Shown piece after piece: positions 1 through 64,000 of a stretch of DNA of 64,000 nt. The stretch covers positions 2,784-66,783 of the forward strand of contig JBAQNM010000013.1 of the NCBI GenBank assembly GCA_049303795.1, read 5' to 3'. The notes beneath the pieces are model-generated. The model made no database searches. It saw only the letters and a program-made list of their open reading frames with translations, and had not been told where the DNA came from. How positions within the stretch are numbered: the first letter of the stretch is position 1; each line of letters opens with the position of its first letter. Made by a program: the position numbers and the translations under genes. Source of the DNA: Candidatus Moraniibacteriota bacterium (GTDB lineage: Bacteria; Patescibacteriota; Minisyncoccia; Moranbacterales; UBA2206).

Positions 1-29
1 CAAGAAAATCATCGCTCTATAAAAGCAAA

Positions 30-782
30 GTGAACTATGGTGATTACGCCATCAATCACGCTAATGGGTGCTCCCACGGATGCACCTATTGTTATGAGAT
101 GCTAGGCAAGATTAATAAAAAGAAAATTAAAGATTGTGACGAATGGGTTGAGCCTAAGATTGTCAAAAATACGCTAGAATTGTTAGACAAAGAAATTCCG
201 AAAATCAAGAACAAAATCAAAGTTGTGCATCTATGTTTTGCAACTGACCCATTTATGTATGGACAAGATGAGGTTGAAGAAATGACACTGAAAATTATAA
301 ACAGGCTAAACAAGGATGGTATCAGATGCACCGTGCTTACCAAGGGGATTCTTCCTAAAGAGTTAGCAGATAAAAGTTATAGTCTGAAGAATGAATATGG
401 AATCACTTTAGTTTCGCTTGACCCAAAGTTTCATAAAATATATGAGCCAGGAGCATCTCCAATAAATGAGAGATTTGAGGCTCTCAAATATTTGCACAAG
501 CAAGGACTGAAAACTTGGGTAAGTTTGGAACCATATCCAACACCAAGCATTATTCAGCAAGACTTTCTGGAACTGTTGGAAAAAGTAAAATTCGCGGATA
601 AAATCATATTTGGTTCTTGGAATTACAATTCGCAGGTTTCAGAGTATAAAGACCGTAAAAAGTTTTATTTGGAGTGTGTGAATACTCTCAGAAAATTTTG
701 TGAAGAGAATGGGATTAAATATCACATCAAAATCAAAGGTTTGGAATTTGAAGAATTTAAAAACACAGAGATTTTCAAGTAG
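30..782 (+). CDS. Radical SAM domain protein. GTG start in the ORF track; frame stays open to the window edge, so it may be 5'-partial.
   Basis: CxxxCxxC cluster (CSHGCTYCY) about 14 aa from the predicted N-terminus; 250 aa; sits in a phage-like gene context. Confidence 0.6.
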   Translation: MNYGDYAINHANGCSHGCTYCYEMLGKINKKKIKDCDEWVEPKIVKNTLELLDKEIPKIKNKIKVVHLCFATDPFMYGQDEVEEMTLKIINRLNKDGIRCTVLTKGILPKELADKSYSLKNEYGITLVSLDPKFHKIYEPGASPINERFEALKYLHKQGLKTWVSLEPYPTPSIIQQDFLELLEKVKFADKIIFGSWNYNSQVSEYKDRKKFYLECVNTLRKFCEENGIKYHIKIKGLEFEEFKNTEIFK

Positions 783-873
783 TTAGCTTGTCTTGAGTGA
801 TAATTTTACTGCTCAGATACAAGCTAATTATGACTTGACAATAATATAAAAGGCTTACATAAGCCAAAAAAGC

Positions 874-902
874 TTGACATCAATAAAATTATGCGATACA
901 AT
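874..902 (+). promoter_or_regulatory. Sigma70-like promoter (TTGACA - 17 nt - TACAAT)
   Basis: TTGACA at 874-879 and TACAAT at 897-902 with 17-nt spacing, inside the 320-nt intergenic gap upstream of the 1105 ORF. Confidence 0.35.
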
Positions 903-1055
903 ATAAACACAAATGAATATCGGCTGAATACAATCAGCCACTATAAAATGTCTGCAATACAATGCAAACACATGGAACCAAGTTGATTCTATTTGTTTTA
1001 GCGTATTGCAGATTTTTTTATAAAAGCAAAGAGCGAAATAATTAAGTGGAATTTT

Positions 1056-1090
1056 GAGAGATGTCAGCTCTTCCACTGCTGATATCTCTC
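1056..1090 (+). promoter_or_regulatory. 13-bp hairpin (GAGAGATGTCAGC / GCTGATATCTCTC, 9-nt loop) ending 14 nt before the ATG at 1105
   Basis: Near-perfect inverted repeat (one G-U position) with no T-run after it, overlapping the expected RBS region. Confidence 0.35.
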
Positions 1091-1104
1091 AGAAATAAAA
1101 CCAA

Positions 1105-2151
1105 ATGGAAGAAGAAAAAGGAATTTTAGATATAATCGCCGAGGACTGCAGTCTTATAACTTATCGTCCGTCGCTTAATAAAATAACGGGAAGCGTTACA
1201 TCTACGATTTTATTGCAACAAGCCTTGCATTACTGGAAAAACATCGGTAAGAAAAAGTTTTATAAATTTAAAGAGCCTTGTAATCATAAAAAATATAAAC
1301 AGGGCGATAGTTGGGTTGAGACGCTTGGCTTTACAACGAAAGAGTTTGATGGAGCTTTAAAGAGGATAGCGTTTAAAAAAGGCAAAACCAAAAATGTCAT
1401 CTCAAAAGAGAATGCTCTGATTATTTATTATAGGGACAAGGATGGTTTAACTTGGTATGAACCGCAGGAGGAAAAAATAAAAGAATTGCTTGGTAGGATT
1501 TACTCAGTAAATGACAAAAAGGAATATACCAAGAAAGAACAAAAAGGGGAAATACCAAGCAAAAGCGAAAAAGTTGCTTACCCTATTTCAGAGATTAATT
1601 CAGAGATTAAATCAAAGATAGAATGCAGTAATGAGGTCGCCAGCGACCTTACTGAATTATCTTCCTTTAAAAAAGGAAATCTAAAAGCCAATTCTTTTTC
1701 AGAGCAAAAATTTATAAAGGAAGGTGAAAAGCAGGAAAGAATTGAAAAATACAAAGAAGCAGTAGAGCTTGGTATATACTTTGAAAATTTTTTGGGAATG
1801 CCAATGCCAGATAACATTATCTACGTGTCCACAAAAAAGGAAGAACTAAAAGAAGTAGATTTGAACATACAGGCCGGAAAAAGAATGATTAAAAAATACG
1901 GAAAAGAAAAAATAGAGTTACTTATTAGATTGTTTTTTGAATTAAAGAAAGAAGTGCCAGCGGATAAGAAGAAATACATTATAGTTATTGGAAATCTGTT
2001 TGATTTTGAAAAAAAGTTAGGCAAAGTTTTTAGTTTTATTGAGAATCAAGGAGTTAATCCGCATACAGGAATAAGGTTCAAAAATGCCAAGCCAAACACG
2101 ACTTTTGATGAAATGATAAAAGGAAAAGTTATTAGGAAAGATAAATGGTAA
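1105..2151 (+). CDS. Hypothetical Lys-rich protein, phage-associated; possible replication or DNA-binding function
   Basis: 348-aa ORF with ATG start, co-directional with the phage module; no motif recognised. Confidence 0.5.
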   Translation: MEEEKGILDIIAEDCSLITYRPSLNKITGSVTSTILLQQALHYWKNIGKKKFYKFKEPCNHKKYKQGDSWVETLGFTTKEFDGALKRIAFKKGKTKNVISKENALIIYYRDKDGLTWYEPQEEKIKELLGRIYSVNDKKEYTKKEQKGEIPSKSEKVAYPISEINSEIKSKIECSNEVASDLTELSSFKKGNLKANSFSEQKFIKEGEKQERIEKYKEAVELGIYFENFLGMPMPDNIIYVSTKKEELKEVDLNIQAGKRMIKKYGKEKIELLIRLFFELKKEVPADKKKYIIVIGNLFDFEKKLGKVFSFIENQGVNPHTGIRFKNAKPNTTFDEMIKGKVIRKDKW

Positions 2152-2168
2152 AAATTTATTAAAATAAG

Positions 2169-2534
2169 ATGTTTATTAAAAAAAGAATCAGAAAACTGAG
2201 GGATGGCAAAAAATCTTTTTTCTATCAAGCAGTTCAGAGTAAAAGAATTGATGGCAAGGTTGTGAAAAAAGTTATTTCTTTGGGCGAATATCCGTCTATT
2301 GAAGAAGCGATAAAGTGGGAGTTAAAAGTTTTACGGAGAATTGAGCAAAGCGTGAATTATCCCATTACTGAATATAAGGAAGTCAGACATTCTGTCAGAT
2401 ATAATAAGCCTGTGGTTGTTACTCTACCAGTTAAAACTGCTGAAAAGAGAAGGCAATGGTGGCTTAATAAATTTGAAGAACAAAAGGAGAGAATTGCTAA
2501 ACTTAGAAAATGGGAGTCTAGATACTGTCGTTAA
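2169..2534 (+). CDS. Hypothetical basic protein
   Basis: 121-aa ORF in operon-like spacing. Confidence 0.4.
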   Translation: MFIKKRIRKLRDGKKSFFYQAVQSKRIDGKVVKKVISLGEYPSIEEAIKWELKVLRRIEQSVNYPITEYKEVRHSVRYNKPVVVTLPVKTAEKRRQWWLNKFEEQKERIAKLRKWESRYCR

Positions 2535-2600
2535 CTAGTATAAAAAAGTAACCACAAAGATTGGGAGTAAGGAGTAATTAATTAACTAATTTAAAAAATT

Positions 2601-2861
2601 ATGACGAACAATAAAAATAAAACATTCGAAGAAAAAATAAAAGAGGCTGACATTAAAGTTATAAATCGTAAACTCTCACAAGAATTCATTTCACTTTTTG
2701 AAGAGCAAAAACAATTGCTCTTAGAAGTAGAAAGAGTATTCAAGGAAAAATATAATATCTCCGGGCGTGGGAGAATAATTGCAATTTTATGTAGGTATGT
2801 TCTTTCAGAAATTGAAAGTGAATCAGAGATATTGGAGGTAAAAGAAAAAGATGGCAAGTAA
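2601..2861 (+). CDS. Hypothetical small protein
   Basis: 86-aa ORF; its stop overlaps the start of the next gene. Confidence 0.3.
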   Translation: MTNNKNKTFEEKIKEADIKVINRKLSQEFISLFEEQKQLLLEVERVFKEKYNISGRGRIIAILCRYVLSEIESESEILEVKEKDGK

Positions 2862-3909
2862 TTTAAAAATCTTTGATGCGACCCTACCATTTCTGGGAGG
2901 CAAACGCCGAATGGCGGAAGAAATTGCGAGTCATTTTCAAGGAGAAACACTGTGCGATGTTTTTATGGGTGGTGGCTCTATTTCGTTGAAAGCCAAACAG
3001 AAAGGGCTCAGAGTCTTGGCAAATGATATTGCCTACAGAAGTAAAATAGTTGGCGATTCACTCGTTGCCAATAACACCGCTAGGCTGACAGATGAAGATG
3101 TGTGCAGTTTATTTATCCCAAACGAAAATGATAACTTTATCAGCAAAAACTATGTCCCAAAAATATTCATTCCTAGTGTGGCAGAATTTCTGGATACTGC
3201 GTTTACTAACGCTAGAAAAAAGACTGGTATAAAAAAAGAGTTGTCTGTACTTCTACTTTCAAAGTTTATCTTATCCCTTCGCCAATACGGAGCGTTTCAG
3301 GTTGGCAGGCAAGATAATGAGATGCTAATCGAAAATAGGGAGATTGAACTTTTGGAATTAGCCAGTGAGTCACGGGGTAAGAAAATCAAATACAATATGG
3401 CACATCCATTGCCATCGCTTCTCAATTTGAAAGACCAAATCAATAGCGGAATTTTCAATAATGGCAAAGACAATGAAATGCATCAAATGGACTGCTTTGA
3501 TTTCCTTCAACTAATGAAGGATAGGGGCGAAGTTATAGACACGGCATATTTTGATTCTCCATATTTTAACAGCACAAAATACTCTGACCATTACAAAGTG
3601 CTGGATGAAATATTGGAAGGAAAAACTGGCATTGAAATAGCAGATAAAGCATTCAATACCAAAGATGTTATGGAAAATTTTGAAAAACTTTTCTTGTTTT
3701 CAAAATTTATTCCTAAGTGGATAATTTCGATGGGATATAATCCTTCGTCTGACGCAGGCATAAAAGGAGAAGAATTATTGCGAGTGGTTCAAAAATTTAG
3801 AGAAGCAGATTTATATTTTATGGAACACGCTTGGGCGATAAATAATATTGCATCAAAAAACGGCAAGAGGCAAAGTGAAAATGTAGAATATTTAATCGTA
3901 ACAAAATAA
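2851..3909 (+). CDS. DNA N6-adenine methyltransferase, D12/Dam-like; orphan, phage-type
   Basis: N-terminal FxGxG-like SAM motif (VFMGGGS) and DPPY-type motif (DSPY) in Dam order. Confidence 0.7.
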   Translation: MASNLKIFDATLPFLGGKRRMAEEIASHFQGETLCDVFMGGGSISLKAKQKGLRVLANDIAYRSKIVGDSLVANNTARLTDEDVCSLFIPNENDNFISKNYVPKIFIPSVAEFLDTAFTNARKKTGIKKELSVLLLSKFILSLRQYGAFQVGRQDNEMLIENREIELLELASESRGKKIKYNMAHPLPSLLNLKDQINSGIFNNGKDNEMHQMDCFDFLQLMKDRGEVIDTAYFDSPYFNSTKYSDHYKVLDEILEGKTGIEIADKAFNTKDVMENFEKLFLFSKFIPKWIISMGYNPSSDAGIKGEELLRVVQKFREADLYFMEHAWAINNIASKNGKRQSENVEYLIVTK

Positions 3910-3913
3910 CATT

Positions 3914-4534
3914 ATGAGTAAAGAAAAAATATATTCAGAAATACAAATGGTTGACCCACTGAAAGTTAACCCGAATAAATACAATCCAAATCTTATGACT
4001 GAAATTCAGTTTGCAGGCTTAGTGGCGGACTTTGAGGAAAACGGTTGGATAGGACAGCCAGTTGTGGTAAATAATAAGTTTGAAATTATAGATGGTTTCC
4101 ACAGATGGAAAGCCAGTATGAAATTAGGCTTTGAAAAAATACCAGTGGTCGTGTTCCAGCCTGAAAATGAAGAGCACCAGAAAATTGTAACGATAGCATT
4201 GAATTCTAAGCGAGGCGAAATGAATCCACTAAAACTGGCAGGACTTATCTCAGAACTCAATCAGAAATATACACTAGAAGAATTATCAACCAAACTGGGC
4301 TTTGGAGTAGCTGATTTGAAAGACAAGCTGGCTCTCACGCAAGTGACTGCGGAGTTTATAGAAAAACTAAAAAAAGATGCTGAGAATAGAGAAAAAGAAA
4401 TTCCAACAGTAATGAATTTTGCTGTATCCAAAGAGCAGGAAAAAATCATCAACGAGGCATTAGCAAGAGTGAAGGGAAAGAGTAGGGGTGAGAAATTATA
4501 TTCACTATGCTCAGTTTATCTAAAGCAAAAATAA
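3914..4534 (+). CDS. ParB-like nuclease domain protein
   Basis: ParB N-terminal-domain signature IIDGFHRWKA (GxHR box); 206 aa. Confidence 0.7.
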   Translation: MSKEKIYSEIQMVDPLKVNPNKYNPNLMTEIQFAGLVADFEENGWIGQPVVVNNKFEIIDGFHRWKASMKLGFEKIPVVVFQPENEEHQKIVTIALNSKRGEMNPLKLAGLISELNQKYTLEELSTKLGFGVADLKDKLALTQVTAEFIEKLKKDAENREKEIPTVMNFAVSKEQEKIINEALARVKGKSRGEKLYSLCSVYLKQK

Positions 4535-4538
4535 GAAA

Positions 4539-5135
4539 ATGGCAAGATATAAGTCAAAATCAAAAACTGCAGGTTATAATTTCAGCGAAGAAGGAATAGA
4601 AGCAGTAAAAAAGAATCTTAATGTGCAAAGAAAGCACGGAGCGTTTGAGTTTTTCAGAACCAATGTCGCACCAGTTCCTAGTTGCAACCAATGCGTTTTT
4701 GCATCCGATTGTGAGTATTTCAAAAAAGAGCAAAAACAGTGTCGAGCTATTTTGGAACTGCAGGAAGAAATATATAATGAAATATTTGATTTGGATTATA
4801 TTAAGCCCATCGATAAATTTATAGTGGATAGATTTGTGAAAAACTTCTGTTTCCTTGTAATCATTGAACGCTGGGTGGCGAATGTCGGTCCGTTTCACAT
4901 CAAAGACTCAGGATTGGATGTTCAGCCCATATTGGCGATGAAGACCAGCTACGAGCGTCTGGTGTTGAAACAGGCGGAAGCATTAGGCATCGGCCCACAG
5001 GCAAGAGCGAGATTAAATTTAACCAATGTGCAGTCATTTTGTTTTGCGGAAGCTCTGCAACGAGCAAGGCCAATAAACAATCAGACTGCCAAAGTTATTA
5101 TCCAAGACGATGAAGACACAATCGATAACAACTGA
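4539..5135 (+). CDS. Phage terminase small subunit (P27-family-like)
   Basis: Lies immediately upstream of and overlapping the large-terminase gene; LGIGPQARARLNL resembles the P27-family signature. Confidence 0.5.
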   Translation: MARYKSKSKTAGYNFSEEGIEAVKKNLNVQRKHGAFEFFRTNVAPVPSCNQCVFASDCEYFKKEQKQCRAILELQEEIYNEIFDLDYIKPIDKFIVDRFVKNFCFLVIIERWVANVGPFHIKDSGLDVQPILAMKTSYERLVLKQAEALGIGPQARARLNLTNVQSFCFAEALQRARPINNQTAKVIIQDDEDTIDNN

Positions 5136-6648
5136 AAAGTTAATTGAATATCAACGCGACATTTGTGTATTTTTGGAAGAGCAATATTTTTTGGATAATG
5201 GAAAAGCAATAATATTAGAGCCGATTCAAAGAAAAATTCTAAATGATATATTTCAGACCAAGGATAAAAATGGACTGAGAGTATATAATGATGCCCTCGT
5301 TGGAATGATTAAAAAATCAGGAAAATCCAGCTTAGCTTCAGGTGTGGCGTTGTATATGCTTTTTTGTGATGAAATATTTGATGAACCAAACAATGTCTAT
5401 TCGATTGCGTATTCGCAAGACCAAGCCTCTATCATTTGGGAAAAAACTAAAAAGGCTATTGAGCGAAATCCAATCCTATTAGACAGTGTTCAAATATATC
5501 GAGATAAAATTGTCGTTCCCAGCACAGGTAGTATTTATAAAGTATTAAGTGCGGAAAGTTTTTCAGCTCACGGACTTGACCCTAGTTGTGTAATAGGCGA
5601 TGAGATTTGGAATCAAAAAAATCGTGACTTGCTGGACGCCTTGCAATTCTCGCCAACCAGAAAGCAACCGCTCCGCTTTATAGTAACCTACGCTGGAACG
5701 AATACCGTGACACCATTATACGAACTTTATGAAAAAGGGCTGAATAAGGAAAATCCAAAAATGTATTTTCATTGGTCACATAAACCTGAAGTCAGTTGGA
5801 TAACAAAAGAATTTATAGAAGAGAGAAGGCGGGAATTACCGCCAGCGGTGTTTCAAAGGTTTTGGGAAAACAAATGGAGCTCTGGCGAAAATTCTTTTTT
5901 TACCAGAGAGGATGTAATGCAATGTCGGGATGAATTTTTAAAGCCAAAATTCAAAGGCGAAGAGGATGATGAATACTATTATGGATGTGACCTCGGTTTG
6001 GTTAAGGACCGCACAGTTAGCGTCATACTTCATCAGGACAAAAAATCTGGCATTGTTATTGTGGATGATATTAAGACTTGGTCGGGGAGTAAAAATGACC
6101 CAGTGAAGATTGCTGATATTGAAGAAGATATGTTGCTAGCCACCAAAAATTTTCCAAAATTGCACATCGTGGTAGACCCGTGGAATCTTAAGGGAACGAT
6201 TGAAAGACTAAAAAGATATTGCAAGATTGAGGAATTTACATTCAGCAGTTCTAATGTAGAAAAACTCAGTCGTAATTTATATTACTTCATCCACAACGGA
6301 CTGGTGAAATTTTTTCCACATAAACAACTGGAAAGAGAATTGCTTTCATTGAATCTGGAACAGAAAAGTTATGGCTATCGCTTTGACCACCCCAGTTCGC
6401 AGTATTCAGACCACGCAATGGCCTTGTCAGTGGCGTTGATGCAAATCTCGGGGGCGAGAAGAGCAGACGCAGGTTTTGTAATAACAGGAGCGCCGACATT
6501 GGAAAAATTCCAAGAGCAATTGAAAGCGGAACAGTTGCTAAGAATGGGAATAGTTGAAATTAAAGAGGAAAAGAATCAAGAGAGTATTAAACCTAAAAAC
6601 AATTTTCCCACGCTTAAAGAACTTGAAGAGTGGCGAAAGTCTCAATAA
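5110..6648 (+). CDS. Phage terminase large subunit
   Basis: Walker-A-like GMIKKSGKSS; 512 aa with ATPase-plus-nuclease layout; overlaps the upstream small-subunit gene. Confidence 0.8.
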   Translation: MKTQSITTEKLIEYQRDICVFLEEQYFLDNGKAIILEPIQRKILNDIFQTKDKNGLRVYNDALVGMIKKSGKSSLASGVALYMLFCDEIFDEPNNVYSIAYSQDQASIIWEKTKKAIERNPILLDSVQIYRDKIVVPSTGSIYKVLSAESFSAHGLDPSCVIGDEIWNQKNRDLLDALQFSPTRKQPLRFIVTYAGTNTVTPLYELYEKGLNKENPKMYFHWSHKPEVSWITKEFIEERRRELPPAVFQRFWENKWSSGENSFFTREDVMQCRDEFLKPKFKGEEDDEYYYGCDLGLVKDRTVSVILHQDKKSGIVIVDDIKTWSGSKNDPVKIADIEEDMLLATKNFPKLHIVVDPWNLKGTIERLKRYCKIEEFTFSSSNVEKLSRNLYYFIHNGLVKFFPHKQLERELLSLNLEQKSYGYRFDHPSSQYSDHAMALSVALMQISGARRADAGFVITGAPTLEKFQEQLKAEQLLRMGIVEIKEEKNQESIKPKNNFPTLKELEEWRKSQ

Positions 6649-6773
6649 TTATGAGTGAAATATTTTTTCTAATTTACAGTATATGTCTATCTATTTTAAT
6701 TTTTAATCTCATTTTTTAAATGTTCCCATAATGTATGTTTTCGGAAGTTTTTAATTTGTAATAAATCAATAAT

Positions 6774-7253
6774 ATGACAGTAAAAATTAAGTTTTTAAAT
6801 TCGGTTGGGCAGGAGAGGTTTTTGCATAATTTGGTGAATGCTAAAAAGAGAAACCTAAACTATAAACATTTGTATCATAGACTTATCAATGAAGCTAAAG
6901 ATAAAGTATCTTTTCACATCAGCGATGAAAACAATAATGCGGTTGTTTTTTGTGAGATAAATTTTTATCCCGCTGAGAATCTGGTGGACATTGAATGTCA
7001 GCCTTGCGATTTTGGTAAACTACAATCATTTCTAATATTTGATTTGTTGGAATCCATCAATGAGAAAGCCGTGGCTAGATTTATTGATGAGAAATTTTAC
7101 TTTGATGGCAGTGTGGATTTCTATATTTTGATTGATGGAAAAAAAGAGATAATCCGCAAAGTTTCTTCAGATAGGGAAAATTTATTGGAAGTGACAAATG
7201 CCAGAATTATCGGGCAAGTTATGGTTGAAATTAAGGCACTTGACTTGATTTAG
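6774..7253 (+). CDS. Hypothetical protein
   Basis: 159-aa ORF between terminase and integrase. Confidence 0.4.
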   Translation: MTVKIKFLNSVGQERFLHNLVNAKKRNLNYKHLYHRLINEAKDKVSFHISDENNNAVVFCEINFYPAENLVDIECQPCDFGKLQSFLIFDLLESINEKAVARFIDEKFYFDGSVDFYILIDGKKEIIRKVSSDRENLLEVTNARIIGQVMVEIKALDLI

Positions 7254-7267
7254 GATACGAAGGTAAT

Positions 7268-8158
7268 GTGTGTCACAATGAAGTAAAGAGGCACACAAAA
7301 ATGCATAGGTATATAAAAAAATATATAGAATATCTTCGCATCGAAAAAGGATTGAGCGAAAATACGATTGAGATTTATACTAGGGACCTTTTGGAATTCG
7401 GAAAATTTATAAAAAAGTTATCGTTTAATAAATTGGCAAGGACTCACATTCGTGAGTTTCTTTGCTTTTTAGTAGAGAAAAACAATCAGCCGATAACTAG
7501 AAGAAGAAAAATGACATCAATTAAAAACTTCTTTGAATTTTTGGAGAATGAGGATTTGATAAAAAACAGTCCAGTTAAAAATATTGCAACATTAAAAGTT
7601 AAAGAAAATGAACCAAGTTATTTGACTGAACAGGAATTGAAAAAGTTAATCAAGGTTGTCAGTGAAGACAAATCTAAACATCAAGAAAGAAACAAATTGA
7701 TGATAAAGATTTTGATTGAAACAGGCATCAGAATTTCAGAGCTAACAAATTTAAGTGTTGGAGATATCGATACTAAATCTAGGATAATAATAGTCAAAAG
7801 AAAGGGTGGTCAAAAACAAAGCATTCCAATAAATATTGAGTTGGCGAAAAATATTAAGCAGTTGGCTAAAAATAAAGAAATATCTGAACCATTGTTTATG
7901 AGCAGTTTTAAAAAGAGAATTACACAAAGAAGAGTAGGGATGCTGGTTCAAAAATATCTGAAGCTAACAAGAATAACCAAACTGAATATTTCAGTCCATA
8001 GCTTACGTCATAGTTTTTGCTCGAGGTTATTGGAAAAAGGCGTGAATCTGAAAACGATTCAAATATTGGCTGGACACAAAAATATTTCGACTACTGAAAG
8101 ATATTTGCATATAGCCAAATCACGGCTCAGAAAGGAGGTGAGGCTGGCGGAAATTTGA
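7268..8158 (+). CDS. Tyrosine recombinase/integrase (XerC/D family)
   Basis: C-terminal catalytic box HSLRHSFCSRLLEKGVNLKTIQILAGHKNISTTERYLH (R..HxxR..Y). Confidence 0.85.
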   Translation: MCHNEVKRHTKMHRYIKKYIEYLRIEKGLSENTIEIYTRDLLEFGKFIKKLSFNKLARTHIREFLCFLVEKNNQPITRRRKMTSIKNFFEFLENEDLIKNSPVKNIATLKVKENEPSYLTEQELKKLIKVVSEDKSKHQERNKLMIKILIETGIRISELTNLSVGDIDTKSRIIIVKRKGGQKQSIPINIELAKNIKQLAKNKEISEPLFMSSFKKRITQRRVGMLVQKYLKLTRITKLNISVHSLRHSFCSRLLEKGVNLKTIQILAGHKNISTTERYLHIAKSRLRKEVRLAEI

Positions 8159-8218
8159 AGCACAAATTTGAAGATTGACCAAAGTTCTTTGATAAAGTAA
8201 TATTAAGATAATAAAATA

Positions 8219-8312
8219 CCAGTCGCAAAACCAACTAAGCTCTAAAAAGCTTGGGCTGGTCGTGTATATAAAGGGGCAACTCTGAAAGGTACACGACTGG
8301 TTTTGCGACTGG
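8219..8312. repeat. Nested inverted repeats: 15-bp perfect outer stem (8219-8233 / 8298-8312) enclosing an 8-bp inner stem (8259-8266 / 8290-8297). Candidate att core or structured RNA.
   Basis: CCAGTCGCAAAACCA vs TGGTTTTGCGACTGG and GTCGTGTA vs TACACGAC read directly from the sequence, 60 nt downstream of the integrase. Confidence 0.55.
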
Positions 8313-8320
8313 ACGTCCTG

Positions 8321-8340
8321 TAAGGGGTTGTCCCTTTTTG
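8321..8340 (+). terminator. Short hairpin plus T-run (AAGGG-GTTGT-CCCTT-TTTTG)
   Basis: 5-bp stem followed by TTTTTGTT. Confidence 0.3.
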
Positions 8341-8357
8341 TTATATAAAAAAATAAT

Positions 8358-8813
8358 ATGGAAAATAATAACTGGTCAAAATTAAGTCATCTGCAATTGG
8401 GAAAATACGGCGAGTATTTTGCTAAGATGGAATTTACTAAAGCTGGCTTTGATGTTTATACTTCAGAAGTGGATGACAAAGGAATAGATTTTGTGATTAG
8501 AAAAAACGAAAGCGAGCACTATGACATCCAAGTAAAATCTGTGCGGAATTACAATTATGTCTTTATGCGAAAAGAGGTTTTTACTCTCAGAAGAAACTTT
8601 CTGTTGGCTCTGGTGCTTTTTGAGGAAGGTGAACAGCCGACACTATGTCTCGTGCCATCTTTGGAATGGGAGAAAAAACGAGAAAAATTTTTCAGTGAAA
8701 ATGATTATGAAAATAAAAAGAGCCGACCAGAGTGGGGATTGAAAATATCTAAAAATAATGCAGAAGAGTTTAAGGGTATTTACGAATTTGATAAACAAAT
8801 TGCAAATCTATAA
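8358..8813 (+). CDS. PD-(D/E)xK-like nuclease fold protein (Hjc/restriction-endonuclease-like); tentative
   Basis: GEYFAKMEF ... DDKGIDFVI ... YDIQVKS is arranged like an E...D...(E/Q)xK core; 151 aa. Confidence 0.35.
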   Translation: MENNNWSKLSHLQLGKYGEYFAKMEFTKAGFDVYTSEVDDKGIDFVIRKNESEHYDIQVKSVRNYNYVFMRKEVFTLRRNFLLALVLFEEGEQPTLCLVPSLEWEKKREKFFSENDYENKKSRPEWGLKISKNNAEEFKGIYEFDKQIANL

Positions 8814-8830
8814 TTATTAAAAATAATAAA

Positions 8831-9289
8831 ATGGTGAATCTAATCTGTACGCTCTGCGGATACGCAGGCGAAATGAACAAAAAAGCAAGGGGAAATGGTC
8901 TTGTGGAATTTATCTTATGGTGTTTCTTTCTATTCCCAGGCATCATTTATTCAATCTGGAGCCGAGGGGGCAGTGGAAAAAAAGTTTGTCCAAAATGCGG
9001 AAGCACAACGATGATTCCAACTGACACTCCAATGGGGCAAAAACTGATGGCGGAACAGCGAAACAATCCTGATATTCATATAGAACCGACAAAATCAAAG
9101 GAAACTTCCAAGACGGCATTATATGCAATGTTTGTAGTTTTGGGAATTGTATTTATTTTTGTGATTATTTCATTCTCAACCTACAAGAAAGACGCTGAAA
9201 AAGCAGAAAATGAAATCAAGGCTCAGCAAACAATTCAGCAAAACTTACCAGCAGTTCAAGATGGCTCGCAAAAAACTAAGACTAAATAG
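8831..9289 (+). CDS. LITAF-like zinc-ribbon membrane protein
   Basis: CTLCG knuckle, 20-aa hydrophobic segment, CPKCG knuckle, then a second TM helix. Confidence 0.45.
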   Translation: MVNLICTLCGYAGEMNKKARGNGLVEFILWCFFLFPGIIYSIWSRGGSGKKVCPKCGSTTMIPTDTPMGQKLMAEQRNNPDIHIEPTKSKETSKTALYAMFVVLGIVFIFVIISFSTYKKDAEKAENEIKAQQTIQQNLPAVQDGSQKTKTK

Positions 9290-9297
9290 TATTTTTA

Positions 9298-9328
9298 AAA
9301 CCAGAGCTAAAACCCTGGTTTTTTTTAT
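9298..9328 (+). terminator. Weak intrinsic terminator
   Basis: ACCAGAG..CCCTGGT imperfect stem followed by T8. Confidence 0.4.
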
Positions 9329-9459
9329 GAAGTGGTATTAGTTGCCCAGTCTCAAGGAATAATCGCACACAAGTTAAAATTTGGCTAAATATGGGTATAT
9401 TTAGCTTTACTCAGAGCTTATTTCTTGCTAGAATTGAAGTATAAATAAGGTAAAAATCA

Positions 9460-10800
9460 ATGAAACAAGCAACGGCTCTGGATATTTTGAAATTGGGACA
9501 TAATGTGTTTTTGACGGGTCCTGCAGGAAGTGGAAAAACATATCTATTAAACCAATATATTCAATATCTTAAAAACAAAAAAATAGGAGTAGCGATAACA
9601 GCTTCAACTGGGATTGCTTCGACACATATGAATGGACAAACTATTCATAGCTGGTCAGGAATGGGCATTAAGGATATATTTACCGAAGCGGATTTTTCAA
9701 AACTTAAAAAAAGACATTTCTACACACAACGTCTCAAGAAAACTAAAGTGCTGATAATAGATGAGGTGTCTATGCTTCACGCTCATCAGTTGGACATTGT
9801 GAATAGTATCTGTAAAAGATTCAAAGAACCATTTTTCCCATTTGGAGGATTGCAAGTTATTCTTTGCGGAGATTTTTTTCAATTGCCTCCTGTGGCAAGA
9901 TATGGAAGCAGGGCAAAATTTGTCATTGAATCAAGAGCGTGGGATGAAATGAATTTGAGAATTTGTTATCTAGAAGAACAGCATCGACAAGAAGACAATC
10001 AAATGCTAAAAATCCTAAACGACATCAGAAGCAGGGCTTGCGACAGCGAAACGATGGGGTTGATTCTTTCCAGAGAAAATAAAACTATAAAAAACAACAT
10101 TGCTCCCACGAGATTATATACTCACAATGCTAATGTAGATGCTATCAATGATTTCGAATTGCAAAAAATCAAAGAAGAACCAAAAGAATTTTTAATGACT
10201 TCTACTGGCATAGAAAATTTAGTGACTACGATTAAGCGAGGGTGCCTGGCTCCTGAAAAACTTATTCTCAAAAAAGGTGCAGTGGTGATGTTTGTGAAAA
10301 ATAATTTTGAAAGAGGTTTTGTTAATGGCACACTCGGGGTTGTCACTGATTTTGAGGAAAGTGGATTGCCAATAGTTCGAACACTTTCAGGCAAGATAAT
10401 TGTTGCTACTCCTGAAAAATGGTCTATTGATGAGGATGAAGTTATACTAGCTTCAGTGACACAAGTGCCACTTCGACTAGCGTGGGCAATCACAGTGCAT
10501 AAAAGTCAGGGGATGACACTAGACGCAGTGGAAATGGATTTGAGTAAATCATTTGAATATGGAATGGGTTATGTAGCTTTGTCGAGAGTTAGAAGATTGG
10601 ATGGTATAAAACTGCTAGGCATCAATGAAACTGCCTTAGAAGTTAATCCAGAAATGTGCGAAATGGACAAAGAATTGGAAAGGCTTTCAGATATAAATTC
10701 CAGTGAGATTAGCGCTATGGGATTTTTCGAAAAAAGAAAGAGACAGAAAGAATTCGTGGAAAAGAATGTTGGTAAGAAAGATTTGACTAAAAAAGTATAA
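9460..10800 (+). CDS. Pif1/RecD-like SF1B DNA helicase
   Basis: Walker A TGPAGSGKT, Walker B LIIDEVSML and C-terminal WAITVHKSQGMTLD typical of Pif1/RecD/TraA helicases. Confidence 0.8.
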   Translation: MKQATALDILKLGHNVFLTGPAGSGKTYLLNQYIQYLKNKKIGVAITASTGIASTHMNGQTIHSWSGMGIKDIFTEADFSKLKKRHFYTQRLKKTKVLIIDEVSMLHAHQLDIVNSICKRFKEPFFPFGGLQVILCGDFFQLPPVARYGSRAKFVIESRAWDEMNLRICYLEEQHRQEDNQMLKILNDIRSRACDSETMGLILSRENKTIKNNIAPTRLYTHNANVDAINDFELQKIKEEPKEFLMTSTGIENLVTTIKRGCLAPEKLILKKGAVVMFVKNNFERGFVNGTLGVVTDFEESGLPIVRTLSGKIIVATPEKWSIDEDEVILASVTQVPLRLAWAITVHKSQGMTLDAVEMDLSKSFEYGMGYVALSRVRRLDGIKLLGINETALEVNPEMCEMDKELERLSDINSSEISAMGFFEKRKRQKEFVEKNVGKKDLTKKV

Positions 10801-10857
10801 ATTCTTTACTTTATAGCTGGATGGCGGTATTATAATAATAGAAAAATATATTATCAT

Positions 10858-12354
10858 ATGGAAAAAATAACGCTTTCAGAACTGGAGCAATTTCTCTGGA
10901 AAAGTGCTGATATTCTCCGAGGAAAAATCGACTCCAGCGACTATAAAAAATACATATTTGGTCTGCTTTTCTATAAGCGGATAAATGACGTTTGGGCTGA
11001 AGAGCACGAGGCGTTTTTAAAGGAGTATAAAAATACAGGAGCGGAAGAAGAACCATTCCACCGATTTCAACTTCCTGAAGATGCTAAATGGGAAACGATT
11101 CAAAATGCTTCACAAGAAATTGGAATAAAATTAGACAAGGCTTTTGAAAAACTGACTAATGCTAATAGTCCGAAATTGGACAAGATTTTTGACGACCTTA
11201 ATTTTGCCGATTCAGATAGATTTCCAAATGATGTCATTCAAAAACTTATCAATCACTTCTCTCATTACAATTTCGGAGACACTTATGTGAATTCGGATAT
11301 TTTGGGAGACGCTTATGAATACCTGATTAAGCAATTTGCAGCCGATGCTGGAAAGAAGGGCGGAGAATTTTATACTCCACGAGAAGTTGAGCGTGTAATA
11401 GTTCAAATCTTGAAGCCTCACGAAAAAGACCATATATATGACCCAACTTGTGGCAGTGGAGGATTCCTATTGGAAGCATATCATTACGTTAAGGAAAAAT
11501 ATGGCGACAAGGCGATAAGAAAACTTTATCTCTATGGTCAGGAACTAAACATCGGAACTTATGCCATCGCCAAAATAAATATGTTTTTGCACGGATTGGA
11601 CGGAGCAGACATTAGAAGAGAGGACACATTAAAAGAGCCGTTATTTAAGGATGAGCTGGGAAACTTAAAAACGTTCGACATCGTGGTAGCAAATCCTCCG
11701 TATTCCATCAAAGAGTGGGCGTTTGAAACTTTTGAGGCAGACAAATATGGAAGACGAAATGGCTTCGATATGCCACCCACAAGAAACGCTGATTATGCAT
11801 TTATTTTGCATATGATTGCTTCGCTTAACCAAAACGGCAGGGCAGGTATTGTTCTTCCACACGGAGTGTTGTTTAGAGGCGGAACCGAAGGAAAGATTAG
11901 AAAACAAATAATCGAAAGAGATTTATTAGAGGCGGTAGTGGCATTACCAGTCAAACTTTTCTATGGCACTGGAATTCCAGCGTGCATATTGATTCTTAAT
12001 AAAAACAAGCTAAAAGAACATAAGGATAAGATTTTACTTATTGATGCCGAGAAGGATTATCTGGAGGGTAAAAATCAGAACAGTTTGCGAGAACAGGATA
12101 TTAAAAAAATAGTTAAAGCATTTGATAATTATCAGGACATTGAAAAATATGCAAGAATTATTGGACTGGATGAACTGAAGGAGAATGCTTTTAATCTCAA
12201 TGTTAGGCGGTATATTAAAAATGACGAAGATGAGGAAAAGATTGATGTAAACAAAGTTTGGAAAGAGCTAACAGAATTAGAAGATGAGAAAGATAAGATA
12301 AATAAAGATGTTGCTGGATATATTAAGAACCTTGGCTATCGAAATAATGATTAA
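10858..12354 (+). CDS. hsdM: Type I restriction-modification methyltransferase subunit
   Basis: HsdM N-terminal LWKSADILRG motif and catalytic NPPY (VVANPPYSIK). Confidence 0.9.
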   Translation: MEKITLSELEQFLWKSADILRGKIDSSDYKKYIFGLLFYKRINDVWAEEHEAFLKEYKNTGAEEEPFHRFQLPEDAKWETIQNASQEIGIKLDKAFEKLTNANSPKLDKIFDDLNFADSDRFPNDVIQKLINHFSHYNFGDTYVNSDILGDAYEYLIKQFAADAGKKGGEFYTPREVERVIVQILKPHEKDHIYDPTCGSGGFLLEAYHYVKEKYGDKAIRKLYLYGQELNIGTYAIAKINMFLHGLDGADIRREDTLKEPLFKDELGNLKTFDIVVANPPYSIKEWAFETFEADKYGRRNGFDMPPTRNADYAFILHMIASLNQNGRAGIVLPHGVLFRGGTEGKIRKQIIERDLLEAVVALPVKLFYGTGIPACILILNKNKLKEHKDKILLIDAEKDYLEGKNQNSLREQDIKKIVKAFDNYQDIEKYARIIGLDELKENAFNLNVRRYIKNDEDEEKIDVNKVWKELTELEDEKDKINKDVAGYIKNLGYRNND

Positions 12355-12359
12355 AAGTA

Positions 12360-13601
12360 ATGCAACAAATAAGAGAAAAGTTAAAAAAGGAATGGAAGAA
12401 ATACAAAGTGAAAGAACTTGGGTGTTTGTATGGTGGATTGACTGGCAAAAATAAAGACGATTTTGGTGAGGGTAAAAAGTTTATTCCGTATATGAATGTC
12501 TTTAGAAATAGCAGGATTGATGTTGAGAATATGAGTCTGGTCAAGATAGACGGAAAGGAGAGGCAGAATAAAGCTGTTTATGGTGATATATTTTTCACTG
12601 GGTCATCAGAAACGCCAGAAGATGTTGGAATGAGTTCCGTTCTTTTAGATGAATCTGAGGAGGATGTTTTTTTAAATAGTTTTTGTTTTGGATTGCGATT
12701 GAATAGTTTTGATGTGTTGATGCCAGAGTTTGCTAGATTTTTGTTTCGTTCCCCTGATTTGAGAAAAAAAATATCGCTACTTGCCCAAGGCTCAACCAGG
12801 TTCAATTTATCAAAAAAACACTTTTTAGATATAAATCTGAGTTTACCATCACTAAATGAACAGAAAAAGATTGCTAAAATTTTATTAAGAGTAGATGAGG
12901 ATATTGAAAATGTCGGTAAGACCATAAAGCAAACAATTAAATTGAAAAATGGATTGATGCAGGGGCTATTAACGAAGGGGATAGGACATAAAAAATTTAA
13001 GAAGACAAAATTGGGGATAATTCCAGAAGAATGGGATATCGCTTTGCTCGATTCCGTTGCGAAACGAGGCAGTGGACATACTCCAAGCAAATCAAAACCA
13101 AATTATTGGAACGGAGGTATCAAGTGGGTTTCTTTAGCTGATTCTTCTGAACTGGACAATAGATACATTTGTTCTACCGATAAGGAGATAAGTGAGGATG
13201 GGATAAAAAATTCATCGGCTGTGTTGCATCCAGCAGGAACTGTAATTTTATCTCGTGATGCAGGAGTAGGAAAGAGTGCGGTGTTATCTTGCGAGATGGC
13301 AGTAAGCCAGCATTTTATTGGTTGGCAGTGCGGTGACAGTCTAAGTAATTTCTATTTATATTATTTATTTCAAAATTGGAAGAGCGAGTTTGAAAGGATA
13401 GCCACAGGCACAACTATAAAAACAATAGGGTTGCAGTTTTTCAAAGACTTAAAGGTGCCATTGCCAAGCTATAAAGAGCAAAAAAAAATCGCAGATATTT
13501 TAACAAGAGTTGATGACAAAATCGATGTTTATAAAAGTATTAAATCAAAACTTGAAATTTTGAAAAAGGGATTGATGCAGGATTTATTTGTTAGTGATTA
13601 A
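12360..13601 (+). CDS. hsdS: Type I restriction-modification specificity subunit
   Basis: Two target-recognition domains separated by conserved LPxL.EQKKIA repeats (LPSLNEQKKIAKIL / LPSYKEQKKIADIL). Confidence 0.85.
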   Translation: MQQIREKLKKEWKKYKVKELGCLYGGLTGKNKDDFGEGKKFIPYMNVFRNSRIDVENMSLVKIDGKERQNKAVYGDIFFTGSSETPEDVGMSSVLLDESEEDVFLNSFCFGLRLNSFDVLMPEFARFLFRSPDLRKKISLLAQGSTRFNLSKKHFLDINLSLPSLNEQKKIAKILLRVDEDIENVGKTIKQTIKLKNGLMQGLLTKGIGHKKFKKTKLGIIPEEWDIALLDSVAKRGSGHTPSKSKPNYWNGGIKWVSLADSSELDNRYICSTDKEISEDGIKNSSAVLHPAGTVILSRDAGVGKSAVLSCEMAVSQHFIGWQCGDSLSNFYLYYLFQNWKSEFERIATGTTIKTIGLQFFKDLKVPLPSYKEQKKIADILTRVDDKIDVYKSIKSKLEILKKGLMQDLFVSD

Positions 13602-13606
13602 AAAAT

Positions 13607-14500
13607 ATGTCCATATTGGAAGAACAAATGAATATATGGGCAAAGGCTCCAAGTGAAACGGAGGAAACTAAATGCCAAAATGCGGTTAGTAGGATTACCG
13701 ATACTATAAGAAAGAAATTTGGTAATGATGTTTCTATTTTATTACAGGGTTCTTATAAAAATAGGACTAATGTTAGATTGGATAGTGACGTAGATATAGT
13801 GGTTTCTCATCAAGGACATTTCTTCCCTGGTCTCAGTAATTTATCACCTGCTGATAAGGAAGTTTATCATAGTATATATAAAAACTCAGACTACACATTT
13901 TCCCAGTTCAAGAATGACATTCATATAATTTTACAGGACGAGTTTGATGCTGGAGAGGTTGAGCGAAAAAATAAATGCATAAAAATAAAGGGTAATTCAT
14001 ATAGAGTTAACGCAGATGTTGTTCCTTGCTATCCTCATCGCAGATATAGAAGTGTGAGTGATGTGGAAGTGGAAGGATTTGGGTTCGTTGGTGATGATGG
14101 CGTGACAGTTTATAGTTTTCCAGAACAACATTATGATAATGGAGTGGGCAAAAACAAAGAAACCGAGCAGATGTATAAGTCATTGGTGAGGATATTAAAA
14201 AATGTAAGAAATGATTTGGTAGATAAAGGCATAATCACGCTAGACGATATGCCTTCTTTCTGCTTAGAGTGTCTAGTGTGGAATGTTCCCTCGGAGCATT
14301 TTATAAGGAATAGATATCACGATGCAACACGAATTGTCCTAGCGACTATTTGGAATGAGATGAGGGAATTTGAGAAGTCGAATAATTATGCGGAAGTTAG
14401 TGACTTAAAATGGTTATTTAGGGGGAGCAGTAAAATAACACCCAAGCAAGCTGAAAATTTTATGCAACACGCTTGGGATTACATAGGATATGAAAATTAA
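13607..14500 (+). CDS. cGAS/DncV-like nucleotidyltransferase (CD-NTase, SMODS-type); CBASS cyclase candidate
   Basis: Pol-beta nucleotidyltransferase signature GS-x10-DSDVD (LLQGSYKNRTNVRLDSDVDIVV) plus third acidic residue in the cGAS/OAS-like hDhhP strand (NADVVPCY); 297 aa, typical CD-NTase size. Confidence 0.65.
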   Translation: MSILEEQMNIWAKAPSETEETKCQNAVSRITDTIRKKFGNDVSILLQGSYKNRTNVRLDSDVDIVVSHQGHFFPGLSNLSPADKEVYHSIYKNSDYTFSQFKNDIHIILQDEFDAGEVERKNKCIKIKGNSYRVNADVVPCYPHRRYRSVSDVEVEGFGFVGDDGVTVYSFPEQHYDNGVGKNKETEQMYKSLVRILKNVRNDLVDKGIITLDDMPSFCLECLVWNVPSEHFIRNRYHDATRIVLATIWNEMREFEKSNNYAEVSDLKWLFRGSSKITPKQAENFMQHAWDYIGYEN

Positions 14501-15089
14501 CTCAAACAACTATAAAAAATTTACTTACTTTATTCTAGTTCTTATTGGAATAAGTTCCTTTGTCGTTTACAAAATGTTTGATTTGATAGAAGCAAATAAC
14601 ATAAAAATTCCATTTTATTTTTCCATTCCTTCTATTCCAGCGGTTTATGGTTTACTTTTCTTGGCGTTCGACAGGGTGCTGTGGAAATGGAAAATTTTTA
14701 GGATGCTTGGAATTATTACCGCTGATGATTTGAATGGAGAATGGGAGGGGACTGCCAAATCTTCTTTTGAAGAATTCAAAGAGGAAATAAAGGTTAAACT
14801 AAAAATAAAGCAAACCGCTACAGAAATGACAGTTTATGGTTGTTTTGATAATTCAAAATCAATTAGTCTGAATGCAAATTTTGAGAAAAATGATGTTGAT
14901 GATGGAGTGGCATTATTTTATTTTTATAGAAATCAGCCAGACTATGATGCCAAGGAAACAATGGCAATACACGAAGGTGCTACCAAGTTAATTTATAATA
15001 AACAAGATAATTCCCTGACAGGATTCTACTTCTCTGGAAGAAATAGAAATAATCACGGAACAATCAAGGTGTTTAAGGATAAGAAATAA
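14490..15089 (+). CDS. 2TM beta-rich effector, Cap15/S-2TMbeta-like; CBASS effector candidate
   Basis: Two N-terminal TM helices (FTYFILVLIGISSFVVY, IPAVYGLLFLAF) then a ~120-aa beta-rich soluble domain; start overlaps the cyclase stop by 11 nt. Confidence 0.5.
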   Translation: MKINSNNYKKFTYFILVLIGISSFVVYKMFDLIEANNIKIPFYFSIPSIPAVYGLLFLAFDRVLWKWKIFRMLGIITADDLNGEWEGTAKSSFEEFKEEIKVKLKIKQTATEMTVYGCFDNSKSISLNANFEKNDVDDGVALFYFYRNQPDYDAKETMAIHEGATKLIYNKQDNSLTGFYFSGRNRNNHGTIKVFKDKK

Positions 15090-15093
15090 CATT

Positions 15094-18012
15094 ATGAAAT
15101 TTAACGAACAGCACACCATAGAAAATCACATAATCAAATACTTCAAAAATGACTTGAAGTATGAATACATCAAACCTGAAGAGTTTGCTAAATTCAGGGA
15201 GTTTGAAAATGAATATCTGATTACTCCGCTTCTTCAGGAATCAATCAAAAAACTGAATGGCATTGATGACGATAATCTTGTCCAGCTTCTAACCAAGGAA
15301 CTTAAGAAGATAGACAATAACGAGGAATTTTTGATGGCTCTGCGGAACGGCATAAACTATAAAGACCCAGCGACTGGCAAAAAGACAGACTATAAGGTGG
15401 TTGATTTTGAAAATATAGACAATAACCGTTTTGTCGTTACCAATCAGTTCTATTTTGAAGGCAACGCTGAAAACATCAGACCAGATGTGATGGTATTCGT
15501 TAACGGCATTCCAGTATCTGATATTGAAGCCAAGAGTCCAACAGCATCTATTACAGTCAGCTGGGAGAACGCAGTCGGACAAATCAAGCGGTATGAGAAT
15601 GTTGCTCCAAGGATGTTTATCGCTAACTGTTTCAATGTGGTGACTGACGGAACGGAAAGTGGAACTCGCTATGCTTCTACTCATTCACCGATTCAATACT
15701 TTTTCCAGTGGAAAGACGAAGAGAATAAAGACAAGTTTGAGGGCAATCTGGAGCTGACACTTTGGAATCTATTTAACAAGAAGCAACTTTTGGATATTAT
15801 TCAAAACTTTATTGTCTTTGAGAAAGAAGGTGGAAAAGTAGTTAAGAAAGTTTGTCGCTACCAGCAGTATAGAGCATCCAATAAGATTTTAGACAGAGTT
15901 ATTAAAAACGAGAGCAAGAAAGGACTCGTTTGGCATACTCAAGGCTCTGGAAAATCAATGACGATGTTTTTCACGGCTTGGAAATTGCGTTATGCGAAGG
16001 AGCTGAAGAATCCGAAAGTCTTTATTTTGGTTGACCGCATTGATTTGGATGACCAACTGCACGACACATTCACGGCTTGCGGTGGTAAGAATGTGATGCG
16101 AGTCACTTCCAGAAAAGTTCTGGAAGATAAAATAACCAGCGATGAACGAGGGATATTTATCACAACCATCCAGAAGTTTTCCGAACTTGGGAAAAATATC
16201 GAAAATGAAGATAGTAACATTGTCGTCTTGACTGACGAGGCTCATCGCACCAATGAGGGAATATCAGGAATCAACGCTCGGTCATCACTCAAGAACGCTT
16301 TTTGGTTTGGCTTTACTGGAACACCGATTGATAGGACTACTCTGAACACGCATCGCAATTTTGGCGAGGAAGGGGAGCGGTATTTAGATTATTATTCTAT
16401 CCAGCAAGCGATTGACGATGGGGCGACTTTGCCAGTGTATTTTGAGACTCGCCTGTCCAAGTATTTCATAAACGAGGAAGGGCTGGATGAACAATTCGAT
16501 GAATTAACCAAAGGACTCACTGACAAGCAAAAGGAAGAACTGAAAAAGGCGTATGGCAAAAAAGAAGCGATTGTAAAATTGATTAAAAGGGTAGAAGCCG
16601 TTGCTGTCGATATTGCCGAGCATTACAAGATTTATATTTTGCCGAATAACTTTAAGGCTCAAGTGGTTTGCTATGATAAGGAGGCTTGTTTAATGTATAA
16701 AAAAGCGTTAGACAAGGTTATCCCAGAAAACTGGTCTAAGATAATTTATTCGACTGGGGATTTGAATGTTGAAGCGGATGAAATAAAGAAATACTACACG
16801 ACTAAGGATGAGAGAAAGAAATTCATCGAAGCCTTCAAAGACAAAAATCAAGACCCAAAGATTTTGATTGTCTGCGATATGTTGCTTACTGGATTTGACG
16901 CTCCGATTGAGCAGGTGATGTATTTAGATAAACCGCTTCTTGACCACAGCTTACTTCAAGCTATTGCCAGAACTAACCGAGTTTATCCGAACAAGGGTTG
17001 TGGTAAGGTTATCGACTATTACGGCATAACGAGAAGTTTGGAGAAAGCGTTAGATTTTGACGAGAGCATTATCAATTCCGCAATGATTGATATTGATAGG
17101 CTCAAAGAGCAGTTCCAAGAGAAATTGAAGGATTGTCTAGATATATTTGCTGGAATCAATATCGAAGACCCATCAATGGAGAATCTGCGAAGAAGCCTCC
17201 GCATCTTTGCCGATAACAGGGATAAGCAGAAAATGTTTGAAAATCTGTTCAGCAAAATCAAGCTGATATTTGAAATAATTTCTCCAGACCCATTCTTGAA
17301 GCCGTATGTAAGACAAGTAGAATGGCTCGCCAGTTTTTACATTGCTTATACCAGAGAATTCAAGGCACAAACTGATGAGGAAATCCGAATGGAAGAATAC
17401 GGTGAGAAAATCAAGAAACTTATTCAGGAGAAAATAGACTTGCAGGGAATCATCAGAACTTTCAGAGAAATAAATATAGGAGATTTATATCAAATCAAGC
17501 AATTGGAGAAGATGGAGGATGAAGACAAAGCAAGAGCATTGGAAAAGATGCTTAAGAGTGAAATCTCCATAAATCTGGATACGAATCCGACTTATGACAA
17601 ATTCAGCGAAAGGTTGATGAAAATCAAAAAGGACTTTGAGGATAATCAGATAGATTTGGATAAGAAAATCAAAGAACTTCAGAAATTGAGAGAGGACTTG
17701 GTGGACAAGAGGGATGAAGCCAAAAAACTCGGCTATAACTTGCAGGAATACGGCATTTACGTTATTTCACAGGAATTCATTGAGAATATAGATAGCAAAG
17801 AAACTAAGCCATTTATTCAGGATATGGTTGAGGCGATAACTGATACACTGGACACTGGTTGGCAAGAGTCGTCTAAAAAAGAAGAATTTATCAAGGAAAT
17901 TAGACGTAAATTAACCAAGCTGATTCTCAAGGATTATCAAGAAAAGATTAAGATTAAGGATTTTGCCAAATATCTTAATAGAATTATTGACGTAATCCAA
18001 AGGAAATTTTAA
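15094..18012 (+). CDS. hsdR: Type I restriction enzyme R subunit (SF2 helicase/endonuclease)
   Basis: 972 aa; DEAH-box-like LTDEAHRT and the other helicase motifs; typical HsdR N-terminal region. Confidence 0.9.
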   Translation: MKFNEQHTIENHIIKYFKNDLKYEYIKPEEFAKFREFENEYLITPLLQESIKKLNGIDDDNLVQLLTKELKKIDNNEEFLMALRNGINYKDPATGKKTDYKVVDFENIDNNRFVVTNQFYFEGNAENIRPDVMVFVNGIPVSDIEAKSPTASITVSWENAVGQIKRYENVAPRMFIANCFNVVTDGTESGTRYASTHSPIQYFFQWKDEENKDKFEGNLELTLWNLFNKKQLLDIIQNFIVFEKEGGKVVKKVCRYQQYRASNKILDRVIKNESKKGLVWHTQGSGKSMTMFFTAWKLRYAKELKNPKVFILVDRIDLDDQLHDTFTACGGKNVMRVTSRKVLEDKITSDERGIFITTIQKFSELGKNIENEDSNIVVLTDEAHRTNEGISGINARSSLKNAFWFGFTGTPIDRTTLNTHRNFGEEGERYLDYYSIQQAIDDGATLPVYFETRLSKYFINEEGLDEQFDELTKGLTDKQKEELKKAYGKKEAIVKLIKRVEAVAVDIAEHYKIYILPNNFKAQVVCYDKEACLMYKKALDKVIPENWSKIIYSTGDLNVEADEIKKYYTTKDERKKFIEAFKDKNQDPKILIVCDMLLTGFDAPIEQVMYLDKPLLDHSLLQAIARTNRVYPNKGCGKVIDYYGITRSLEKALDFDESIINSAMIDIDRLKEQFQEKLKDCLDIFAGINIEDPSMENLRRSLRIFADNRDKQKMFENLFSKIKLIFEIISPDPFLKPYVRQVEWLASFYIAYTREFKAQTDEEIRMEEYGEKIKKLIQEKIDLQGIIRTFREINIGDLYQIKQLEKMEDEDKARALEKMLKSEISINLDTNPTYDKFSERLMKIKKDFEDNQIDLDKKIKELQKLREDLVDKRDEAKKLGYNLQEYGIYVISQEFIENIDSKETKPFIQDMVEAITDTLDTGWQESSKKEEFIKEIRRKLTKLILKDYQEKIKIKDFAKYLNRIIDVIQRKF

Positions 18013-18569
18013 TGAAGAAGCAAATCAAACTACAAAACAAAAAAGTAGATTACATCGTGAAGAAAAGCAAGCGAGCCAAGAGGCTTCGGTTGGCAATCTA
18101 TTGCGATGGAAGTTTTGTGGTTACTGCTCCAAATGGATTGGATACAATCAAGATAGAAAATTATATTTTACAAAAAGCGGAATGGGTTTTGGAAAAACTG
18201 AGGATAATGAAGAAGCGAAGCCATAATCCTGTATTTACGAAACGAAGCGATAAGGAATATCTGGAACTGCGAGACGAGGCACTGGTGATGGCTCAGAGGA
18301 AAGTGAGTAAATTCAATAAGGTTTACGGATTCAAGTTTAATAAGATTGCAATCAAAAATCAAAAGACCAGATGGGGAAGCTGTTCTAAAAAGGGAAATTT
18401 GAATTATAACTACAAGATTGCACTGCTTCCAGAAAAATCAGCCGATTACATCATTGTTCACGAGCTGTGCCATCTCAAAGAATTCAATCACAGCAGAAAG
18501 TTTTGGAACTTAGTAGAAAGGGTGTTGCCTGATTACAAGGAGCGAATAGAGAAAATAAAGAAATTATAA
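18012..18569 (+). CDS. DUF45/YgjP-family metal-dependent hydrolase (WLM-like HExxH), the hsdR-associated type
   Basis: HELCHLKEFNHS HExxH motif; ATGA stop/start overlap with hsdR. Confidence 0.7.
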   Translation: MKKQIKLQNKKVDYIVKKSKRAKRLRLAIYCDGSFVVTAPNGLDTIKIENYILQKAEWVLEKLRIMKKRSHNPVFTKRSDKEYLELRDEALVMAQRKVSKFNKVYGFKFNKIAIKNQKTRWGSCSKKGNLNYNYKIALLPEKSADYIIVHELCHLKEFNHSRKFWNLVERVLPDYKERIEKIKKL

Positions 18570-18573
18570 AAAG

Positions 18574-19335
18574 ATGTCTGAATACTACAAAGCAAAAAGA
18601 ACACGAAACATTTTTGACCCAAAGTCAAAAGAACCATTCAAATTGAGTCGCTCAAAAATTGACTTGTTTTTGAATTGTCCTCGTTGTTTTTATATGGACA
18701 GAAGATTGGGAGTTGGGCGTCCACCCGGATTTCCTTTTAATCTTAATTCAGCTGTTGACGCTTTGCTCAAAAAAGAATTTGATATTTATCGAGCCAAGAA
18801 AACCACACATCCCTTGATGGAAGAATATGGAATTGATGCTGTGCCATATCAAAGCGAAAAAATGGACGAGTGGCGAGATTCGTTGCGAAGAGGAATCCAA
18901 CACCTTCACGAAAAAACAAACCTGTTGCTTACTGGTGGGGTGGATGATGTTTGGGTAAATCCTAACGGCGAATTGATAATAGTGGATTATAAGGCTACTT
19001 CAAAGAATGGAGAAGTTAGTCTGGATGCTGATTGGCAGATTGGATACAAAAGGCAGATGGAGATGTATCAATGGCTGTTTAGAAAAAATGGATTTAAGGT
19101 TGCTGAGACTGGCTATTTTGTCTATTGCAACGGAGATGCGGACAAAGAAGCCTTTGATGGCAAGTTAGAGTTTGATATAAAGGTTATTCCGTATAAAGGG
19201 GATGACAGCTGGGTAGAAAACACATTGGCAGATGTAAAAAAGTGCCTAATGAGTTCTGAAATACCAAAAGCATCAAATGATTGTGATTATTGCAATTATG
19301 TTATGGCAGTGAATAGCGTGGAAAAACGTAAATAA
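18574..19335 (+). CDS. Cas4-like / RecB-family PD-(D/E)xK nuclease with Fe-S cysteines; standalone
   Basis: IIVDYKAT core motif; N-terminal CPRCF and C-terminal C..CDYC cysteines match the Cas4 1+3 Cys pattern. Confidence 0.6.
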   Translation: MSEYYKAKRTRNIFDPKSKEPFKLSRSKIDLFLNCPRCFYMDRRLGVGRPPGFPFNLNSAVDALLKKEFDIYRAKKTTHPLMEEYGIDAVPYQSEKMDEWRDSLRRGIQHLHEKTNLLLTGGVDDVWVNPNGELIIVDYKATSKNGEVSLDADWQIGYKRQMEMYQWLFRKNGFKVAETGYFVYCNGDADKEAFDGKLEFDIKVIPYKGDDSWVENTLADVKKCLMSSEIPKASNDCDYCNYVMAVNSVEKRK

Positions 19336-19363
19336 TTTAGAGTAGTCATTTAAGGAGGTTTAA

Positions 19364-19387
19364 AACGGGGAATACCCTGTTTTTTTG
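19364..19387 (+). terminator. Intrinsic terminator
   Basis: CGGGG-AATA-CCCTG hairpin followed by T7. Confidence 0.4.
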
Positions 19388-19436
19388 TTGACAATCAGTG
19401 TGGTTATGTTAGAATTAGGTAAGTTAATACCATAAC
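19388..19436 (+). promoter_or_regulatory. Sigma70-like promoter (TTGACA-16 nt-TAGAAT) with an operator-like 7-bp inverted repeat (GGTTATG / CATAACC) flanking the -10
   Basis: TTGACA 19388-19393 and TAGAAT 19410-19415; inverted-repeat arms at 19402-19408 and 19430-19436; lies just upstream of the repressor gene. Confidence 0.5.
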
Positions 19437-19448
19437 CTAACAATAAAA

Positions 19449-20084
19449 ATGAATAATAACGAACTTTTAACGCTTAAAGAAGCTTGCAAATTGCTCAATT
19501 GCCATCCTAACACACTTCGTAAGTGGGCTGATGATGGCAAAGTTCAGGCAATTAGATTCGGAAAAAGAGGCGACAGACGCTTCAGGGCACAGGATATTGT
19601 AAAAAGTATGCAGAAGCCAATCGCAGAAAAAGAACAAGAGATTCGTTACGAGAAAGAGAATGAAGTTCTAATACCATTACGTGGTATAGCCTCGTGCGGA
19701 ACCCCAGAATTTTATGCTCAGGACAATATTGATGATTATATAAGTGTTAGTAGGAGTCTTATTAAGGATGAGCGAGATAGATATTATTTTCTCCGTGCTT
19801 CGGGAACGTCAATGCTTCAGGCTGGGATAAGCGATTCATCCCTTGTTTTAGTTTTTCAAAAAGATTATTACGAAAATGGCGATGATGTTGTTGCGGTGCT
19901 TGATGGAACTGCTTGTATTAAAAGATTTTATAAGGGTAAATCCGCTCTAATGCTAATGCCCGTGACAAATGACGAATCTCATAAACCTATTGTAACTAAT
20001 GAGAATGTCCACATAGCCGGGAAAGTAGTTTGCTCAATTCCAGTTCCGAATAGTGATGAAATTCAATATATCCCTGTTTTTTAA
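19449..20084 (+). CDS. HTH plus S24 peptidase repressor (LexA/phage CI-like)
   Basis: N-terminal MerR/excisionase-type HTH (LTLKEACKLLNCHPNTLRKWA); C-terminal S24 catalytic Ser (ASGTSM) and Lys (CIKRFYKGK). Confidence 0.75.
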   Translation: MNNNELLTLKEACKLLNCHPNTLRKWADDGKVQAIRFGKRGDRRFRAQDIVKSMQKPIAEKEQEIRYEKENEVLIPLRGIASCGTPEFYAQDNIDDYISVSRSLIKDERDRYYFLRASGTSMLQAGISDSSLVLVFQKDYYENGDDVVAVLDGTACIKRFYKGKSALMLMPVTNDESHKPIVTNENVHIAGKVVCSIPVPNSDEIQYIPVF

Positions 20085-20136
20085 ATATCTTCCAGCTGGG
20101 CTGGCTTGATATATATAATCATTAAAGAAAAACCAA

Positions 20137-20259
20137 ATGGCAAAGATAAAAACGGTTCACCGTAGTTCTGTCAGTGGTAGGTTTGTCAAAAAAGGACAAG
20201 TAAAAAAAAGTCCTCGCACAACCGAGACTGAACGCATTCGCACAAGGCGATGTAAATAA
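20137..20259 (+). CDS. Small basic ORF (40 aa, MAKIKTVHRSSVSGRFVKKGQVKKSPRTTETERIRTRRCK); speculative
   Basis: ATG 22 nt after a TATAAT at 20114-20119 and followed by an 8-bp perfect hairpin (20267-20298). It competes with minus-strand ORF 20122-20400. Confidence 0.25.
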   Translation: MAKIKTVHRSSVSGRFVKKGQVKKSPRTTETERIRTRRCK

Positions 20260-20332
20260 AAAGAGCGACCGAGATTGCTTTGGAAGGTGGTCTCGGTCAC
20301 CCTCTCTAACTAACCTAACTATATCACAAAAA

Positions 20333-20743
20333 ATGGAAAGCGAAAAACATAATTCTCTAGTAAGAGAATTGGCAAGTATTTTTGGGAAAAATGGATTCAA
20401 TGTTTATGCAGTTGATGGAGTAACAGTGAAATGTCCTAGTGCTGTAGAAAATAACAATAATATAGGAGATTGCCAAAACAAAATTCCTGATATTGAGGCT
20501 TATGATGAACTTAATAAAAGAGTAATTAGAGGAGAAGCAAAGATAGGCAATGGGGATATTGAGTCTGAACATTCAATAACTCAATATAAATTATTTTCAA
20601 GCTTGAATAAAAATGGCGTTGATTCTTGGGTATATATTATTATCCCGCAAGGAGAAAAAATGTTTCTTGAAAAAGTCTTAGCTGAAAATGTGTTACAGAA
20701 GTTTCTAGATAATATTGGAATCATTGAATCTGCTAATTATTAG
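20333..20743 (+). CDS. Hypothetical protein
   Basis: 136-aa ORF, co-directional. Confidence 0.4.
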   Translation: MESEKHNSLVRELASIFGKNGFNVYAVDGVTVKCPSAVENNNNIGDCQNKIPDIEAYDELNKRVIRGEAKIGNGDIESEHSITQYKLFSSLNKNGVDSWVYIIIPQGEKMFLEKVLAENVLQKFLDNIGIIESANY

Positions 20744-21040
20744 AACTCAAAGATGAAACTTATAAGTTACAGCTTAATAAACTCTATAAAAAAAATTATT
20801 CTTTCAATTTTTCCTATTAAAGTTACCAACAGTAATAATAGGAAAATTATTAACAAAAAAATATATGACAAAAGTAACAAAACCGAACAAAGAATTTTGG
20901 GAAACGGAGAAAAGACCATCGTATATGAAAATTTCTAAAATAAAAAATGATAAAAGTGAAGATGGTTATATCATCAGATTTAAAACTGAAAAATCAAAAA
21001 AGAAGAAATTAAAAAGCTAGGGATAAAGATATAAAATCTA

Positions 21041-21388
21041 ATGAAAGAAATTGTATGCAAAAAGTGTGAAACTAAACTGCCTGATGAAAAATCAGTTTGT
21101 CTAAAATGTGGAAATAAGAGCAAATTGTATAAAGTTGCTATTACTGACGTCGTCACTTTTACTGAAAACTTTGGAATAAAACAAAAAGCTAAAGGCTTCA
21201 AAAATTTTATGGTTGAATTTATTTCAAGGCATAAGAGCAGTGGCGATATACAGAAGTATCCTGAAGGGGTCATTGAAGAAAGAAGGATTGATAAGGGAAA
21301 CAAAACTTATTATCAGAAAGTGATTGATAAGAAAACAGGAAAAGTTACTCATTTTGAAAACGAGTCATTATTAAAACATAAGGATTAA
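21041..21388 (+). CDS. Zinc-ribbon hypothetical protein
   Basis: N-terminal CKKCETK...CLKCG knuckles; 115 aa. Confidence 0.4.
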   Translation: MKEIVCKKCETKLPDEKSVCLKCGNKSKLYKVAITDVVTFTENFGIKQKAKGFKNFMVEFISRHKSSGDIQKYPEGVIEERRIDKGNKTYYQKVIDKKTGKVTHFENESLLKHKD

Positions 21389-21394
21389 TCTAAA

Positions 21395-22666
21395 ATGGAT
21401 ATACTAAACAAACCAATTGAATATTTTAAATTTGAAGATGTAGTCGCGTTTTGCGAAAAAGGATATAGAGAAGGATTTCAAATTGATTATAAGCGGGATT
21501 ATTCTTCAAAAGGATTATCAAAACATATAGTGGCTTTATCCAATAGTAGGGGTGGAGTAATTATAATTGGAGTGGAGGAAGATATTAAAACGGGATTTCC
21601 GAAAAGCTGGGATGGCATAGATACTGATGCGAAGCAAATAGAAAAATTACATCAAGAAATAGCAAATATTGAGCCATTTCCTTCTTGCATTGTTCACGCT
21701 ACAGATTCAAAAAATGATAAGTTTTTTATTTTAGTCAGGGTTTTTGCAGGATACAACACTCCTTATTATGTGCAAAATGATTCAAATGTCTATGTCAGAA
21801 CAGGGAATATTACAAAGCAAATAGACATTGCTTCTCCAGATGGACTGGAACTTATGTTTGGAAAGAAAGAGAAAGCTGAAAAATCTAGAAAAATATATCT
21901 GTCAATGGCTGATGAAATTTTTGACGCAAAGATATTAAAGAAAGAAGATGAAATAATAAGAGAGAGTAGAAAGGTGGGCGAGGAAGTTATTTTTAAAAGC
22001 AGAAGGTTTCTTATTGCAGATGTCTCTATATGTGAGATAACTATCCAGCCATTTTTTCCAGAAAAATCATTTGCTAATCCAAAAGAAATAAAAGATGGAA
22101 TTGATGAGATTAGATTTGGGAATGGAAATTTTACATTTCCTGAATTAAATTTATCACCTTCGCCAAAAGGAATTATGTTTTTTACCTTTCTGAAGCACAA
22201 TAGTTTAATTGAGTTTCAGCAAATTTTTGGTCAAGGACTAATTCAAAATAAATTTACTATTTCGGTATTAAACGAAGATACTGGATTTAAAATAGTGAGC
22301 CTTTGGAGAATGGCTGTTAGAATTTTCGGTGTATTTCAATTTGCCAAGAAATTTTATAACAAATATGGTTACAGCGGAGTGTTAATAGGAAGAATAAATT
22401 TGGCTGGCTTAGATGGTGCATTTGCAAGGCAATTAACGCCCGCTGGTCGTGATTTTTGGGAAAAAGATAGGGAGTGTTTGCTTACTGAATGTAACTGGGA
22501 CATAAGAATTGATACTAATATTTTAAATAATGAAGAGGATTTAAAAAAATACTTTATAAATTTATTGAGAGAAATTTATTGGGATTTAGGATTTGAAAAT
22601 ATTATGGAAGATGTTGTTGACGATTTCTTGAAACAAAGTGGCCTATCTTTTGAAGTGGATAACTAA
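21395..22666 (+). CDS. AlbA_2 (Schlafen-like) domain protein
   Basis: HIVALSNSRGGVIIIGVEED matches the AlbA_2 core (AfaN..GG.lliGV.D); 423 aa with an uncharacterised C-terminal half. Confidence 0.55.
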   Translation: MDILNKPIEYFKFEDVVAFCEKGYREGFQIDYKRDYSSKGLSKHIVALSNSRGGVIIIGVEEDIKTGFPKSWDGIDTDAKQIEKLHQEIANIEPFPSCIVHATDSKNDKFFILVRVFAGYNTPYYVQNDSNVYVRTGNITKQIDIASPDGLELMFGKKEKAEKSRKIYLSMADEIFDAKILKKEDEIIRESRKVGEEVIFKSRRFLIADVSICEITIQPFFPEKSFANPKEIKDGIDEIRFGNGNFTFPELNLSPSPKGIMFFTFLKHNSLIEFQQIFGQGLIQNKFTISVLNEDTGFKIVSLWRMAVRIFGVFQFAKKFYNKYGYSGVLIGRINLAGLDGAFARQLTPAGRDFWEKDRECLLTECNWDIRIDTNILNNEEDLKKYFINLLREIYWDLGFENIMEDVVDDFLKQSGLSFEVDN

Positions 22667-23618
22667 TTTGACTTATTTTCTCACGAAGGTAACATCGAAC
22701 AAATCGATGTTATTTTTTAAAAAACAAAATTCAATAAAAATTAGTGAAGCTGGAAAGAAATATCTGGATTATTGTGAATTGGAAAAAGAGATGAGTCCTG
22801 CTTCAATTTATGAATACAGTAAAGTTATAAAATGGACGGTGGAAATATTAGGTAACCTTGAGGCTGGGAAAATAAAGGAAGAGCATATTGCAGAACTTAA
22901 GAAAGAATATAACAGAAGAGAATTGATGCCAACCACAAGAGCTCATAACTTATCTGTTATCAGAGAACTATTGAGATTTTGTCAGGATGAATTGCATATC
23001 AAAGTAATGGATTTTGAAAAAATAAAAAGACCAAAGATTCCAAAAAGAAGAGTTGATTATCTCACAGAAGAAGAATTGAAAAGGTTTTTTGATTCAATCG
23101 GAAAACGCAGTATCAGAGATTCTAGATTTAGAGCGTTTATTTCAGTTCTTATTTCCACGGGCTGTCGAATAAGTGAAGCATTGAATCTGAAAATTCAAGA
23201 TATGGATTGGGAGAGAAAAGAAGTGACCATTGTTGGTAAAGGCAACAAACAAAGAAAATTATATTTTACTGAATGGTCATTGAAATGTATCAGGGAATAT
23301 ATTGAAAAAAGAGGCTATGAAGGAAAATTTATTTTTGTAGCTGAAAGCAAGACAAATCGCTGGGATAGAAATGATGCTCAGCGGAATTTCAGAAATTATC
23401 GCAGGAAGCTAGGATTATCTGCAAACTTCACTGCTCACACAATTCGTCACAGCTTCGCTACGCTTCTTATGAAAAAAGGTGTCAGTCTCGGACATATTCA
23501 AGTTTTGCTCGGGCATTCAGACATCCAAACCACCAGCAAACACTATCTGGGAATTTTGAGTGATGACGAAGCTAAGCAGGCACACGAAAAGGGGATGAAT
23601 ATGAATAATTGGGTATAA
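22638..23618 (+). CDS. Tyrosine recombinase/integrase (XerC/D family). GTG start in the ORF track; an ATG at 22707 is an alternative.
   Basis: HTIRHSFATLLMKKGVSLGHIQVLLGHSDIQTTSKHYL catalytic box; RISEALNL arginine box. Confidence 0.85.
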   Translation: MAYLLKWITNLTYFLTKVTSNKSMLFFKKQNSIKISEAGKKYLDYCELEKEMSPASIYEYSKVIKWTVEILGNLEAGKIKEEHIAELKKEYNRRELMPTTRAHNLSVIRELLRFCQDELHIKVMDFEKIKRPKIPKRRVDYLTEEELKRFFDSIGKRSIRDSRFRAFISVLISTGCRISEALNLKIQDMDWERKEVTIVGKGNKQRKLYFTEWSLKCIREYIEKRGYEGKFIFVAESKTNRWDRNDAQRNFRNYRRKLGLSANFTAHTIRHSFATLLMKKGVSLGHIQVLLGHSDIQTTSKHYLGILSDDEAKQAHEKGMNMNNWV

Positions 23619-23661
23619 TTAGAGCATAAAAACGTTATAATTGGCTGAAAAATAAGATAAG

Positions 23662-23770
23662 AATGATATAAAAATAATGGCTTATTATAGCCATTTATAT
23701 AAAAAAATAGACCCTGCTATTGATTTATTATATCAAAAATGATATAATAAAAGCATAAAAATGATATAAA
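23662..23770 (+). repeat. Three direct copies of AAAATGATATAA (23662, 23738, 23760) plus a 7-bp hairpin (AATGGCT / AGCCATT, 23676-23698)
   Basis: Read directly; between the integrase 3' end and the Fic gene. Confidence 0.45.
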
Positions 23771-23774
23771 ACTT

Positions 23775-24842
23775 ATGTTAAAAATTATAAGCAACAAACT
23801 AAATGAACGACAAAACACCACATTAGCTTTTATTGAGGCTAATAAATCTGTTTCAATTGGACAGATTTTTGAGCATATCCAGAAAGATTTTGAAAAAATT
23901 ACTAGAATTACTGTTTCTAGAGATTTGGAAAAACTGTTAAAACTGAGTCTAATTGAAAAACAAGGAGAATCAAAAAGAACGATTGTTTATCAAATATCAT
24001 CCCAATACTCAATACTAAAAAAGATTGATGTCGAAAAGTATTTTTCTGTAGACACTGACCAGAGAGAAAGCAAAGAAAAATTCAACTTTGAAATTTTCAG
24101 TCAACTGAGAGGTATCTTTACTGATGCTGAAAAAAAGAAACTCATCGAGCTGAATGAAATTTACAGAGAGAAGATAAAAGATATTGCACTAGACGCTCTC
24201 CGAAAAGAAATCGAAAGACTGAATATAGATTTCAGCTGGAAGTCTTCTAAAATCGAAGGTAACACTTATAGTCTTTTAGAAACGGAGCAACTAATTAAGA
24301 ATCAGCAGGAAGCGTCAGGTCATACTAAGGAAGAAGCAATTATGATTCTGAATCATAAAAAGACGCTAGATTACATTAGAGGCAATAAGAATGACTTTCA
24401 ATCAGTGTCTGTGGCTAAAATTGAAAATATCCACTCTCTGTTAGTAGATGGCTTAAACGTGACTAAAAATTTGAGAAAAAGTTTGGTCGGAATAACCGGA
24501 ACAAATTACAGACCATTAGACAACGAATTCCAAATTAGAGAGGCTTTGGAAAAAGCCTGTAAATTAGTGAACGAAACCAAGGATGTTTTTGAAAAAGCAG
24601 TTATTTTGATGTTGCTTATTGCATATATTCAACCATTTGTAGATGGCAATAAGAGAACAAGCCGTTTGAGCGGTAATGCCATTTTACAATCCTTTGATTC
24701 TTGTCCGTTATCTTACCGCAGTATGGATGAAATAGAATATAAAAAAGCGATTTTACTGTTTTATGAGCAGAACAACATTTCATATTTCAAGGAGCTGTTT
24801 TTAAAACAGTTTGAATTTGCTGTGGAAAATTATTTCGGATAA
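23775..24842 (+). CDS. Fic/Doc family protein with non-canonical active-site motif
   Basis: Fic motif position reads QPFVDGNKRTSR instead of HPFx(D/E)GNGRxxR; N-terminal wHTH-like region. Confidence 0.65.
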   Translation: MLKIISNKLNERQNTTLAFIEANKSVSIGQIFEHIQKDFEKITRITVSRDLEKLLKLSLIEKQGESKRTIVYQISSQYSILKKIDVEKYFSVDTDQRESKEKFNFEIFSQLRGIFTDAEKKKLIELNEIYREKIKDIALDALRKEIERLNIDFSWKSSKIEGNTYSLLETEQLIKNQQEASGHTKEEAIMILNHKKTLDYIRGNKNDFQSVSVAKIENIHSLLVDGLNVTKNLRKSLVGITGTNYRPLDNEFQIREALEKACKLVNETKDVFEKAVILMLLIAYIQPFVDGNKRTSRLSGNAILQSFDSCPLSYRSMDEIEYKKAILLFYEQNNISYFKELFLKQFEFAVENYFG

Positions 24843-24850
24843 TCAATTTT

Positions 24851-25441
24851 ATGAAACTACTATTAACATCAACAGGATTAACCAATAAAAATATAAAAAA
24901 GTTTTTCATCTCTCAATTTGATAGATTGGACGATAAAACGGCTTGCCTCGTGACTTCAGGCAGAAATAAAGAAGAACAATTCTATATAGATGAGTCAATT
25001 AAAGAGTTAGAAGACTTTGGCATTAAAGTTATTGAGTTTAATATTGCCAAGCACGAGAGTTTTGTTAATTTTCCATTATATGATATTTATTATGTTTGCG
25101 GAGGCAATACTTTCTATATCCTAGACCGAATGCGAAAAACAGGCGTGGATAAAATTCTGATTAACGCTGTCAAAAAAGGAAAATTTTATCTTGGTGTTAG
25201 CGCTGGAAGCATTATCTCAGGACCTGATATTGAAGTGGCAAATCTGGGAGACCCAAATGATATAAATCTTAAGGACTTAACGGGCTTGAAACTTGTTTCA
25301 TATATTACTATCCCGCACTATAACCAAAAGGATAAAAATGCTATTGATAAATTTAAAGAAAAACGTAAAGATGCACAAGTAATCGCACTAACTGACGACC
25401 AAGCTATTTTTGTTGAAGATGGCAAAATGGTCTTGATATAA
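24851..25441 (+). CDS. Peptidase S51 (dipeptidase E-like)
   Basis: VCGGNTFYIL and LGVSAGSII (Ser nucleophile) motifs of S51/PepE. Confidence 0.65.
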   Translation: MKLLLTSTGLTNKNIKKFFISQFDRLDDKTACLVTSGRNKEEQFYIDESIKELEDFGIKVIEFNIAKHESFVNFPLYDIYYVCGGNTFYILDRMRKTGVDKILINAVKKGKFYLGVSAGSIISGPDIEVANLGDPNDINLKDLTGLKLVSYITIPHYNQKDKNAIDKFKEKRKDAQVIALTDDQAIFVEDGKMVLI

Positions 25442-25464
25442 TTATATAGAATTGGTCAAATTTC

Positions 25465-25493
25465 TTGACAAGAGGAACTATTAGAGCTAGAAT
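25465..25493 (+). promoter_or_regulatory. Strong sigma70-like promoter (TTGACA-17 nt-TAGAAT) facing a region with no ORF
   Basis: TTGACA 25465-25470, TAGAAT 25488-25493. Confidence 0.5.
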
Positions 25494-25499
25494 ATTCCA

Positions 25500-25850
25500 G
25501 TGATGAAATTGATAGTATTTTGAAATTTATCCTTGTTTTTTGCGATTCTTCCCACGAATCACCTCCTTTCTAGGGAGAAAAGATGGAATTCCAGAGCATT
25601 ACACATTAAAGGTATTTAGTGTCAAAACAAAATATCGTGTAGTGTGGATTTCATCCGGCGGTCGAATCCCGAGCAATCGGGAGAACGCCTAAGCCCACGA
25701 GAGCTATAATCTCCAGTGTGTTTTGTACAGCACGCGATTGATTCAGTAATGAATCTCTCAAATCGGACTCTTCTATAGGACTAATCGCAAAAAATTGGGA
25801 TACGAAAAACAGAAAATACTCGAATAGAGTGTTTTTTGTTTTTTGTAATT
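25500..25850 (+). ncRNA. Candidate structured ncRNA or long leader; class unknown
   Basis: A ~350-nt stretch without a credible ORF, downstream of a consensus promoter. It contains a GC-rich island with a GNRA-tetraloop hairpin (CCCGA-GCAA-TCGGG, 25667-25680) closed by GGCG/CGCC, and ends in a weak ACTC-GAAT-AGAGT hairpin plus T-run (~25820-25848). Confidence 0.3.
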
Positions 25851-25920
25851 CAGTTTTTGATTTAGCTCGGTCCGCAATGCCGGACCTTTGACAATAAAAA
25901 ATAGTATTGGAGATGGCAAA

Positions 25921-26034
25921 ATGAAGGATGTTCGTGGGAAAAAAGAGACTGATTTTATTTCGACGATAATTGTGAAAGTGTATTGTTCGCCAGCTTTCTT
26001 TCGCATTATTTTAATCGCGAAGGCATTTTTATAA
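25921..26034 (+). CDS. Small hydrophobic peptide (37 aa)
   Basis: GGAG 8 nt upstream of the ATG; MKDVRGKKETDFISTIIVKVYCSPAFFRIILIAKAFL. Confidence 0.3.
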   Translation: MKDVRGKKETDFISTIIVKVYCSPAFFRIILIAKAFL

Positions 26035-26067
26035 AAAATTTCAAAAGGAAAAGGAGGTAAATCAATA

Positions 26068-26196
26068 ATGCCGGATTTGATAGATGATGGCAGTGAAAAA
26101 AAACTTAAGGTTTCTTTTGTGAAATTGCAAAAAAGGCTTTTTATAGCCATCGGAGCATATGGCTTTCTTGTATTGTTTGTAATTCTTAAATCATAA
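26068..26196 (+). CDS. Small membrane peptide (42 aa, C-terminal TM)
   Basis: Strong RBS AAGGAGGT 8 nt upstream; MPDLIDDGSEKKLKVSFVKLQKRLFIAIGAYGFLVLFVILKS. Confidence 0.45.
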   Translation: MPDLIDDGSEKKLKVSFVKLQKRLFIAIGAYGFLVLFVILKS

Positions 26197-26212
26197 GTAA
26201 AAAATGGAGGAG

Positions 26213-26335
26213 ATGATGGCAATAAAAATCAAAAAAGTGGCCACTTTTTTTGTTCTCTTTGGCTACGCTATTGGAATTCTTGAAGATCTGTATTTGGCAG
26301 AGCTTTTAAAAGAAGAAGTCAAAGAAGAAGCTTGA
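26213..26335 (+). CDS. Small membrane peptide (40 aa, central TM)
   Basis: RBS GGAGGAG; MMAIKIKKVATFFVLFGYAIGILEDLYLAELLKEEVKEEA; followed by a strong terminator. Confidence 0.4.
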   Translation: MMAIKIKKVATFFVLFGYAIGILEDLYLAELLKEEVKEEA

Positions 26336-26394
26336 ATAAATTCAGGCAACAACCTTAAAACAACAAAGCCTGATTAATATTTTTCAGGCGAATA

Positions 26395-26432
26395 CCTCGG
26401 AAACTAGAATTTTAGTTTACCGAGGTTTTTTA
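26395..26432 (+). terminator. Intrinsic terminator
   Basis: CCTCGGAAACT...AGTTTACCGAGG stem followed by TTTTTTATT. Confidence 0.6.
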
Positions 26433-26674
26433 TTAGCTAGTATTATTTTTAAAACCGATATTGACACAAATCTATTTTTGAGCAATAATAAATAAACAAC
26501 AATATTGCAAGGTAGTAGTTAATTTTGGAAAGTGTTAGTGAAAACTTCGAAAACTACTTAACGAATTGCAAAAAATCGCTTCTATTTTAAGAGAAAAGAT
26601 TTAAATAAGCAGGAACAAATTGTATCTAAAAAGCAATTATCTCGCTTATAATTTAAATCTTTTTTTAATTTTAT

Positions 26675-28504
26675 ATGAACAAAGAAAAAAGCTTAGCCCA
26701 GGCTAGAAAACATTTAACTTATATTTGTGAAAGCATAGTCAACGAACTTCAAAAGACAAAAGATTCACTGAAGCGAAGTAAAGAAAGATTTAGCTCGCTT
26801 TCGTATGCTGATCAAATGGTGGAAAGTAGAGTTATCAATTTCGGAGAAAAAAGGATCCAAGAATTGAAATATCTTGAAGGTTCACCATATTTCGTGCGTT
26901 GCGACGTGCTGTTTAATGAAGCAGAAAAAGAAGAAATTATTTATTTCGGAAAATTCGGCTTTGATAAAAAGGACATTTATTCGTGGATAGCTCCAGCTTC
27001 TGTTATTCGCTTTGAGAAACCAGGAGAAGTGAGCTATAGGCGTCCCGATGGAGCAATGCAGAAAATAAAGCTTTTGCGAAAAGACCAATATATGATCGTT
27101 GATGGTAAAATTAAATTTCTGTCATCAGAAGTATTGGGAATGCCACAAGAATTGATATATGAAGAATATTTTTCTACCAAGAAAAAAGATTTTATTCTTC
27201 CGGAAATTGTCGCCCAAATGGAAAAAGCTCAGGATCAGGTGATCAGAGCTTTCCATAAAGGTTCATTTCTTATTTCTGGTCCAGCTGGAAGTGGCAAAAC
27301 GACTCTAGCTTTGCACCGCGTGGCATATCTCACGCAATCTCCCGATTTGGCGGATATATATAAAAGTAAAACAGTGGTGGTTTTTGTTCAAGATGAAGGA
27401 ACAAGAGGCTATTTTTCGCATCTTCTTCCAGAGCTGGGAATTGATGATGTAAAAATTGTCACTTTTTCGCAGTGGGCTTTTGAGATATTAGATATTAAAG
27501 GAGTTTTCTTGGATAGATTTGGAAAATCAGAAGATGAAAGAGATCTATATGAATTTCAAAAATTAAAAGCATTGAAAAAAGTATCCAAATATTCAGGCAT
27601 GAAAAATGATAATTTTTCAATACTCGAAAAAATATATGAAAAATATTTCAATCAAGAACAAAAAAGATTATTTCAGAAGCAAAAGGAAGGTAAATTCTAT
27701 GACAGAATAGATTTAACTTTGCTTTTGAAAATATTCTATCGAAATAATAAAGGACTGAGCGTTATAAGGGATTCCTATATCGAACAAAAAAACGGATTAG
27801 TGAAAAAGAAACGCGGACCGGTATTTTTGGAATATTCTTTGGCTGTGATTGATGAATTTCAGAATTACTTACCTGATCAGTTGGAACTTATGAAGTCTTG
27901 TATTAATAAAAAAAATCAAGCACTTGTTTATGTTGGAGATATGGCTCAGCAAGTGAAGTTAGGAACAATTCGCCGATGGGAAGATATTGGAGAAAAAATG
28001 GAAGGTGATCGCAAAGTGATTTTGCAAAAAGTCTATAGAAATACGAAAAACATACTGTTATTTATAAAAAAATTAGGCTATCAAGTTGAAATACTTCCGC
28101 AATTAAAGGAAGGAGTGGAAGTGAGAGAGTATCTTTTTCAAACTAAAGATCAGGAAATAGAGAAAATTAAAAATATTATCAAAAACAGTAATTTTTCCAG
28201 TATTGGAATATTGGCAAAAGAGGATCAGTATTTGGTTGAATTTAGAAACGCTTTTTCTCAAAATAATAAAATTCATATAATGACGATGAGTGAATCGCAA
28301 GGAGTGGAATTTGACTGGGTAATTCTGGTGGGGATTAGTCAGGAAGCATTTTTCGTTTCTGATGAAAAAAATCACTCAGAACTGGCGCAAGAGAAAAAAA
28401 GAATTAACAAGGACTTACTATATGTGGCACTTACTCGAGCTATTTCTCAGTTGTATGTTATGGGCAAGGAAAAGTTGCAAGACATTATTCATAGGGATAT
28501 CTAA
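26675..28504 (+). CDS. UvrD/Rep-type SF1A DNA helicase (HelD-like, with ~190-aa N-terminal extension)
   Basis: Walker A ISGPAGSGKT, Walker B VIDEFQN, C-terminal SQGVEFDWVILVG and LYVALTRA motifs. Confidence 0.75.
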   Translation: MNKEKSLAQARKHLTYICESIVNELQKTKDSLKRSKERFSSLSYADQMVESRVINFGEKRIQELKYLEGSPYFVRCDVLFNEAEKEEIIYFGKFGFDKKDIYSWIAPASVIRFEKPGEVSYRRPDGAMQKIKLLRKDQYMIVDGKIKFLSSEVLGMPQELIYEEYFSTKKKDFILPEIVAQMEKAQDQVIRAFHKGSFLISGPAGSGKTTLALHRVAYLTQSPDLADIYKSKTVVVFVQDEGTRGYFSHLLPELGIDDVKIVTFSQWAFEILDIKGVFLDRFGKSEDERDLYEFQKLKALKKVSKYSGMKNDNFSILEKIYEKYFNQEQKRLFQKQKEGKFYDRIDLTLLLKIFYRNNKGLSVIRDSYIEQKNGLVKKKRGPVFLEYSLAVIDEFQNYLPDQLELMKSCINKKNQALVYVGDMAQQVKLGTIRRWEDIGEKMEGDRKVILQKVYRNTKNILLFIKKLGYQVEILPQLKEGVEVREYLFQTKDQEIEKIKNIIKNSNFSSIGILAKEDQYLVEFRNAFSQNNKIHIMTMSESQGVEFDWVILVGISQEAFFVSDEKNHSELAQEKKRINKDLLYVALTRAISQLYVMGKEKLQDIIHRDI

Positions 28505-28696
28505 AAAATAGCTGATTTTTGGTTGTATTTAAGCTCGTAAAGTTTTTTCATTTGACTAAAATCTAAATAAAATGTAGATTATATTATTAAATCAATAAAA
28601 TAGATAATGAATTTTGGAACCTTTAAAATTGAATAGGGTGAGAAAAAGGAAAAAAACCGAAATAATTAACGGTAAAAATAAGGAGAGGAGTGAACT

Positions 28697-28864
28697 ATGA
28701 GTACAGAATCTTGTGGATGCGGTGGAGCGCCAGCATGCCAAATTACAGAGGGCGACGAAGTATTTGATGTAAAAAAGTTTGTCGCAGAAAAAATGAAAAA
28801 AATGAGAGCATTATCCCCAGCTAAAAGGGGGAGGAAGGGAAAAGAGAAAATAAAAAAGAAGTAA
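28697..28864 (+). CDS. Small Cys-motif peptide (55 aa: MSTESCGCGGAPACQ... with Lys-rich tail)
   Basis: Strong RBS AAGGAGAGGAG 7 nt upstream; CGCGGAPAC motif; not in the ORF track (<60 aa). Confidence 0.4.
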   Translation: MSTESCGCGGAPACQITEGDEVFDVKKFVAEKMKKMRALSPAKRGRKGKEKIKKK

Positions 28865-28897
28865 TCAATCAATGCAAAAATGCAATGAAAGGAGATA

Positions 28898-29194
28898 TTG
28901 ATGAGCGAAAGAAAACCTGCACACGAAGCAGTTATTGACATGATAGATAAAATTATCGAGGGTGTCCTGGAAGATTTGAATGATTTACATGAAACTCACA
29001 AAGGTCTTTTGATTTTAATTAAAAGGGAAATCATTAGTACTCTCCTGGAAGTGCTTAGGCGTATGATTATCCCAAAAGAGGCTGTGCTTCAAGTAGCTGA
29101 TGCAATTAGAGATCTTAAGGCAAAATTGCCTGCTATGGAAGCAGAAATGCTTTTTCCGGAAAAAGTTATTCGCCAGATTATTCCACTTAGCTGA
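28898..29194 (+). CDS. Hypothetical helical protein
   Basis: RBS AAAGGAGA; 98 aa. Confidence 0.4.
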   Translation: MMSERKPAHEAVIDMIDKIIEGVLEDLNDLHETHKGLLILIKREIISTLLEVLRRMIIPKEAVLQVADAIRDLKAKLPAMEAEMLFPEKVIRQIIPLS

Positions 29195-29243
29195 AGACAT
29201 TAACCAAAAAATAAAATATTATAAGCGAGAGGAGGGTCGAATC

Positions 29244-29645
29244 ATGGCATGGTTAGTAAAAAGAAGAGACGGGATCGTGTTTAATCATGATTCAGGTGAA
29301 TTAAGCACAAATAATGGCGCTTTTATCGCATCCATCAGAGAAAACGAACATGGCCTACTTGAAATTGATCTTGGAATGGATACAGATTTCCGTTCTGATG
29401 ATGAAAAAATTCATGGATGTGGCTGGAAATGCGAAGAACATATGGGCTGCACAGTTTACTTGAATCAACAAGGCGGGACAATTGAGTATGAAGGAAGTCG
29501 ATGCGATCTTTCCAAAAAATCAGGAGAAGTTATCCAGATTAAAATTGTTAAAGTGAAAAATGCCGTTCCCATAACGCCTTATATTAAACCGAAAGTCAGG
29601 CCTGAATTTGCCAGGGGGATATTTAAGGCGGTCAGTTGGATCTGA
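29244..29645 (+). CDS. Hypothetical Cys/His-motif protein (133 aa; HGCGWKCEEHMGC). Internal start chosen over the 29100 ORF-track start.
   Basis: RBS GAGGAGGG 6 nt before the ATG at 29244; the upstream extension overlaps the previous gene and lacks an RBS. Confidence 0.4.
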   Translation: MAWLVKRRDGIVFNHDSGELSTNNGAFIASIRENEHGLLEIDLGMDTDFRSDDEKIHGCGWKCEEHMGCTVYLNQQGGTIEYEGSRCDLSKKSGEVIQIKIVKVKNAVPITPYIKPKVRPEFARGIFKAVSWI

Positions 29646-29688
29646 TGTGATAATGGTCTGTTGTTCGGTTTTTTAAAAATATTAACTT

Positions 29689-29724
29689 AGCGGTTCGAGA
29701 GTAAACTCTTGGCCGCTTTTTTTA
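29689..29724 (+). terminator. Intrinsic terminator
   Basis: GCGGTTCGAGAG...CTCTTGGCCGC stem followed by T7. Confidence 0.45.
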
Positions 29725-29949
29725 TTTAAAAAAATTATATTTAAAAAGACGCGTTGTGATTAAAGAATTAAAGATGAATTCAAGAATTCAAAGCCCCCTT
29801 TTTAAGTTCTAGAGCAATAACTTCATTTGGCTTGACAAAAGCCTTTTTTTCTGCTAGTGTTTCTTGATAAATTTGGAAATATTTTTTCTTATTTATTAAA
29901 GGAAATTACTGTTTTTTTACAATTAAATACAAAAGGAAAGGAACGCATC

Positions 29950-31350
29950 ATGTTATATTTTCTTATAACCATGTCCGTTGTCACCTCGGCGGTTACTGGG
30001 ATTGCTATTAAATTAATCTTAGATAGAACCCAGAATCCTTATGAGATAACTTGGAAGGAATACGCAATCGTGTTGGTTGTGATTTCTTTTTTGGCTGCTC
30101 CTGGTTCGGTTAAGTTAGGATGGGAGTTTGCCAAAGCAAACAAGTTAACTTATGGGGAGTATTGGAATGGCTGGGAAGTGGAAGCGATCAAAAAGCAAAT
30201 TGAATGTGAACGGGATGGTGATTGTGAATGTGAATACAATTGTGATCCCTATATTGTGATGGTGTCTTATTCTTGCAATTGCAACAATAAGGGGAATTGC
30301 AGTACTTGTTACAGGCCGGAAACTCGCTATCATTCTTGTCCCTATGTTGATGTTGAAACTGACTATATCGTCAGGACGACCATAGGCGAATATTTGATAG
30401 GAAATAACCGGCTTCCAGATGATCCTCAAAAACATCGATGGAGAAAAAATGAATCAATTCCGGAAAGTGTTATTAGGGAAGCTGGAACTGGTCCGCATCC
30501 GTTTTGGGTGGCGGCAAAAAAGCGACTCGATGAAAACCTGCCCGGGCCTGTTACCAAGCGTGTTGATTATGAAAATTATATATATGCGAGTGACAGGACG
30601 ATTCTGAAGCAGTATTCCGGAGAAATTAAAAAGTTTTCAAGTAATAATCTTTTGCCTAACGTTCAATCAGGCATATCTCAGTTCTACTATGCCAATAAAG
30701 TTTATTTTGTGGGCTTTCGCCCCAAAGAAGCTGACGAATGGCAACGTAAATTGAGTTATTTCAATGCTGCGCTCGGAAGGCGTCTTCAGGGGGATTTGCA
30801 TTTGGTGATTATTCAAAATGAGCTTATTTTAAATAATCCCGATGAATATGCGATAGCCCTCAAGGCTCATTGGCAAGACAATGAAAGATTTGAAAAAAAC
30901 GCTTTCAGCAAAAATGCCATTGCTATATTGATCGGCACTATAGATGGAAAAACAATTTCTTGGGCCAGAGCTTTTACCGGCATGCCAATGGGAAATGAAG
31001 AATTAAGCACGGCCGTAGTCGGAAAACTTAAGGGCCTTGCATTGGATCCGGGAATTGTGATTGGCGATGTCCAAGGAGTGCTTTCTAAAAAAGCAATTTC
31101 GGAAAAACATGGAAAGGGGGTATTGGAAGATATTGTATTTGGCATAAGTGAAGAAGAAACAAAATTTCGCAGGGTTAGCATGACAGCAAAAGATAGAAGT
31201 GATAATGGTGGTGGTTTTCTATATTTAATGACAGAAATAAAACCAACACCAAATCAACAAATCTTAATTGTCATTTTAACTTTCGTGTTTTGTTGCTTCG
31301 GTTGGATAGCTGCAGTTTTCATTGGCGATCGGGCCTATCATCGATATTAA
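29950..31350 (+). CDS. Membrane protein with Cys-rich domain and C-terminal TPM (DUF477)-like region
   Basis: N- and C-terminal TM helices; 15-Cys segment (ECERDGDCECEYNCDPY...CNCNNKGNCSTCY); the C-terminal half loosely resembles the TPM phosphatase fold; RBS AAAGGAAAGGAA before the ATG at 29950. Confidence 0.45.
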   Translation: MLYFLITMSVVTSAVTGIAIKLILDRTQNPYEITWKEYAIVLVVISFLAAPGSVKLGWEFAKANKLTYGEYWNGWEVEAIKKQIECERDGDCECEYNCDPYIVMVSYSCNCNNKGNCSTCYRPETRYHSCPYVDVETDYIVRTTIGEYLIGNNRLPDDPQKHRWRKNESIPESVIREAGTGPHPFWVAAKKRLDENLPGPVTKRVDYENYIYASDRTILKQYSGEIKKFSSNNLLPNVQSGISQFYYANKVYFVGFRPKEADEWQRKLSYFNAALGRRLQGDLHLVIIQNELILNNPDEYAIALKAHWQDNERFEKNAFSKNAIAILIGTIDGKTISWARAFTGMPMGNEELSTAVVGKLKGLALDPGIVIGDVQGVLSKKAISEKHGKGVLEDIVFGISEEETKFRRVSMTAKDRSDNGGGFLYLMTEIKPTPNQQILIVILTFVFCCFGWIAAVFIGDRAYHRY

Positions 31351-31375
31351 AAAAATAAAATAGGGAGAAAATAGC

Positions 31376-32029
31376 ATGAAAAAAAATGAGACAGGAAGTG
31401 CGAAAATCGTTTTGATTTCACTGGCTTGTGTTTTTGGTTTTATTCTTTTTGCAGTTCTGGGCGTATACGGATATGTGAATGGACTCCGATCGACGAGCAT
31501 CAGCTATGAAACACAGCTGAACGCCCAGTACCTGGCAAATCAGAATTATCTCTCGGCCTACATCAGTGGATTTTATGAGCAGATCGGCGTCGGGAATTTG
31601 AAGAGTGACAAGCTCGACAAGATTCTGCTGGATGCCGTGAAGGGTCGTTATGAGAAAGAGGGCTTCTCGAGTAACGGAGCTCTCTTTTCTGCCATTGCCG
31701 AAGCCTATCCCGATCTTTCTGGCTTAAATATTTTCGACAAAATCGTTGATTATATTGCCAGCAAAAGGGAAGGCTATCGAGCCATTCAGGATAAGCTTCT
31801 GGATATGCTTCGCAGTTATGATGCGTGGCGACAAGATGGTTTTGTCCAAAGTCAGATTGTGGCATCATTCCTTGGTGTGCCAAGCCAAAGGCTGGAAGCT
31901 CGTATCGGCGATTCTGTGTTGCGTGGGTCAGAAGCGCGAGAAAAGATGTGGCAGATCGTGCTGACTCAAGAAGCGAAAGATGCTTATCAGTCAGGCACGA
32001 TGGCACCACTTTCGGTAAATCCGAAATAA
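31376..32029 (+). CDS. LemA-family membrane protein
   Basis: N-terminal TM then LemA-like helical region (QLNAQY.., LDAVKGRYEKEGF); RBS AGGGAGAAAA; GC-rich, so spurious ORFs appear on both strands. Confidence 0.5.
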   Translation: MKKNETGSAKIVLISLACVFGFILFAVLGVYGYVNGLRSTSISYETQLNAQYLANQNYLSAYISGFYEQIGVGNLKSDKLDKILLDAVKGRYEKEGFSSNGALFSAIAEAYPDLSGLNIFDKIVDYIASKREGYRAIQDKLLDMLRSYDAWRQDGFVQSQIVASFLGVPSQRLEARIGDSVLRGSEAREKMWQIVLTQEAKDAYQSGTMAPLSVNPK

Positions 32030-32056
32030 TGTTGGTGTGTGTTTGAATTTATAGTG

Positions 32057-32098
32057 GAGGAGGTATCTCAGAGAAATCTGAGGTACCTCTTTTTTTAT
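32057..32098 (+). terminator. Strong intrinsic terminator (13-bp stem, GAAA loop, T8)
   Basis: GAGGTATCTCAGA-GAAA-TCTGAGGTACCTC then TTTTTTTT. Confidence 0.65.
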
Positions 32099-32387
32099 CA
32101 TTAAAATTCCGAAAGGGATTTGATGAAAAGAAAACGAATTATCTATAATAGGGATGATAATATTAATTATGTTATTTCCATTTTTCATGGAATTAAAAAA
32201 TATTACAATTTTACAATTTCAGTTGAGTGATGTTTTAAAGCTAGAATTAATATCGCGACAGCTGATAATTGAAAAGTATTTTATAAATCATCTTATATTT
32301 TGTAGCAATTTAACATTGTTTTAAAAGTTGGTTAACTTTAGCTGATAATGCTATAATATAAAAAGTAATTAGTATATATTAAATCAA

Positions 32388-32915
32388 ATGAAAATAGAAA
32401 ATATCTCCGAAGAATGGTTAAAAAAACAAGAATTTGAAATTAAAAATGGCATAACGATTGATGGTGTTTTCTTGAAGGATCTGACAACTCATCTTGATGA
32501 TCGAGGTGATGTGATTGAGCTTTGGAGTGAGGGTTGGGATGAATATAAAGAAGGTTTTGTTCGACCAACAACTCATGTCTATCAAAGCGCAACTGATCCT
32601 GGTGTGGTGAAATGTTGGCATCTTCATGCAATTCACACCGATCAATTTACTGTCACAAGAGGAAAATTGCAAGTTTCTATGATTGACGTTAGAGTGGATT
32701 CGCCAACTTTTGGCCAGGCCAATAAAGTTATCTTGGGAATTCAAAAACCCAGATTTCTGAAGATTCCACCGGGAATAATGCATGGCTGGAAAGCTTTGGG
32801 AGAAGTTGAGAGTATCGTGGTTAATTTCCAGTCTCACCTGTTTGATTCGAAAGACGAATATAAATTCACTTGGGATTGTGTGCTGAAAGAAATTTGGGGA
32901 CCTAAGAATGGATAA
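32388..32915 (+). CDS. rmlC: dTDP-4-dehydrorhamnose 3,5-epimerase
   Basis: Cupin epimerase motifs (VVKCWHLHAIHTDQ, RGKLQVSMIDVR); 175 aa. Confidence 0.75.
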   Translation: MKIENISEEWLKKQEFEIKNGITIDGVFLKDLTTHLDDRGDVIELWSEGWDEYKEGFVRPTTHVYQSATDPGVVKCWHLHAIHTDQFTVTRGKLQVSMIDVRVDSPTFGQANKVILGIQKPRFLKIPPGIMHGWKALGEVESIVVNFQSHLFDSKDEYKFTWDCVLKEIWGPKNG

Positions 32916-33094
32916 TTCTAAAAAATCATAATTTACGCACTTACCGAGCAAAACTTTTCGTCTAGCCTAAATTTTTTAAAGATAGCATTCGATTTTTTTA
33001 TTACCAAGCTAGATCGCTTTAAATAAAAAATAATCACGCGCTTAAAAGTTTCGAGAGGTAAGTGCGTAAGTCTTAAAAATAATTTTTTAAAAAT

Positions 33095-34063
33095 ATGAAA
33101 CTATTAGTTACGGGTGGAGCCGGATTTATCGGTTCAAATTTTATTCTTTATTGGCTGAAAAAATATCCCAACGATCAAGTTGTTAATTTGGACGCGCTGA
33201 CTTATGCCGGAAACTTGGAAAACTTGAAGTCAGTGGAAATATTAGAAAATTATAAATTTATTCAAGGTGACATTGCCGACGAAAAAATAATCTCAGAACT
33301 TTTCGAAAAAGAAAAACCTGAATTGGTGGTGCATTTTGCGGCAGAAAGTCATGTTGATCGTTCGATTAATGATCCAGATATTTTCATCAAGACGAATGTC
33401 CTTGGAACACACAATTTATTGCGGTCAGCCTTGAAAAATAAGGTGCGCTTTCATCATGTTTCGACTGATGAAGTTTTTGGCTCGCTAAAAAAAGATGACC
33501 CGGCTTTTAATGAAAGCACTCCCTATGATCCGCGTAGTCCCTATTCCGCATCGAAAGCAGCTTCTGATCATTTGGTTCGCGCTTATTTCCATACTTTTGG
33601 CTTGCCAATTACCATTTCCAATTGTTCCAATAATTATGGAGCGTTTCAATTTCCCGAAAAACTAATCCCGCTTTTTATTACTAATTTAATGGAAGGCAAA
33701 AAGATTCCACTTTATGGTGATGGAATGAATATTCGCGATTGGCTCTATGTTGAAGATCATTGTTGGGCGATTGATACTGTCATTCAAAAAGGAAAAATTG
33801 GAGAAACTTATTGTGTTGGCGGAAATGTTGAAAAAACTAATAAAGAAATTGCTTATAAAATTTTGGAATTATTAGGCAAGGACGAAGAGGCGATTGAATT
33901 TGTAGCTGATCGATTGGGACATGATTTACGCTATGCGATTTCGGCTACTAAAATTAAAAATGAATTAGGTTGGGAGCCGACGGTTTCTTTTGAAGAAGGT
34001 ATGCGAGCGACAGTTCAGTGGTACCAAAACAATGAAGAGTGGTGGAAGAAATTAAAAAAATAA
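33095..34063 (+). CDS. rmlB: dTDP-glucose 4,6-dehydratase
   Basis: MKLLVTGGAGFIGS Rossmann motif and YSASKAASD catalytic YxxxK. Confidence 0.9.
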   Translation: MKLLVTGGAGFIGSNFILYWLKKYPNDQVVNLDALTYAGNLENLKSVEILENYKFIQGDIADEKIISELFEKEKPELVVHFAAESHVDRSINDPDIFIKTNVLGTHNLLRSALKNKVRFHHVSTDEVFGSLKKDDPAFNESTPYDPRSPYSASKAASDHLVRAYFHTFGLPITISNCSNNYGAFQFPEKLIPLFITNLMEGKKIPLYGDGMNIRDWLYVEDHCWAIDTVIQKGKIGETYCVGGNVEKTNKEIAYKILELLGKDEEAIEFVADRLGHDLRYAISATKIKNELGWEPTVSFEEGMRATVQWYQNNEEWWKKLKK

Positions 34064-34068
34064 ATCCA

Positions 34069-34950
34069 ATGGAAAAGCTAAAAATTATTATTATCGGTGC
34101 AAATGGAATGTTGGGTCAGGCGCTGGTAAAAAGTTTCAAAAAAGGTTCTCAATATTTGATTCTTGCTTGGGGCAAGGAAGATATTGATATTGCGGATGAA
34201 AAATTAGCCAAAGAAAAAATTCTTCGTGAGAATCCTTTTTTAATTATTAATGCCGCAGCTTATAACGCTGTGGATAAGATTGAAGAAGACGCCGAGGCTT
34301 ATGCTCTGGCAAAAAAAATCAACAGCGATGGGCCAAAATATTTAGCATTAATTGCTAAGCAATCGGGAATAGTTTTAGTGCATTATGTTTCTGATTATGT
34401 TTTTGACGGAGAAAAAAAAGAATATCTCGAAAGCGATTTGCCGAAACCAATCTCTCGCTATGGCGAAACAAAATTAGCAGGAGAGGAGAATGTGCGAAAA
34501 ATTCTTAAAAAATATTATTTAATTCGCATCTCGAAATTATTCGGAAAGCCAGGTGCATCTGAAGGGGCGAAAAAAAGTTTTTTTGCTGTGATGCTCGATT
34601 TGGCAAAGAAAAATAATACGCTTAAAGCTGTGGACGGCGAAATTTCTTGTTTCACATATGTTGATGATCTAGCTGATGCAACAAGAAAATTGGTGGAAAA
34701 AAGATTTCCTTTTGGCATCTATCATCTAGTCAATGAAGGTGAAGAAACATGGTATAGCGCTTTGGAGAAGTTTTTTAAACTTATTAAGATTGAGGGAGTA
34801 AAAATTTTACCTGTTTCATCTTCCGAGTTTCCTCGGCCGGCCAAAAGACCGAAACGATCAGTTTTGAAAAATACTAAATTTCCCCGTCTACGTTCTTGGC
34901 AGGAAGCAGTTAAGGATTGGCTTGAAAAAGATGGCTTATTAGAAAAATAA
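34069..34950 (+). CDS. rmlD: dTDP-4-dehydrorhamnose reductase. Internal ATG chosen; the ORF-track start at 34039 overlaps rmlB.
   Basis: KIIIIGANGMLGQ NAD(P)-binding motif; RmlD-like length. Confidence 0.8.
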   Translation: MEKLKIIIIGANGMLGQALVKSFKKGSQYLILAWGKEDIDIADEKLAKEKILRENPFLIINAAAYNAVDKIEEDAEAYALAKKINSDGPKYLALIAKQSGIVLVHYVSDYVFDGEKKEYLESDLPKPISRYGETKLAGEENVRKILKKYYLIRISKLFGKPGASEGAKKSFFAVMLDLAKKNNTLKAVDGEISCFTYVDDLADATRKLVEKRFPFGIYHLVNEGEETWYSALEKFFKLIKIEGVKILPVSSSEFPRPAKRPKRSVLKNTKFPRLRSWQEAVKDWLEKDGLLEK

Positions 34951-34985
34951 ATTAATCTAAATTATAAAATAAGAAAATTAAAAAA

Positions 34986-37685
34986 ATGCTGAAAGTAAAT
35001 AACGAAAATTATTATAAAAAAAGTGTCAAAGATATTTTAGAAGAATTAAATTCAAGTGAGCATGGACTTAATAGCGCTGAGGTTAGCAAGCGTTTTTTAA
35101 AGTATGGGCCGAATAAGCTCAAAGAGGTTAAAACTGAAAATTTATTTTTTATCTTTTTACGCCAATTTCAAAGCCCGCTTATTTTTATTTTGCTTTTTGC
35201 TGCAGTGGTTGTTTTTTTGACTGGTGAAAGTATTGATGGATTCGTGATTTTATTTGTACTTTTTTTTAATGCCATAATTGGTACTATTCAAGAAGGAAAA
35301 GCCCAGAATATTTTTTTAGCTTTGAAAAAGTTTATTAAAACATCCGCTTCGGTTATTCGAGAAGGAAAAGAATATATTATTTCGGATGAAGAAATAGTTC
35401 CTGGGGATATTATTATTCTTCGAGATGGTGAGAAAATACCAGCTGATGCAAGACTGATTAGCGTCGAATCATTACAAGTGGAGGAAGCTGCGCTTACCGG
35501 AGAATCAAGTTCTAAATTTAAAATAGTTTCTTCTATAGAAAAAGATAGTGTGCAAGTTTCCGATCAGGACAATATGGTTTTTAAAGGAACGCATGTTATT
35601 TCCGGAAGGGGGCTTGCGGTTGTTATTGCAACAGGCGGTGATACTGTTATTGGAGATATCGCTAAAAAAATAATTGGTATTGATGAGGAGCTTCCACTTA
35701 AGGTTGAAATTAGGCGTTTTTCCAGGTTTATAATTTATTTGGTTTTTGTTATTGATATTTTGCTTTTGGTAACAGGAATTTTTTATGGGCATTCCATTAA
35801 AGAATTGCTTACTACAATCGTAGCGCTTTCTGTGTCGGTAATTCCAGAAGGCCTGCCAATCGTAGTGACTTTAGTTTTGGCTACTGGAGTTTGGCGAATG
35901 GGAAAAAGAAACGTGCTAGTTAAAAAATTACAAGCAGTAGAGGCATTAGGCCAAACCAGTATAATTGCTGTAGATAAAACCGGAACGGTAACTAAAAATG
36001 AATTAACTGTAAAAGAGATTTATATTGATGGAAAAATTTTCAAAGTAAAAGGCGTTGGTTATGAATCAGTTGGAGAAGTAGAATTCAATGATGAGGTTAT
36101 AGAACCACTTAATCACCCGGAACTTTTAATGGCCGGTAAGATTGCTGCTCTTTGCAGTAGTGCGAATGTGGCTTTTGATGAAAATTTAAAAATATGGAAA
36201 ATTTCTGGCGATCCGACCGAAGCCGCGACTTTAATTTTGGCAGAAAAAATAGGTTTTAGAAGAGATGATTTAGAAAAAGAATTTTTAAAATTTGAAGAGA
36301 AGCCATTTGATTATGAATTAAAATATCACTCAATTGTTCACCACGATGGTAGTGATTATTTGTTGTCATTAATTGGTGCGCCTGAGGAGATATTAAAAAT
36401 TTCTGAAAAAATTTGGAGTCCATTAGAAAATAAAATTCTAAACAAAAAAGAAAGAGAAAAATTAGAAAAAGTTTTTTTGGAGATGTCTGCTAAAGGACTT
36501 CGTGTAGTGGCATTTGCGATGAAAAAATATGAAAAGAAAACTAATTTTTTCAAAAATATTAGTCCTGTTTTTGTGGGTTTTTTTGGTATTGAAGATTCTC
36601 TCAGAGAAGAGGTCAGAGAAGCGGTGGATCATGTTGAATCTTCCGGAATAAAACCAGTAATGATAACGGGGGATCATAAAATAACTGCTCAAAAAATTGC
36701 CGAAGAAGCTGGTATTTTCAAGCAGGGTGATATAATTTTAGAAGGACCTGAAATAGAATCGATGACCGAATTGAAATTAGCAGAACAGCTTGAGAAAGTA
36801 AGTGTTTTTGCTCGAGTTAGCCCACTGCATAAGTTAAAAATAATTAATGCCTATAAACTTGCAGGAAAAACTATCGCAATGACTGGAGATGGAATTAATG
36901 ATGCGTTATCACTAACATCTGCTGATGTTGGTGTGGCAATGGGTAAGATTGGTACTGAAGTTGCCAAGGAAGCTTCGGATATTATTCTTCTGGATGATAA
37001 TTTTGGAAGTATCGTTAACGGTGTTGAGGAAGGTCGAAACATACATGTAACAATAAAAAGAGTTATTCTTTATTTATTTTCAACTGCATTAGGAGAGACG
37101 TTAATTATCGTCCTAGCTATGTTTTTGGGTCTTCCTATTCCGCTACTAGCCACTCAATTATTATGGCTCAATCTTGTGACGGATGGTTTTTTGGATGTAG
37201 CCTTGGCTATGGAGCCGAAAGGCGAAGGTCTTTTAGATAAGAAATATACACAAAAACAAACTAGCCTTATTGATAGATTGATGTTAATTAGAATGTTTTC
37301 TATGGCGATCCCTATGGCAATTGGAACGCTGATTGTTTTTAATCAATACTTTCAAAATGATTTGCAAAAAGCCTGGACAATTTCTCTTACACTTATGGCG
37401 GTTTTCCAATGGTTTAATGTCTGGAATTGTCGTTCACACACGAAGTCTATTTTTAATTCTAACCCGTTTTCTAATAAATTTTTAATCGGAGCAACTAGCT
37501 TAGTTATGGTGCTTCAAATCTTTGCTGTTTATAATCCTTTTTTCCAAAAATTTTTGCGAACAGTTCCTTTGGAATTTAAGGAATGGGTATATATTATTTT
37601 AATTTCATTCTCAATAATCGTTATTGAAGAAATTAGAAAGTTAATATATCGAAAAAATAATAAAAACAAGATTGTTATAAGCTAA
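34986..37685 (+). CDS. P-type cation-transporting ATPase (type II, Ca2+/Mg2+-like)
   Basis: Phosphorylation site DKTGTVT, hinge MTGDGINDA, TGES motif; 899 aa with 10 TM. Confidence 0.9.
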   Translation: MLKVNNENYYKKSVKDILEELNSSEHGLNSAEVSKRFLKYGPNKLKEVKTENLFFIFLRQFQSPLIFILLFAAVVVFLTGESIDGFVILFVLFFNAIIGTIQEGKAQNIFLALKKFIKTSASVIREGKEYIISDEEIVPGDIIILRDGEKIPADARLISVESLQVEEAALTGESSSKFKIVSSIEKDSVQVSDQDNMVFKGTHVISGRGLAVVIATGGDTVIGDIAKKIIGIDEELPLKVEIRRFSRFIIYLVFVIDILLLVTGIFYGHSIKELLTTIVALSVSVIPEGLPIVVTLVLATGVWRMGKRNVLVKKLQAVEALGQTSIIAVDKTGTVTKNELTVKEIYIDGKIFKVKGVGYESVGEVEFNDEVIEPLNHPELLMAGKIAALCSSANVAFDENLKIWKISGDPTEAATLILAEKIGFRRDDLEKEFLKFEEKPFDYELKYHSIVHHDGSDYLLSLIGAPEEILKISEKIWSPLENKILNKKEREKLEKVFLEMSAKGLRVVAFAMKKYEKKTNFFKNISPVFVGFFGIEDSLREEVREAVDHVESSGIKPVMITGDHKITAQKIAEEAGIFKQGDIILEGPEIESMTELKLAEQLEKVSVFARVSPLHKLKIINAYKLAGKTIAMTGDGINDALSLTSADVGVAMGKIGTEVAKEASDIILLDDNFGSIVNGVEEGRNIHVTIKRVILYLFSTALGETLIIVLAMFLGLPIPLLATQLLWLNLVTDGFLDVALAMEPKGEGLLDKKYTQKQTSLIDRLMLIRMFSMAIPMAIGTLIVFNQYFQNDLQKAWTISLTLMAVFQWFNVWNCRSHTKSIFNSNPFSNKFLIGATSLVMVLQIFAVYNPFFQKFLRTVPLEFKEWVYIILISFSIIVIEEIRKLIYRKNNKNKIVIS

Positions 37686-37874
37686 AATTAAAAAATATGG
37701 AAATAAAAAGTAAGCAGATACTTAACACTTGATTCATTGGAAAAATTTGGTATTATAATCTTTGAGAATGGTTTGTGTGACGTTAGTTTAAAATTTAAAT
37801 ATAGAATAGAAAGAGCAGAGGAATTAGCGGGATTACATTTGGGATAAGTAATAAATTATATTAAGAAAACAATA

Positions 37875-38441
37875 ATGGATATAAAATCAGTTAAATTTAT
37901 CAAAGGAATTGTTGGGCCGGATGAATCTTTAGAAAAAGATATTCCGCAGGTGGCTTTTATTGGTCGGTCTAATGTGGGAAAATCAAGTGTTATCAATTCT
38001 CTGACAGGGCAAAAAAGCCTAGCTAGAACAAGTGCTCAACCTGGACGCACAAAAGAAATTAATTTATTTCTAGTCAATAATTCTTTCTATCTTCTTGATT
38101 TGCCTGGATATGGATATGCCAAGGCTTCCAAAGAAAATCAGCTTGAACTTAAAAAGGTCATTCAGGGCTATTTATTTAAATCGAACTATGAACAGAAAAA
38201 AGTGGTTTTAATAATTGATGCAAATGTTGGTCCAAAAGACCTTGATTTGGAAATACTTCAACTTTTGGAAGAATATAAAAAAGACGTTGTGGTTGTTGCT
38301 AATAAAATTGATAAAATCAGACCTTCCGTTTATAAAAATCAACTTGCCACTATTCAAAAAGAAATCGGACCATATCTAATAATTCCTTATTCTGCTTTAA
38401 AGAAAATTGGCCGAGCACAGTTGCTTCATGAAATTTTATAG
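37875..38441 (+). CDS. engB: Ribosome biogenesis GTPase YsxC/EngB
   Basis: G1 GRSNVGKSS, G3 DLPGYG and G4 NKID motifs. Confidence 0.85.
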   Translation: MDIKSVKFIKGIVGPDESLEKDIPQVAFIGRSNVGKSSVINSLTGQKSLARTSAQPGRTKEINLFLVNNSFYLLDLPGYGYAKASKENQLELKKVIQGYLFKSNYEQKKVVLIIDANVGPKDLDLEILQLLEEYKKDVVVVANKIDKIRPSVYKNQLATIQKEIGPYLIIPYSALKKIGRAQLLHEIL

Positions 38442-38471
38442 TGCACTAAAAAGTAGCTCAAGTAATAGAAA

Positions 38472-38502
38472 ACTCCAAAATATCAATGCTGGAGTTTTTT
38501 AA
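38472..38502 (+). terminator. Intrinsic terminator
   Basis: AACTCCA...TGGAGTT stem followed by T6. Confidence 0.55.
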
Positions 38503-38781
38503 TTTTACTAATAGAATTTAGCGTTTAGTTATTTGACGAAAATGGCTAAGCGTGCTACTTTAGAGTGTCTTAGTTGTTTAATAACCGAATATTAACAATA
38601 AACGAAAGGAGCCAATAAATCGAGATTTGAGTATTTTCTCGATGACTATTCCTGGCTCTTGAAGTCAGTAATAGTCATCGCGCTCATTTTATGGGCGATG
38701 CAAGGACATTTCATTGTAGAGAGTATAGGATTTTCGTAAATTAATGGCCGGGGAAGATTCTTCACTGGCAAAACAGGAGGG

Positions 38782-39474
38782 GTGATTATGAAAAAATTGG
38801 CGAGTATTATATCGGTGTGTTTTATCGTTGTTGTTTTTTCTTGCCCAAATCTTTGGGCAGAACATCAGGAAACAAAAACTGAAAAGGGGCAGGAAATTTC
38901 CACCCTTGTTCTTATGCGGAATGACTGGATCAAGACCGAAGACAAGGAGAGCGTTCAATCTCAAGAATTTTTGGGGTATTGGCTTTGGGAAAAAAAGATC
39001 GGTGGAGGGATTGATGTTGTGACTACTCCTAAAAGTGACTGCATCACCGTCAAGGCCTTTGGCACATTGAACCTCACGGACTCAGTGCGTTTCGTCGGCG
39101 GGACAATGACCACCAGTTACGGTTCCGATTTTTTGTATTGTGGCGTCTGGATTTTACAGAATATCGGCCAGTGGAGGCTTTATCTGGATCTGCGGGAGTA
39201 TACGGAGATTTCTGGCAAAAGGAGTGATTTCACTGATGATTTAATTGAAATCACTTATCCTGTTACCGATAAGCTTTCCTTGGGCGCGGTCGGAATGTAT
39301 GACCGCTGGTGGCAAGATAATGACCATAATTGGTTCTTCATTGGACCAATTGGTTATTATCAGTTGTCCAAAAGCATGAAAGTGTTCTGCCGGCCATCTC
39401 TTGATTGGGAACGAGTAAACGATACTACGATTCGGACGGCAAAGGTGAGGTTTGGGGTAAAACTCGCTTTTTAA
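38782..39474 (+). CDS. Secreted beta-rich protein with OMP-like C-terminal aromatic residue
   Basis: Signal peptide (MIMKKLASIISVCFIVVVFSCPNLWA); alternating beta pattern; ends ...KLAF. Confidence 0.45.
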   Translation: MIMKKLASIISVCFIVVVFSCPNLWAEHQETKTEKGQEISTLVLMRNDWIKTEDKESVQSQEFLGYWLWEKKIGGGIDVVTTPKSDCITVKAFGTLNLTDSVRFVGGTMTTSYGSDFLYCGVWILQNIGQWRLYLDLREYTEISGKRSDFTDDLIEITYPVTDKLSLGAVGMYDRWWQDNDHNWFFIGPIGYYQLSKSMKVFCRPSLDWERVNDTTIRTAKVRFGVKLAF

Positions 39475-39503
39475 CTTTTACCTCATCGCAGTAGATTGAA
39501 TTG

Positions 39504-39540
39504 AGTGGGTAGTCCTAAACGGGATTACCCACTTTTTATT
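39504..39540 (+). terminator. Intrinsic terminator
   Basis: GAGTGGGTA...TACCCACT 8-bp stem followed by TTTTTATTTT. Confidence 0.55.
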
Positions 39541-39610
39541 TTGACCACGAAGCAATTTTAGCGTAAAATCAATATAAAGGTTGTAAATGAAATATTGAAA
39601 AAATAATCTT

Positions 39611-39868
39611 ATGAATATTGAAAAAGAGATTGAAATAATAAAAAAGCGTAATATGAAAGTGGAAAGTGATAAGGCTTGGGAAATAAGCTGGACGCGACGA
39701 ATATTCATTGCTGTTGCTACATATTTAATAGCTACAATTTGGCTTATTTTGATAAATGAGAGCATCCCACTTCTCAAGGCTTGTGTGCCAACTGGAGGAT
39801 ATGTTTTATCCACACTTTCTTTGTTATTTGTGAAGAGGTGGTGGGAGAATAAAAATAGAAAGAATTAG
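39611..39868 (+). CDS. Small membrane protein, hypothetical
   Basis: 85 aa with 2 TM; competes with minus-strand ORF 39478-39813. Confidence 0.3.
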   Translation: MNIEKEIEIIKKRNMKVESDKAWEISWTRRIFIAVATYLIATIWLILINESIPLLKACVPTGGYVLSTLSLLFVKRWWENKNRKN

Positions 39869-39913
39869 ATAGTGATTAGACAGTAATAGTTTAATTTTTT
39901 AAAAAATAAACAT

Positions 39914-40894
39914 ATGTCAAAAGTATATTTTTCCAAAGAGATAGAAGGCATTATTAATCAGATTGACTTTTCTGTGCTTGGTCAAAATGTTGCCATCAAA
40001 GTTCATTTTGGCGAAGAAGGTTGTGATACTTTCATTAATCCAGATTTGGTTAGAAAAGTTTATCAAAAAATTGAGAGTTTGAGTAGGGATGTAACACTCA
40101 TTGAGTGTAACGTTTTATATAAGGGGAGCCGAACGAATAGTACGGATCATATTGAAACAGCTAAGCATCATGGCTTTACGGATATGAAAATAGACATCCT
40201 GGATGGTGAAAAAGGCGATGAATTTGTTGAAATTGACGGATGTAAAATAGGCAAGGGAATTGAGAAGTATGATTCGCTTGTAGTCATTTCTCATTTTAAG
40301 GGGCATATGGAAACTGGTTTTGGAGGTGCAATAAAAAATATTGGCATGGGCCTTGCCAGTCGTGCTGGAAAATTGGCAATTCATGCTGGCGTACATCCAA
40401 TTGTTTCTGATAAATGTATTGGTTGTAGCATTTGTGCCGAACATTGCGATGTAAATGCAATTATGATTGATGATAATAAAGCCCATATTGATGAAAAGAA
40501 ATGTATCGGTTGTGCGATGTGCATTGCTGTTTGTCCGATTAATGCGATGGATATTCCTTGGGAGGGAAAATCTGCTAGTGAAGTTCAGGTAGGAATTTCT
40601 GAGTATTCCAAAGCAATTTTGGAAAAATTTCCAAAGCCGATTTTTATAAATGTTTTGCAGAATATTACGAAGCTTTGTGATTGTATGGATGTGAGACAAG
40701 AGCCAATAATGGAAGATGTTGGGATTGTTTATTCTGATGATATTGTTGCAGTGGAAAAAGCTTCTCTGGATTTGGTAAATGAAAAATCAGCTGGTGAGTT
40801 TAGAAAAATTAATGGCATAGATCATGACAATCAGCTGAAAGTGGCAGAAGAGTTTGGGCTGGGAAATCAGGGATATGAATTAGTTGAGATTTAA
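39914..40894 (+). CDS. DUF362-family protein with two 4Fe-4S ferredoxin motifs
   Basis: CIGCSICAEHC and CIGCAMCIAVCP clusters; 326 aa. Confidence 0.7.
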   Translation: MSKVYFSKEIEGIINQIDFSVLGQNVAIKVHFGEEGCDTFINPDLVRKVYQKIESLSRDVTLIECNVLYKGSRTNSTDHIETAKHHGFTDMKIDILDGEKGDEFVEIDGCKIGKGIEKYDSLVVISHFKGHMETGFGGAIKNIGMGLASRAGKLAIHAGVHPIVSDKCIGCSICAEHCDVNAIMIDDNKAHIDEKKCIGCAMCIAVCPINAMDIPWEGKSASEVQVGISEYSKAILEKFPKPIFINVLQNITKLCDCMDVRQEPIMEDVGIVYSDDIVAVEKASLDLVNEKSAGEFRKINGIDHDNQLKVAEEFGLGNQGYELVEI

Positions 40895-40903
40895 TGGAAA
40901 ATA

Positions 40904-40933
40904 AAAAAGCAGACCATCGAAGGTCTGTTTTTC
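40904..40933. terminator. Bidirectional terminator between convergent genes
   Basis: A6-GCAGACC-ATCGAA-GGTCTG-T5. Confidence 0.55.
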
Positions 40934-40955
40934 TATCCATGTTATTAGCTTGAAA

Positions 40956-41906
40956 TTATTTTAATTTAAAGCTTTGCATGATCTTTAATAAAACATCAAG
41001 ATCGGAGAGCTGCTTCGCGTAGGCTGTTATATAAAAAGTCTTTTTATTAGAGATAAAATTGTAAGTGATTTCAAAAATTTTACTATCATTTTGTTCAATA
41101 TTAATTCCATACTCACAACCAGTTAAGCCTTCGAGAGTAAGTGTTTTAGCATAACGAAGCTCTCCATTTTTGAAGCCAGTCAAAATGTTTTTGGCTAATT
41201 GTTCGCAATCTTTTGAGACAGGAATGTCGCCGTCTACCATCGAATATGTAATATGATAATCATAATCCTTAGATTTATCAACGAAAACTAGAGTCGAAGT
41301 GCCACTTTCTTCAACTAGATATGACTTAGGATAACGAAAAGTAAAGGCGGATGATTTTTCACCAGCATAATCAATCCATTCAGATTCATTTTCAACTTTA
41401 GCTGAATAATCATTTTTTGTTGATTTATTTTTATTGGCTAGTCCGGAGGAAACACTGGCTGGTTGATCTTTATTTGGAATTGCGACGAAAAGAATAATAA
41501 TTGAAATAATCAGGTAAACGACAAAAAATGTCCAAATAAATTTTATTGAATATAATCCTTTTTTGTAACCATATAATTTAAAAAAGAAAACTATCAAAAT
41601 ACCTAAAAGGGCAATAATCCAAAAATTAAAACTAATTATTAGACTGAAAAAAAATGTGATTATTGCCGATATGATCATTAAGGCAAAAAATAATAAACTG
41701 GAGTTTTTGCTAGTATGCTTTTCATCCTTACTTTTCAGGAGACCCTTTACTTTTTTGCGGTCATCTTTGTCTACGAGATCGGTTTTTTTATTATAGACAT
41801 TATCAAACATCAATTCATCCGGCATGTCCTTGTAACTTTTGTATGTCCCACCCTTTGAGCCAAAACGTAATATCCCAAGTTTATGCAAAACGTCTAATAT
41901 TTTCAT
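40956..41906 (-). CDS. Membrane protein, hypothetical (multi-TM N-terminus, extracellular C-terminal domain)
   Basis: 316-aa minus-strand ORF with 3-4 TM helices. Confidence 0.5.
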   Translation of the reverse strand: MKILDVLHKLGILRFGSKGGTYKSYKDMPDELMFDNVYNKKTDLVDKDDRKKVKGLLKSKDEKHTSKNSSLLFFALMIISAIITFFFSLIISFNFWIIALLGILIVFFFKLYGYKKGLYSIKFIWTFFVVYLIISIIILFVAIPNKDQPASVSSGLANKNKSTKNDYSAKVENESEWIDYAGEKSSAFTFRYPKSYLVEESGTSTLVFVDKSKDYDYHITYSMVDGDIPVSKDCEQLAKNILTGFKNGELRYAKTLTLEGLTGCEYGINIEQNDSKIFEITYNFISNKKTFYITAYAKQLSDLDVLLKIMQSFKLK

Positions 41907-42100
41907 GATTTAAAAAATTTAATATTTATTTCAAATACATTCTATCAGATATTAATAAATACACAAAGATATTTGGCAATTAGATTTTTTGGTTTCTCAG
42001 CGCATTGACTTAAATTATCCAAAATGCTATGCTTTTTTATCAAACAAGTTATTTAAAAATCAAATAAACTTAAAACATTGAAAATAATAAGGGGGGCGCC

Positions 42101-42799
42101 ATGTTTTGTGATTTTTGCAGAGAAGTGAAAGAAAGTTCTGAAAAGCGGCCATTTGTTTCCAGGGATATTCGAATTATTGGAGACAGGGCTATTTACCAAT
42201 GCATCTACTGTAAACAACGCTGGTTTCGGCATGATAATGAGAATCAGCTTTGGGCAGAAATCAATGACGATTTGGCCTGGAAAGTTTTAAAGGATATGCC
42301 AATGGAATATTTTAATGGTTATGTTAATCCTGTGGAAACTTGTGCAATTAAAGTAGTCTATCCGAAATTGTGCATTAGTTTGGATGGCAAGAAACGAGAA
42401 AAAACGGTTGCCTTGCAGTGGTTTGGGGAATATAAAAAGAGTGTCATATTCAATCATCAATTTTTATTCCCAATCATGCTTTCCCCGGACGAGTTTGGTG
42501 GCGATTTTTCATCCTTCGGGATTCCTTTGATTTGCCAATTGAAAGACTGGCCACATAAAAAGCAACGAGATGAAATGATTCGACTTTTCAATGATCCTGG
42601 TGGCAAAAATTTTATTGCTAATTTAGTGTCTTCCGCTTATGCTCACGACAGTGAAGATGGGGAAATCATTCCATTTAGCTTCATGGTTTTGATTGCGTCA
42701 ATCAAGGACAGAAATGTCGGCCTAATCAAGCCGCGAAAGTTTAGGGATTTAGATATGGCGGAAAGGATTTTGAATGAATTTAATAAAAGAAAGAGGTGA
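42101..42799 (+). CDS. Zinc-ribbon hypothetical protein
   Basis: CDFC...CIYCKQRW at the N-terminus; RBS AAGGGGGG; 232 aa. Confidence 0.5.
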   Translation: MFCDFCREVKESSEKRPFVSRDIRIIGDRAIYQCIYCKQRWFRHDNENQLWAEINDDLAWKVLKDMPMEYFNGYVNPVETCAIKVVYPKLCISLDGKKREKTVALQWFGEYKKSVIFNHQFLFPIMLSPDEFGGDFSSFGIPLICQLKDWPHKKQRDEMIRLFNDPGGKNFIANLVSSAYAHDSEDGEIIPFSFMVLIASIKDRNVGLIKPRKFRDLDMAERILNEFNKRKR

Positions 42800-42803
42800 T
42801 CGA

Positions 42804-43061
42804 ATGATAAATATTAGTACCAATGCAATCCAAAGGTTTATGAAAAACTGGTTGTCATGGTTAATGATTTTTTTATCCGATTTAACTGGATATCCAATCG
42901 AACGGGTTAATCGGGTCGGTGCCTTGTTCTTTTTCGGGATTATCATCCCGATTGCCTGCTTTTTTCTTTGTTGGCTGGTGCTGGACTTGTCTTTTATCGC
43001 AAGCTTGTTGCTGGCATTTTCGATTTATTTTGCGGTGGTTTTCTTGCCTATGTTGCTGTAG
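42804..43061 (+). CDS. Small 2-TM membrane protein, hypothetical
   Basis: RBS AGAGGTGA before the internal ATG; start abuts the upstream stop. Confidence 0.4.
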   Translation: MINISTNAIQRFMKNWLSWLMIFLSDLTGYPIERVNRVGALFFFGIIIPIACFFLCWLVLDLSFIASLLLAFSIYFAVVFLPMLL

Positions 43062-43102
43062 GCAATTAACTTTAAAATTAAGGGTCAAGGGAGGCAACTG
43101 CG

Positions 43103-43546
43103 ATGGCTGAAAATATTTTCAAGAAGGGCGATAAAGTTCGCTTCGATCCAAAAAAATGTGAAGAGGCGAAACAAAAAAACTTGCCCATCTGGCAGTATAT
43201 CAAAAAGATGAGCAGGAATAAGACGCACAGCATTTTTAAAGTTTTAGTTGATGGCAACATTTATCTCGAAGATTATCCGGGAGTCCTTATTCATAGCAGT
43301 CTTTTTTACCACTACATATGCATAGCATGTAGGAAAAAGAAAGTGTACATGGAGAATAAACGATTTAACATGTGCTATGGCTGTGCGGTTATTCATAAAG
43401 ATCAGATGCGCGATGCGTTTTCCAAAACCCTATCCGATGAGCAGCTCATGCTTTTTCAGAACTACGAAAGGGCGGCATATGTCGTCACGGCTATGTTGAT
43501 TTTGAATGATGACATGGAATCGCTCGAGCTCGATAATGCAGACTAA
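43103..43546 (+). CDS. Hypothetical protein
   Basis: RBS AGGGAGG; 147 aa; last gene before a strong terminator. Confidence 0.45.
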   Translation: MAENIFKKGDKVRFDPKKCEEAKQKNLPIWQYIKKMSRNKTHSIFKVLVDGNIYLEDYPGVLIHSSLFYHYICIACRKKKVYMENKRFNMCYGCAVIHKDQMRDAFSKTLSDEQLMLFQNYERAAYVVTAMLILNDDMESLELDNAD

Positions 43547-43586
43547 AAATTAAAAACAATCCTAGTCCGAAAGGAGAAAAAATATA

Positions 43587-43626
43587 ACCGTCCGAATTTG
43601 TAGTTACAAAATCGGACGGTTTTTCA
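43587..43626 (+). terminator. Intrinsic terminator (9-bp perfect stem)
   Basis: ACCGTCCGA...TCGGACGGT followed by TTTTT. Confidence 0.6.
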
Positions 43627-43696
43627 TTAGTAAAATTTTGATTTATTAACATAAAAGTATTATAATATATTTATAATAAATATTAATTATAAAAAT

Positions 43697-44635
43697 ATGG
43701 AACAAGAAGATCAAGAGCTAGAAATACATCCTGAGCCAGAAAAAGATCCTGGTTCAAAAAAATTTCTGATCATCATCATAGCGATGTTGTCCGTTGCGCT
43801 TGTAGTATTGGGTGCTTTTTATTTTTATGATCTTTCAAAAAAATCACAAGTTGAAGATGATAATACGAAGAATCTGCCCACTCCAAGTGTAAGCGCTAGT
43901 CCTTTAGTTAGTCCTTCGCCTGCTACGATAACTCCAACACCCATCACAACTCCTAGTCCGACAGCTCCAGCGGTGGTTAAGAAATCCGATCTCTATGTCA
44001 AGAGCTACACCTTAAGTGAAGATCCTAAGGTAGGTTCTGAGTTTACAGCTACAATAGTAATTGGCAATAAAGGACAAGCTGCTTCAACTGAAACTTACTG
44101 GGAATGGTGGGCAACTGCTTCAAAGCAAATCTGCAAGAAAAAGGTAGCCGCTATTGCGGCCGGTGGGATTAGCACAGTTCAATGCCCTTATACTTATTCA
44201 GATTGGTCAGATTACACTACTAAGGCTATTGTCGATTCACAAAATGACTTGGATGAAAGTGATGAAAATAATAATATTATCACAAAACAAGTAAAGCCTA
44301 TTCACGGAAAACCAGATTTAACTGTTACTGATTATGATTTCAATCATGATCCGGCAATGGGAGAAGAATTTAAGGTTGAAATTACGATTAAAAATAAAGG
44401 AGAAATAGATGCTAAATCATTCAAATGGGAATGGTGGTCAACTGCTTATTCAGCATCTTGTGATGGAGAGGTTGACGAACTTGAAGCTGGAGCTAGCACG
44501 ACTGTTTCTTGCAAATATACTTATGCTGGCTGGTCGACATATGCAACGAAAGCAGTCGTTGATGTTAAGGATGATATTAATGAAGGTAATGAAGGAAATA
44601 ATACTTCAACCAAAACTGTAATTCCAACCCATTAG
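43697..44635 (+). CDS. Membrane-anchored protein with Pro/Thr/Ser linker and two tandem CARDB domains
   Basis: TM near the N-terminus, PTPSVSASPLVSPSP linker, two ~95-aa repeats (SDLYVKSY...WEWWATAS / PDLTVTDY...WEWWSTAY) with the CARDB pattern. Confidence 0.55.
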   Translation: MEQEDQELEIHPEPEKDPGSKKFLIIIIAMLSVALVVLGAFYFYDLSKKSQVEDDNTKNLPTPSVSASPLVSPSPATITPTPITTPSPTAPAVVKKSDLYVKSYTLSEDPKVGSEFTATIVIGNKGQAASTETYWEWWATASKQICKKKVAAIAAGGISTVQCPYTYSDWSDYTTKAIVDSQNDLDESDENNNIITKQVKPIHGKPDLTVTDYDFNHDPAMGEEFKVEITIKNKGEIDAKSFKWEWWSTAYSASCDGEVDELEAGASTTVSCKYTYAGWSTYATKAVVDVKDDINEGNEGNNTSTKTVIPTH

Positions 44636-44891
44636 TTTTTACAAGAAGCATATTAAAGGCCGGTGATTAAACCGGTCTTTTGTTTATAAAATCTTTGCGT
44701 TGATAAAAAGAATTAATCAAGAACAATTTTTCTTAGAGATTGTGAGATAGTATTTTTTGAAAAATAATTTGACCAGTTTTTTTAAGCACATTTGCTTTTT
44801 TAGCGCTTTTGCGTTATTTTTTAGTATTAATAGGTTTGATAAGAGGAGAGAACTGAACTTTAACAGTAAAATAGAGGTGGAGGAAAGGACT

Positions 44892-46427
44892 ATGATTAAA
44901 CCAGAAATACTTGTTATTGATTTAAGCTCACAGGTGGCCGACCTTATTAGTCGAACGCTTCGCGAGCTCGGCTATCGCTCAGTTATTTATGGTCCGGATG
45001 GATCAAGAAAATGGCTGGAAAAAAATAAACCCAAATGCATCATTCTTTCAGGTGGAGAGCAGAGCGTTCATGATGTGGATGCACAAGTGCCACCAAAAGA
45101 AATCTTGGATCTCGGCGTTCCCATTTTTGGAATTTGTTATGGCATGCAATGGTTGGCGCATGTGTTGGGCGGTCAGGTTGTTACCAACCGTGATGTTAAC
45201 GATTTTGGTAACAAAAACTATGGCGAAGCACAGGTTGCTTTTAATCCAGTGCATGTGTTTTCTGGTGATTTTGGTGACCATGAACACACAGTTTGGGCCA
45301 GTCATGGGGACAGTGTGAAAGTTGTTCCGCCTGGTTTTCATAAAATAGCCCAGTTCAAACCATCCGGAGTTATCGCTTCAATGTATAACGCGGAGAAAAA
45401 AATTTTGGCAGTGCAGTTCCATCCGGAGGTGAAACAAACTTTAATCGGTCCAGCGATTCTGGAAAAATTTGTTGATCTTTGTGGTTGTGAAAAAAACTGG
45501 TCCAGCGAAAATCTGATTGAAAAAAAGCGATCAGAAATGGTCGATGTTATCGGAGACAAAAAAGCCATCTTGGGTTATAGTGGGGGCGTTGATTCCTCGG
45601 TGACTTGTATGCTGGCTGCTCCAATTCTCAAAGATCGTATGCTTGCAGTTGTTATTGATACTGGGGCTTTGCGGCAAAATGAGTTGGAGGAGATACTGTC
45701 CAATGGTCTGGCATCAAGGGCAAATATTAAATGTGTTGATGATAGTGTCCGATTTTTTGACGCCATCGGGCACACAATTGATGCAGAAGAGAAAAGATTG
45801 GCTTTTCGGGGAGTCTACTTTTCTCGTCTGGATTCCGAAGGGGATGCTTTCGGAGCAAGTTTTTTGCTCCAAGGAACAAACAAGGCGGACAAGGTTGAAT
45901 CCGGCGATGGAGGCTCATCGCATATTAAAAGTCATCACAATACCGGAGAATCAAAACTGCCGAAATATAATCCCCTGGGAGATCTTTACAAATATGAGAT
46001 CCGTGACCTTGCTTTGAAACTGGGACTTCCAGAAAGCATTGCTTTTCGGGAACCTTTTCCTGGGCCAGGATTATTTCTGCGAGTTAACGGTATTCTGGTG
46101 ACAAGAAAAAATACTGCTACGGTTCGTTGGGCGGATTATATTGCACGGGGTATTTTGAGAAAGCATAACATTCATAAAGAAATTTCACAATGTCCCGTGA
46201 GTCTCAATGGTGTTCCGACGGTTGGTATTAAGGGTGATGGACGCGTCTACAAATACTCAATTGTTTTGCATCCCGTTGTTACGTCTGATTTCATGACATC
46301 TGTCGGGTATCAAATAAACCCAAAAGTCAGAAAAGAAATCACACGGGAATTACAGAAGCACCCGGAGATCGTTCGTGTTCTCTATGACGAAGGCGATAAA
46401 CCCCCGGCATCAACCGAATGGGAATAG
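44892..46427 (+). CDS. guaA: GMP synthase (glutamine-hydrolysing). Internal ATG with RBS chosen over the ORF-track start at 44757.
   Basis: GATase GICYGMQ, HGD, HPE; ATP-PPase SGGVDSS; conserved C-terminal dimerisation region. Confidence 0.9.
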   Translation: MIKPEILVIDLSSQVADLISRTLRELGYRSVIYGPDGSRKWLEKNKPKCIILSGGEQSVHDVDAQVPPKEILDLGVPIFGICYGMQWLAHVLGGQVVTNRDVNDFGNKNYGEAQVAFNPVHVFSGDFGDHEHTVWASHGDSVKVVPPGFHKIAQFKPSGVIASMYNAEKKILAVQFHPEVKQTLIGPAILEKFVDLCGCEKNWSSENLIEKKRSEMVDVIGDKKAILGYSGGVDSSVTCMLAAPILKDRMLAVVIDTGALRQNELEEILSNGLASRANIKCVDDSVRFFDAIGHTIDAEEKRLAFRGVYFSRLDSEGDAFGASFLLQGTNKADKVESGDGGSSHIKSHHNTGESKLPKYNPLGDLYKYEIRDLALKLGLPESIAFREPFPGPGLFLRVNGILVTRKNTATVRWADYIARGILRKHNIHKEISQCPVSLNGVPTVGIKGDGRVYKYSIVLHPVVTSDFMTSVGYQINPKVRKEITRELQKHPEIVRVLYDEGDKPPASTEWE

Positions 46428-46568
46428 CCTGAACCTTCCAAAAACAACAACAACTTTAAGAGAGAGGGGTTAATCGTTAATATGATTAGCTCCTTTTATT
46501 TTTGCTAAAGAAAGGTTTTTGGGGTAAGATGAGAATGAGATGGAAAAGATAATTAACTTAATAAATAT

Positions 46569-46814
46569 ATGAAAAAAGAAAATAATAAAGAGGAATTTAG
46601 AGTTTCCGGTGACAGGCTTATTGAAAAGATTAAAAAGATAATAAAAGGGGGGAATGCGCGTCGCGTCATAATCCAAAATGAAAAAGGAAAAACTTTAATT
46701 GAAATTCCTTTGACAATAACTGTTATCGGAGCTGCTCTTGCTCCAGTTTTAGCAGCGGTTGGAGCGATTGCTGCTCTTGTTACAAAATGCACAATTATTG
46801 TCGAGCGAAAGTAA
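46569..46814 (+). CDS. DUF4342-family small protein
   Basis: VSGDRLIEKIKKIIKGGNARRVIIQNEKGKTLIEIPLT...LAPVLAAVGAIAALVTKC matches the DUF4342 consensus from memory. Confidence 0.55.
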   Translation: MKKENNKEEFRVSGDRLIEKIKKIIKGGNARRVIIQNEKGKTLIEIPLTITVIGAALAPVLAAVGAIAALVTKCTIIVERK

Positions 46815-46844
46815 TATCAGCTAATAATTTTTAATTTAAAAAAT

Positions 46845-47009
46845 ATGGAAAAAATTAAAATTGAACAACATGGTTTTACGGCTTTTTCGTGGTTTGCTGG
46901 CTGGCTTTTTACGATTGGATTTCTAAATCTAACATTTATGAAAGCTATAATAGCCATTCTTCTTTGGCCATATTTTATTGGTCAAACAGTCGCTACTTTC
47001 GCTAAATAA
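46845..47009 (+). CDS. Small membrane protein (54 aa), hypothetical
   Basis: Two hydrophobic segments; not in the ORF track (<60 aa). Confidence 0.3.
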   Translation: MEKIKIEQHGFTAFSWFAGWLFTIGFLNLTFMKAIIAILLWPYFIGQTVATFAK

Positions 47010-47015
47010 AAAATT

Positions 47016-47531
47016 ATGAAAGAACTTGAATTGACTTATCTTGCAAAATATATTCCCAAAGGACTTTTCGATTGTTCTTCAAAGAGGATTGTTGATCGCT
47101 ATATTCCTGCTGAAATTTCTCATCCAGTCATTCGACTTAGAAAAGCAGGGAAGAAAATAGAACTCACTAAAAAAGAGCCAATCAAAGGCACTAATTCGTC
47201 ATATCAATTAGAACAAACAATTATTCTCACAGAGAAAGAATGCGCTGTGTTTGAAAAAATTCCTGCCAAAGTTGTTGCCAAGACTCGCTATGATTATCCC
47301 TATCAAAACAGGATAGTCGAAATTGACGTTTTTGAAGAAGATTTATCAGGCTTGGTTTTGGTTGATGTGGAATTTGAGAGTTGCGAAGAAAAAGATAAAT
47401 TTTTGATGCCGGAGTTTTGTTTAGTTGAAGTGACGCAAGAGAAATTTACTGCCGGCGGAATGTTAGCTGGAAAAAAGTTTGATGATATTCGGGAAGAACT
47501 TTCTAGTTTTGGATACGCAGGGCTTAAATAA
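47016..47531 (+). CDS. CYTH-domain protein (triphosphate tunnel metalloenzyme)
   Basis: N-terminal ExExK-like ELELTYL; acidic residues later (EIDVFEED, VDVEFE). Confidence 0.5.
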   Translation: MKELELTYLAKYIPKGLFDCSSKRIVDRYIPAEISHPVIRLRKAGKKIELTKKEPIKGTNSSYQLEQTIILTEKECAVFEKIPAKVVAKTRYDYPYQNRIVEIDVFEEDLSGLVLVDVEFESCEEKDKFLMPEFCLVEVTQEKFTAGGMLAGKKFDDIREELSSFGYAGLK

Positions 47532-47713
47532 ACAAAAAAGCCCTCAATTCAGGCATGAGCGTGTGGGTCCCTTGAAAAAATTATCGGAAAAAAATATTTT
47601 TCCCATGAATCCAGGTGGGTCCCAATTTTTCACTCTACTTTCATGAAGGCTTCTTTCTCAAGTATAATATAGTTTAAGAAATAGTTCAAAATTAATTTAT
47701 TTATTTTTGTAAT

Positions 47714-48040
47714 ATGAGAAAAGTACGAATTGTGATTTCTGTTTTGTTGGTAGTATTGGTTATTTTTGGAGTTATAGTTTATAGCTCAAGAAAAAAAGAA
47801 AATTCACAATCAAATGAAAAGATAATAAAATTAACAGAGACTCAGGCACGAGTGATTGCTGAAAAGGCCTGCATTAAAGGAGGAGAGGCGCTTGGTGCGG
47901 GAACATATAATGAAAATGCAAAAGTATGGTTATTTAGCGCTAATTTAAATGCTACTCGCGAAGGCTGTAAATCTGTATGTGCGGTAAGCGAAAAAACGGA
48001 AACCGCTATAATTAATTGGCAGTGTGCTGGTTCAAAATAA
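47714..48040 (+). CDS. Small secreted Cys-containing protein
   Basis: Signal/TM at the N-terminus; 4 Cys. Confidence 0.4.
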   Translation: MRKVRIVISVLLVVLVIFGVIVYSSRKKENSQSNEKIIKLTETQARVIAEKACIKGGEALGAGTYNENAKVWLFSANLNATREGCKSVCAVSEKTETAIINWQCAGSK

Positions 48041-48048
48041 TAATAAAA

Positions 48049-48345
48049 ATGAACTTATCCAATCAATTAATTGGCGTTATAATTTTTTTCTTAGCAATGA
48101 ATTTGCTAGCTTTTTTTGTAATGATGTTTGATAAAATTAAATCACGAAAAAATAATACGGAGAGGATTTCGGAAGGGATATTGTTTTTTATGGCCGCAGC
48201 TTTTGGCAGTCTTGGTGTTTATGCTGGAATGTTTACTTTCAGACATAAAACTAGAAAGTGGTATTTTTTTATTGGAATTCCACTGCTTATCATTCAAAAT
48301 TGTGCCTTTTTGTATCTGGTATATATTTTTTTAAATAAGGAATAA
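48049..48345 (+). CDS. DUF1294 membrane protein
   Basis: ILFFMAAAFGSLGVYAGMFTFRHKTRKWYF matches the DUF1294 core. Confidence 0.55.
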   Translation: MNLSNQLIGVIIFFLAMNLLAFFVMMFDKIKSRKNNTERISEGILFFMAAAFGSLGVYAGMFTFRHKTRKWYFFIGIPLLIIQNCAFLYLVYIFLNKE

Positions 48346-48404
48346 TTTAGCTAAAAATCTATCGCGATTATCTTTTTTACTAGAATTTGAATAAAAATTA
48401 AGTT

Positions 48405-48656
48405 ATGACTTATTATCTTTATATCCTAAGATGCGTCGACAAAACTCTCTACACGGGAATCACTACTGATTTGGAGCGTCGGATTTTAGAGCATAATGAA
48501 AAAAAGCTTGGAGCGAAATATACCGCCTCGCGCCGCCCGGTGAGGTTGGTATATTCCAAGGAATTTAAAAGTCGTTCAGCGGCTTCCAAGGAAGAAATGC
48601 GTATTAAAAAGTTAAAAAGAGTGCAAAAATTAGATTTGATTAAAAAATTTAAATAA
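48405..48656 (+). CDS. GIY-YIG nuclease-family protein (YhbQ/UPF0213-like)
   Basis: YLYILRCVDKTLYTGITTDLERRILEHN ... KYTASRRPVRLVY. Confidence 0.75.
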   Translation: MTYYLYILRCVDKTLYTGITTDLERRILEHNEKKLGAKYTASRRPVRLVYSKEFKSRSAASKEEMRIKKLKRVQKLDLIKKFK

Positions 48657-48662
48657 AAAATT

Positions 48663-49058
48663 ATGAACAATTACAACTGGTATTCACAATTAATCAAGCC
48701 GTCCTGGTCTCCGCCAGCTTGGGTTTTTGGTCCTGTTTGGACATTTCTCTATGTTTTGATTGCTATTTCATTCAGCAAGGTTTTCTGGATGTTTTTTAAA
48801 AAACAGATTCCATTTTTAGTTGTTTTGCCATTTATCCTAAATCTCATTTTCAATTTTTCTTTTACCCCAATTCAGTTTGGGCTTAAGAGTAATATTTTGG
48901 CAGCAGTTGATATTCTGCTGGTTCTCGGTACGCTTATTTGGTTAATGATAGCGATTTATCCGCATTCACGCTGGATAACTTATATTCAAATCCCATATCT
49001 TATCTGGGTAACATTTGCAACAGTTTTGCAACTCATAATTACATATTTAAATAGATAA
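48663..49058 (+). CDS. tspO: TspO/MBR tryptophan-rich sensory protein
   Basis: LIKPSWSPPAWVFGPVWTFLY signature; 5 TM. Confidence 0.8.
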   Translation: MNNYNWYSQLIKPSWSPPAWVFGPVWTFLYVLIAISFSKVFWMFFKKQIPFLVVLPFILNLIFNFSFTPIQFGLKSNILAAVDILLVLGTLIWLMIAIYPHSRWITYIQIPYLIWVTFATVLQLIITYLNR

Positions 49059-49132
49059 TTAAATAAAAATATATTTATTTAAGGTATGATTAGTTGCTCT
49101 TCCAGTATGTTTTATTAGAGAAAAATAAGTCT

Positions 49133-49546
49133 TTAATGCAGACCATTCTTTTTGAAACAGTCTATATATTTTCTGTCTTGATTTGCGAGATGATCTACTA
49201 ACCAATTTTCCAAAAAATCAAAAAGCTCTGCAAGGATATCATAAATTTTTTCTGGATGGTTTTGGTAGTGTTTTTTAAATTCCCTTGCTTTTTTAAGTAA
49301 TTTTTTATGTTCTTTTTTGTGCTCATCAGCTAGCTCATAATGAAACAAATCAAAGTATTCTTCTTCAGTTTTGAAATGTAAAACAGCATAATCATCAAGT
49401 TTTACAAATAGCTCCTGAATTTCACTTGCTGATTTTTTATGAAGTATTGTATCATAAAGCTCATTCAAGAGTTCAATGAAATATTTATGTTGATTATCAA
49501 TTTCTTCTACTTGAACACCGTATTCTTCATTCCATGGAATTGGCAT
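49133..49546 (-). CDS. Hemerythrin-like (bacteriohemerythrin)
   Basis: W.EEYGVQVEEIDNQHKYF and later H/E ligand pairs (HFKTEEEYF, EHKKEH). Confidence 0.7.
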   Translation of the reverse strand: MPIPWNEEYGVQVEEIDNQHKYFIELLNELYDTILHKKSASEIQELFVKLDDYAVLHFKTEEEYFDLFHYELADEHKKEHKKLLKKAREFKKHYQNHPEKIYDILAELFDFLENWLVDHLANQDRKYIDCFKKNGLH

Positions 49547-49669
49547 ATATTTTTTTTACTTTTTAATTATTACTAACTTATTCTAGCATAAATTTATAAT
49601 TAAAGATAAAATTTTTTGACTGTAGTCTAAAATTAACATAGAATAAAATTTGATTGGAATGAAGTAAAA

Positions 49670-50101
49670 TTGATTAGAACTATGTATAATTTAAAATCGA
49701 ACAAGCTATTTAAGATTAGCAAAGAAGAATTTGAAAGAATTGTAGCAGAAGGCATTGATGCTATTCCGGAAATATTTTTAAAAAAGTTGGATAATGTGGC
49801 GGTTTTTATTGAGAGTGAACCTAATTTAGCACAAAGAAAAAAACTAAAACTACGAAAAAATTGGACACTCCTAGGGTTATATGAAGGTGTGCCACAGACA
49901 GCTCGCGGAGCTCATTATACAAATATAGTACCGGATAAAATAACAATTTTTCAAAAACCAATTGAAGAAAGTGCGCATGATATTGATGATGTTAGGGAAA
50001 TTGTAAAAAACACAGTTTGGCATGAAATTGCACATCATTTTGGCATGGATGAAGGTCAAGTTCGAAGTGCTGAGGCAAGAAGGAAGTCAAAGAAATTTTA
50101 G
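49670..50101 (+). CDS. Zincin-like metallopeptidase (DUF1025/MMP-like minimal domain)
   Basis: C-terminal HEIAHHFGMDE HExxH motif. Confidence 0.6.
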   Translation: MIRTMYNLKSNKLFKISKEEFERIVAEGIDAIPEIFLKKLDNVAVFIESEPNLAQRKKLKLRKNWTLLGLYEGVPQTARGAHYTNIVPDKITIFQKPIEESAHDIDDVREIVKNTVWHEIAHHFGMDEGQVRSAEARRKSKKF

Positions 50102-50186
50102 TAGATTTTTTATAATTGAATGTATGAGCAAAATTATTTTATTAGCGGTACTTACGGGGTAGGGAAATCTATTAAAAAAATGTTTC

Positions 50187-50241
50187 AAGAAAAAAATAGT
50201 GCTATAATAGATATATCAAACTTGATACCGGAGGAGGTGGC
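50187..50241 (+). repeat. Repeated promoter/leader cassette, copy A (extended -10 TGCTATAAT; GGAGGAGGTGG box)
   Basis: 55 nt, ~90% identical to 52145-52199; TATAAT at 50204-50209. Confidence 0.55.
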
Positions 50242-50278
50242 TGACAAGTTGGCTGATTAATTACTAAATAGTGAATTA

Positions 50279-50935
50279 TTGATTTTTATGAGAGCATACA
50301 AAGAAATTCCATTTTTTTCAAATACTGCTGATGATAAACATTGTTTTCAAGCATCTTTGAAGATGATTATGAAATATTTTTGGCCGAGCGAGGATTATTC
50401 TTGGAAAGAGCTTGAAAAAATAACTGCAAAAATTCCCAGACTTTGGACTTGGCAAATGGCGGGATTGATTTGGCTTCAAGAAAAAGGCGTAGAAGTGAAA
50501 AACATTGAAATGTTTGATTATGAAAAGTTTATTCAATTGGGCGGAAAATATTTAATAGAAGAATATGGGGAAGAAGTTGGCAAAAGGCAAATAGAAAATA
50601 GCGACATTGAGCAAGAAAAGAAGTTGTCGAAAAAATTTATTGAAATAATTAATACTGAGAGAAGAATTCCAAATATAGATGATATAAAGCAATTGTTGTT
50701 GGATGATTACTTGATTATTACAAATATAAATTCCAGGATATTAAATAATAGGTATGGATATACTGGGCATTCTGTGGTTCTGAAAGGTTTTAGTGGGGAA
50801 GAATTTATTATAAATGATCCAGGTGGAGCTCCTGGGATAGAAAATCGCAAAGTTGATTTTGAATTATTTGAAAAGGCCTGGGGTTATCCGAATGAAAAGG
50901 CAAAAAATATAATGGCGTTTAAATTAAAAAAATAG
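50279..50935 (+). CDS. Papain-like (C39-like/BtrH-like) cysteine peptidase; tentative
   Basis: Candidate catalytic Cys (DDKHCFQASLKM) and His (GHSVVLKG). Confidence 0.35.
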   Translation: MIFMRAYKEIPFFSNTADDKHCFQASLKMIMKYFWPSEDYSWKELEKITAKIPRLWTWQMAGLIWLQEKGVEVKNIEMFDYEKFIQLGGKYLIEEYGEEVGKRQIENSDIEQEKKLSKKFIEIINTERRIPNIDDIKQLLLDDYLIITNINSRILNNRYGYTGHSVVLKGFSGEEFIINDPGGAPGIENRKVDFELFEKAWGYPNEKAKNIMAFKLKK

Positions 50936-50952
50936 CTTAACTATGTAATAAT

Positions 50953-51549
50953 ATGAACATCCAAGAATTTAAAAATTATTTAAATGAAAAAGACAAAAAA
51001 TATGTCATTTTTGATTTTGACCAAACACTGGCTACTTTGCTTATTGATTGGTCCACTTGGGGAGAAAAAATGAAAGAAATTTTTTCGTCTTATGGTATTG
51101 ATTTCGATTCTAGGAAAAGTGAATACAGCAAATACGCCGAAATTCAAAATTATTGCATTGAAAAATATGGAGATGAAGCGGAAAAAATATTTTTAGAAAT
51201 GAATCATAGACATGAGAAAGAATATTATCGTGGATATGATTTATTGCCGGCTACTCTGCCTATTTTGGATTCAATTAAAAATAATGCGAAGCTTTATCTC
51301 TGGACATCTAATAGCGCAAGAACGATTGCGCCAATACTTGAAGAATTAAAAATCGATAAGTTATTTAGCGGAATTATCACTCGCAATGATGTGAGATATA
51401 TCAAACCCAATCCAGAAGGTTTTTTTTTGATCTATGATAAAAATATTCCAAAATCACAGTATCTTTTTATTGGAGACAGCCTTGCGGATATTGGTGCCGG
51501 AATAAATTCCGGGATTGATTTTATAAATATAGCGGAATTTAAATTATGA
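50953..51549 (+). CDS. HAD-superfamily hydrolase
   Basis: Motif I FDFDQTL (DxDxT); later KPNPE and GDSLADIGAG. Confidence 0.7.
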   Translation: MNIQEFKNYLNEKDKKYVIFDFDQTLATLLIDWSTWGEKMKEIFSSYGIDFDSRKSEYSKYAEIQNYCIEKYGDEAEKIFLEMNHRHEKEYYRGYDLLPATLPILDSIKNNAKLYLWTSNSARTIAPILEELKIDKLFSGIITRNDVRYIKPNPEGFFLIYDKNIPKSQYLFIGDSLADIGAGINSGIDFINIAEFKL

Positions 51550-51557
51550 AAAATTAA

Positions 51558-52157
51558 ATGAACAAAAAAGATCAAACAATTGATACTTACAATAAAAGCG
51601 CCTCATCTTTAGCTGATAGATTTAATAAATTTGGCGTAAGAATCAATGATGTTAAAGAGGGTTTTTCGTATATTTCGAAGAAAAATCCATTTGTTTTAGA
51701 AATTGGTTGCGCCAATGGAAGGGATGCGAAAGAAATATTAAAATATACCAATAATTATTTAGGGATTGATATTTCAGAAGAGTTGATTAAAATTGCCAAA
51801 CAAAATATATCAAAAGGAAAATTCAAAGTAGCTGATGTTGAAGATTATATTTTTCCTAAGAATATCGACATGATATTTTCTTTTGCTTCACTCATACATT
51901 CAAATAGAAATAATCTCCAAAAAATATTAAACGAAGCGCATGAATCCTTGAATGTGGGAGGGATTTTTTATATTTCAATGAAGTATGGCGAATATCAAGA
52001 ATCAACCAAGGAAGACGAATTTGGAATAAGAACTTATTATTTTTATACTTCAGAAGATATTAGGAAAATTATTGGCAGTAGTTATGAAATTATTAGGGAA
52101 AATGTTTATGATTTACGAGGGCAAGACTTGATATCAATAATATTAAGAAAAAAATAG
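51558..52157 (+). CDS. Class I SAM-dependent methyltransferase
   Basis: Motif I VLEIGCANGRD, acidic motif II, NVGG. Confidence 0.7.
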   Translation: MNKKDQTIDTYNKSASSLADRFNKFGVRINDVKEGFSYISKKNPFVLEIGCANGRDAKEILKYTNNYLGIDISEELIKIAKQNISKGKFKVADVEDYIFPKNIDMIFSFASLIHSNRNNLQKILNEAHESLNVGGIFYISMKYGEYQESTKEDEFGIRTYYFYTSEDIRKIIGSSYEIIRENVYDLRGQDLISIILRKK

Positions 52158-52199
52158 TGCTATAATAGATACATCGCACTTGACGCCGGAGGAGGTGGC
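52145..52199 (+). repeat. Repeated promoter/leader cassette, copy B
   Basis: ~90% identical to 50187-50241; TATAAT at 52161-52166. Confidence 0.55.
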
Positions 52200-52240
52200 G
52201 GGGGAAGTTGTTAATTTAATTATTAAGTAAAAATAAGCTC

Positions 52241-52909
52241 ATGCATAAATTTCATGAAGATCCGTATTTAAAAGAAATTAAAACTACTATCACTGGAATA
52301 TTTAACGAAAATGAAAAAAATTGTGTTCAGGTCGCAGAGAATATTTTCTATCCTCAGGGTGGTGGGCAAAAAGGTGATAGAGGTAAATTGATTATTGACG
52401 GTATGAGTTATGATGTTGTGGATACTATAAAAGACGCATATAATGAAGATGGAATTTTGCTTATAACGGCTGAAAAAATTCCAGATGATGCGAAAGGAAA
52501 AACAATTGATTGTAAGCTTGATTGGGAATTTCGCAATAAACAAATGAAATTGCATACAGCAGTTCATTTACATCATTGTTTATTGGAAAAAACTACTGGC
52601 AAATCATTGCCATTTCCTAAAGTTTCTGCTATTCAGGATGGTTTTGCCTTTAATCGATATGAAAGCGATGAAATTACGCCTGAGCTTGTTGAAAAAACTA
52701 ATCAAGTTTTTTGTGAGATGATTGCCTCAGGAGCGGAGGTAAAAACCTATCCAGATACTAAAAAGAAAGAGTTTCGCTTTTGGGAATGTTTAGGATATAA
52801 AATTCCTTGCGGTGGAACACATGTCAAAAATATTTCTGAAATAGGTAATGTTGAAATCGCATATAATAAAAAGAAAGGTATGCCGACTGTGAATATTAAA
52901 TTAAAATAA
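52241..52909 (+). CDS. AlaX-like alanyl-tRNA editing protein (tRNA_SAD domain)
   Basis: HxxxH (HTAVHLHHC) and CGGTHV zinc motifs. Confidence 0.7.
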   Translation: MHKFHEDPYLKEIKTTITGIFNENEKNCVQVAENIFYPQGGGQKGDRGKLIIDGMSYDVVDTIKDAYNEDGILLITAEKIPDDAKGKTIDCKLDWEFRNKQMKLHTAVHLHHCLLEKTTGKSLPFPKVSAIQDGFAFNRYESDEITPELVEKTNQVFCEMIASGAEVKTYPDTKKKEFRFWECLGYKIPCGGTHVKNISEIGNVEIAYNKKKGMPTVNIKLK

Positions 52910-52923
52910 AAAATAACCTAATT

Positions 52924-53625
52924 ATGAAAATAGGATTTTCGACTGGGGATTTATTTGAAACTGATTTTCCCTTACAAAAAGCATTAGATAATCTGCGGTC
53001 TATTGGAGCTAACGCAATAGAGCTTAAGGTTGGTTTTGAATATGAAAAATTTTTAAGAGAAATAGACAATTTAGATTTTTCTGGTTTTGAGATCATTTCT
53101 ATTCATGGCCCGAAATTTTCAAGAGATAGAAACGTTATTCCGAAAGATGTAATTGATGCAATTAGTAGGATTAATGAAAAAATTTCTTTGGATTGGGTGG
53201 TTTTCCATCCGGATGAAATTTCAGACTGGGAAATGTTGAAAGATTGCAATTTTAATGTAGCAATTGAAAATAACGATTGGCGAAAAAAAATTGGGAAAAA
53301 TGTTGAAGATTTGGAGGAAATTTTTTCAAAAAATGATATTAAATTTATTTTAGACGTAAATCATTGTTTTACCAATGACAAATCAATGCAATTGGCAGAA
53401 AAAATGGCAACAAGTTTCCATAGTAGATTGTGCGGAGTTCACTTGAGCGGTTTTGAAACGGAAGCTCGTGATCATGAGCCAATGTATCTAACTAAGCAAA
53501 AAGAAATACTAGCCGCTGTTCCAAAAAATTTGCCAATCATAATCGAAAGTTTCAGGAGCGCCTATAAAGATTTAAATGAGGCAAAAAAAGAATTGCAATA
53601 TATATTAGAAAATTTAAATAAATAA
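52924..53625 (+). CDS. Sugar phosphate isomerase/epimerase-like TIM-barrel protein
   Basis: Xylose-isomerase-like pattern (AIELK..., HPDE, acidic/His ligands); 233 aa. Confidence 0.45.
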   Translation: MKIGFSTGDLFETDFPLQKALDNLRSIGANAIELKVGFEYEKFLREIDNLDFSGFEIISIHGPKFSRDRNVIPKDVIDAISRINEKISLDWVVFHPDEISDWEMLKDCNFNVAIENNDWRKKIGKNVEDLEEIFSKNDIKFILDVNHCFTNDKSMQLAEKMATSFHSRLCGVHLSGFETEARDHEPMYLTKQKEILAAVPKNLPIIIESFRSAYKDLNEAKKELQYILENLNK

Positions 53626-53643
53626 TAATTAAAAAAATATTTT

Positions 53644-54564
53644 ATGGATTGGATATCAATCATCCTCGCGATTGGTGGTTTAAGTTTATTTGAAATTATT
53701 TGCAGTATTGATAATGCGATTATCAATGCGGAAGTTTTGTCCACGATGGGTAAGAAGGCGCGTCGGTGGTTTTTGCTTTGGGGATTATTTTTTGCAGTTT
53801 TTGTGGTGCGGGGACTTCTGCCATGGATGATTGTTTGGGGCGCCACGCCGAAATTAGGATTTTTTGGATCACTCACAGCAACATTTAGCAATGATCCGAA
53901 AGTTATTGAGGCGATTGAAATGTCTGCCCCAATTCTTTTGGCAGGTGGCGGAACTTTTCTCGTTTTCCTATTTTTCCATTGGCTTTTTATTGAACCGAAA
54001 AACTATGGCCTGAAAGGTGAGAGATTTTTCCATTCGCAGGGAATTTGGTTTTATGCGGTTGTGTCAATTCTGCTTACGACAATAGTTTGGTTTTCGATGA
54101 AAGTTAATCCGATGATGGCTTTTGGTGCAGTGGTTGGTTCGACAGCTTTTTTCATCACTCATGGTTTCAAGCAAAATGCTGAACAGCGAGAGAAGCAGTT
54201 AATGGATAATAAGCAAAATTTGTCTGATATAAGCAAGATTTTATATCTGGAAGTGATTGATGCGACTTTTTCCATCGATGGCGTGTTAGGGGCTTTTGCT
54301 TTCACATTATCTGTACCGCTTATTATCATAGGAAACGGATTGGGCGCCTTAGTGCTTCGCCAACTTACAGTCGGAAATATTGATCGAATCAAAAAATACG
54401 CCTACCTTAAAAATGGAGCGATGTATTCAATTTTATTTCTAGGCACGATTATGCTTATGGATAGTTTTGGAGCGCATATTCCTAGCTGGGTTTCTCCTTT
54501 GATGACTTTTACGGTAGTGGGATATTTTTTTTGGAAATCGAAATTAGAATTAAGCAAGGTGTAA
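53644..54564 (+). CDS. DUF475/TerC-like integral membrane protein
   Basis: Repeated membrane modules; SIDNAIINAEVL matches the DUF475 start. Confidence 0.55.
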   Translation: MDWISIILAIGGLSLFEIICSIDNAIINAEVLSTMGKKARRWFLLWGLFFAVFVVRGLLPWMIVWGATPKLGFFGSLTATFSNDPKVIEAIEMSAPILLAGGGTFLVFLFFHWLFIEPKNYGLKGERFFHSQGIWFYAVVSILLTTIVWFSMKVNPMMAFGAVVGSTAFFITHGFKQNAEQREKQLMDNKQNLSDISKILYLEVIDATFSIDGVLGAFAFTLSVPLIIIGNGLGALVLRQLTVGNIDRIKKYAYLKNGAMYSILFLGTIMLMDSFGAHIPSWVSPLMTFTVVGYFFWKSKLELSKV

Positions 54565-54569
54565 AATAA

Positions 54570-54600
54570 AAAAACACTCGCAGACGCGAGTGTTTTTTTA
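54570..54600. terminator. Bidirectional intrinsic terminator
   Basis: A7-CACTCGC-AGAC-GCGAGTG-T7. Confidence 0.65.
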
Positions 54601-54608
54601 TTAGTTTG

Positions 54609-55487
54609 TTATTCGTTCGTAGTAGTAGGAAATGCAGCATGGAGTTCAGCTTTGGCATCTTCGACGGTTTTTTTGAAGGTTTCAATGATAGCTTTTACTT
54701 CATTTTTCTTAGCATTTCTTAGCGCTTCTATTTCGTTGCGAAATTCTTCGGTTTTTCTTTCTCTATTTTGAAACGTATCACGTGCTTGTTTAATTTGGGT
54801 TTTGTAATATTCACGGATTTCTTTGACATCTTTGCCAGCAGCGCAATCAGATTTAACTTGATTTGCGATAGAAGTAATAGCATTTTTGTATTCAGCTATT
54901 TGTGCATCAATTTCTGATTTTCTTTCGTTATTTTTACTTTGAATGGTGGCATGAAGTTCAGTTATGATTTTATCAATTGCATCATTTTTTGTTTTCACCG
55001 CTGTTTGTACTATTTCGATAAATTTAGCCACGGCAGCTTTTTGTTCATCAGTTTGAGCTTTATTTTGGAGTTTTTCCCAATTAGTTGCTCTTTTTTCTTC
55101 CCAAGTAGATCTTCTTTCCGTTCTTTTTGTAGTTCTTTCTTGAAGACGTTGTTCAATATTGGCTTGAGTCTCAGTTCTTTTTTGGGTTAGTTTTTCAATT
55201 CTTTCGGTTAATCTACTTTGAATTTGTTCAATTTGATTTGTAATCATCGTACATGTTTTCTCTGTTTTTTGAGTTTGGATATCCTCTTTTTTAGCATCTC
55301 TTTGCGCCTCAATGTCTGCTCTTTTAGCATCACGATCAGCTTGAACTGAATCATCTCCGATTGCTGCTAGTGAAAAAGAAGGAAAAGCAAATGTCAAAAC
55401 AAGAAATGTAGCGAGTGATATTTTTGAAATTTTTTTATAATTCATTGTCGTTAAATAAATTGTTAATTTGATTAATATCGGTCTCAT
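54609..55487 (-). CDS. Secreted coiled-coil protein (Lys/Glu/Gln-rich); the true start may be the internal Met at 55443
   Basis: Signal peptide MNYKKISKISLATFLVLTFAFPSFSLAA; heptad-like charged repeats. Confidence 0.5.
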   Translation of the reverse strand: MRPILIKLTIYLTTMNYKKISKISLATFLVLTFAFPSFSLAAIGDDSVQADRDAKRADIEAQRDAKKEDIQTQKTEKTCTMITNQIEQIQSRLTERIEKLTQKRTETQANIEQRLQERTTKRTERRSTWEEKRATNWEKLQNKAQTDEQKAAVAKFIEIVQTAVKTKNDAIDKIITELHATIQSKNNERKSEIDAQIAEYKNAITSIANQVKSDCAAGKDVKEIREYYKTQIKQARDTFQNRERKTEEFRNEIEALRNAKKNEVKAIIETFKKTVEDAKAELHAAFPTTTNE

Positions 55488-56052
55488 CCGAAAGTGCCAA
55501 ATCGATGTCGGAAAATTCTGCGTTTAAATCGTCATCAGACATAATATCATTCAGTGTCGCATTTATAGCTGCATCTGTTTCTTTATCTCCAGTTGCAGTG
55601 GTAGTTGTGACAATTGCAGTTTCAGGTATTTTTTTGTCTTTAGTTGCTATTTTTTTGATTGAATTATCCGCGAGCTTTTCGTTTGTGTTTTTGGAAGAGT
55701 TGAAGATGGCAACTCCAATAACTAAAAACACGAAAATTGCAACAGCTGGTATTATTAGGTTTGTTTTTTTATTCATTATGATTAAATTATTAATTAAATT
55801 ATTTAGAGTTTCAAACATAGATAATCGACCGGTTTTCTTGTTTGACAACTCATTTTTCTCAAATATTTTTTCTAAAATTTTCTTTGGCGCACAAATTTTT
55901 TCTTTTTTTTCATGCAGTAAATTCATTAACTCTGCAATCTCTTGAATTTCCTCCTTCTCGCTAGGAAACATTGCAAAAACTTTTTCTAGTTTAACTCTGG
56001 ATTCTAATAGCTCAAAAGCTTTTTCTGTATTGGATTGTTTTTGATTAGTCAT
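55435..56052 (-). CDS. Anti-sigma-factor-like single-pass membrane protein
   Basis: Directly downstream of the ECF sigma gene with overlapping stop/start; one TM (IIPAVAIFVFLVIGVAIF). Confidence 0.4.
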   Translation of the reverse strand: MTNQKQSNTEKAFELLESRVKLEKVFAMFPSEKEEIQEIAELMNLLHEKKEKICAPKKILEKIFEKNELSNKKTGRLSMFETLNNLINNLIIMNKKTNLIIPAVAIFVFLVIGVAIFNSSKNTNEKLADNSIKKIATKDKKIPETAIVTTTTATGDKETDAAINATLNDIMSDDDLNAEFSDIDLALSDETDINQINNLFNDNEL

Positions 56053-56602
56053 AGTTTTTGATTATTTCTCGTAATTTTTTAATGGCTCGGTATTGAATCT
56101 GTCTGATCGCTTCTTCTGTTTTATTGAGTATGATAGAAATTTCTTTATTAGAGGCATCACTTATAAAACGAAGAGTTAATACTTCTTTTTGCTCATAAGT
56201 TAGATTTTCTAATGCTCTTTGTATTTTTTCCGAATCAGAGTTTTTTTCTAGTCTTTCTTGTGGGGTTTCTCGTTCGTCAATCAGAGAAGAAAAGGTTATT
56301 CCGGAAATATCCATCACAATTTCTTTTTTCTTTTTCCAATGATCAATAATGGTATTTCTGGCTATGGTAAAAAAATAATAAATCGGAGGAAAATTTTCAG
56401 AACCAGACTTTTCTTTTTGCTTAAGAGCTTTTAAGAAAACTGTTTGTGCGATATCTTCGGCCATTTCTTTATTTTTTGTTTGACAGATAATATAGCGAAA
56501 AAGGGGAGTGAAGTATTGATTATAAACATAATCAAACTCAGACTGATTGATTTTTTGCCCATTTGTGTTCATTTTTAACTTTGCTTTATATTTCCCTGTC
56601 AT
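56045..56602 (-). CDS. ECF-type sigma-70 family RNA polymerase sigma factor
   Basis: Region 2 (FTPLFRYIICQTKNKEMAEDIAQTVFLKALK) and region 4 HTH (LTYEQKEVLTLRFISDASNKEISIIL). Confidence 0.7.
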   Translation of the reverse strand: MTGKYKAKLKMNTNGQKINQSEFDYVYNQYFTPLFRYIICQTKNKEMAEDIAQTVFLKALKQKEKSGSENFPPIYYFFTIARNTIIDHWKKKKEIVMDISGITFSSLIDERETPQERLEKNSDSEKIQRALENLTYEQKEVLTLRFISDASNKEISIILNKTEEAIRQIQYRAIKKLREIIKNYD

Positions 56603-56789
56603 AAATAAAACGATTTAAAGTTGGTTTCATAACGCTTATTTTATTATACACCAAAAATCAATCAATAAATAATTAGATACTTTGAGAGATTAAGATATTT
56701 TGTCAAAAAAATAAAATAGCTTGTAAAATCTATATCTACCATACGGAGGTAGTGATTTTTATTAGGGCTAGCAGTACTTATAAATTAGC

Positions 56790-56818
56790 TTGACAAAGCT
56801 ATTATTCTAGTATATACT
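56790..56818 (+). promoter_or_regulatory. Sigma70-like promoter (TTGACA-17 nt-TATACT)
   Basis: Read directly; ~150 nt upstream of the DEAD-box helicase gene. Confidence 0.45.
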
Positions 56819-56968
56819 CAATAAACGTGACTGTAATCTCTTTGGTTTTACTTTTTTAAATACTTAATTTAAAAAACTTCAAAGTCTTCTGGCTTTATCT
56901 AAAACTTTCGAGACAATTCGCCATATTTTTTTTATTTCTAACGGCGAGAAAGTTATGTAGATAAACAT

Positions 56969-58180
56969 ATGCAAAAAAGACAATCAAGCAGGGGTGGTCA
57001 ACAAAGACCAGCTAGTAGGACTTCGAATTCTCGTGGAGGTGGTGGAAGGCGTTTTGCGCCAAGAAAAAAACATGGTGAGCAAATCAGCATGGCTCGTTTT
57101 ATTAATAAGGCAGTCATAACTGAAGAAGTGGAGCATTTTATTCCGGAGCATGCATTTTCGGATTTTGCGATTGATGCTCAATTGAAAAAGGCTGTTATTG
57201 AGCATGGATACGTTGATCCAACTCCAATTCAAGATCGTTCAATCCCACATATACTCAAAGGAGTTGATTTGGTTGGTGTTGCCAACACCGGAACAGGAAA
57301 AACGGCTGCTTTTCTTATCCCACTTATCCATAAGGTAAAGTTGAATAAAAACGAGCTAGTTTTAATTATTGTGCCAACACGAGAACTTGCGATTCAAATT
57401 GATCAAGAATTAAAAGCTTTTGTCAGAGGCATGCGTATATTTTCAGTTTGTTGCGTAGGCGGAATGAACATTGGACCACAAATCAATGGTCTTCGTCTTG
57501 AGCATAATTTTATTATTGGGACTCCAGGTAGATTGAAGGATTTAATCGAACGTCGAAGAATTAGCTTAGGACAAATCAACACCGTTGTTTTAGACGAAGC
57601 TGATCGAATGTTAGACATGGGCTTTATTAATGATATGCGTTATGTTATGTCGGGTATGCCAAAAACCAGGCAAACACTTTTCTTTTCAGCTACGATTTCA
57701 CCGGATATCGAAAGAATTATTAAGGAGTTTCTCAAAGATCCAGTTAAAATTTCTGTTAAAACGCGAGATACTGCTAAAAATGTTGATCAAGATGTTGTAA
57801 AGGTTGAAAGAGGAAAAGATAAACTTGATGTTCTACATGATCTTTTAAATCAAAAAGAATTGAGTAAAGTTTTGATTTTTGGACGCACTAAACATGGAGT
57901 GGAAAAGCTTTCAAGGTTACTTCTTGAAAGAGGCTTTAAGGCTGAATCTATCCATGGCAATAAAAACCATGCACAAAGACAAAGAGCGCTGGGATTGTTT
58001 AAAGATGATCGTGTTCAGATTCTCGTAGCAACCGATGTGGCAGCGCGTGGACTTGATATTGCTGACGTGTCTCATGTTATCAACTATGACCTTCCTGAAA
58101 CCTATGACGACTATGTACATCGTATTGGACGAACAGGAAGAGGCAGTAAGAAGGGGAAAGCGTTGACATTTGTAGAATAA
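56969..58180 (+). CDS. DEAD-box ATP-dependent RNA helicase with N-terminal Arg/Gly-rich extension
   Basis: Q-motif, AxTGTGKT, PTRELA, DEAD (VLDEAD), SAT, HRIGRTGR. Confidence 0.9.
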   Translation: MQKRQSSRGGQQRPASRTSNSRGGGGRRFAPRKKHGEQISMARFINKAVITEEVEHFIPEHAFSDFAIDAQLKKAVIEHGYVDPTPIQDRSIPHILKGVDLVGVANTGTGKTAAFLIPLIHKVKLNKNELVLIIVPTRELAIQIDQELKAFVRGMRIFSVCCVGGMNIGPQINGLRLEHNFIIGTPGRLKDLIERRRISLGQINTVVLDEADRMLDMGFINDMRYVMSGMPKTRQTLFFSATISPDIERIIKEFLKDPVKISVKTRDTAKNVDQDVVKVERGKDKLDVLHDLLNQKELSKVLIFGRTKHGVEKLSRLLLERGFKAESIHGNKNHAQRQRALGLFKDDRVQILVATDVAARGLDIADVSHVINYDLPETYDDYVHRIGRTGRGSKKGKALTFVE

Positions 58181-58193
58181 ACATATAAATAAA

Positions 58194-58222
58194 GAAGACT
58201 GCTGTAAGGCAGTCTTTTTTTT
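58194..58222 (+). terminator. Intrinsic terminator
   Basis: GACTGC-TGTAAG-GCAGTC followed by T8. Confidence 0.6.
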
Positions 58223-58282
58223 GTGATAAGTTCTGTGCTATATTTAAAACAATAAGAATTAAAATAAATAAAATTAAGTTAT

Positions 58283-58912
58283 ATGAAAAAGACATCGAAT
58301 TTTTTGTACTGGCTATTAGGTATATATGGAGTCGAATTTTTAATATTTTCGTTTAATCCAATTGATCGTGCGACTTGGTTTGTTGAGAATCTTACAGTTT
58401 GGATTATTCTAGTGTTTATTATTGGACTTTATGTTAGGGGAGTTCGTTTTTCAAAGGTAGCTTATGTTTTTGCCTTTGTGTTGATATATCTACACACCAT
58501 TGGAGGGCATTATACTTTTGCTTTAGTTCCATTTGATTGGGTGACAGATCTTTTTGGTTTTCACCGAAATCATTTTGACCGACTGGCGCATTTTTCAGTT
58601 GGCTTCTATGCATTTGCAATTACAGAATGGCTCTGGAGTAAAAAAATGATTACTAATAAATTCCTTCTTTTTACTTATCCAGTTTTTGCTATTGCAACAA
58701 TCGCCATGAGTTACGAGTTAATCGAGTGGATTTATGCGGCGCTGGCTAATCCTGAAGCGGGGATTGCTTATCTTGGAAGTCAGGGTGATATTTGGGATGC
58801 TCAAAAAGATATGCTAGCTGACACATTAGGAGCAGTTTTTGCAACAATGACTTTTTTCTTTATATATAGGAATAAAAATAAGGCCTCTTCTGGCAATGGA
58901 ATCGAGAAATAA
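58283..58912 (+). CDS. DUF2238 (YjdF-like) membrane protein
   Basis: HFSVGF, YELIEW and LGSQGDIWDAQKDM conserved blocks. Confidence 0.55.
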   Translation: MKKTSNFLYWLLGIYGVEFLIFSFNPIDRATWFVENLTVWIILVFIIGLYVRGVRFSKVAYVFAFVLIYLHTIGGHYTFALVPFDWVTDLFGFHRNHFDRLAHFSVGFYAFAITEWLWSKKMITNKFLLFTYPVFAIATIAMSYELIEWIYAALANPEAGIAYLGSQGDIWDAQKDMLADTLGAVFATMTFFFIYRNKNKASSGNGIEK

Positions 58913-59205
58913 ATATTATTAAAATCTATGGAAATAAAGAATAAACCAATATTTAAACTTGAGTTAAAGAAAAAAGTTTAAAATCATACTAAACCCTTTC
59001 TGATTTATTTTTATGGAAGTATTATTTTTTAGTAATATTTTTTTTATTTAATCTAGTTTTAATAAAGCGTATCTTTTTTTAATTTTTTTAATAAATATTT
59101 TTAAAAAATAAAACGAATTATTTTATTCTAATAGCTAATATTTAAAATTATTTTTTTATTTTCAAAAAAAATTTTAAAAAAAACAACTGTGGATAACTTT
59201 TTCTC

Positions 59206-59233
59206 TTGCATAAAAAAATAGATGTTGTATAAT
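59206..59233 (+). promoter_or_regulatory. Sigma70-like promoter (TTGCAT-16 nt-TATAAT)
   Basis: Read directly, within the AT-rich intergenic region. Confidence 0.4.
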
Positions 59234-59374
59234 TTAAGTGCAAGAATTATTTTATAAAATTTTATGAAATATTTTTTGAAAACAAAAGGTCGAAATAAAA
59301 ATATTAAAAAATATAAAAAGGAGAGTTTCAAATAAGAAACTCTAAAAATAAAATAGAAAGGATGGTGAAGTAAA

Positions 59375-59473
59375 ATGGCAACAAAGAAAAAAGTTGTAAA
59401 AAAAGCTGTTAAGAAGACTGTAAAAAAAGCTGCTCCAAAAAAGAAAGCTGCTGCAAAGAAAAAGAAAAAATAG
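59375..59473 (+). CDS. Lys/Ala-rich 32-aa peptide (histone H1 tail-like: MATKKKVVKKAVKKTVKKAAPKKKAAAKKKKK)
   Basis: RBS AAAGGATGGTGA; followed by a bidirectional terminator; not in the ORF track. Confidence 0.3.
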   Translation: MATKKKVVKKAVKKTVKKAAPKKKAAAKKKKK

Positions 59474-59549
59474 TCTTTTAACGAGACGAATTTTACTTGA
59501 GTATTTCATTCAAGTAGTTGGTATATACAAACGTCGTTATGTATAAAAC

Positions 59550-59580
59550 AAAAAACCGCTAACATGCGGTTTTTTGTTTT
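59550..59580. terminator. Bidirectional intrinsic terminator
   Basis: A6-CCGC-TAACAT-GCGG-T6GT4. Confidence 0.55.
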
Positions 59581-59600
59581 GTCTGTAGCTTAGTATTGGC

Positions 59601-60464
59601 TCATTTTTCCAGATTAATCGCGCAAATACGCCATTTTTTGGCTAAATCTTTTTTGAAACGTATCTGTGCCAAGGGTAATATTTTTTTAATTAAAATTTCA
59701 AGTGCATTTTTTTGTTCCGGACTAAACTCAATAAAAATAAATTTTATTTTATTGCGCAGGGGCGGTAGTTTTATTTGTTCAAATAATTTTTTATAGTGTG
59801 CTAATCCATTTTGTGAGCTGTAGAGTGCTGATTTTGGTTCATAGCTTTTTACATCCGGTTTTGTTGCTTGGTAAATTTCTTTTGAGAGATAAGGCAGGTT
59901 TGCAATAATAATGGCATTTGAAAATTTAGAGGAAGTTTTCTTTATAAGAGGCGATAGTAAATCTCCTTTGATAAATTTTATTTTTTTGTCTAGATTATAT
60001 TTTTTAGCATTGTGTCTTGCAATATTCAATGCTTCTTTTGAAATATCAATTCCAAAATAATTTATTTTTTCATTTCTTAATTTATGGGCTATTGAAATAA
60101 TAATATTTCCACTACCAGTTCCAATATCAATTATAGCGTTTATATTTTTTTGATTCACTGTATAATTCAAAGCTTCATCTATTAGTAGTTCTGTCTCTGG
60201 GCGAGGAATCAGTGTGTGCTTGTTAACTTTAAAAGTTAAATAATAGAAATCTTTTTCTCCTACGATATGCGCAATTGATTCATGTTTTTGTCTCCTATGA
60301 ATCATTTTCAGAGTGTTTATTTTTTGGTTGTGAGAAAAAGGAGTTTCTGGATATGTTAAAATATACTCCCTTGATTTTTTTAGAGCATGAGAAAGGATTA
60401 ATTCCAGATCAACTCGATCTATAAGGGATGAATAGCTGGTTAATAAGTCTTTAACGGAGGACAT
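59601..60464 (-). CDS. prmC: Release factor glutamine N5-methyltransferase
   Basis: IPRPETE, DIGTGSG and NLPY (NPPY variant) motifs; immediately downstream of prfA. Confidence 0.85.
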   Translation of the reverse strand: MSSVKDLLTSYSSLIDRVDLELILSHALKKSREYILTYPETPFSHNQKINTLKMIHRRQKHESIAHIVGEKDFYYLTFKVNKHTLIPRPETELLIDEALNYTVNQKNINAIIDIGTGSGNIIISIAHKLRNEKINYFGIDISKEALNIARHNAKKYNLDKKIKFIKGDLLSPLIKKTSSKFSNAIIIANLPYLSKEIYQATKPDVKSYEPKSALYSSQNGLAHYKKLFEQIKLPPLRNKIKFIFIEFSPEQKNALEILIKKILPLAQIRFKKDLAKKWRICAINLEK

Positions 60465-60466
60465 TT

Positions 60467-61531
60467 TTAGAGATTAGCTAGTTTTATTTTAATATCCTCT
60501 TCTTCCAAGGCGTTGATTATTGGTTCAAGATTTCCATCCAGAATACCTGGTAAATTGCTCCAATTTAATTTTACGCGGTGATCTGTGATGCGATCTTGGG
60601 GGAAATTGTAAGTTCTGATTTTTTCGCTGCGATCGCCAGTTCCGATTTGAGATTTTCTTTGACTATCTAATGCTTTAGTTCTTTTCTCTTCCTCTTCTTG
60701 CAAGAGTCGTGAACGCAAAACAGTCATAGCCTTCTCTTTGTTTTTAATTTGCGATTTCTCATCTTGGCAGGAAACAATCATTCCAGTTGGTAGATATGTG
60801 ATGCGGATGGCTGATTTTGTAGTGTTAACTGATTGACCGCCAGGCCCAGATGAACAAAAAGTATCTATACGAATATCCTTTTCTTCAATTTTAAAATCAA
60901 ATTCTTCCGCTTCAGGAAGTACGGCAACAGTTGCTGTTGATGTATGAACACGGCCGTTTTTTTCTGTTTCCGGAATGCGTTGAACACGATGGACTCCCGA
61001 TTCGTATTTCATTTTAGCATAAACATTAGAACCATTAATTTCAAAAACAGCTTCCTTGAAGCCACCAATGCCATTTTGGTTAGAGTTAAGAAGAGCTATG
61101 TGCCAGTGATTTTTTTCAGCGTAGCGGGAATACATGCGAAAAAGGTTGGCAGCAAATAATGCTGATTCGTCACCACCTGCTCCAGCGCGAATTTCAACAA
61201 TAACATTTTTTTTGTCATTAGGATTTTTAGGTAGCAGCATAGCTTCCAATTGCTTCTCTAGCTCAGCTTTTCTTTGAGATAGGGAAATATTTTCTTCCAT
61301 AGCCATTTGTTTCATTTCCTCGTCTATATCGGTATTGATTATCTCAGCATTTTCTTCCATGCTTTGCTCTGTTTTTTCCAGTTCTTCGATTTTATTCATT
61401 ATTTCGGTTAATTCTGCTTGTTTTTTTGATAAACTGGTCATTTTTTGCATGTCACGAACCACCTCAGGAGAACTTAGTTCCTGGGCGATACTTGCATATT
61501 CAGCTTTAATCTGTTCAATTTGATCTTTCAT
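60467..61531 (-). CDS. prfA: Peptide chain release factor 1
   Basis: GGQ motif ([10 protein letters not shown]); PxT-type tripeptide (PET); RF-1 domain layout. Confidence 0.9.
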
Positions 61532-61607
61532 AATTGTTTTATTACTCTTTGTATTGTATAATCAAATTATAGAATAAGCAATAAGCGAGAAGTGGAAAAT
61601 AAAAATC

Positions 61608-62318
61608 GTGTATAATGTTAAATTAGAAAAATTCGAAGGACCATTGGATTTGCTATTAGAATTGATTGAGAAGGAAAAATTGAGTATTACTGAGCTAAAT
61701 CTGGCTAAAGTTACAGATCAATATCTAGAGCATATTCGAGATAATAAAAATATCCACTTAGAGAATCTGGCTGATTTTTTGTCTGTTGCCGCTAAATTAA
61801 TTTTGATCAAATCGCGTGCACTTCTGCCAGTAATAAAGTTTAGCGACGATGAAGAAGAAGAAATAAGGGATTTATCAAGACAATTAGAGGAATATAAGAA
61901 GTTCAAAGAAATATCAATCAGAATTGGCAAGTTGGCAAGCGTGGGTCATATTTGCTACTCGAGACCATCTTTTTTTGGGATAAAATCAGTTTTTTATCCA
62001 CCAGAAAATATCAATGCAATGGATTTGAAGAAGTATTTTCAAAAAGTTTTAGTAGAAATACCATCGGCAGAAAAATTACAGGAAGAGATTGTGACTGAGG
62101 TGGTTACGCTAGAGGAAAGAATTAGTGATCTGGAAATTACTTTGAGAAACAAGATTGAAACTTGTTTTTCCGAAGTTATAAATAAAGCTAAAGACAAAAT
62201 TGATGTAATTATTTCTTTTTTGGCAATGCTAGAAATGGTTAAGCAGAGAATGATTCACGTTGAGCAAGCGGAATTGTTTCAGGAAATTAAATTGAGCATG
62301 CGTAGTAATAATGAATAA
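61608..62318 (+). CDS. scpA: Segregation and condensation protein A
   Basis: N-terminal FEGPLDLLLELIEKEKLSI... ScpA signature. Confidence 0.85.
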   Translation: MYNVKLEKFEGPLDLLLELIEKEKLSITELNLAKVTDQYLEHIRDNKNIHLENLADFLSVAAKLILIKSRALLPVIKFSDDEEEEIRDLSRQLEEYKKFKEISIRIGKLASVGHICYSRPSFFGIKSVFYPPENINAMDLKKYFQKVLVEIPSAEKLQEEIVTEVVTLEERISDLEITLRNKIETCFSEVINKAKDKIDVIISFLAMLEMVKQRMIHVEQAELFQEIKLSMRSNNE

Positions 62319-62326
62319 ACAAAAAT

Positions 62327-62899
62327 ATGGAATTGGAAAAAATAAAATCAATCATTGAAAGTCTGTTGTTTGCTAGCGGGGAGTCAATAAAAATCTCCAA
62401 ATTAGCTAAGATTTGTGGTGTGAATGAAGAGGACGTCGAAAACGCACTGGAGGCACTTATGGGTGATTATGCTAATGGTCGTGGATTATCTATGATTAGA
62501 ATTGGAGATTCTGTTCAATTAGTGACCAACTCTGTTAATGCTGGATTTGTTGCTGAGATGATGAAAAGTGAAATTCAAGAAAATTTAAGCCAAGCTTCGC
62601 TGGAGGTTTTATCTATTGTTGCTTATCGTGGTCCGATTTCTCGTGCTGAAATAGAAGCAATTAGGGGGGTAAATTGCAGTTTTACTTTGCGGGCATTGTC
62701 TATTCGCGGTTTAGTTGATAAGATTGAAAATGTAAAAGATAATCGACGCTATCTGTATAATATTTCTTTTGATTTCCTGAAAAAAATAGGTATGGAAAAG
62801 GTAGAAAAGCTTCCTGATTGGGAAACTTTAAGTAAAAGGCCTGAGAGTGAGGAAGTTATTGAAATTAAAAAAGCAGAACCAGTAGATACTCCAGTTTAA
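62327..62899 (+). CDS. scpB: Segregation and condensation protein B
   Basis: IESLLFASGESI and the tandem wHTH pattern of ScpB. Confidence 0.85.
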   Translation: MELEKIKSIIESLLFASGESIKISKLAKICGVNEEDVENALEALMGDYANGRGLSMIRIGDSVQLVTNSVNAGFVAEMMKSEIQENLSQASLEVLSIVAYRGPISRAEIEAIRGVNCSFTLRALSIRGLVDKIENVKDNRRYLYNISFDFLKKIGMEKVEKLPDWETLSKRPESEEVIEIKKAEPVDTPV

Positions 62900-62913
62900 T
62901 TTTTTATTGTTTT

Positions 62914-63945
62914 ATGTTTAGTATAATTTTAACTTTTATTTTTTTTCTGCTACTTCCAGGTTTTAACAAGGAAGATTTTAAACTTGCATTCGATAATTTA
63001 AAAAATGAAATAACCATTTCAGGTGAGCAGAAAGTATTAGGAGAGCAAGATGAGAAAAAACAAGTGGGAGAAAATGGAACAGAAAAAGAATACTCGCAAG
63101 ATATCGCAGTTAGTAATATCGGTTTGGTTCCAATAAGGAAAAAGGATTGTTCTGATCTTAAGGTCTGGGCTGGGGCATCTGTCTCAATTGATGTTTCCAG
63201 TGGAACGATTTTGCATTATGAAAATGGAAGAAAGCAAACTCAAATTGCATCACTTACTAAAATTATGACGGCGATTTTAGCAATGGAAAATATAAAGGAC
63301 TTCAATGAAGAAGTTACCATCCCTAAAGAAGCACTTCAAGTTTATGGTACCGTAGTTGGCTGCCCAACAAGTGTTTTTTGCAATGGTAATAGGTTGTTTG
63401 CTGGAGAGAAAGTTAGGGCAATTGATCTTTTAAAGGCAATGCTACTTAACAGTGCTAATGATGCGGCAACAGCATTGAGCATTCATATCGCCGGATCAGC
63501 TGATAATTTTGTTACAATGATGAATCAAAGAGCTAAAGATTTGGGTTTAATTGATACGCATTTTTGCACGCCTTCTGGCCTGGAGATTGATGGAAAAGAA
63601 AATGAATGCTACTCATCTGCCTATGATATTGCGAGAATTGGCGCTGAATCAATGAAATATGAATTAATTTGGGAAACAATGAAGATATCAGAGGGACAAT
63701 TTTTTTCCACTGATGGAAAAAGAATGCATCTCCTAAAAAATACAGATTTACTTTTAGGCAATATTTCAAATTGTTTGGGTGGAAAAACTGGATTTACACC
63801 TTTGGCGGGGAAGTCACTCCTTCTAGGTTCGACAGATTCAACAGGAAAGCATAAAATAATTTCTGTTCTATTGAATGATGAACAACGTTGGGATGATATG
63901 AAAACTTTGGTAAACTGGGTAAATTCCAGTTATGAGTGGAAATAA
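62914..63945 (+). CDS. D-alanyl-D-alanine carboxypeptidase (S11, PBP5/DacB-like)
   Basis: SxxK (ASLTK), SxN (SAN) and KTG (KTGFT) motifs; signal peptide. Confidence 0.85.
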   Translation: MFSIILTFIFFLLLPGFNKEDFKLAFDNLKNEITISGEQKVLGEQDEKKQVGENGTEKEYSQDIAVSNIGLVPIRKKDCSDLKVWAGASVSIDVSSGTILHYENGRKQTQIASLTKIMTAILAMENIKDFNEEVTIPKEALQVYGTVVGCPTSVFCNGNRLFAGEKVRAIDLLKAMLLNSANDAATALSIHIAGSADNFVTMMNQRAKDLGLIDTHFCTPSGLEIDGKENECYSSAYDIARIGAESMKYELIWETMKISEGQFFSTDGKRMHLLKNTDLLLGNISNCLGGKTGFTPLAGKSLLLGSTDSTGKHKIISVLLNDEQRWDDMKTLVNWVNSSYEWK

Positions 63946-63957
63946 TTAAAAATAATT

Positions 63958-64000
63958 ATGGATATTTCTCAAATTCAAACTATTCCGGAAGTTATAAATA
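63958..64000 (+). CDS. 5' end of a further ORF, truncated by the window
   Basis: ATG at 63958, open to the window end. Confidence 0.2.
   Translation, partial: MDISQIQTIPEVIN

Follow-up and report, generated by a model that had tools for sequence, protein, structure and literature searches.

Genomic islands at the 3' ends of tRNA and tmRNA genes are established arrangements of mobile DNA, as are tandem arrays (tycheposons, for example), while transcription-attenuating riboswitches and leaders and the processive-antitermination RNAs of phages (such as HK022 put) are established forms of structured RNA. Defence hotspots have been described in P2-like prophages and P4-like satellites (Rousset et al. 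2022, as referred to in PMC12259885; bioRxiv 10.1101/2021.01.21.427644). The TgvAB system sits within the Type I restriction-modification (R-M) system of VPI-2 (PMC11411939), and embedded defence systems in R-M operons are attributed in the same paper to Payne et al. 2024.

In the current study, a 64,000-nt stretch of DNA (the window, to which all coordinates refer) was analysed. Its host belongs to Candidatus Moranbacteria (CPR/Patescibacteria), which are ultra-small bacteria. Identical sequence was recovered in several independent assemblies and metagenome-assembled genomes (MAGs), which excludes an assembly artefact. An earlier note had interpreted positions 7268-23618 as a defence island of about 15 kb bracketed by two tyrosine integrases and an att-like structure, an interpretation that is partly supported. 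The ~15-kb stretch is a genuine stack of anti-phage genes tied to mobile-element genes, and the content between the two recombinases, Int1 and Int2, is hypervariable across relatives. On balance we lean towards the reading that this interval is the accessory, exchangeable cargo half of a larger family of phage-derived integrative elements of Candidatus Moranbacteria, a single joint estimate that covers the element, the cargo hotspot, the exchange, the mobility of the whole block and an RNA leader together.

The element would thus be of a known kind, the defence hotspots of satellites and prophages, with an RNA motif as the candidate new item. It resembles the P2/P4 hotspots and the PICI-type phage satellites, which carry immune cargo, in having a conserved backbone with one integrase-adjoining position at which unrelated defence systems interchange, packaging genes without capsid genes, and cargo at the element end near the chromosomal junction. 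In contrast to these systems, it has a CPR host, four tyrosine recombinases, TerS as well as TerL, neither a recognisable replication module nor a known helper phage, a structured RNA that marks the start of the hotspot and a site adjoining the 16S rRNA gene. Since no capsid, tail or replication genes were recognised in the element using Pfam and PHROGs, the label 'satellite' applies by analogy only.

Conserved backbone and recombinases

The right part of the phage-derived backbone occupies 1..7253 (+ strand; Pfam, PHROGs) and encodes a radical-SAM protein, proteins of 348, 121 and 86 aa, a D12 (Dam-like) methyltransferase, ParB_N, TerS, TerL and a 159-aa protein. TerS matches phrog_9452 and TerL matches phrog_9 (3e-55), the latter being 28% identical to the best known-phage TerL. 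IntA and IntB, two further tyrosine recombinases, lie just left of the window, as seen on contig L014; contigs carrying the window's own copy end inside IntA, and the left junction is known from other species. The full backbone therefore reads IntA, IntB, small regulators, radical-SAM, Dam-like methylase, ParB_N, TerS, TerL, a protein of ~150 aa and Int1.

Int1, a XerC/D-like tyrosine recombinase and the final backbone gene, lies in an ORF at 7268-8158 (+ strand), gene callers placing its start at the ATG at 7301 (7301..8158, 285 aa), and has Phage_integrase (4.9e-39) and SAM_1 (4.9e-18) domains by Pfam. Int2 (+ strand; ORF 22638-23618, called 22707..23618, 303 aa; Phage_integrase 1.9e-38 by Pfam) is of the IntA/IntB type, at 35–37% identity to these two, and is the final gene ahead of the chromosomal flank; it is 76% identical to the recombinase found at the equivalent position, before fic, in L076/L085. 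Both ORFs lie where the earlier note had placed them and are intact, and direct reading of the translations revealed complete R..K..HxxR..H..Y catalytic motifs. Int1 is not the integrase of a 15-kb island but belongs to the upstream terminase module, of which it is the best-conserved gene (72–83% identical across species, in a constant position), and it is preceded by TerL and a protein of ~145-159 aa in all contexts examined. Its family comprises 155 members at E<1e-30 (45–100% identical), and those entries that name a taxon are all Moranbacteria/Moraniibacteriota or Parcubacteria group.

The order IntA-IntB-…-MTase-ParB-TerS-TerL-Int1 is syntenic in at least 11 related genomes and is shared by L019-L023, L076/L085, L081, L083, L084 and L086. 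A genome scan with Int1 identified five MAGs, three of them Moranbacteria/Moraniibacteriota, and the order from IntA/IntB to Int1 was identical in all five; the same frame was also present in five further contexts where Int1 is just 50–60% identical. Synteny in distant relatives, which the earlier note had weighed for the block as a whole, is thus found for the frame and not for the cargo.

Chromosomal site of the element

The right flank (23648..24842, + strand) consists of a conserved fic upstream region, with TGATATAA repeats and a hairpin, followed by fic itself. Fic is 76–91% identical among the 120 clusters listed, and those clusters that carry a name are assigned to Moranbacteria/Moraniibacteriota, to the Parcubacteria group or simply to 'bacterium'. 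The upstream region can be aligned between the window and L076, L077 and L079, and in the latter two genomes fic occurs without the element. In L077 the arrangement is 16S-trailer-fic with nothing between, and its homology to the window begins at 23648, 30 nt past the Int2 stop codon; in L079 the sequence that precedes IntA, including a small ORF up to about its 19th codon, is joined directly to the fic upstream region in a clean hybrid junction. In L081, L023 and L074 the sequence immediately left of IntA is the 3' end of 16S, while the left side of L076/L085 is rearranged and without 16S. Wherever both sides are visible, the element is flanked by the 16S rRNA trailer and by fic.

In the comparison with empty sites proposed in the earlier note, element-less loci were found, but what they lack is the whole IntA→Int2 block rather than 15 kb alone. 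Because the frame is syntenic, the cargo is replaced, fic loci exist without all of it and two copies are found on one contig, the present/absent unit appears to be this block of ~27-30 kb, from 16S trailer to fic, and not one or more discrete 15-kb elements. The gene content and comparison of loci suggest that the entire block is integrated and excised by tyrosine recombination, the putative att sites being placed by comparison of different species.

That many species have one frame at a constant location, Int1 being its best-conserved gene, could also point to a domesticated, vertically inherited prophage remnant that forms a fixed chromosomal defence hotspot beside the rRNA gene, its cargo turning over only by homologous recombination via conserved flanks, with Int1/RNA to the left and fic to the right, and its recombinases being relics or serving another role. 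The absence of recognised structural or replication genes and of detected att repeats is consistent with this, as are the broken IntA of L085 and the searches of IMG/VR, in which neither a close relative of Int1 nor any copy of the RNA was found. We nevertheless regard domestication as unlikely. All four recombinases retain intact catalytic motifs, the 16S-fic site is polymorphic for presence and absence with the clean junction in L079, and a single contig (JBINOE010001063.1) carries two diverged copies of the element ~31-33 kb apart that have different RNA classes. The backbone is moreover mosaic in a phage-like manner, with MTase, ParB and TerS 33–38% identical in some relatives and 68–79% in others, and in L074 a 4-kb insertion with ~30-nt direct repeats adjoins IntA, which shows active site-specific integration there.

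Cargo of the window and its turnover

All genes between Int1 and Int2 are on the + strand, and the defence and mobile functions that had been listed for them were confirmed by Pfam and PADLOC, with the exception of one assigned by motif. The cargo opens with a small PD-(D/E)xK nuclease (8358-8813; weak DUF4365/Mrr_cat matches and a phrog_5018 match), which also directly follows the RNA in L019, L020 and L022 (84–93% aa identity) and is absent from this position in L021, L023, L076 and L084. The next gene (8831-9289) encodes a LITAF-like two-TM zinc-ribbon protein, an assignment made from its CxxC-hydrophobic-CPxC motif and second TM segment alone, as an HMM search gave no match; a terminator was read from the sequence near 9300-9328. 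The Pif1-helicase block that follows (9361..10860; Pfam, 4.9e-39) is probably a separately exchanged module, its borders recurring in L019, which matches 9361-10860 at 89.7% DNA identity, and in L023, which matches from 9357.

Positions 10858..19335 hold a Type I R-M operon with a two-gene CBASS inside it, in which intergenic gaps are 0-6 nt or genes overlap (Pfam, PADLOC). It comprises HsdM (10858-12354, 6e-113), HsdS (12360-13601), a CD-NTase (13607-14500; PADLOC cyclase, 1.8e-99), Cap15 (14490-15089; PADLOC 8.5e-54), and HsdR (15094-18012), after which come YgjP/DUF45 (18012-18569, 1e-42) and a Cas4-like PDDEXK_1 nuclease with weak Cas4 matches (18574-19335). Cap15 is a 2TM effector of 199 aa with a cyclic-dinucleotide receptor domain (Pfam 1.9e-24), and the overlap of its gene with that of the CD-NTase, with no Cap2 or Cap3 genes accompanying the pair, is as in Type I (two-gene) CBASS with Cap15, although here the system lies inside an R-M operon of a CPR genome. 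As with TgvAB and other embedded systems, a second defence system lies between the modification/specificity and restriction genes of one operon, here between hsdS and hsdR, and in relatives in the form of PIN_12 (Type III) or OLD (Type I); the present case differs in being a minimal CBASS with a membrane effector, and spacing alone suggests co-regulation.

The regulatory and effector tail of the cargo (19362..22703) starts with a terminator (19362-19383) and a strong promoter (19388-19415), followed by an HTH_17+S24 LexA-like repressor (19449-20084; Pfam), two small ORFs (20333-20743 and 20753-20938), a third that encodes a Zn-ribbon protein (21041-21388), and a Schlafen/AlbA_2 (SLFN_AlbA_2) protein (21395-22666; Pfam).

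At the 3' end of the RNA, exactly where conservation stops, begins a hotspot whose content differs in each genome, R-M systems and other defence genes making up most of it. Type III R-M is present in L019, where it wholly replaces 10858..19335, in L022 and L081, and in L020, where PIN_12 is embedded in it, while Type I R-M is found in L023 (with an embedded OLD nuclease) and in L084 (with PDDEXK_1). Other loci carry DpnII R-M, a LexA-like repressor, SMODS/AGS_C, SLFN and Macro (L021), Dcm/HinP1I/Vsr, S24 and KAP (L083), FokI R-M, S24, AAA_15 and SLFN (L086), or a KAP NTPase only, in 3.3 kb that are followed by Int2 and fic (L076). Cargo blocks are ~90-96% DNA-identical to L019/L021 as against 70–78% for the backbone (96% with L019 over 18940-20710 and 89.7% with L021 over 21023-22703), and block borders recur at 8845, 9357-9361, 10860, 18940 and 22703. 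We infer that recombination between related elements exchanges modules of cargo, each of which carries a promoter and a terminator of its own.

A structured RNA at the cargo head

The nested inverted repeat that had been noted downstream of Int1 does exist (8219-8312; fold z = -7.8, none of 200 shuffles being equally stable). Rather than an att site, it is part of a transcribed-looking structured RNA of ~130 nt (class 1; 8215..8345, + strand; fold, covariance model (CM) and covariation) with a conserved promoter and compensatory changes, present in at least 11 loci. The strand is supported by the weaker fold of the - strand (z = -5.7) and by G-U pairs that favour the + strand. A sequence scan identified a sigma-70-like promoter at 8175..8204 (+ strand; TTGACC, 17 nt, TAATAT), whose hexamers and spacer core AGTTCTTT are kept in an alignment of six species and whose region is homologous in L071 too, there downstream of a serine recombinase gene.

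The RNA comprises P1 (8219-8232 pairing with 8299-8312), the P2 hairpin (8235-8254) and P3 (8256-8267 pairing with 8289-8300), and the P3 loop GGGGCAAC (8273-8280) is complementary to the tail GUUGUCCC (8327-8334), forming a pseudoknot whose tail segment is overlapped by a weak terminator with a U-tract (8322-8336, stem of only 5-6 bp). The CM found the RNA in 11 distinct loci. In the covariation analysis, 98.5% of cells were paired compared to 34–43% in slid controls, and in 16 pairs both partners had changed. P1 was 100% paired and 6 of its 10 pairs covaried; for P3 the values were 96% and 9 of 12. In 9 sequences the pseudoknot was 100% paired, and L022 has four concerted changes that leave the local hairpin, terminator and pseudoknot all able to form. 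A larger, class-2 RNA occupies the same position in L081 and L083 and has an analogous 8-bp loop-to-tail complementarity. Having no match among 4227 Rfam families, the conserved class-1 RNA that heads the cargo is a candidate for a folded RNA not catalogued before.

It may act in cis as a leader between the fixed promoter and the cargo. Pairing of the P3 loop with the 3' tail would prevent the terminator and allow transcription to read into the cargo, while local folding of the loop would let the terminator form, and such a switch would gate transcription into whichever cargo lies downstream. In this respect it resembles riboswitch leaders and put, which also have a promoter-proximal structured domain with covariation and, shortly before the coding genes, a conserved alternative pairing that overlaps with an intrinsic terminator. 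It differs from them in lacking an Rfam match and in that no ligand or protein partner is inferable; the genes downstream are heterogeneous and functionally unrelated, unlike those of a metabolite riboswitch.

Possession of its own promoter and terminator would also suit a host small-RNA gene with a trans-acting function, which served as an integration anchor in the manner of tRNA and tmRNA genes and beside which different elements, with tyrosine Int1 or a serine recombinase, had landed. Both of its sides are variable, and it adjoins two unrelated recombinase families; since it follows a serine recombinase in L071, and toxin-antitoxin and TOTE genes without an adjoining recombinase in L038, it is not strictly tied to Int1. 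A host gene is improbable all the same, as a search within 10 kb of fic in element-free L077 and L079 did not detect the RNA, and as 9 of the 11 class-1 loci have it downstream of Int1 with constant spacing. In each class-1 locus checked (the window, L021, L023, L038 and L076), a coding gene begins 13-35 nt past the U-tract, which leaves no room for a promoter, competition between a conserved pseudoknot and a terminator is typical of a cis switch, and the class-2 RNA substitutes at the same position in some elements. A leader that belongs to the element is the reading we prefer.

Boundaries of the variable unit

The notion of one or more discrete ~15-kb islands bounded by Int1 and Int2 and mobilised by either or both, with the structure at 8160-8350 as att, for example through integration at the 3' end of the RNA gene, draws on the exact end of conservation at the RNA 3' end (homology to L021, L023, L038 and L071 stops at 8348-8358), on the closure of the cargo by Int2 in the window and L076/L085 and by a recombinase fragment in L083, on the likeness of the LexA-like repressor plus Int2 to a minimal lysogeny module, and on an exact 15-nt repeat at 8341 and 23695. 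It is the least likely of the alternatives, because both copies of this 15-mer, the sole direct repeat found and not a credible one bracketing 8.2-23.7 kb, lie in conserved sequence (the left in the RNA-nuclease spacer, the right in the fic upstream region, where L077 has a similar, non-identical sequence), the equivalent junctions of L076 share no detected repeat, each element has a single copy of the RNA instead of one at either end, genomes without the cargo are also without Int1, the RNA and the terminase module, and the cargo changes piecemeal at several internal borders. GC content and skew, the latter suggested in the earlier note as a check, have no discontinuity at the proposed borders.

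The IntA→Int2 block itself is reminiscent of islands at tRNA and tmRNA genes and of tycheposons, in that recombinases adjoin the gene of a stable RNA, several elements have accumulated at a single site and a short stretch of that gene's 3' end is repeated further along; it differs in that the gene is, unusually, 16S rRNA, and in that the repeat pair was not seen at both ends within one genome. The repeated stretch, which reproduces the final ~16 nt of 16S rRNA, and an accompanying 16S-trailer-like structured element lie beyond fic at 25553..25860 (+ strand); together they may represent the distal repeat of a nested element that is larger still.

Gene content between the two integrases

The earlier note had proposed a defence island of about 15 kb bracketed by two tyrosine integrases, and essentially all of the genes which it named were confirmed by an ORF map together with Pfam and PADLOC scans. 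Both integrases are real, being XerC/D-like tyrosine recombinases according to Pfam, with catalytic motifs that were found to be intact when read directly: Int1 occupies the ORF at 7268-8158 (+ strand, likely start 7301) and Int2 that at 22638-23618 (+ strand, likely start 22707). The locus therefore carries the site-specific recombinases with intact catalytic residues that typify an integrative island or prophage-like element. Every gene from Int1 to Int2 lies on the + strand. The first gene after Int1 and its adjoining RNA encodes a small PD-(D/E)xK protein (ORF map and domain scans), and the cargo further includes a CxxC-hydrophobic-CPxC two-TM protein (LITAF-like by motif only), the helicase Pif1 (Pfam) and a Type I R-M system, in which HsdM (N6_Mtase, 6e-113; HsdM_N), HsdS (Methylase_S, two target-recognition stretches) and HsdR (HSDR_N, SWI2_SNF2, T1R_D3) are all full length. 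A YgjP/DUF45 protein after HsdR, a PDDEXK_1 (Cas4-like) nuclease, an HTH_17+S24 repressor and a Schlafen/AlbA_2 protein were each identified using Pfam, while three small ORFs are present in the ORF map between the last two.

Between hsdS and hsdR lie the genes for a CD-NTase (PADLOC cyclase, 1.8e-99) and a Cap15 2TM effector (PADLOC, 8.5e-54; Pfam Cap15_CD_rec, 1.9e-24), which overlap by 11 nt. This pair is situated inside the R-M operon in the order hsdS-CBASS-hsdR, with gaps of 5-6 nt or overlapping genes, and, comprising a CD-NTase and Cap15 without Cap2 or Cap3, is a type I CBASS as judged by gene content. The R-M operon is divided from the part containing the repressor, the Schlafen protein and Int2 by a strong terminator-promoter pair at 19362-19415. 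The sequence is not an assembly artefact, since it is identical in several independent assemblies. A phase-variable Type I R-M system with recombinase-mediated shuffling of hsdS was considered and rejected, as there is a single hsdS and no inverted hsdS fragments.

A conserved phage-derived backbone with variable cargo

A scan of the genome collection with Int1 returned five MAG species in which this protein is 72-83% identical, three of them titled Candidatus Moranbacteria or Moraniibacteriota (CPR). Comparison of all window proteins with these five loci by tblastn revealed that the gene order of the backbone is kept, namely one or two more recombinases (IntA, IntB), small proteins, a D12 methylase, ParB_N, TerS, TerL, a protein of ~150 aa and Int1; IntA and IntB are located directly left of the window, as is visible on the sister contig L014. 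The phage-like, terminase-bearing module suspected beside the island is indeed present in the form of this syntenic backbone, with TerS and a genuine large terminase (phrog_9, 3e-55) whose identity to deposited phages is at most 28%. Capsid, portal and tail genes were without a match to Pfam or PHROGs, and no primase or replication gene was recognised among the genes of the element. The same frame was found in five further contexts (one of them a 1.27-Mb genome) in which Int1 is only 50-60% identical. At E<1e-30, 155 proteins belong to the Int1 family, and those with a name come from Moranbacteria or Parcubacteria-group MAGs. No DNA match of the window to 50,697 phage records was obtained, nor was a close Int1 relative found in IMG/VR.

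To the right of Int1, the cargo differs in every genome compared. Following Int1 and the RNA, the related loci L019, L022 and L081 carry a Type III R-M system, L020 a Type III R-M system with an embedded PIN_12 gene, L023 a Type I R-M system with an embedded OLD nuclease, and L084 a Type I R-M system and PDDEXK_1. Locus L021 carries a DpnII R-M system, a LexA-like repressor, SMODS/AGS_C, SLFN and Macro genes, L083 carries Dcm/HinP1I/Vsr, S24 and KAP, and L086 carries a FokI R-M system, S24, an AAA_15 ATPase and SLFN, while the cargo of L076/L085 consists of a 117-aa protein and a KAP NTPase (3.3 kb), followed by an Int2 orthologue (76%) and fic. Three stretches of the cargo are shared at high DNA identity, i.e. 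9361-10860 (Pif1; 89.7%) and 18940-20710 (96%) with L019 and 21023-22703 (89.7%) with L021, compared to only 70-78% between the backbone and its relatives, and module borders recur at 8845, 9357-9361, 10860, 18940 and 22703. Judged from these alignments, cargo is exchanged between genomes module by module.

The defence island is borne out by the adjacent Type I R-M, CBASS and candidate systems, and at the corresponding position about 10 related loci carry other R-M or defence sets. Since its content is hypervariable and exchanged module-wise within a conserved frame, the term is correct in the sense of a hotspot: by this comparative reading, the island is a hotspot in a conserved frame and not a one-off insertion.

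Nesting of an unrelated gene inside an R-M operon is a repeated pattern of this hotspot, with PIN_12 between the Type III mod and res genes (L020:9918-15686), an OLD-family nuclease between hsdM and hsdS (L023:12610-18398) and a 133-aa ORF likewise between hsdM and hsdS (L084:13748-19824). Furthermore, three genomes share a Pif1-family helicase block whose left border is the same (window 9361-10860, L019:12590-14091 and L023:11118-12440). In all of them it lies directly upstream of the R-M genes, irrespective of whether these are of Type I or Type III, an arrangement which suggests that the two are functionally linked.

Extent of the mobile unit and its flanks

The right chromosomal flank is formed by fic (23775-24842), which is 76-91% identical among the 120 clusters listed, those with names being Moranbacteria or Parcubacteria-group MAGs. 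In the related locus L077, fic is directly preceded by a 16S rRNA gene and a trailer of ~470 nt, no recombinase, terminase or RNA being present between 16S and fic, and homology to the window starts at 23648, 30 nt past the Int2 stop. At the opposite end, the 16S 3' end is located immediately left of IntA in L081, L023 and L074. In L079, the sequence found before IntA elsewhere, consisting of the trailer end and roughly 19 initial codons of a small ORF, is joined directly to the fic upstream region (junction sequence …AATGATATAA…), which would make this locus an empty-site-like hybrid.

In L074 (Moranbacteria GW2011_GWF2_35_54), an insertion of ~4 kb at 9880-13760, with three ORFs on the opposite strand and flanked by a direct repeat of ~30 nt (TTTCCAGGGAGTGWTTTTATGCATTTTT), separates the 16S trailer from IntA, while the same site is uninterrupted in L081; site-specific insertion thus happens next to IntA. 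Contig JBINOE010001063.1 harbours two diverged copies (L083 and L086), ~31-33 kb apart, of the entire recombinase-terminase-Int1-RNA-cargo architecture, differing in R-M cargo (HinP1I in L083, FokI in L086) and in RNA class, one copy having class 1 and the other class 2.

Taken together, L077, L079, L074, the adjacency of 16S and IntA and the two-copy contig indicate that the unit gained or lost appears to be the IntA-to-Int2 block of about 27-30 kb, with its ends taken from different genomes, and that the previously proposed island appears to be the right half of this block. The interpretation in the earlier note is supported in part. The comparison with related genomes for an empty site was accordingly positive for the IntA-to-Int2 unit (L077, L079) and negative for the 15-kb part at 8.2-23.7 kb, for which on its own no empty site was seen in these genomes. 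For the window itself, the left end of the block is not covered, as the contigs break off within IntA, and the L076/L085 genome has undergone rearrangement on its left side, so that no att repeats within a single genome were obtained from it. It is from these comparisons that we infer the mobility of the element and its mechanism of recombination.

The direct repeats (att) anticipated around 8.2-23.7 kb were not found: the only candidate is an AT-rich 15-mer inside conserved regulatory sequence, its left copy (8341) in the conserved spacer between the RNA and the nuclease gene and its right copy (23695) in the conserved fic upstream region, with a similar stretch in L077. No long direct or inverted repeats bracket the island, and the check for a discontinuity in GC or skew was uninformative, there being no compositional break. 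A tRNA or tmRNA as integration target was rejected, as the window contains no such gene. Contig ends of sister assemblies at ~9400-9640 and 23718 looked like island borders and were likewise rejected; those at ~9400 are near the module border at 9361 but scattered, while the contig start at 23718 recurs in L080, a locus of another species, ~5 nt further, within a repeat-rich, operator-like region.

The fic upstream region (23655-23775), conserved between the window and L076, L077 and L079, contains three or four TGATATAA(A/T) repeats and a hairpin (AATGGCTTATTATAGCCATT); contigs of two species begin inside it. The Fic protein bears an HTH, and this region resembles an array of operators for it.

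A structured RNA downstream of Int1

The nested inverted repeats following Int1, previously regarded as att-like, are a structured RNA with a promoter and covariation. A three-way junction is predicted for the sequence at 8219-8312, with z = -7.8 for the + strand; as several of its pairs are G-U, the fold loses stability on the - strand. A promoter (TTGACC-17-TAATAT) lies upstream and a short hairpin with a U-tract directly 3' of the fold, and the unit of promoter and RNA is kept after Int1 in all five relatives. Using a covariance model, the RNA was detected in 11 distinct loci, in nine of which it follows Int1; in L071 it follows a large serine recombinase, with a promoter that is also homologous, and in L038 it follows HepT/MNT, TOTE and AbiE genes. 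The latter belong to another island upstream of the RNA copy (L038:2414-6785; HepT/MNT, a TOTE-system AEP-helicase fusion and AbiEii), and the gene after the RNA in this locus encodes a long secreted protein that contains a GDSL-lipase domain.

Covariation was computed on nine distinct sequences, with slid partners as the control. Stem P1 is 100% paired, both sides having changed in six of its ten pairs, and stem P3 is 96% paired (both sides changed in 9/12); the P2 hairpin varies in sequence. Overall, pairing is seen in 98.5% of cells, versus 34-43% when partners are slid. Identity with a known RNA family was rejected, Rfam 15 having no match in the window at gathering thresholds and the best sub-threshold hits on 8100-8420 being eukaryotic snoRNA and lncRNA models (E 0.1 or worse). 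A pattern scan of metagenomes gave 49 matches, most by chance, with only five true loci, and the single match in IMG/VR was not the RNA.

Among other identities considered, a retron was rejected as there is no reverse transcriptase, and a type III toxin-antitoxin system as there are no tandem RNA repeats and the downstream protein is not conserved. An integron attC site was rejected since the covariance model places the folded element once per locus and not between cassettes; the presence of separate promoters and terminators in the cargo blocks also counts against an integron. The class-1 RNA (8215-8345) is thus a well-supported candidate for a new, uncatalogued structured RNA, as far as folding and covariation can indicate.

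Switch-like architecture of the RNA

The P3 loop GGGGCAAC is invariant and is complementary over 8 bp to GUUGUCCC, a sequence that is equally invariant and makes up the loop of the terminator together with its 3' half. The competing alternative is a local hairpin (AGGG-GCAA-CUCU) together with the terminator, and in locus L022 four positions change together such that all three helices are still possible. In each locus where this was checked, a coding gene begins 13-35 nt past the U-tract. At the level of sequence, the RNA therefore has the features of an attenuating riboswitch or leader, in that a conserved, covarying domain precedes a gene and the terminator and anti-terminator pairings cannot form at the same time. 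The genes downstream of the RNA do not make up a regulon of common function, as those of metabolite riboswitches usually do. Based on the loop-to-tail complementarity overlapping the terminator, the competing hairpin, the changes in L022 and the gene spacing, we infer that the RNA would act as a cis-acting attenuator or antiterminator leader heading the cargo. Its 3' end coincides with the point at which inter-genome homology stops (8348-8358), and thus may also mark a recombination boundary.

A larger, class-2 RNA was observed after Int1 at L081:10933-11125 (z = -7.7) and L083:10940-11110 (z = -8.4). The two copies differ by compensatory changes, and the loop GCUCUCCG is complementary to the downstream CGGGGAGC, an 8-bp loop-to-tail complementarity analogous to that of class 1.

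It is conceivable, albeit improbable, that Int1, the promoter and the RNA together constitute a platform dedicated to expressing whichever defence genes are carried as interchangeable cargo by a phage-satellite-like element of CPR bacteria. In such a platform, the promoter would be fixed, and read-through into any downstream cassette would be gated by a new class of switch RNA with two structural variants, the trigger of which might be a phage- or element-derived signal or the recombinase itself. In functional terms this would, if true, represent an integron-like capture-and-express system, with unrelated components and with the 16S rRNA gene as its anchor.

Relation to known systems

CPR bacteria have tiny genomes in which CRISPR is rare, and the routes by which they acquire and exchange defence genes are poorly known. 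The present locus suggests one such route, in which a conserved phage-derived element beside the rRNA gene, occurring in many species of Moranbacteria, exchanges R-M, CBASS and further defence systems in its right half. Defence hotspots on mobile elements are already known, and this one is in an under-studied phylum; its closest analogues are the defence-gene hotspots of P2 prophages, P4 satellites and PICIs. The element has integrases, TerS and TerL and gave no capsid, portal or tail match, but neither a replication module nor a helper phage is known for it, and it is therefore not assigned to any family of phage satellites, PICI or P4-like. The density of defence genes in CPR genomes has been reported to be high (PMC12259885). 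Defence genes embedded in R-M operons have been documented for TgvAB (PMC11411939), and also by Payne et al., as cited in that paper; CBASS within a Type I operon here, and PIN_12 and OLD in relatives, are added examples of such embedding. Full-text literature searches directed at the element and at its RNA gave no account of them. Besides the recurrent nesting of extra defence genes within R-M operons, the most interesting by-product of this analysis is the candidate new structured RNA with its switch-like architecture.

Additional observations in the window

A copy of the last ~16 nt of the 16S rRNA and of the trailer start is present at 25553-25860, with GAATCACCTCCTTTCTAGGGAG exact at 25556-25577, and further trailer copies were found at L076:18745-18981 and at L079:7213-7399 and 11085-11271. 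The element of ~250 nt after GAATCACCTCCTTTCTAGGGAG is a paralogue of the real 16S trailer, with which it has an AAYCGCAWAAG box and a terminator in common, and exhibits covariation in 19 of 57 predicted pairs. In three genomes the copy lies after fic, or after fic and other genes, and a possible reading is that it represents the distal att repeat in a larger, nested element targeting the 16S 3' end. It is followed in the window by a UvrD-family helicase gene (26675-28504) with GajB-like and NERD+UvrD PADLOC matches, for which no GajA partner was seen, and the same gene follows the trailer copy in L076.

Finally, a 55-nt direct repeat (91% identical; 50187-50241 and 52145-52199) is located upstream of two ORFs of ~220 aa (50279-50935 and 52241-52909), and is probably the duplicated promoter or leader of paralogous genes.

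Follow-up and report, generated by a model that had tools for sequence, protein, structure and literature searches.

The window analysed here, a stretch of 64,000 nucleotides from a Moraniibacteriota (CPR) genome, raises the question of whether three neighbouring genes at the head of a defence island act together against phages. The original prediction read them, as three co-directional open reading frames, as a possible nuclease-helicase defence module, with a PD-(D/E)xK-like nuclease, a LITAF-like zinc-ribbon membrane protein and a Pif1-like helicase. All three open reading frames stand on the + strand, as listed below.

8358-8813, + strand: gene 1, 151 aa, a stand-alone DUF4365/DREN-type PD-(D/E)xK nuclease.
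8831-9289, + strand: gene 2, 152 aa, a small membrane protein, starting 17 nt past gene 1.
9460-10800, + strand: gene 3, 446 aa, a Pif1-family SF1B helicase, an independent single-gene unit outside the gene 1-gene 2 cassette.

A CBASS is embedded in a type I R-M operon that begins 57 nt after the Pif1 stop codon, and genes for TerS, TerL and a tyrosine integrase, which the original prediction did not mention, lie directly upstream of the trio. We consider that the interval 8358-10800 probably holds two unrelated units side by side, a mobile nuclease cassette and a lineage-conserved Pif1 gene, rather than one defence system.

Co-occurrence of the trio in other genomes had been set beforehand as the test of the predicted module. 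Gene 1 was surveyed in 80 species-level genome loci with a homologue, 67 of which had at least 3 kb of downstream sequence, and Pif1 in 80 metagenome loci with homologues of 52-84% identity, 48 of which had at least 2 kb upstream. A Pif1-like gene was found within 10 kb of the gene-1 homologue at a single one of the 80 gene-1 loci, that of the nearest relative (L020), and neither gene 1 nor gene 2 was found at any of the 80 Pif1 loci. The module thus failed the test. The three gene positions adjoin only in the window and two other Moranbacteria loci, L001 and L019, with a different middle gene in L001, and in each of them the same integrase-bearing element lies upstream of Pif1. Elsewhere the parts come separately: in L015, L021 and L024 the same integrase and leader RNA precede gene 1, after which comes gene 2 or a different membrane protein, and Pif1 is missing; in L012-14, L100 and L104 the element adjoins Pif1 without gene 1. 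Moreover, two features of the DNA separate gene 2 from Pif1.

9298-9327, + strand: terminator-like hairpin (AAAACCAG..CUGGUUUUUUUU), read from the sequence and folded, which closes the gene 1-gene 2 unit.
9374-9434, + strand: promoter-like sites for Pif1, between gene 2 and Pif1.

The hairpin has the canonical form, but its folding energy alone is not significant (z -1.05). The DNA homology between the window and L001 has its breakpoints at 9361 and 10860, which tightly bracket Pif1 and its promoter, and the homology to L008, L010 and L100 likewise starts 30-150 nt upstream of the Pif1 ATG.

Helicase-nuclease pairs are common among defence systems, and one reading is a single anti-phage system of nuclease, membrane protein and Pif1, with the helicase moving along foreign DNA for the nuclease to cut. 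This commonness, the adjacency and common direction of the genes, their place at the head of an R-M/CBASS island and their renewed adjacency in L019 and, with the other middle gene, L001 are in its favour. However, the co-occurrence counts (1/80 and 0/80), the loci that hold gene 1 without Pif1 or element and Pif1 without gene 1, and the terminator-like hairpin and separate promoter between the units make it highly improbable. Comparison with the known helicase-nuclease systems (Hachiman, Gabija, Nhi, AbiO and PADLOC PDC-M02/PDC-S01/PDC-S68) showed gene 1 and gene 3 to be none of these by their defining criteria. In PADLOC, gene 1 gave weak partial matches to PDC-M02A (7.6e-5) and PDC-S01 (4.4e-4), and gene 3 gave helicase-core matches to proteins of 700-1270 aa and P-loop-only matches to HamB, GajB and Nhi (E 1e-3 to 7e-7); these are matches to a generic P-loop or nuclease core or to much longer helicase proteins, which also argues against one system.

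The identity of gene 3 as a Pif1 helicase was borne out. PIF1 (PF05970) was matched at 134.7 bits against a cut-off of 25.9 and Pif1_2B_dom (PF21530) at 34.9 against 23.9, and the translation shows Walker A (GPAGSGKT), DEVSM and the Pif1 signature PFGGLQVILCGDFFQLPPV, so that helicase domain, 2B/SH3-like domain and signature motif of the Pif1 family of SF1B are all present. Human and yeast PIF1 structures were matched at E 1e-72 to 1e-70, the human one (6hpt) at E 1.4e-72 over residues 3-406. Over the full helicase core gene 3 aligns with human 6hpt, yeast Pif1 (5o6b), Bacteroides Pif1 (5ftb/5fhd) and Thermus oshimai Pif1 (6s3e) at E 1e-72 to 1e-41. Like the Bacteroides and Thermus proteins it is compact and confined to the core, with no notable difference from the known Pif1 helicases. 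There are more than 8000 homologues, and the best 120 are all CPR proteins of ~438 aa. The gene is conserved throughout Moranbacteria and Parcubacteria, and its identity declines along the taxonomy. No conserved synteny was found around it, the largest neighbour cluster comprising 7 of 78 loci, and its neighbours elsewhere include dnaE, dnaG-rpoD, rpoB, mnmA and pth. Pif1 looks vertically inherited in Patescibacteria and, judged from its sequence and neighbourhoods, most likely serves the chromosome as a helicase of replication or repair; integrative elements and defence cassettes have been inserted beside it repeatedly.

The element upstream of the trio carries TerS, TerL, ParB and a Dam-type methylase, with an integrase at its right end.

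7268-8158, + strand: XerC/D-like tyrosine integrase (Pfam Phage_integrase, 134 bits).

The integrase is below the cut-offs of the XerD and XerC models. The order of integrase, leader RNA and gene 1 is repeated in L001, L015, L019, L021, L024 and L190. No convincing direct repeats (att) bounding the element were found, the window has no tRNA or tmRNA integration target, and a search of IMG/VR with TerL and the leader core sequence gave no relative; three exact 18-mer matches there were rejected by the covariance model as chance. On the far side of the R-M cassette there are phage-like genes, for a Cas4-like nuclease and an S24 repressor, which are conserved in L001 as well. They allow a wider reading of the locus, in which everything from the primase through the Cas4-like gene and S24 repressor is one mobile element, the defence cargo is internal and Pif1 is the element's own replication or recombination helicase. 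Pif1 stands just downstream of the element integrase in six lineages (the window, L001, L019, L100, L104 and L012), it matches the Dda-like helicase phrog_325 at 1e-70, and no close relative has the same flanks around it. We find this reading doubtful, though, as the element is missing at 77 of the 80 metagenome Pif1 loci, Pif1 identity tracks taxonomy, the neighbours include dnaE, dnaG-rpoD, rpoB and pth, and between the window and L001 the element proteins diverge much faster than the helicase (TerL 57% identity, Pif1 95%). Because of the adjacency to the element in six lineages and the differing flanks in close relatives, it is also possible that Pif1 itself is a mobile cassette.

With Pif1 set apart as a probable lineage gene, what is the nuclease? 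That 8358-8813 encodes a PD-(D/E)xK nuclease fold was upheld by remote homology and structure prediction. In the Pfam scan DUF4365 (PF14280) scored 21.0 bits against a cut-off of 24.3 (E 3.7e-4), just below threshold, and matches to Mrr_cat and Mrr_cat_2 were also sub-threshold; many homologues at 52-75% identity carry a precomputed PF14280 match and the NCBI name DUF4365. The AF2 model (pLDDT 91, pTM 0.86) has the PD-(D/E)xK alpha-beta-beta-beta core and resembles solved DREN domains: the top Foldseek matches were the SPARDA DREN domains 9qcc, 9jt2 and 9jsz (E 6e-4 to 8e-4, probability 1.0), with modest TM-scores of 0.41-0.48, and Hjc and EcoRV came next. A profile search against PDB sequences gave no match, and the link to solved structures is one of fold comparison alone. 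The catalytic motif DxGxD..QxK is intact (D40-K-G42-I-D44 ... Q58-V-K60), and among 43 homologues no change was seen at E19, E37, D39, G42, D44, Q58 or K60, while at least 90% of them keep D40. This motif is needed for the toxicity of EAT16 (PMC11297309), and the DNase activity of TmuRE depends on it (PMC10810196).

Most members of the gene-1 family are stand-alone proteins 150-160 aa long; the family spans ~170 clusters at E 1e-30 and is conserved over the full length across phyla at 45-60% identity. Homologues are 84-93% identical in Moranbacteria, 70% in an uncultured archaeon, 62% in Woesearchaeota, 62% in Methanocrinis and 58% in Brevibacillus. A tyrosine recombinase is the only recurrent immediate neighbour, at 12 of 75 loci; a serine recombinase adjoins the homologue in L186, a type III R-M-like operon encloses it in L180-185, and hsdR-like neighbours occur at 10 loci. 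From these neighbourhoods and the jumps of its homologues across phyla, gene 1 is apparently mobile cargo, passing among bacteria and archaea in the company of tyrosine or serine recombinases and of R-M operons.

The recurrent recombinases could also mean that gene 1 assists the element in recombination, as a resolvase of Holliday junctions in the manner of Hjc or of other DNA structures, partnering the integrase or terminase, and is not a toxin or defence effector. The fold indeed resembles archaeal Hjc (2eo0, TM 0.56/0.64; 2wcz) and viral Holliday-junction resolvases, and ~150 aa is the typical size of Hjc. On the other hand, the active site is of the DUF4365/Mrr type (DxGxD..QxK) and not the E..D..ExK of Hjc, the SPARDA DREN domains are the best fold matches, ~60 of 75 gene-1 loci have no adjoining recombinase, some homologues sit in R-M operons, and in L012, L100 and L104 the integrase is the same but gene 1 is missing, so that a resolvase is quite unlikely. 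Gene 1 might instead be a restriction-type endonuclease that acts alone (Mrr-like type IV, modification-dependent) or a homing-type selfish enzyme, with its sequence or modification specificity within the 150-aa protein. This is suggested by the sub-threshold Mrr matches, the fold matches to EcoRV and the PD-(D/E)xK homing endonuclease I-Ssp6803I at 20-24% identity, the enrichment of R-M genes nearby and the patchy cross-domain distribution typical of selfish and defence nucleases. This is unlikely as well, since gene 1 has no separate DNA-recognition domain, no intron or intein context was seen, and the cross-phylum conservation is atypical of restriction enzymes, which diversify in specificity.

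Gene 1 as a DREN-type nuclease shares the PD-(D/E)xK subfamily and the catalytic motif with NbaSPARDA (9jt2/9jsz), XauSPARDA (9qcc) and TmuRE (PMC10810196, PMC12205087). In SPARDA, however, DREN is fused to APAZ and stands beside a short Argonaute, whereas gene 1 is a 151-aa nuclease domain alone, without APAZ, and no Argonaute partner was found in its neighbourhood, which consists of integrase, membrane protein and Pif1; gene 1 is not a SPARDA member by this criterion. Without APAZ and Argonaute, its activation cannot be guide-directed filament assembly, and from the sequence its control here appears to be transcriptional, via the leader RNA described below. DUF4365 domains are also known as the toxic effector of the eCIS toxin EAT16 (PMC11297309), which is multidomain whereas gene 1 has no added domain, and in Divona, a multidomain defence protein of integron cassettes (bioRxiv 10.1101/2024.07.02.601686); neither a secretion system nor an integron is present at gene 1. 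Epona, in which a Mrr_cat nuclease is fused to a 2-TM holin-like domain (bioRxiv 10.1101/2024.07.02.601686), is analogous to the pair of gene 1 and gene 2 by layout, as both combine an Mrr-type nuclease with a small two-helix membrane module; it is a single polypeptide, whereas the pair is encoded by two genes and the gene-2 slot is swappable.

As for gene 2, the zinc ribbon and the LITAF-like topology of the original prediction were retained, but the window protein itself had no match to PF10601 at E up to 10. The ribbon is split (C6, C9 ... C53, C56) around a hydrophobic helical hairpin at residues 23-46, and a second TM helix at 94-117 and a charged tail follow. LITAF and zf-LITAF-like proteins likewise have a CxxC knuckle, a hydrophobic hairpin of ~22 residues and a second CxxC at similar spacing. 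The LITAF motif has a histidine before the second knuckle, where gene 2 has a lysine; gene 2 differs further in its additional C-terminal TM helix and charged tail and in being bacterial and very rare. Four of the ten gene-2 family members matched zf-LITAF-like (PF10601; best E 1.5e-4) and all ten weakly matched Pmp3 over the hairpin. A fold search gave nothing (best E 2.7), with a model pLDDT of only 66. Only nine homologues were found, and a gene-2 homologue directly follows the gene-1 homologue in every locus examined (L015-L019, L021); unrelated membrane proteins fill the slot in L001, L002 and L024.

The most unexpected part of the nuclease cassette lies between the integrase and gene 1.

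8175-8203, + strand: promoter-like site (TTGACC, 17 nt, TAATAT), conserved in related loci.
8218-8343, + strand: structured leader RNA ("class A") with an outer helix, two hairpins, the conserved apical loop GGGGCAAC and, at 8322-8343, an intrinsic terminator.

The GATTGACCAAAGTTCTTT block of the promoter-like site is invariant in alignment A6 and present in L180 too. The leader is ~125 nt long, lies directly upstream of gene 1 and folds with an MFE of -57 kcal/mol (z -7.2). Compensatory changes occur in 13 of 29 pairs and 97.5% of cells are paired, values reached by 0 of 500 shuffles. The covariance model of the class A leader (R1) matches related loci, and no Rfam family was matched by the leader; it is a previously undescribed structured RNA. 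Structured upstream regions are limited to Moranbacteria-type loci and the leader is absent from most gene-1 family loci, so it is not intrinsic to the nuclease family; in L180 it precedes an unrelated membrane-protein gene. Its terminator ends only 14 nt before the gene 1 ATG, which implies from the sequence that gene 1 and gene 2 can be expressed solely by read-through. Moreover, pairing is possible between the apical loop GGGGCAAC and the terminator's 3' arm (GUUGUCCC). Covariation of this pseudoknot comes from a single lineage, L024, and the potential pairing suggests an antitermination switch. Alternatively, the leader could be a free-standing small RNA.

In sister elements another RNA occupies the same position. 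LOOT RNA (RF03000) with a terminator is found in this slot in L019, L002 and L186, with covariance-model scores of 62-90 bits in L019, L002/L003 and L186/L188 (gathering score 46.4), and the order of recombinase, promoter, RNA, terminator and gene-1 homologue is that of the window. The two RNAs are different: LOOT has four or more consecutive hairpins and the class A leader an outer helix enclosing two hairpins, LOOT had no match in the window interval 8150-8370 at E up to 10, and the class A model did not match the LOOT loci.

Two other interpretations of the RNA were rejected. The layout of promoter, RNA, terminator and nuclease is also that of type III toxin-antitoxin systems, but the antitoxin RNA repeats are not seen here; an RNA that is an obligate partner of the nuclease is contradicted by the lack of tandem repeats in 8000-9500, the missing leader at most gene-1 loci and the leader before an unrelated gene in L180. 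An integron attC site at the hairpin 8219-8312 was dismissed because there is only one such element in 6.5-26 kb, with a promoter, a terminator and RNA-type covariation; the integrase weakly matches integron-integrase models, and XerD/XerC score higher.

Taken together, unit A (8175-9327) would be an accessory cassette of an integrative element in this genome, placed at the end near the integrase and composed of a promoter, a leader RNA with intrinsic terminator, the DREN/DUF4365 nuclease and a co-transcribed small membrane protein, whose slot would be exchangeable among relatives. The terminator/antiterminator switch of the leader may gate the unit. By analogy to the DUF4365 domains of SPARDA and EAT16, gene 1 may be a conditionally expressed, non-specific, toxic DNase, which would help the element to maintain itself or else act in defence, by abortive infection or by attacking other mobile elements. 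Unit B (9361-10860) would be the Pif1-family helicase with its own promoter, found in many unrelated neighbourhoods. A further, speculative step, to which we give a low probability, is that the class A leader and the LOOT of sister elements are riboswitch-like sensors, in which an infection or stress signal disables the terminator and frees the non-specific DREN nuclease, as an abortive-infection or addiction module.

These results remove a false lead, as a Pif1 gene and a nuclease do not make a system just by lying side by side at a defence-island edge; Pif1 here behaves as a conserved lineage gene that marks an insertion hot spot. The stand-alone DREN/DUF4365 family raises the question of how such nucleases are controlled without the Argonaute-driven assembly that the SPARDA effector needs. 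In Moranbacteria the control appears to be a leader RNA outside Rfam, with strong covariation and a plausible terminator/antiterminator switch. The presence of LOOT in the same regulatory position in sister elements provides a first testable gene association for this orphan RNA. If the sensor reading is true, the locus would represent a minimal "RNA sensor plus nuclease effector" module at the integrase end of CPR mobile elements, and LOOT would be reassigned from an orphan small RNA to a cis-regulator.

All three co-directional ORFs are found at the exact positions that the original prediction had given; of their surroundings, which bear on the interpretation, it had named only part. Its gene identities hold, but its reading of the three as one nuclease-helicase module does not. 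The features of the window are as follows.

1105-8158, integrative element: two unknown ORFs, Dam-type methylase, ParB, TerS, TerL, an unknown 159-aa protein, tyrosine integrase
8175-8203, promoter-like site (TTGACC, 17 nt, TAATAT), conserved
8322-8343, intrinsic terminator, its U-tract ending 14 nt 5' of the gene 1 ATG
8358-8813, gene 1, ORF of 151 aa, co-directional with genes 2 and 3
8831-9289, gene 2, ORF of 152 aa, co-directional with genes 1 and 3
9298-9327, terminator-like hairpin between gene 2 and Pif1
9374-9434, promoter-like sites between gene 2 and Pif1
9460-10800, gene 3 (Pif1), ORF of 446 aa, co-directional with genes 1 and 2
10858-18012, type I R-M operon with nested CBASS, all genes on one strand and tightly spaced
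12360-13601, hsdS, 5' neighbour of the CBASS pair in this operon
13607-14500, CD-NTase of the type I CBASS pair, between hsdS and hsdR
14490-15089, Cap15 2-TM effector of the same pair, between hsdS and hsdR
15094-18012, hsdR, 3' of the CBASS pair in this operon
18012-25441, YgjP-like metallopeptidase, Cas4-like PDDEXK_1 nuclease, HTH-S24 (LexA/CI-like) repressor, zinc-ribbon protein, SLFN_AlbA_2 protein, Fic protein and S51 peptidase
22638-23618, second tyrosine recombinase, within 18012-25441

As a system, the trio is not real. Among 80 species-representative genome loci with gene-1 homologues (45-93% identity; 67 with at least 3 kb downstream), a Pif1-like gene was found within 10 kb of gene 1 only in L020, the nearest relative, which is the same contig as L001. 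Neither gene 1 nor gene 2 was found at any of the 80 metagenome loci with Pif1 homologues (52-84% identity; 48 with at least 2 kb upstream), and in the window itself the hairpin and the promoter-like sites stand between gene 2 and Pif1. Three related loci (L015, L021 and L024) have the integrase, the leader RNA, gene 1 and then gene 2 or another membrane protein; Pif1 is absent from this arrangement, in which a type III R-M follows the membrane-protein gene directly. Elsewhere, a TM2-domain protein replaces gene 1 in an element of this family that precedes Pif1 (L012-14), or the element adjoins Pif1 without gene 1 (L100 and L104). Compared with L001, the window is a mosaic at the DNA level: homology is kept over 6202-8845, from the 3' end of TerL to gene 1, and over 9361-10860, which takes in Pif1 and its promoter; the slots of gene 2 and of the R-M genes are replaced, and homology is back at 18940. 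The stretch from Pif1 to the Cas4-like gene is a variable cassette slot (window 10860-18940 versus L001:11039-16032) with flanks 88-99% conserved on both sides; it holds the type I R-M with CBASS in the window versus a type III-like R-M (N6_N4_Mtase and ResIII) in L001. In the window, the R-M/CBASS operon is followed downstream by the YgjP-like protein, the Cas4-like nuclease and the S24 repressor.

With regard to gene 3, the predicted Pif1 helicase was confirmed by PF05970 (134.7 bits) and a 2B domain above cut-off, by matches to the human and yeast PIF1 structures (E 1e-72 to 1e-70) and the solved Bacteroides and Thermus Pif1 (E 1e-47 to 1e-41), and by the Walker A, DEVSM and Pif1 signature motifs, all readable in its translation. 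It is an ordinary, bona fide Pif1. By score, this CPR Pif1 is closer to human and yeast PIF1 than to the solved bacterial ones. The best 120 of its more than 8000 homologues all come from CPR, are about 438 aa long and drop in identity with taxonomy; neighbours of Pif1 homologues include dnaE, rpoB, mnmA, dnaG-rpoD and pth, as well as Fic, RadC and TraG-like genes. For example, a 95% identical Pif1 has an unrelated R-M island on one side and dnaG-rpoD on the other (L008), and an 88% identical one adjoins pth (L010). Pif1 is a unit independent of the gene 1-gene 2 pair, and its role is most likely in chromosomal replication or repair. The element family recurs upstream of Pif1 in six lineages, and that region is most likely a recurrent insertion site; that Pif1 is instead a mobile cassette, or is borne by the element, we regard as an unlikely, minority possibility.

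The gene 1-gene 2 pair (17-nt gap) lies at the integrase end of the integrative element. The methylase-to-integrase stretch spans 2851-8158 and ends with a XerC/D-like integrase; no capsid, portal or tail genes were found between TerL and this integrase, and relatives additionally have a primase (PrimPol/DnaB or Toprim). The layout looks satellite-like. We looked for att repeats bounding the window element and found none that was convincing. Homologues of the second tyrosine recombinase stand at the element's left end in L021, L024 and L100.

The 200-nt gap between integrase and gene 1 holds a promoter-like site, a structured RNA and a terminator. The pair lies 3' of a terminator-bearing, covarying leader. 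The leader RNA (about 125 nt; folding energy -57 kcal/mol, z -7.2) forms an outer 15-bp helix around two hairpins, and in relatives the helix sequences differ while the architecture is kept. A covariance model built from five variants matched upstream of gene 1 in L001, L015-17, L021, L024 and L190, and also in L180, outside the model-building set, before an unrelated 159-aa membrane protein. In L180, this leader is 4.3 kb downstream of the gene-1 homologue. Covariation is strong: in the alignment, which is fitted to the model, 97.5% of cells are paired and compensatory changes are seen in 13 of the 29 pairs, values that no slid register and not one of 500 shuffles approached. No Rfam match was obtained, even at E 10. 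The 3' arm of the terminator, GUUGUCCC, is complementary to the conserved apical loop, GGGGCAAC, and in L024 a loop G-to-A change is matched by C-to-U in both alternative partners (alignment A9; a single event), which is no more than suggestive. Only Moranbacteria-type loci have structured upstream regions, with z from -4.8 to -8, compared with -2.5 to +2 at the 26 remaining gene-1 loci that have 120 nt or more of upstream sequence. The leader is thus a regulatory device peculiar to this lineage rather than a partner that the nuclease must have, and we propose window 8175-8343 as a candidate new cis-regulatory RNA motif of Moranbacteria mobile elements. A type III TA layout was excluded because tandem repeats are absent from the leader/gene 1 locus.

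In sister loci, the leader's slot is occupied by LOOT RNA (RF03000), above the gathering score. The first two lines below give these loci; the third gives an operon locus with a gene-1 homologue, described further on.

L019:5350-5521; L002:308-444; L003:856-992; L186:4790-4925; L188:236-371, LOOT RNA
L186:3392-7069, minimal island: large serine recombinase, LOOT RNA, gene-1 homologue, two small ORFs
L180:1-10429 (also L181-L185), operon with a gene-1 homologue (75% identity), including DUF3800

LOOT separates the gene-1 homologue from a tyrosine or serine recombinase and has its own promoter upstream. The L019 copy (89.9 bits) is in the order integrase, LOOT, gene 1, gene 2, Pif1 and has a terminator of 9 bp, 20 nt ahead of the ATG. 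Rfam lists LOOT as sRNA; its layout in the sister loci looks cis-regulatory.

Gene 1 scores slightly below the Pfam cut-off for DUF4365, the name that NCBI gives to its family. Its AlphaFold model (pLDDT 91, from 43 homologues) best matches, in the PDB, the DREN nuclease domains of SPARDA, followed by archaeal Hjc, EcoRV and I-Ssp6803I, and in BFVD, small phage PD-(D/E)xK proteins and viral resolvases. The DUF4365 motif DxGxD..QxK (D40/G42/D44...Q58/K60) is invariant or nearly so among homologues; the eCIS toxin EAT16 needs it to be toxic (PMC11297309), and TmuRE needs it for DNase activity (PMC10810196). Gene 1 is a PD-(D/E)xK protein of the DREN type whose active site is intact, as the nuclease call had anticipated. 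The family, which forms about 1200 clusters at 50% identity and 169 at E 1e-30, consists mainly of stand-alone proteins of 150-160 aa. The closest characterised relatives of gene 1, SPARDA DREN-APAZ, EAT16 and Divona, are multidomain. In the literature searched, we found no description of a stand-alone, recombinase-mobile, leader-controlled form.

Gene-1 homologues are scattered among CPR bacteria, DPANN and methanogenic archaea, Firmicutes, Proteobacteria and others (45-70% identity); sequenced phages and plasmids rarely have one, with 1 and 4 records, respectively. Their immediate neighbours are very mixed (127 proteins, 101 Pfam families), and the only partners to recur are tyrosine recombinases, which adjoin the homologue at 12 of the 75 loci, and hsdR-like proteins, at 10 loci. 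In L186, the homologue follows a large serine recombinase in an island of about 2.7 kb beside tRNA genes, which stand at the flanks of the minimal island; its small ORFs encode 70 and 100 aa, and the former has a 4-nt overlap with the homologue's stop codon. In L180-185, the homologue is tightly set within a type III R-M-like operon: in L180, a ResIII/RE_endonuc gene ends 4 nt before it and an uncharacterised 1159-aa protein follows 4 nt after.

Among 5.8 billion proteins, the gene 2 protein has just nine homologues, and a 100% identical one is annotated in a Candidatus Moraniibacteriota MAG, which places the window in a CPR bacterium. C6, C9, C53 and C56 flank a conserved hydrophobic helical hairpin, with a second TM helix downstream. 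The predicted LITAF-like topology is thus borne out, but not membership in the LITAF family: zf-LITAF-like matches are weak in 4 of 10 family members (best E 1.5e-4) and absent for the window protein itself, so that "LITAF-like" is a topology label only.

Since the terminator lies so close to the ATG that no promoter could fit in between, expression of gene 1 would need read-through of the terminator. Once made, the nuclease would probably be toxic, by analogy with the DUF4365 effectors of SPARDA and EAT16, and it may help the element conditionally, in defence or in maintenance, with the membrane protein as occupant of an exchangeable slot after gene 1. The gene 1-gene 2 cassette adds a variant to a known kind of effector; its interest lies mainly in the leader RNA, in that leader's connection with LOOT and in the stand-alone DREN family, which is uncharacterised.

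Follow-up and report, generated by a model that had tools for sequence, protein, structure and literature searches.

Does the pair of small genes that separates hsdS from hsdR in a type I restriction–modification (R-M) operon make up an antiphage signalling system, and does it act together with restriction or only travel with it? The question is raised by a 64,000-nucleotide stretch of DNA (hereafter the window) from an uncultured Candidatus Moraniibacteriota (Patescibacteria/CPR). A sequence-only reading of this DNA had described the two genes as a minimal CBASS-like cassette, a cyclase followed by a two-helix membrane effector, inserted into an hsd operon.

Identity of the nested pair

By profile match, alignment to solved structures and predicted fold, the 297-aa protein is a clade-E CD-NTase (CdnE), which bears out the earlier call of a CD-NTase. 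The PADLOC cyclase model PDLC00801 matches it over its full length (residues 2–296, E = 1.8e-99). Its best five PDB sequence matches are all CdnE enzymes (6e0m at 2.7e-80, then 7x4a, 7x4f, 7x4c, and 6e0k), with Em-CdnE first, followed by ClCdnE, LpCdnE, EfCdnE, and RmCdnE. The AlphaFold model (pLDDT 88.8) shows the CD-NTase fold, an NTase core with a C-terminal helical bundle. The model reached a Foldseek TM of 0.92 against 7x4a and, target-normalised, the same value against 6e0m-o, and CdnE structures filled ranks 1–12, with CdnD, CdnC, CdnB, and cGAS below them at lower scores. Pfam matches to the window protein are weak (NTP_transf_2, 6.2e-05; SMODS, 7.4e-05 and under its cut-off), and Pfam CD_NTase_C is precomputed on all of its homologues. 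The database holds 1702 homologues at E ≤ 1e-20.

The catalytic residues G48, S49, D61, D63, and D137 are intact and invariant among forty-three homologues. The gene is under purifying selection, with a dN/dS of 0.08–0.13 across three lineages in which dS is saturated. The motifs quoted in the sequence-only reading are present (D59-S-D61-V-D63 and N135-A-D137-V-V-P-C-Y), with a spacer of nine residues after G48-S49 and not ten. The same reading had called the cyclase small, divergent, and impossible to place in a clade, and this view has to be given up: the protein is of normal size (Em-CdnE has 292 aa) and belongs to clade E. Its closest solved relative is Em-CdnE from Elizabethkingia meningoseptica (PDB 6e0m, 6e0n, 6e0o; E = 2.7e-80), to which it is 45 per cent identical over the full length.

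The nucleotide product had likewise been thought unassignable, but two published determinants can be read in the protein. The lid-1 residue is Ser170 and not Asn, aligned with N166 of Rm-CdnE. The (R/Q)xW motif is missing, and R275 and W277 of ClCdnE align with S275 and I277 of the window protein, as in Em-CdnE. Em-CdnE, though from another phylum, also has the lid-1 serine and no (R/Q)xW; its products are cGA, cAA, and cGG, and RmCdnE N166S makes cAA (PMC10442399). Because of Ser170 and the absent motif, the window CdnE is predicted to make a di-purine cyclic dinucleotide, with 3'3'-cGAMP, c-di-AMP, and c-di-GMP as the candidates, a prediction that rests on these two specificity residues.

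The 199-aa protein encoded directly downstream is, by profiles and structure model, a Cap15 (S-2TM-beta) effector, as had been proposed. Pfam Cap15_CD_rec covers residues 80–194 (1.9e-24; 86.7 bits, where 31.2 is the cut-off), PADLOC's 2TM effector profile spans the whole protein (8.5e-54), and PDB entry 7n34 is matched by sequence at 3.9e-06. Pfam Cap15_TM scores 19.1 bits, under its cut-off of 28.2. Hydropathy identifies two hydrophobic segments that agree with the N-terminal helices of the model (residues 8–35 and 49–62; pLDDT 86.8), and an eight-stranded barrel follows at residues 83–196. Only 7n34 and 7n35 fell under an E of 1e-3 in Foldseek, with target-normalised TM values of 0.82–0.87. 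The dN/dS of cap15 is about 0.09–0.10 (three lineages, dS saturated), again purifying selection. The alternative of an HsdS-associated membrane protein is rejected: profiles and fold identify Cap15, and within this hsd family it was found only alongside a cyclase. The cassette reading came through on all three points named beforehand as able to overturn it, namely a CD-NTase or SMODS profile match, a Pol-β fold, and the HsdS-associated protein.

Scans of the eight neighbouring proteins against PADLOC and Pfam turned up no Cap2/Cap3 (E1/E2/JAB) or HORMA/TRIP13 protein. With no accessory genes, and hsd genes as neighbours, the pair is classed as type I CBASS.

The operon and its cargo slot

As the sequence-only reading had it, the two genes occupy precisely the interval between hsdS and hsdR, in the same orientation as these, within a compact co-directional string at 10858–19335 (+) made up of hsdM, hsdS, cdnE, cap15, hsdR, ygjP, and a Cas4-like nuclease gene (Table 1). 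The six reading frames from hsdM to ygjP have the coordinates given to them before and lie on the plus strand.

Table 1. Features of the operon and its borders, in window positions.
Feature	Position	Strand	Length (aa)	Description
Candidate promoter region	10805..10839	+		Two overlapping sigma-70-like matches, 9/12, in the 57-nt gap 5' of hsdM
hsdM	10858..12354	+	498	Type I R-M methyltransferase subunit
hsdS	12360..13601	+	413	Specificity subunit, two target-recognition domains
cdnE	13607..14500	+	297	Clade-E cGAS/DncV-like nucleotidyltransferase
cap15	14490..15089	+	199	2TM and beta-barrel cyclic-dinucleotide receptor, membrane effector by homology
hsdR	15094..18012	+	972	Type I restriction subunit, PD-(D/E)XK N-domain and SF2 motor
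ygjP (DUF45)	18012..18569	+		YgjP-like HExxH metallopeptidase; Pfam YgjP-like 1e-42
Cas4-like nuclease	18574..19335	+		PD-(D/E)XK; Pfam PDDEXK_1 6.4e-14; PADLOC Cas4 4.7e-09
Terminator-like hairpin	19362..19383	+		9-bp stem and T-run, closes the gene string; the sole strong one
Best promoter-like site of the region	19388-19415			11/12 matches, TG extension; after the hairpin, ahead of an S24/HTH gene

The type I system is complete. HsdM, HsdS, and HsdR are all full length, with profile E-values from 1e-41 to 1e-145, and their translations contain NPPY and DPTCGSGG (HsdM) and DEAH (HsdR). HsdM matches Pfam N6_Mtase (6.2e-113) and HsdM_N (1e-25) and PADLOC MTase_I (2.5e-145), and HsdS matches Methylase_S across two stretches (1.7e-41) and Specificity_I (1.2e-94). 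HsdR carries SWI2_SNF2 (3.2e-70), HSDR_N (1.5e-32), ResIII, and T1R_D3-like domains and matches REase_I (3.2e-132).

The genes are very tightly spaced. Gaps of 5 nt separate hsdM from hsdS and hsdS from cdnE, cap15 ends 4 nt before hsdR, and the overlaps measure 11 nt for cdnE–cap15 and 1 nt for hsdR–ygjP. Both overlaps and the shared direction had been recognised earlier, but the gaps of 5–15 nt reported with them measure 4–5 nt or are overlaps. This spacing suggests that the seven genes from hsdM to the Cas4-like nuclease share one transcript. Promoter-like sites in the region are no more numerous than in shuffled sequence, and the match upstream of hsdM is a weak consensus only. Two further matches (both 10/12) lie within hsdS (13333–13362) and cdnE (13900–13929), so separate transcription is possible.

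At the 3' end, ygjP directly follows hsdR in the related operons L003, L006, L092–L110, and L145 and is a conserved hsdR companion in this hsd family. The Cas4-like nuclease gene, the seventh and last of the string, starts 4 nt after ygjP; it is common to the window and L092 and missing in L003 and L006, and it probably belongs to the unit in the window's lineage only. Upstream, a PIF1-like helicase gene (9460–10800) was considered as a member of the operon and set aside, since conservation of the operon in L003, L006, and L092 does not extend to it.

Comparison with relatives delimits a cargo slot. Its left boundary is the conserved 3' end of hsdS (13476–13588, ...LMQDL...), and its right boundary is the near-invariant 5' start of hsdR (ATGAAATTYAACGAACA...), conserved across the hsd family. 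The operons closest to the window's are L092 and L093. Nucleotide homology with L092 (HsdR 98 per cent identical in amino acids) breaks off at 13588 and is picked up again at 15086, 8 nt upstream of the hsdR ATG, and the slot of L092 holds Abi_alpha/PDC-S47 and PDC-S32, not CBASS. L093 (HsdR 92 per cent) also has non-CBASS cargo. Cargo in these sister operons matches PADLOC PDC families, which are defined by embedding. Elsewhere in the hsd family, the slot holds Shedu SduA_C, a PrrC/RloC-like ABC ATPase, DUF4145, DUF3800, Bro-N, and beta-flower proteins. It is empty in L094 and L111, where the hsdS stop overlaps the hsdR ATG, and L040 has kept a duplicated hsdR 5' fragment beside Cap15.

The nested CBASS layout is kept in L003, L006, and L145 and persists down to 73 per cent nucleotide identity. 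Nucleotide homology of the window with L003 and L006 is unbroken over 13476–18568. Amino acid identities to L003 are 90 per cent for HsdM, 88 for HsdR, 77 for CdnE, 81 for Cap15, and 82 for YgjP; the corresponding values for L006 are 82, 81, 69, 68, and 69 per cent, and HsdM is 69 per cent identical to that of L145. We suspect that the cyclase has been swapped between the window and L145.

We also looked for signs of how the cassette had entered. Direct repeats at window positions 1–30000 were limited to AT-rich pairs at chance level and an internal repeat of hsdS, and no tRNA or Rfam element that might serve as an integration target or regulator was found in the window. Sites of the integron or att type, at the cassette or at the island, were rejected, given no repeats beyond chance and junctions of 4–5 nt, too short for attC-like sites. 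We prefer homologous recombination in the conserved flanks as the route of exchange. Genes for TerS/TerL, ParB, a methyltransferase, and an integrase lie upstream of the operon. A phage-borne origin was dismissed: IMG/VR holds only six distant relatives of the cyclase (34–42 per cent identity), and the upstream genes form a mobile or degraded phage-like island and no complete phage.

Precedents and recurrence

The cyclase, the effector, and the nesting are all of known kinds. In architecture, the pair resembles the type I-B CBASS of S. schleiferi (Ssc-CdnE03 and Cap15; Banh et al. 2023, PMC10686824), which likewise consists of a clade-E cyclase gene and a downstream Cap15 gene and has no accessory genes. 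That system is described in a figure legend as flanked by type I R-M (PMC10686824), whereas the window pair is nested between hsdS and hsdR, with junctions of 4–5 nt to the hsd genes, in a CPR host. At the locus of the crystallised Rm-CdnE (PDB 6e0k), on the Rhodothermus marinus plasmid pRHOM17201, CdnE and Cap15 are, as in the window, nested co-directionally in an R-M operon with tight junctions. The operon there is type III (mod-[CdnE-Cap15]-res) and not type I, and Rm-CdnE has Asn166 at lid-1, makes cUMP-AMP, and is about 30 per cent identical to the window CdnE.

The slot itself has other documented occupants. PrrC in EcoprrI (hsdM-hsdS-prrC-hsdR) is an abortive-infection gene in the same position and orientation, a second line behind restriction. 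It is, however, a single ABC-ATPase/nuclease, physically silenced by EcoprrI and freed by the phage Stp peptide, with an effector chemistry unrelated to CBASS; only its position is shared with the window pair, and CBASS does not need a coupling to restriction of this kind. DarTG2 in the RRDM island of EPEC (PMC12255303) occupies the same hsdS–hsdR slot, co-oriented, and TgvAB of V. cholerae VPI-2 (PMC11411939) is embedded in a type I R-M operon; neither cargo is CBASS. Further cases of type I R-M operons that enclose other defence systems are documented in a 'guilt-by-embedding' survey (Payne et al., preprint 10.1101/2024.01.29.577857), and the survey's main text and the part of its supplements covered here do not mention CBASS. 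Such cargo points the same way as the operon around it, and a recombination hot spot has been proposed at the site. The window pair is embedded in the sense of Payne et al. 2024, nested on the same strand within a system of several genes. In the open-access literature searched, the one remark found on CBASS in hsd operons was the figure legend of Banh et al. 2023. Diverse accessory defences in CPR have been reported before, in a study of groundwater defensomes, and we therefore make no claim of novelty for CBASS in these bacteria. The locus adds CBASS to the abortive-infection modules of the hsdS–hsdR slot, which include PrrC, DarTG2, TgvAB, and the PDC families. It also allows two NCBI annotations, 'nucleotidyltransferase' and 'hypothetical protein', to be replaced by CdnE and Cap15, in a composite R-M and CBASS unit in Patescibacteria.

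We searched species-representative genomes for loci with a cyclase of this subfamily, using profiles built for this analysis and taking the best 80 of 238 matches. Among the fifty-seven classifiable loci in these best 80 of 238 matches, hsd genes lay on both sides in thirteen, seventeen were flanked or directly adjacent, and only three of the remainder had hsd-like genes that lay within some 10 kb without being adjacent; about 70 per cent stood alone, as did most plasmid examples. The flanked loci show four gene orders (M-S-[]-R, M-[]-S, R-M-[]-S, and R-S-[]-M), have R subunits of two families (T1RH-like_C and EcoEI_R_C), and come from several phyla, labels that errors in MAG binning may blur. 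Nesting in R-M occurs in at least six cyclase clades of a neighbour-joining tree that carries no support values, and in two type I families and one type III system. Further nested cases are L145, Rm-CdnE in type III R-M, and a Companilactobacillus plasmid. The sequence-only reading had regarded the insertion as atypical; on the contrary, hsdS–hsdR is a documented slot and this cassette recurs in R-M operons across phyla.

Autonomy or coupling to restriction

It is likely, in our judgement, that 13607–15089 is a complete two-gene type I-B CBASS carried in the hsdS–hsdR cargo slot of an intact type I R-M operon, within a mobile defence island, and mechanistically autonomous. In S. schleiferi, phage cabRNA activates CdnE03, cGAMP is made, and Cap15 damages the membrane, and the system, carried on a plasmid that lacks R-M genes, confers immunity (PMC10686824). 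The window CBASS is most likely mechanistically independent of R-M. The seven genes from hsdM to the PD-(D/E)XK nuclease would be expressed from a single transcript. HsdM2S1R2 would methylate host DNA and cut unmodified incoming DNA, like any type I system. CdnE would stay silent until it met a phage-derived cue, extrapolated here from a single cyclase, CdnE03, which responds to structured phage RNA. It would then make a cyclic dinucleotide, predicted to be di-purine, and binding to the Cap15 beta-barrel would lead to membrane disruption and aborted infection, stopping phages that had escaped restriction. The position of the cassette would be the outcome of cassette exchange, through recombination within the hsdS 3' and hsdR 5' flanks that are conserved, and its placement would bring co-transfer and co-expression with R-M, with two defence layers moving as one unit.

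An unlikely alternative is that the cassette guards the restriction system in the manner of PrrC and EcoprrI, with the Hsd complex silencing CdnE, or with restriction by-products or anti-restriction proteins (Ocr, ArdA, Stp) activating it. Such a cassette would fire specifically when restriction is evaded or inhibited. The recurrence speaks for it, as the cassette is far commoner inside R-M operons than near them (13/57 flanked, 17/57 flanked or adjacent, and three non-adjacent, in the best 80 of 238 matches), nested in at least six cyclase clades, two type I families, and type III. The arrangement is also kept to 73 per cent nucleotide identity under purifying selection, and both best-studied CdnE–Cap15 loci (Ssc and Rm) are R-M-linked. 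PrrC, in the same position, is regulated in this way (preprint 10.1101/2024.01.29.577857). Against this, the slot takes many unrelated cargoes, the closest operon (HsdR 98 per cent) has other genes instead of CBASS, and about 70 per cent of classifiable loci (best 80 of 238 matches) and most plasmid examples are alone. Ssc-CBASS protects from a plasmid without R-M and is triggered by phage RNA (PMC10686824), and four positions relative to M, S, and R, together with different R-M types, are hard to fit to one protein–protein interface.

We think it very improbable that the two genes are a silent or decaying passenger, a formerly active CBASS trapped in the operon and now non-functional. In favour of this view, Cap15_TM falls short of its Pfam cut-off (19.1 against 28.2 bits), and CPR genomes are streamlined; yet neither reading frame is truncated, every catalytic residue is intact and invariant, dN/dS is 0.08–0.13 for cdnE and about 0.09–0.10 for cap15 (three lineages, saturated dS), and both structure models are confident, with the two N-terminal helices of Cap15 seen in model and hydropathy alike. 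Type I R-M operons also often harbour minimal nucleotidyltransferase toxin–antitoxin pairs of the MNT/HEPN and AbiEii types. The weak Pfam matches (NTP_transf_2 at 6.2e-05, SMODS at 7.4e-05 and under cut-off) and the NCBI names would suit such a pair, but this identity is scarcely credible given the full-length PADLOC cyclase match (1.8e-99), the 2.7e-80 match to a crystallised CdnE, CD_NTase_C on all homologues, a predicted fold with TM 0.92 to CdnE structures, and a partner that by profile and fold is Cap15 and not HEPN. This reading was rejected on the CD-NTase C-terminal domain and CdnE fold of the protein and on its Cap15 partner.

The simplest account, for now, of the unexpectedly high share of CdnE–Cap15 inside R-M operons is that the two are transferred and expressed together. 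This high recurrence could nevertheless exceed hot-spot hitch-hiking, and we regard it as a lead, one that might point to restriction and cyclic-nucleotide signalling being coupled or synergistic. That CdnE–Cap15 is a dedicated partner of restriction, its cyclase tuned to a signal of restriction under way or evaded, seems improbable to us. If true, candidate signals would be anti-restriction proteins, nucleic-acid fragments made by restriction, or loss of the Hsd complex, and the partnership would explain the roughly one-quarter to one-third of classifiable loci that lie in or against type I or III R-M in unrelated phyla, with both model enzymes (Rm-CdnE and Ssc-CdnE03) among them. Together, the window's operon and its relatives form a natural series for a study of cassette exchange, in which the slot is empty, filled by CBASS, or taken by other cargo, in one case beside an HsdR that is 98 per cent identical to the window's.

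The CdnE–Cap15 pair and its operon

The six open reading frames from hsdM to ygjP were confirmed at the coordinates of the sequence-only reading (listed in the table), all on the + strand, and HsdM, HsdS (with two TRDs), HsdR, and the YgjP-like peptidase were identified with Pfam and PADLOC (E 1e-41 to 1e-145). The junctions proved tighter than the 5–15-nt gaps first described, being 4–5-nt gaps or overlaps: hsdM/hsdS and hsdS/cdnE are each spaced by 5 nt, cdnE and cap15 overlap by 11 nt, 4 nt separate cap15 from hsdR, and hsdR overlaps ygjP by 1 nt. A seventh co-directional gene follows and is succeeded by the sole strong terminator-like hairpin in the region. The region's best promoter-like match lies 3' of this hairpin, preceding the next gene. 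The seventh gene's product carries a C-terminal Cys cluster and is also encoded by the last operon gene of L092 (13421-14239), a related locus. On a Berkelbacteria contig, a close homologue (395 bits; L016:8045-8821) precedes a stand-alone CdnE by 1.1 kb.

The inserted pair is a clade-E cyclase and Cap15. The PADLOC cyclase model matched the 297-aa protein over its full length (1.8e-99), and the motifs given by the sequence-only reading are present (G48-S49, D59-S-D61-V-D63, N135-A-D137-VVPCY), though with nine residues, not ten, between G48-S49 and the Asp motif. All of the top five sequence matches among solved structures are CdnE enzymes, so that the clade, initially thought not assignable, is E. 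The cyclase had also been called small and divergent, but its size is ordinary and its best match, Elizabethkingia Em-CdnE (6e0m, 2.7e-80), shares 45% global identity. An AlphaFold model built from forty-three homologues (pLDDT 88.8) superposes on ClCdnE, EmCdnE, LpCdnE, EfCdnE, and RmCdnE (TM as high as 0.92), with other CD-NTase clades and cGAS ranking below, and the catalytic residues do not vary across the alignment. Identical proteins deposited from Candidatus Moraniibacteriota MAGs (Patescibacteria) are labelled just 'nucleotidyltransferase' and 'hypothetical protein'.

The effector scores 86.7 bits against Pfam Cap15_CD_rec (threshold 31.2), is matched full length by PADLOC 2TM effector models (8.5e-54), and matches the sequence of the Yersinia Cap15 crystal. 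In the effector model (pLDDT 86.8), two N-terminal helices precede a barrel of eight strands. The barrel has significant structural neighbours only in 7n34 and 7n35, both Cap15 receptor structures (target-normalised TM 0.82–0.87). By both HMM and model, the 2TM protein is thus Cap15 instead of an HsdS-associated membrane protein. Profile match, fold, and effector identity therefore dispose of the three ways in which the original CBASS call might have failed.

The nucleotide product had likewise been considered beyond assignment, but it can be predicted from two published clade-E sites. A lid-1 asparagine (N166 in Rm-CdnE) reads the uracil acceptor, its substitution by Ser gives cAA, and an (R/Q)xW motif limits the donor pocket to pyrimidines (PMC10442399). 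The window cyclase has Ser170 (VYSFPEQH) at lid-1 and S275 and I277 at the motif positions. Since both sites are as in Em-CdnE, which makes cGA, cAA, and cGG (PMC10442399), the predicted product is a di-purine cyclic dinucleotide.

Features of the operon and its surroundings (window coordinates unless prefixed with the handle of a homologous locus)
Feature	Coordinates	Strand	Remarks
Dam-type methyltransferase, ParB-like, TerS-like, TerL, tyrosine recombinase	2851-8158	+	all on operon's strand
PIF1-like helicase	9460-10800		ends 57 nt upstream of hsdM
hsdM	10858-12354	+	
hsdS	12360-13601	+	
cdnE	13607-14500	+	
cap15	14490-15089	+	
hsdR	15094-18012	+	
ygjP	18012-18569	+	
Cas4-like PD-(D/E)XK nuclease	18574-19335	+	seventh gene, 4 nt past ygjP
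Terminator-like hairpin	19362-19383		9-bp stem, directly 3' of nuclease gene
Downstream island part	19449-25441		begins with S24-peptidase/HTH repressor with own promoter-like site
Schlafen/AlbA_2 protein	21395-22666		
Second tyrosine recombinase	22638-23618		
Fic protein	23775-24842		
Peptidase S51	24851-25441		
Second-slot (hsdM–hsdS) contents	L003:3305-3896, L006:6251-6781, L092:6823-7377, most of L093-L118		small proteins

A cargo slot between hsdS and hsdR

Scanning metagenomes with HsdR gave thirty-two loci of the window's hsd family, and comparison of their hsdS–hsdR junctions shows that the cdnE–cap15 position is a cargo slot. The closest relatives, L092 (HsdR 98% aa, 88% nt) and L093 (HsdR 92% aa), are without CBASS. 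L092 and the window cease to be homologous at 13588, within the conserved 3' end of hsdS, and homology restarts at 15086, 8 nt short of the hsdR ATG; the L092 slot instead holds an Abi_alpha protein (PADLOC PDC-S47, a candidate defence family) and a PDC-S32 protein. More distant members carry Shedu SduA_C, DUF4145, Bro-N, DUF3800, HATPase_c, or beta-flower proteins, unknowns, or a 745-aa PrrC/RloC-like ABC ATPase (PDC-S06). The slot is empty in L094 and L111, where the hsdS stop overlaps the hsdR start (ATGA), and filled with CBASS in L003 and L006. A second slot, between hsdM and hsdS, is occupied in almost all relatives and empty in the window (5-nt gap). Its L092 protein had no Pfam match, and those of L003 and L006 had no precomputed one.

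Both CBASS-carrying relatives (cyclase identity 77% in L003 and 69% in L006) have the window's arrangement, hsdM-(small ORFs)-hsdS-cdnE-cap15-hsdR-ygjP, within different outer flanks. Amino acid identities to the window are 90% (HsdM), 88% (HsdR), 77% (CdnE), 81% (Cap15), and 82% (YgjP) for L003, and 82, 81, 69, 68, and 69%, respectively, for L006. HsdS is only ~30% identical in each, as swapped specificities would lead one to expect. Nucleotide homology with these relatives is unbroken over 13476-18568, and dN/dS is 0.08–0.13 for cdnE and about 0.09–0.10 for cap15, with dS saturated. On these comparisons, the nested arrangement is inherited and under selection.

The family shows almost no variation at the 3' end of hsdS (LMQDL) or at the 5' start of hsdR, and in L040 a second copy of the beginning of hsdR, 213 nt long, comes right after Cap15, before extra cargo and the full hsdR. 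Both are consistent with an exchange of cassettes through homologous recombination in the flanking sequences. The L040 fragment (11544-11822; 92 codons, with 79% identity over 213 nt to the beginning of the intact hsdR, 13952-17152) looks like a footprint left when cargo was inserted through recombination in the 5' part of hsdR; the extra cargo includes a HATPase_c_4/wHTH protein and others.

L145:3247-11086 (GCA_002305675.1) belongs to the same hsd family (HsdR 62%, HsdM 69%, YgjP 54%), and its hsdS–hsdR slot is likewise occupied by CBASS. Here Cap15 shares 54.5% identity with its window counterpart, whereas the 313-aa cyclase shares just 37% and has Asn, not Ser, at lid-1. Conversely, the window's nearest stand-alone cyclases (63–65%) partner Cap15s only 33–36% identical. 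This suggests re-pairing of cyclase and effector, possibly an in-situ cyclase swap between the window and L145.

In L071 (11560-13641, fused) and L082 (11635-13670, separate N and C halves), a GmrSD-like type IV restriction enzyme sits beside CBASS in the slot; these operons therefore hold three defence layers, including R-M.

Recurrence in restriction–modification operons

We used the cyclase alignment to search species-representative genomes and classed the neighbours of the best 80 of 238 matches using purpose-built profiles. Among these eighty, hsd genes lie on both sides of thirteen loci, four further loci lie against an hsd gene where the contig ends, two are directly beside a complete hsd operon, and thirty-eight stand alone (twenty-two were unclassifiable and one fragmented). 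Four gene orders occur, with brackets marking the CBASS pair: M-S-[]-R, M-[]-S-R, R-M-[]-S, and R-S-[]-M. The flanking R subunits are of two Pfam families (T1RH-like_C and EcoEI_R_C), and in a neighbour-joining tree without support values the embedded cyclases form at least six clades, with stand-alone cyclases placed in between. Hosts, by database labels, include Patescibacteria, Verrucomicrobiota, Chloroflexota, Proteobacteria, and Bacteroidota. On a Companilactobacillus plasmid the pair immediately follows hsdR; the other plasmid loci examined were stand-alone, save one. On R. marinus plasmid pRHOM17201 (L134:4285-11420; NC_015970.1 15684-22819), CdnE and Cap15 lie between a type III Mod methyltransferase and Res helicase-nuclease, with junctions of 16 nt, 2 nt, and a 4-nt overlap. 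This cyclase is the crystallised Rm-CdnE (PDB 6e0k, 3e-204), so that even an enzyme used as a model for CBASS is encoded within R-M genes.

Type I R-M operons are already known to host embedded defence genes, as with PrrC in EcoprrI, TgvAB in V. cholerae VPI-2 (PMC11411939), and DarTG2 in EPEC, which like the window pair lies between hsdS and hsdR (PMC12255303). One survey employs 'guilt by embedding' (preprint 10.1101/2024.01.29.577857). The CdnE–Cap15 system studied in most detail, that of S. schleiferi, is reported to have type I R-M on its flanks; there, structured phage RNA activates CdnE03 to make cGAMP, Cap15 disrupts the membrane, and the pair protects alone when plasmid-expressed (PMC10686824). 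In the open-access literature searched, we found no systematic statement of CdnE–Cap15 as frequent R-M cargo.

The insertion, which the sequence-only reading had taken as atypical, is therefore of an already known kind. The locus is most simply explained by an autonomous type I-B CBASS having entered the R-M operon's cargo slot through recombination. The pair would be co-transferred and probably co-transcribed with that operon, so that restriction acts first and abortive infection forms a second layer of defence. Alternatively, CBASS could be coupled to the restriction enzyme as a guard, as PrrC is. Recurrence in R-M operons lends this some weight, but the slot is promiscuous, stand-alone relatives are numerous, and positions and R-M types vary, and we consider a guard role improbable. 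The locus is of value chiefly for its comparative series and for the R-M association of CdnE–Cap15, a testable lead.

A mainly Patescibacteria clade of CdnE (L016, L017, L020, L024, L025, L028, L029, L035, L036) has no Cap15 directly downstream. The ORF there encodes 130–185 aa (e.g. L035:10579-11046); the motif ALEERY..IRERVQ..G.W.LG is conserved in its N-terminal part, and the protein contains hydrophobic segments. Two of the L035, L024, and L017 proteins were scanned without a Pfam match, and PADLOC on all three gave one weak match (Hydrolase-TM, 4.6e-05). This partner may be an undescribed CBASS effector.

The surrounding island

The operon looks to be inside a mobile island. Upstream, the genes of 2851-8158, with no capsid genes nearby, make up a phage-derived or satellite-like island. 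Known CdnE03 activators are RNAs from phage terS–terL; we found nothing indicating that the resident terS–terL is relevant. Searches around the operon and in the window turned up no att-like repeats, tRNAs, or Rfam elements. Downstream, the genes from the repressor to the peptidase may be further defence or mobile-element genes. The PIF1-like helicase matches PADLOC candidates PDC-S68 and PDC-M16A; it is not conserved alongside the operon in relatives, and a homologue lies near the hsd–CBASS locus L024 (15676-17397).
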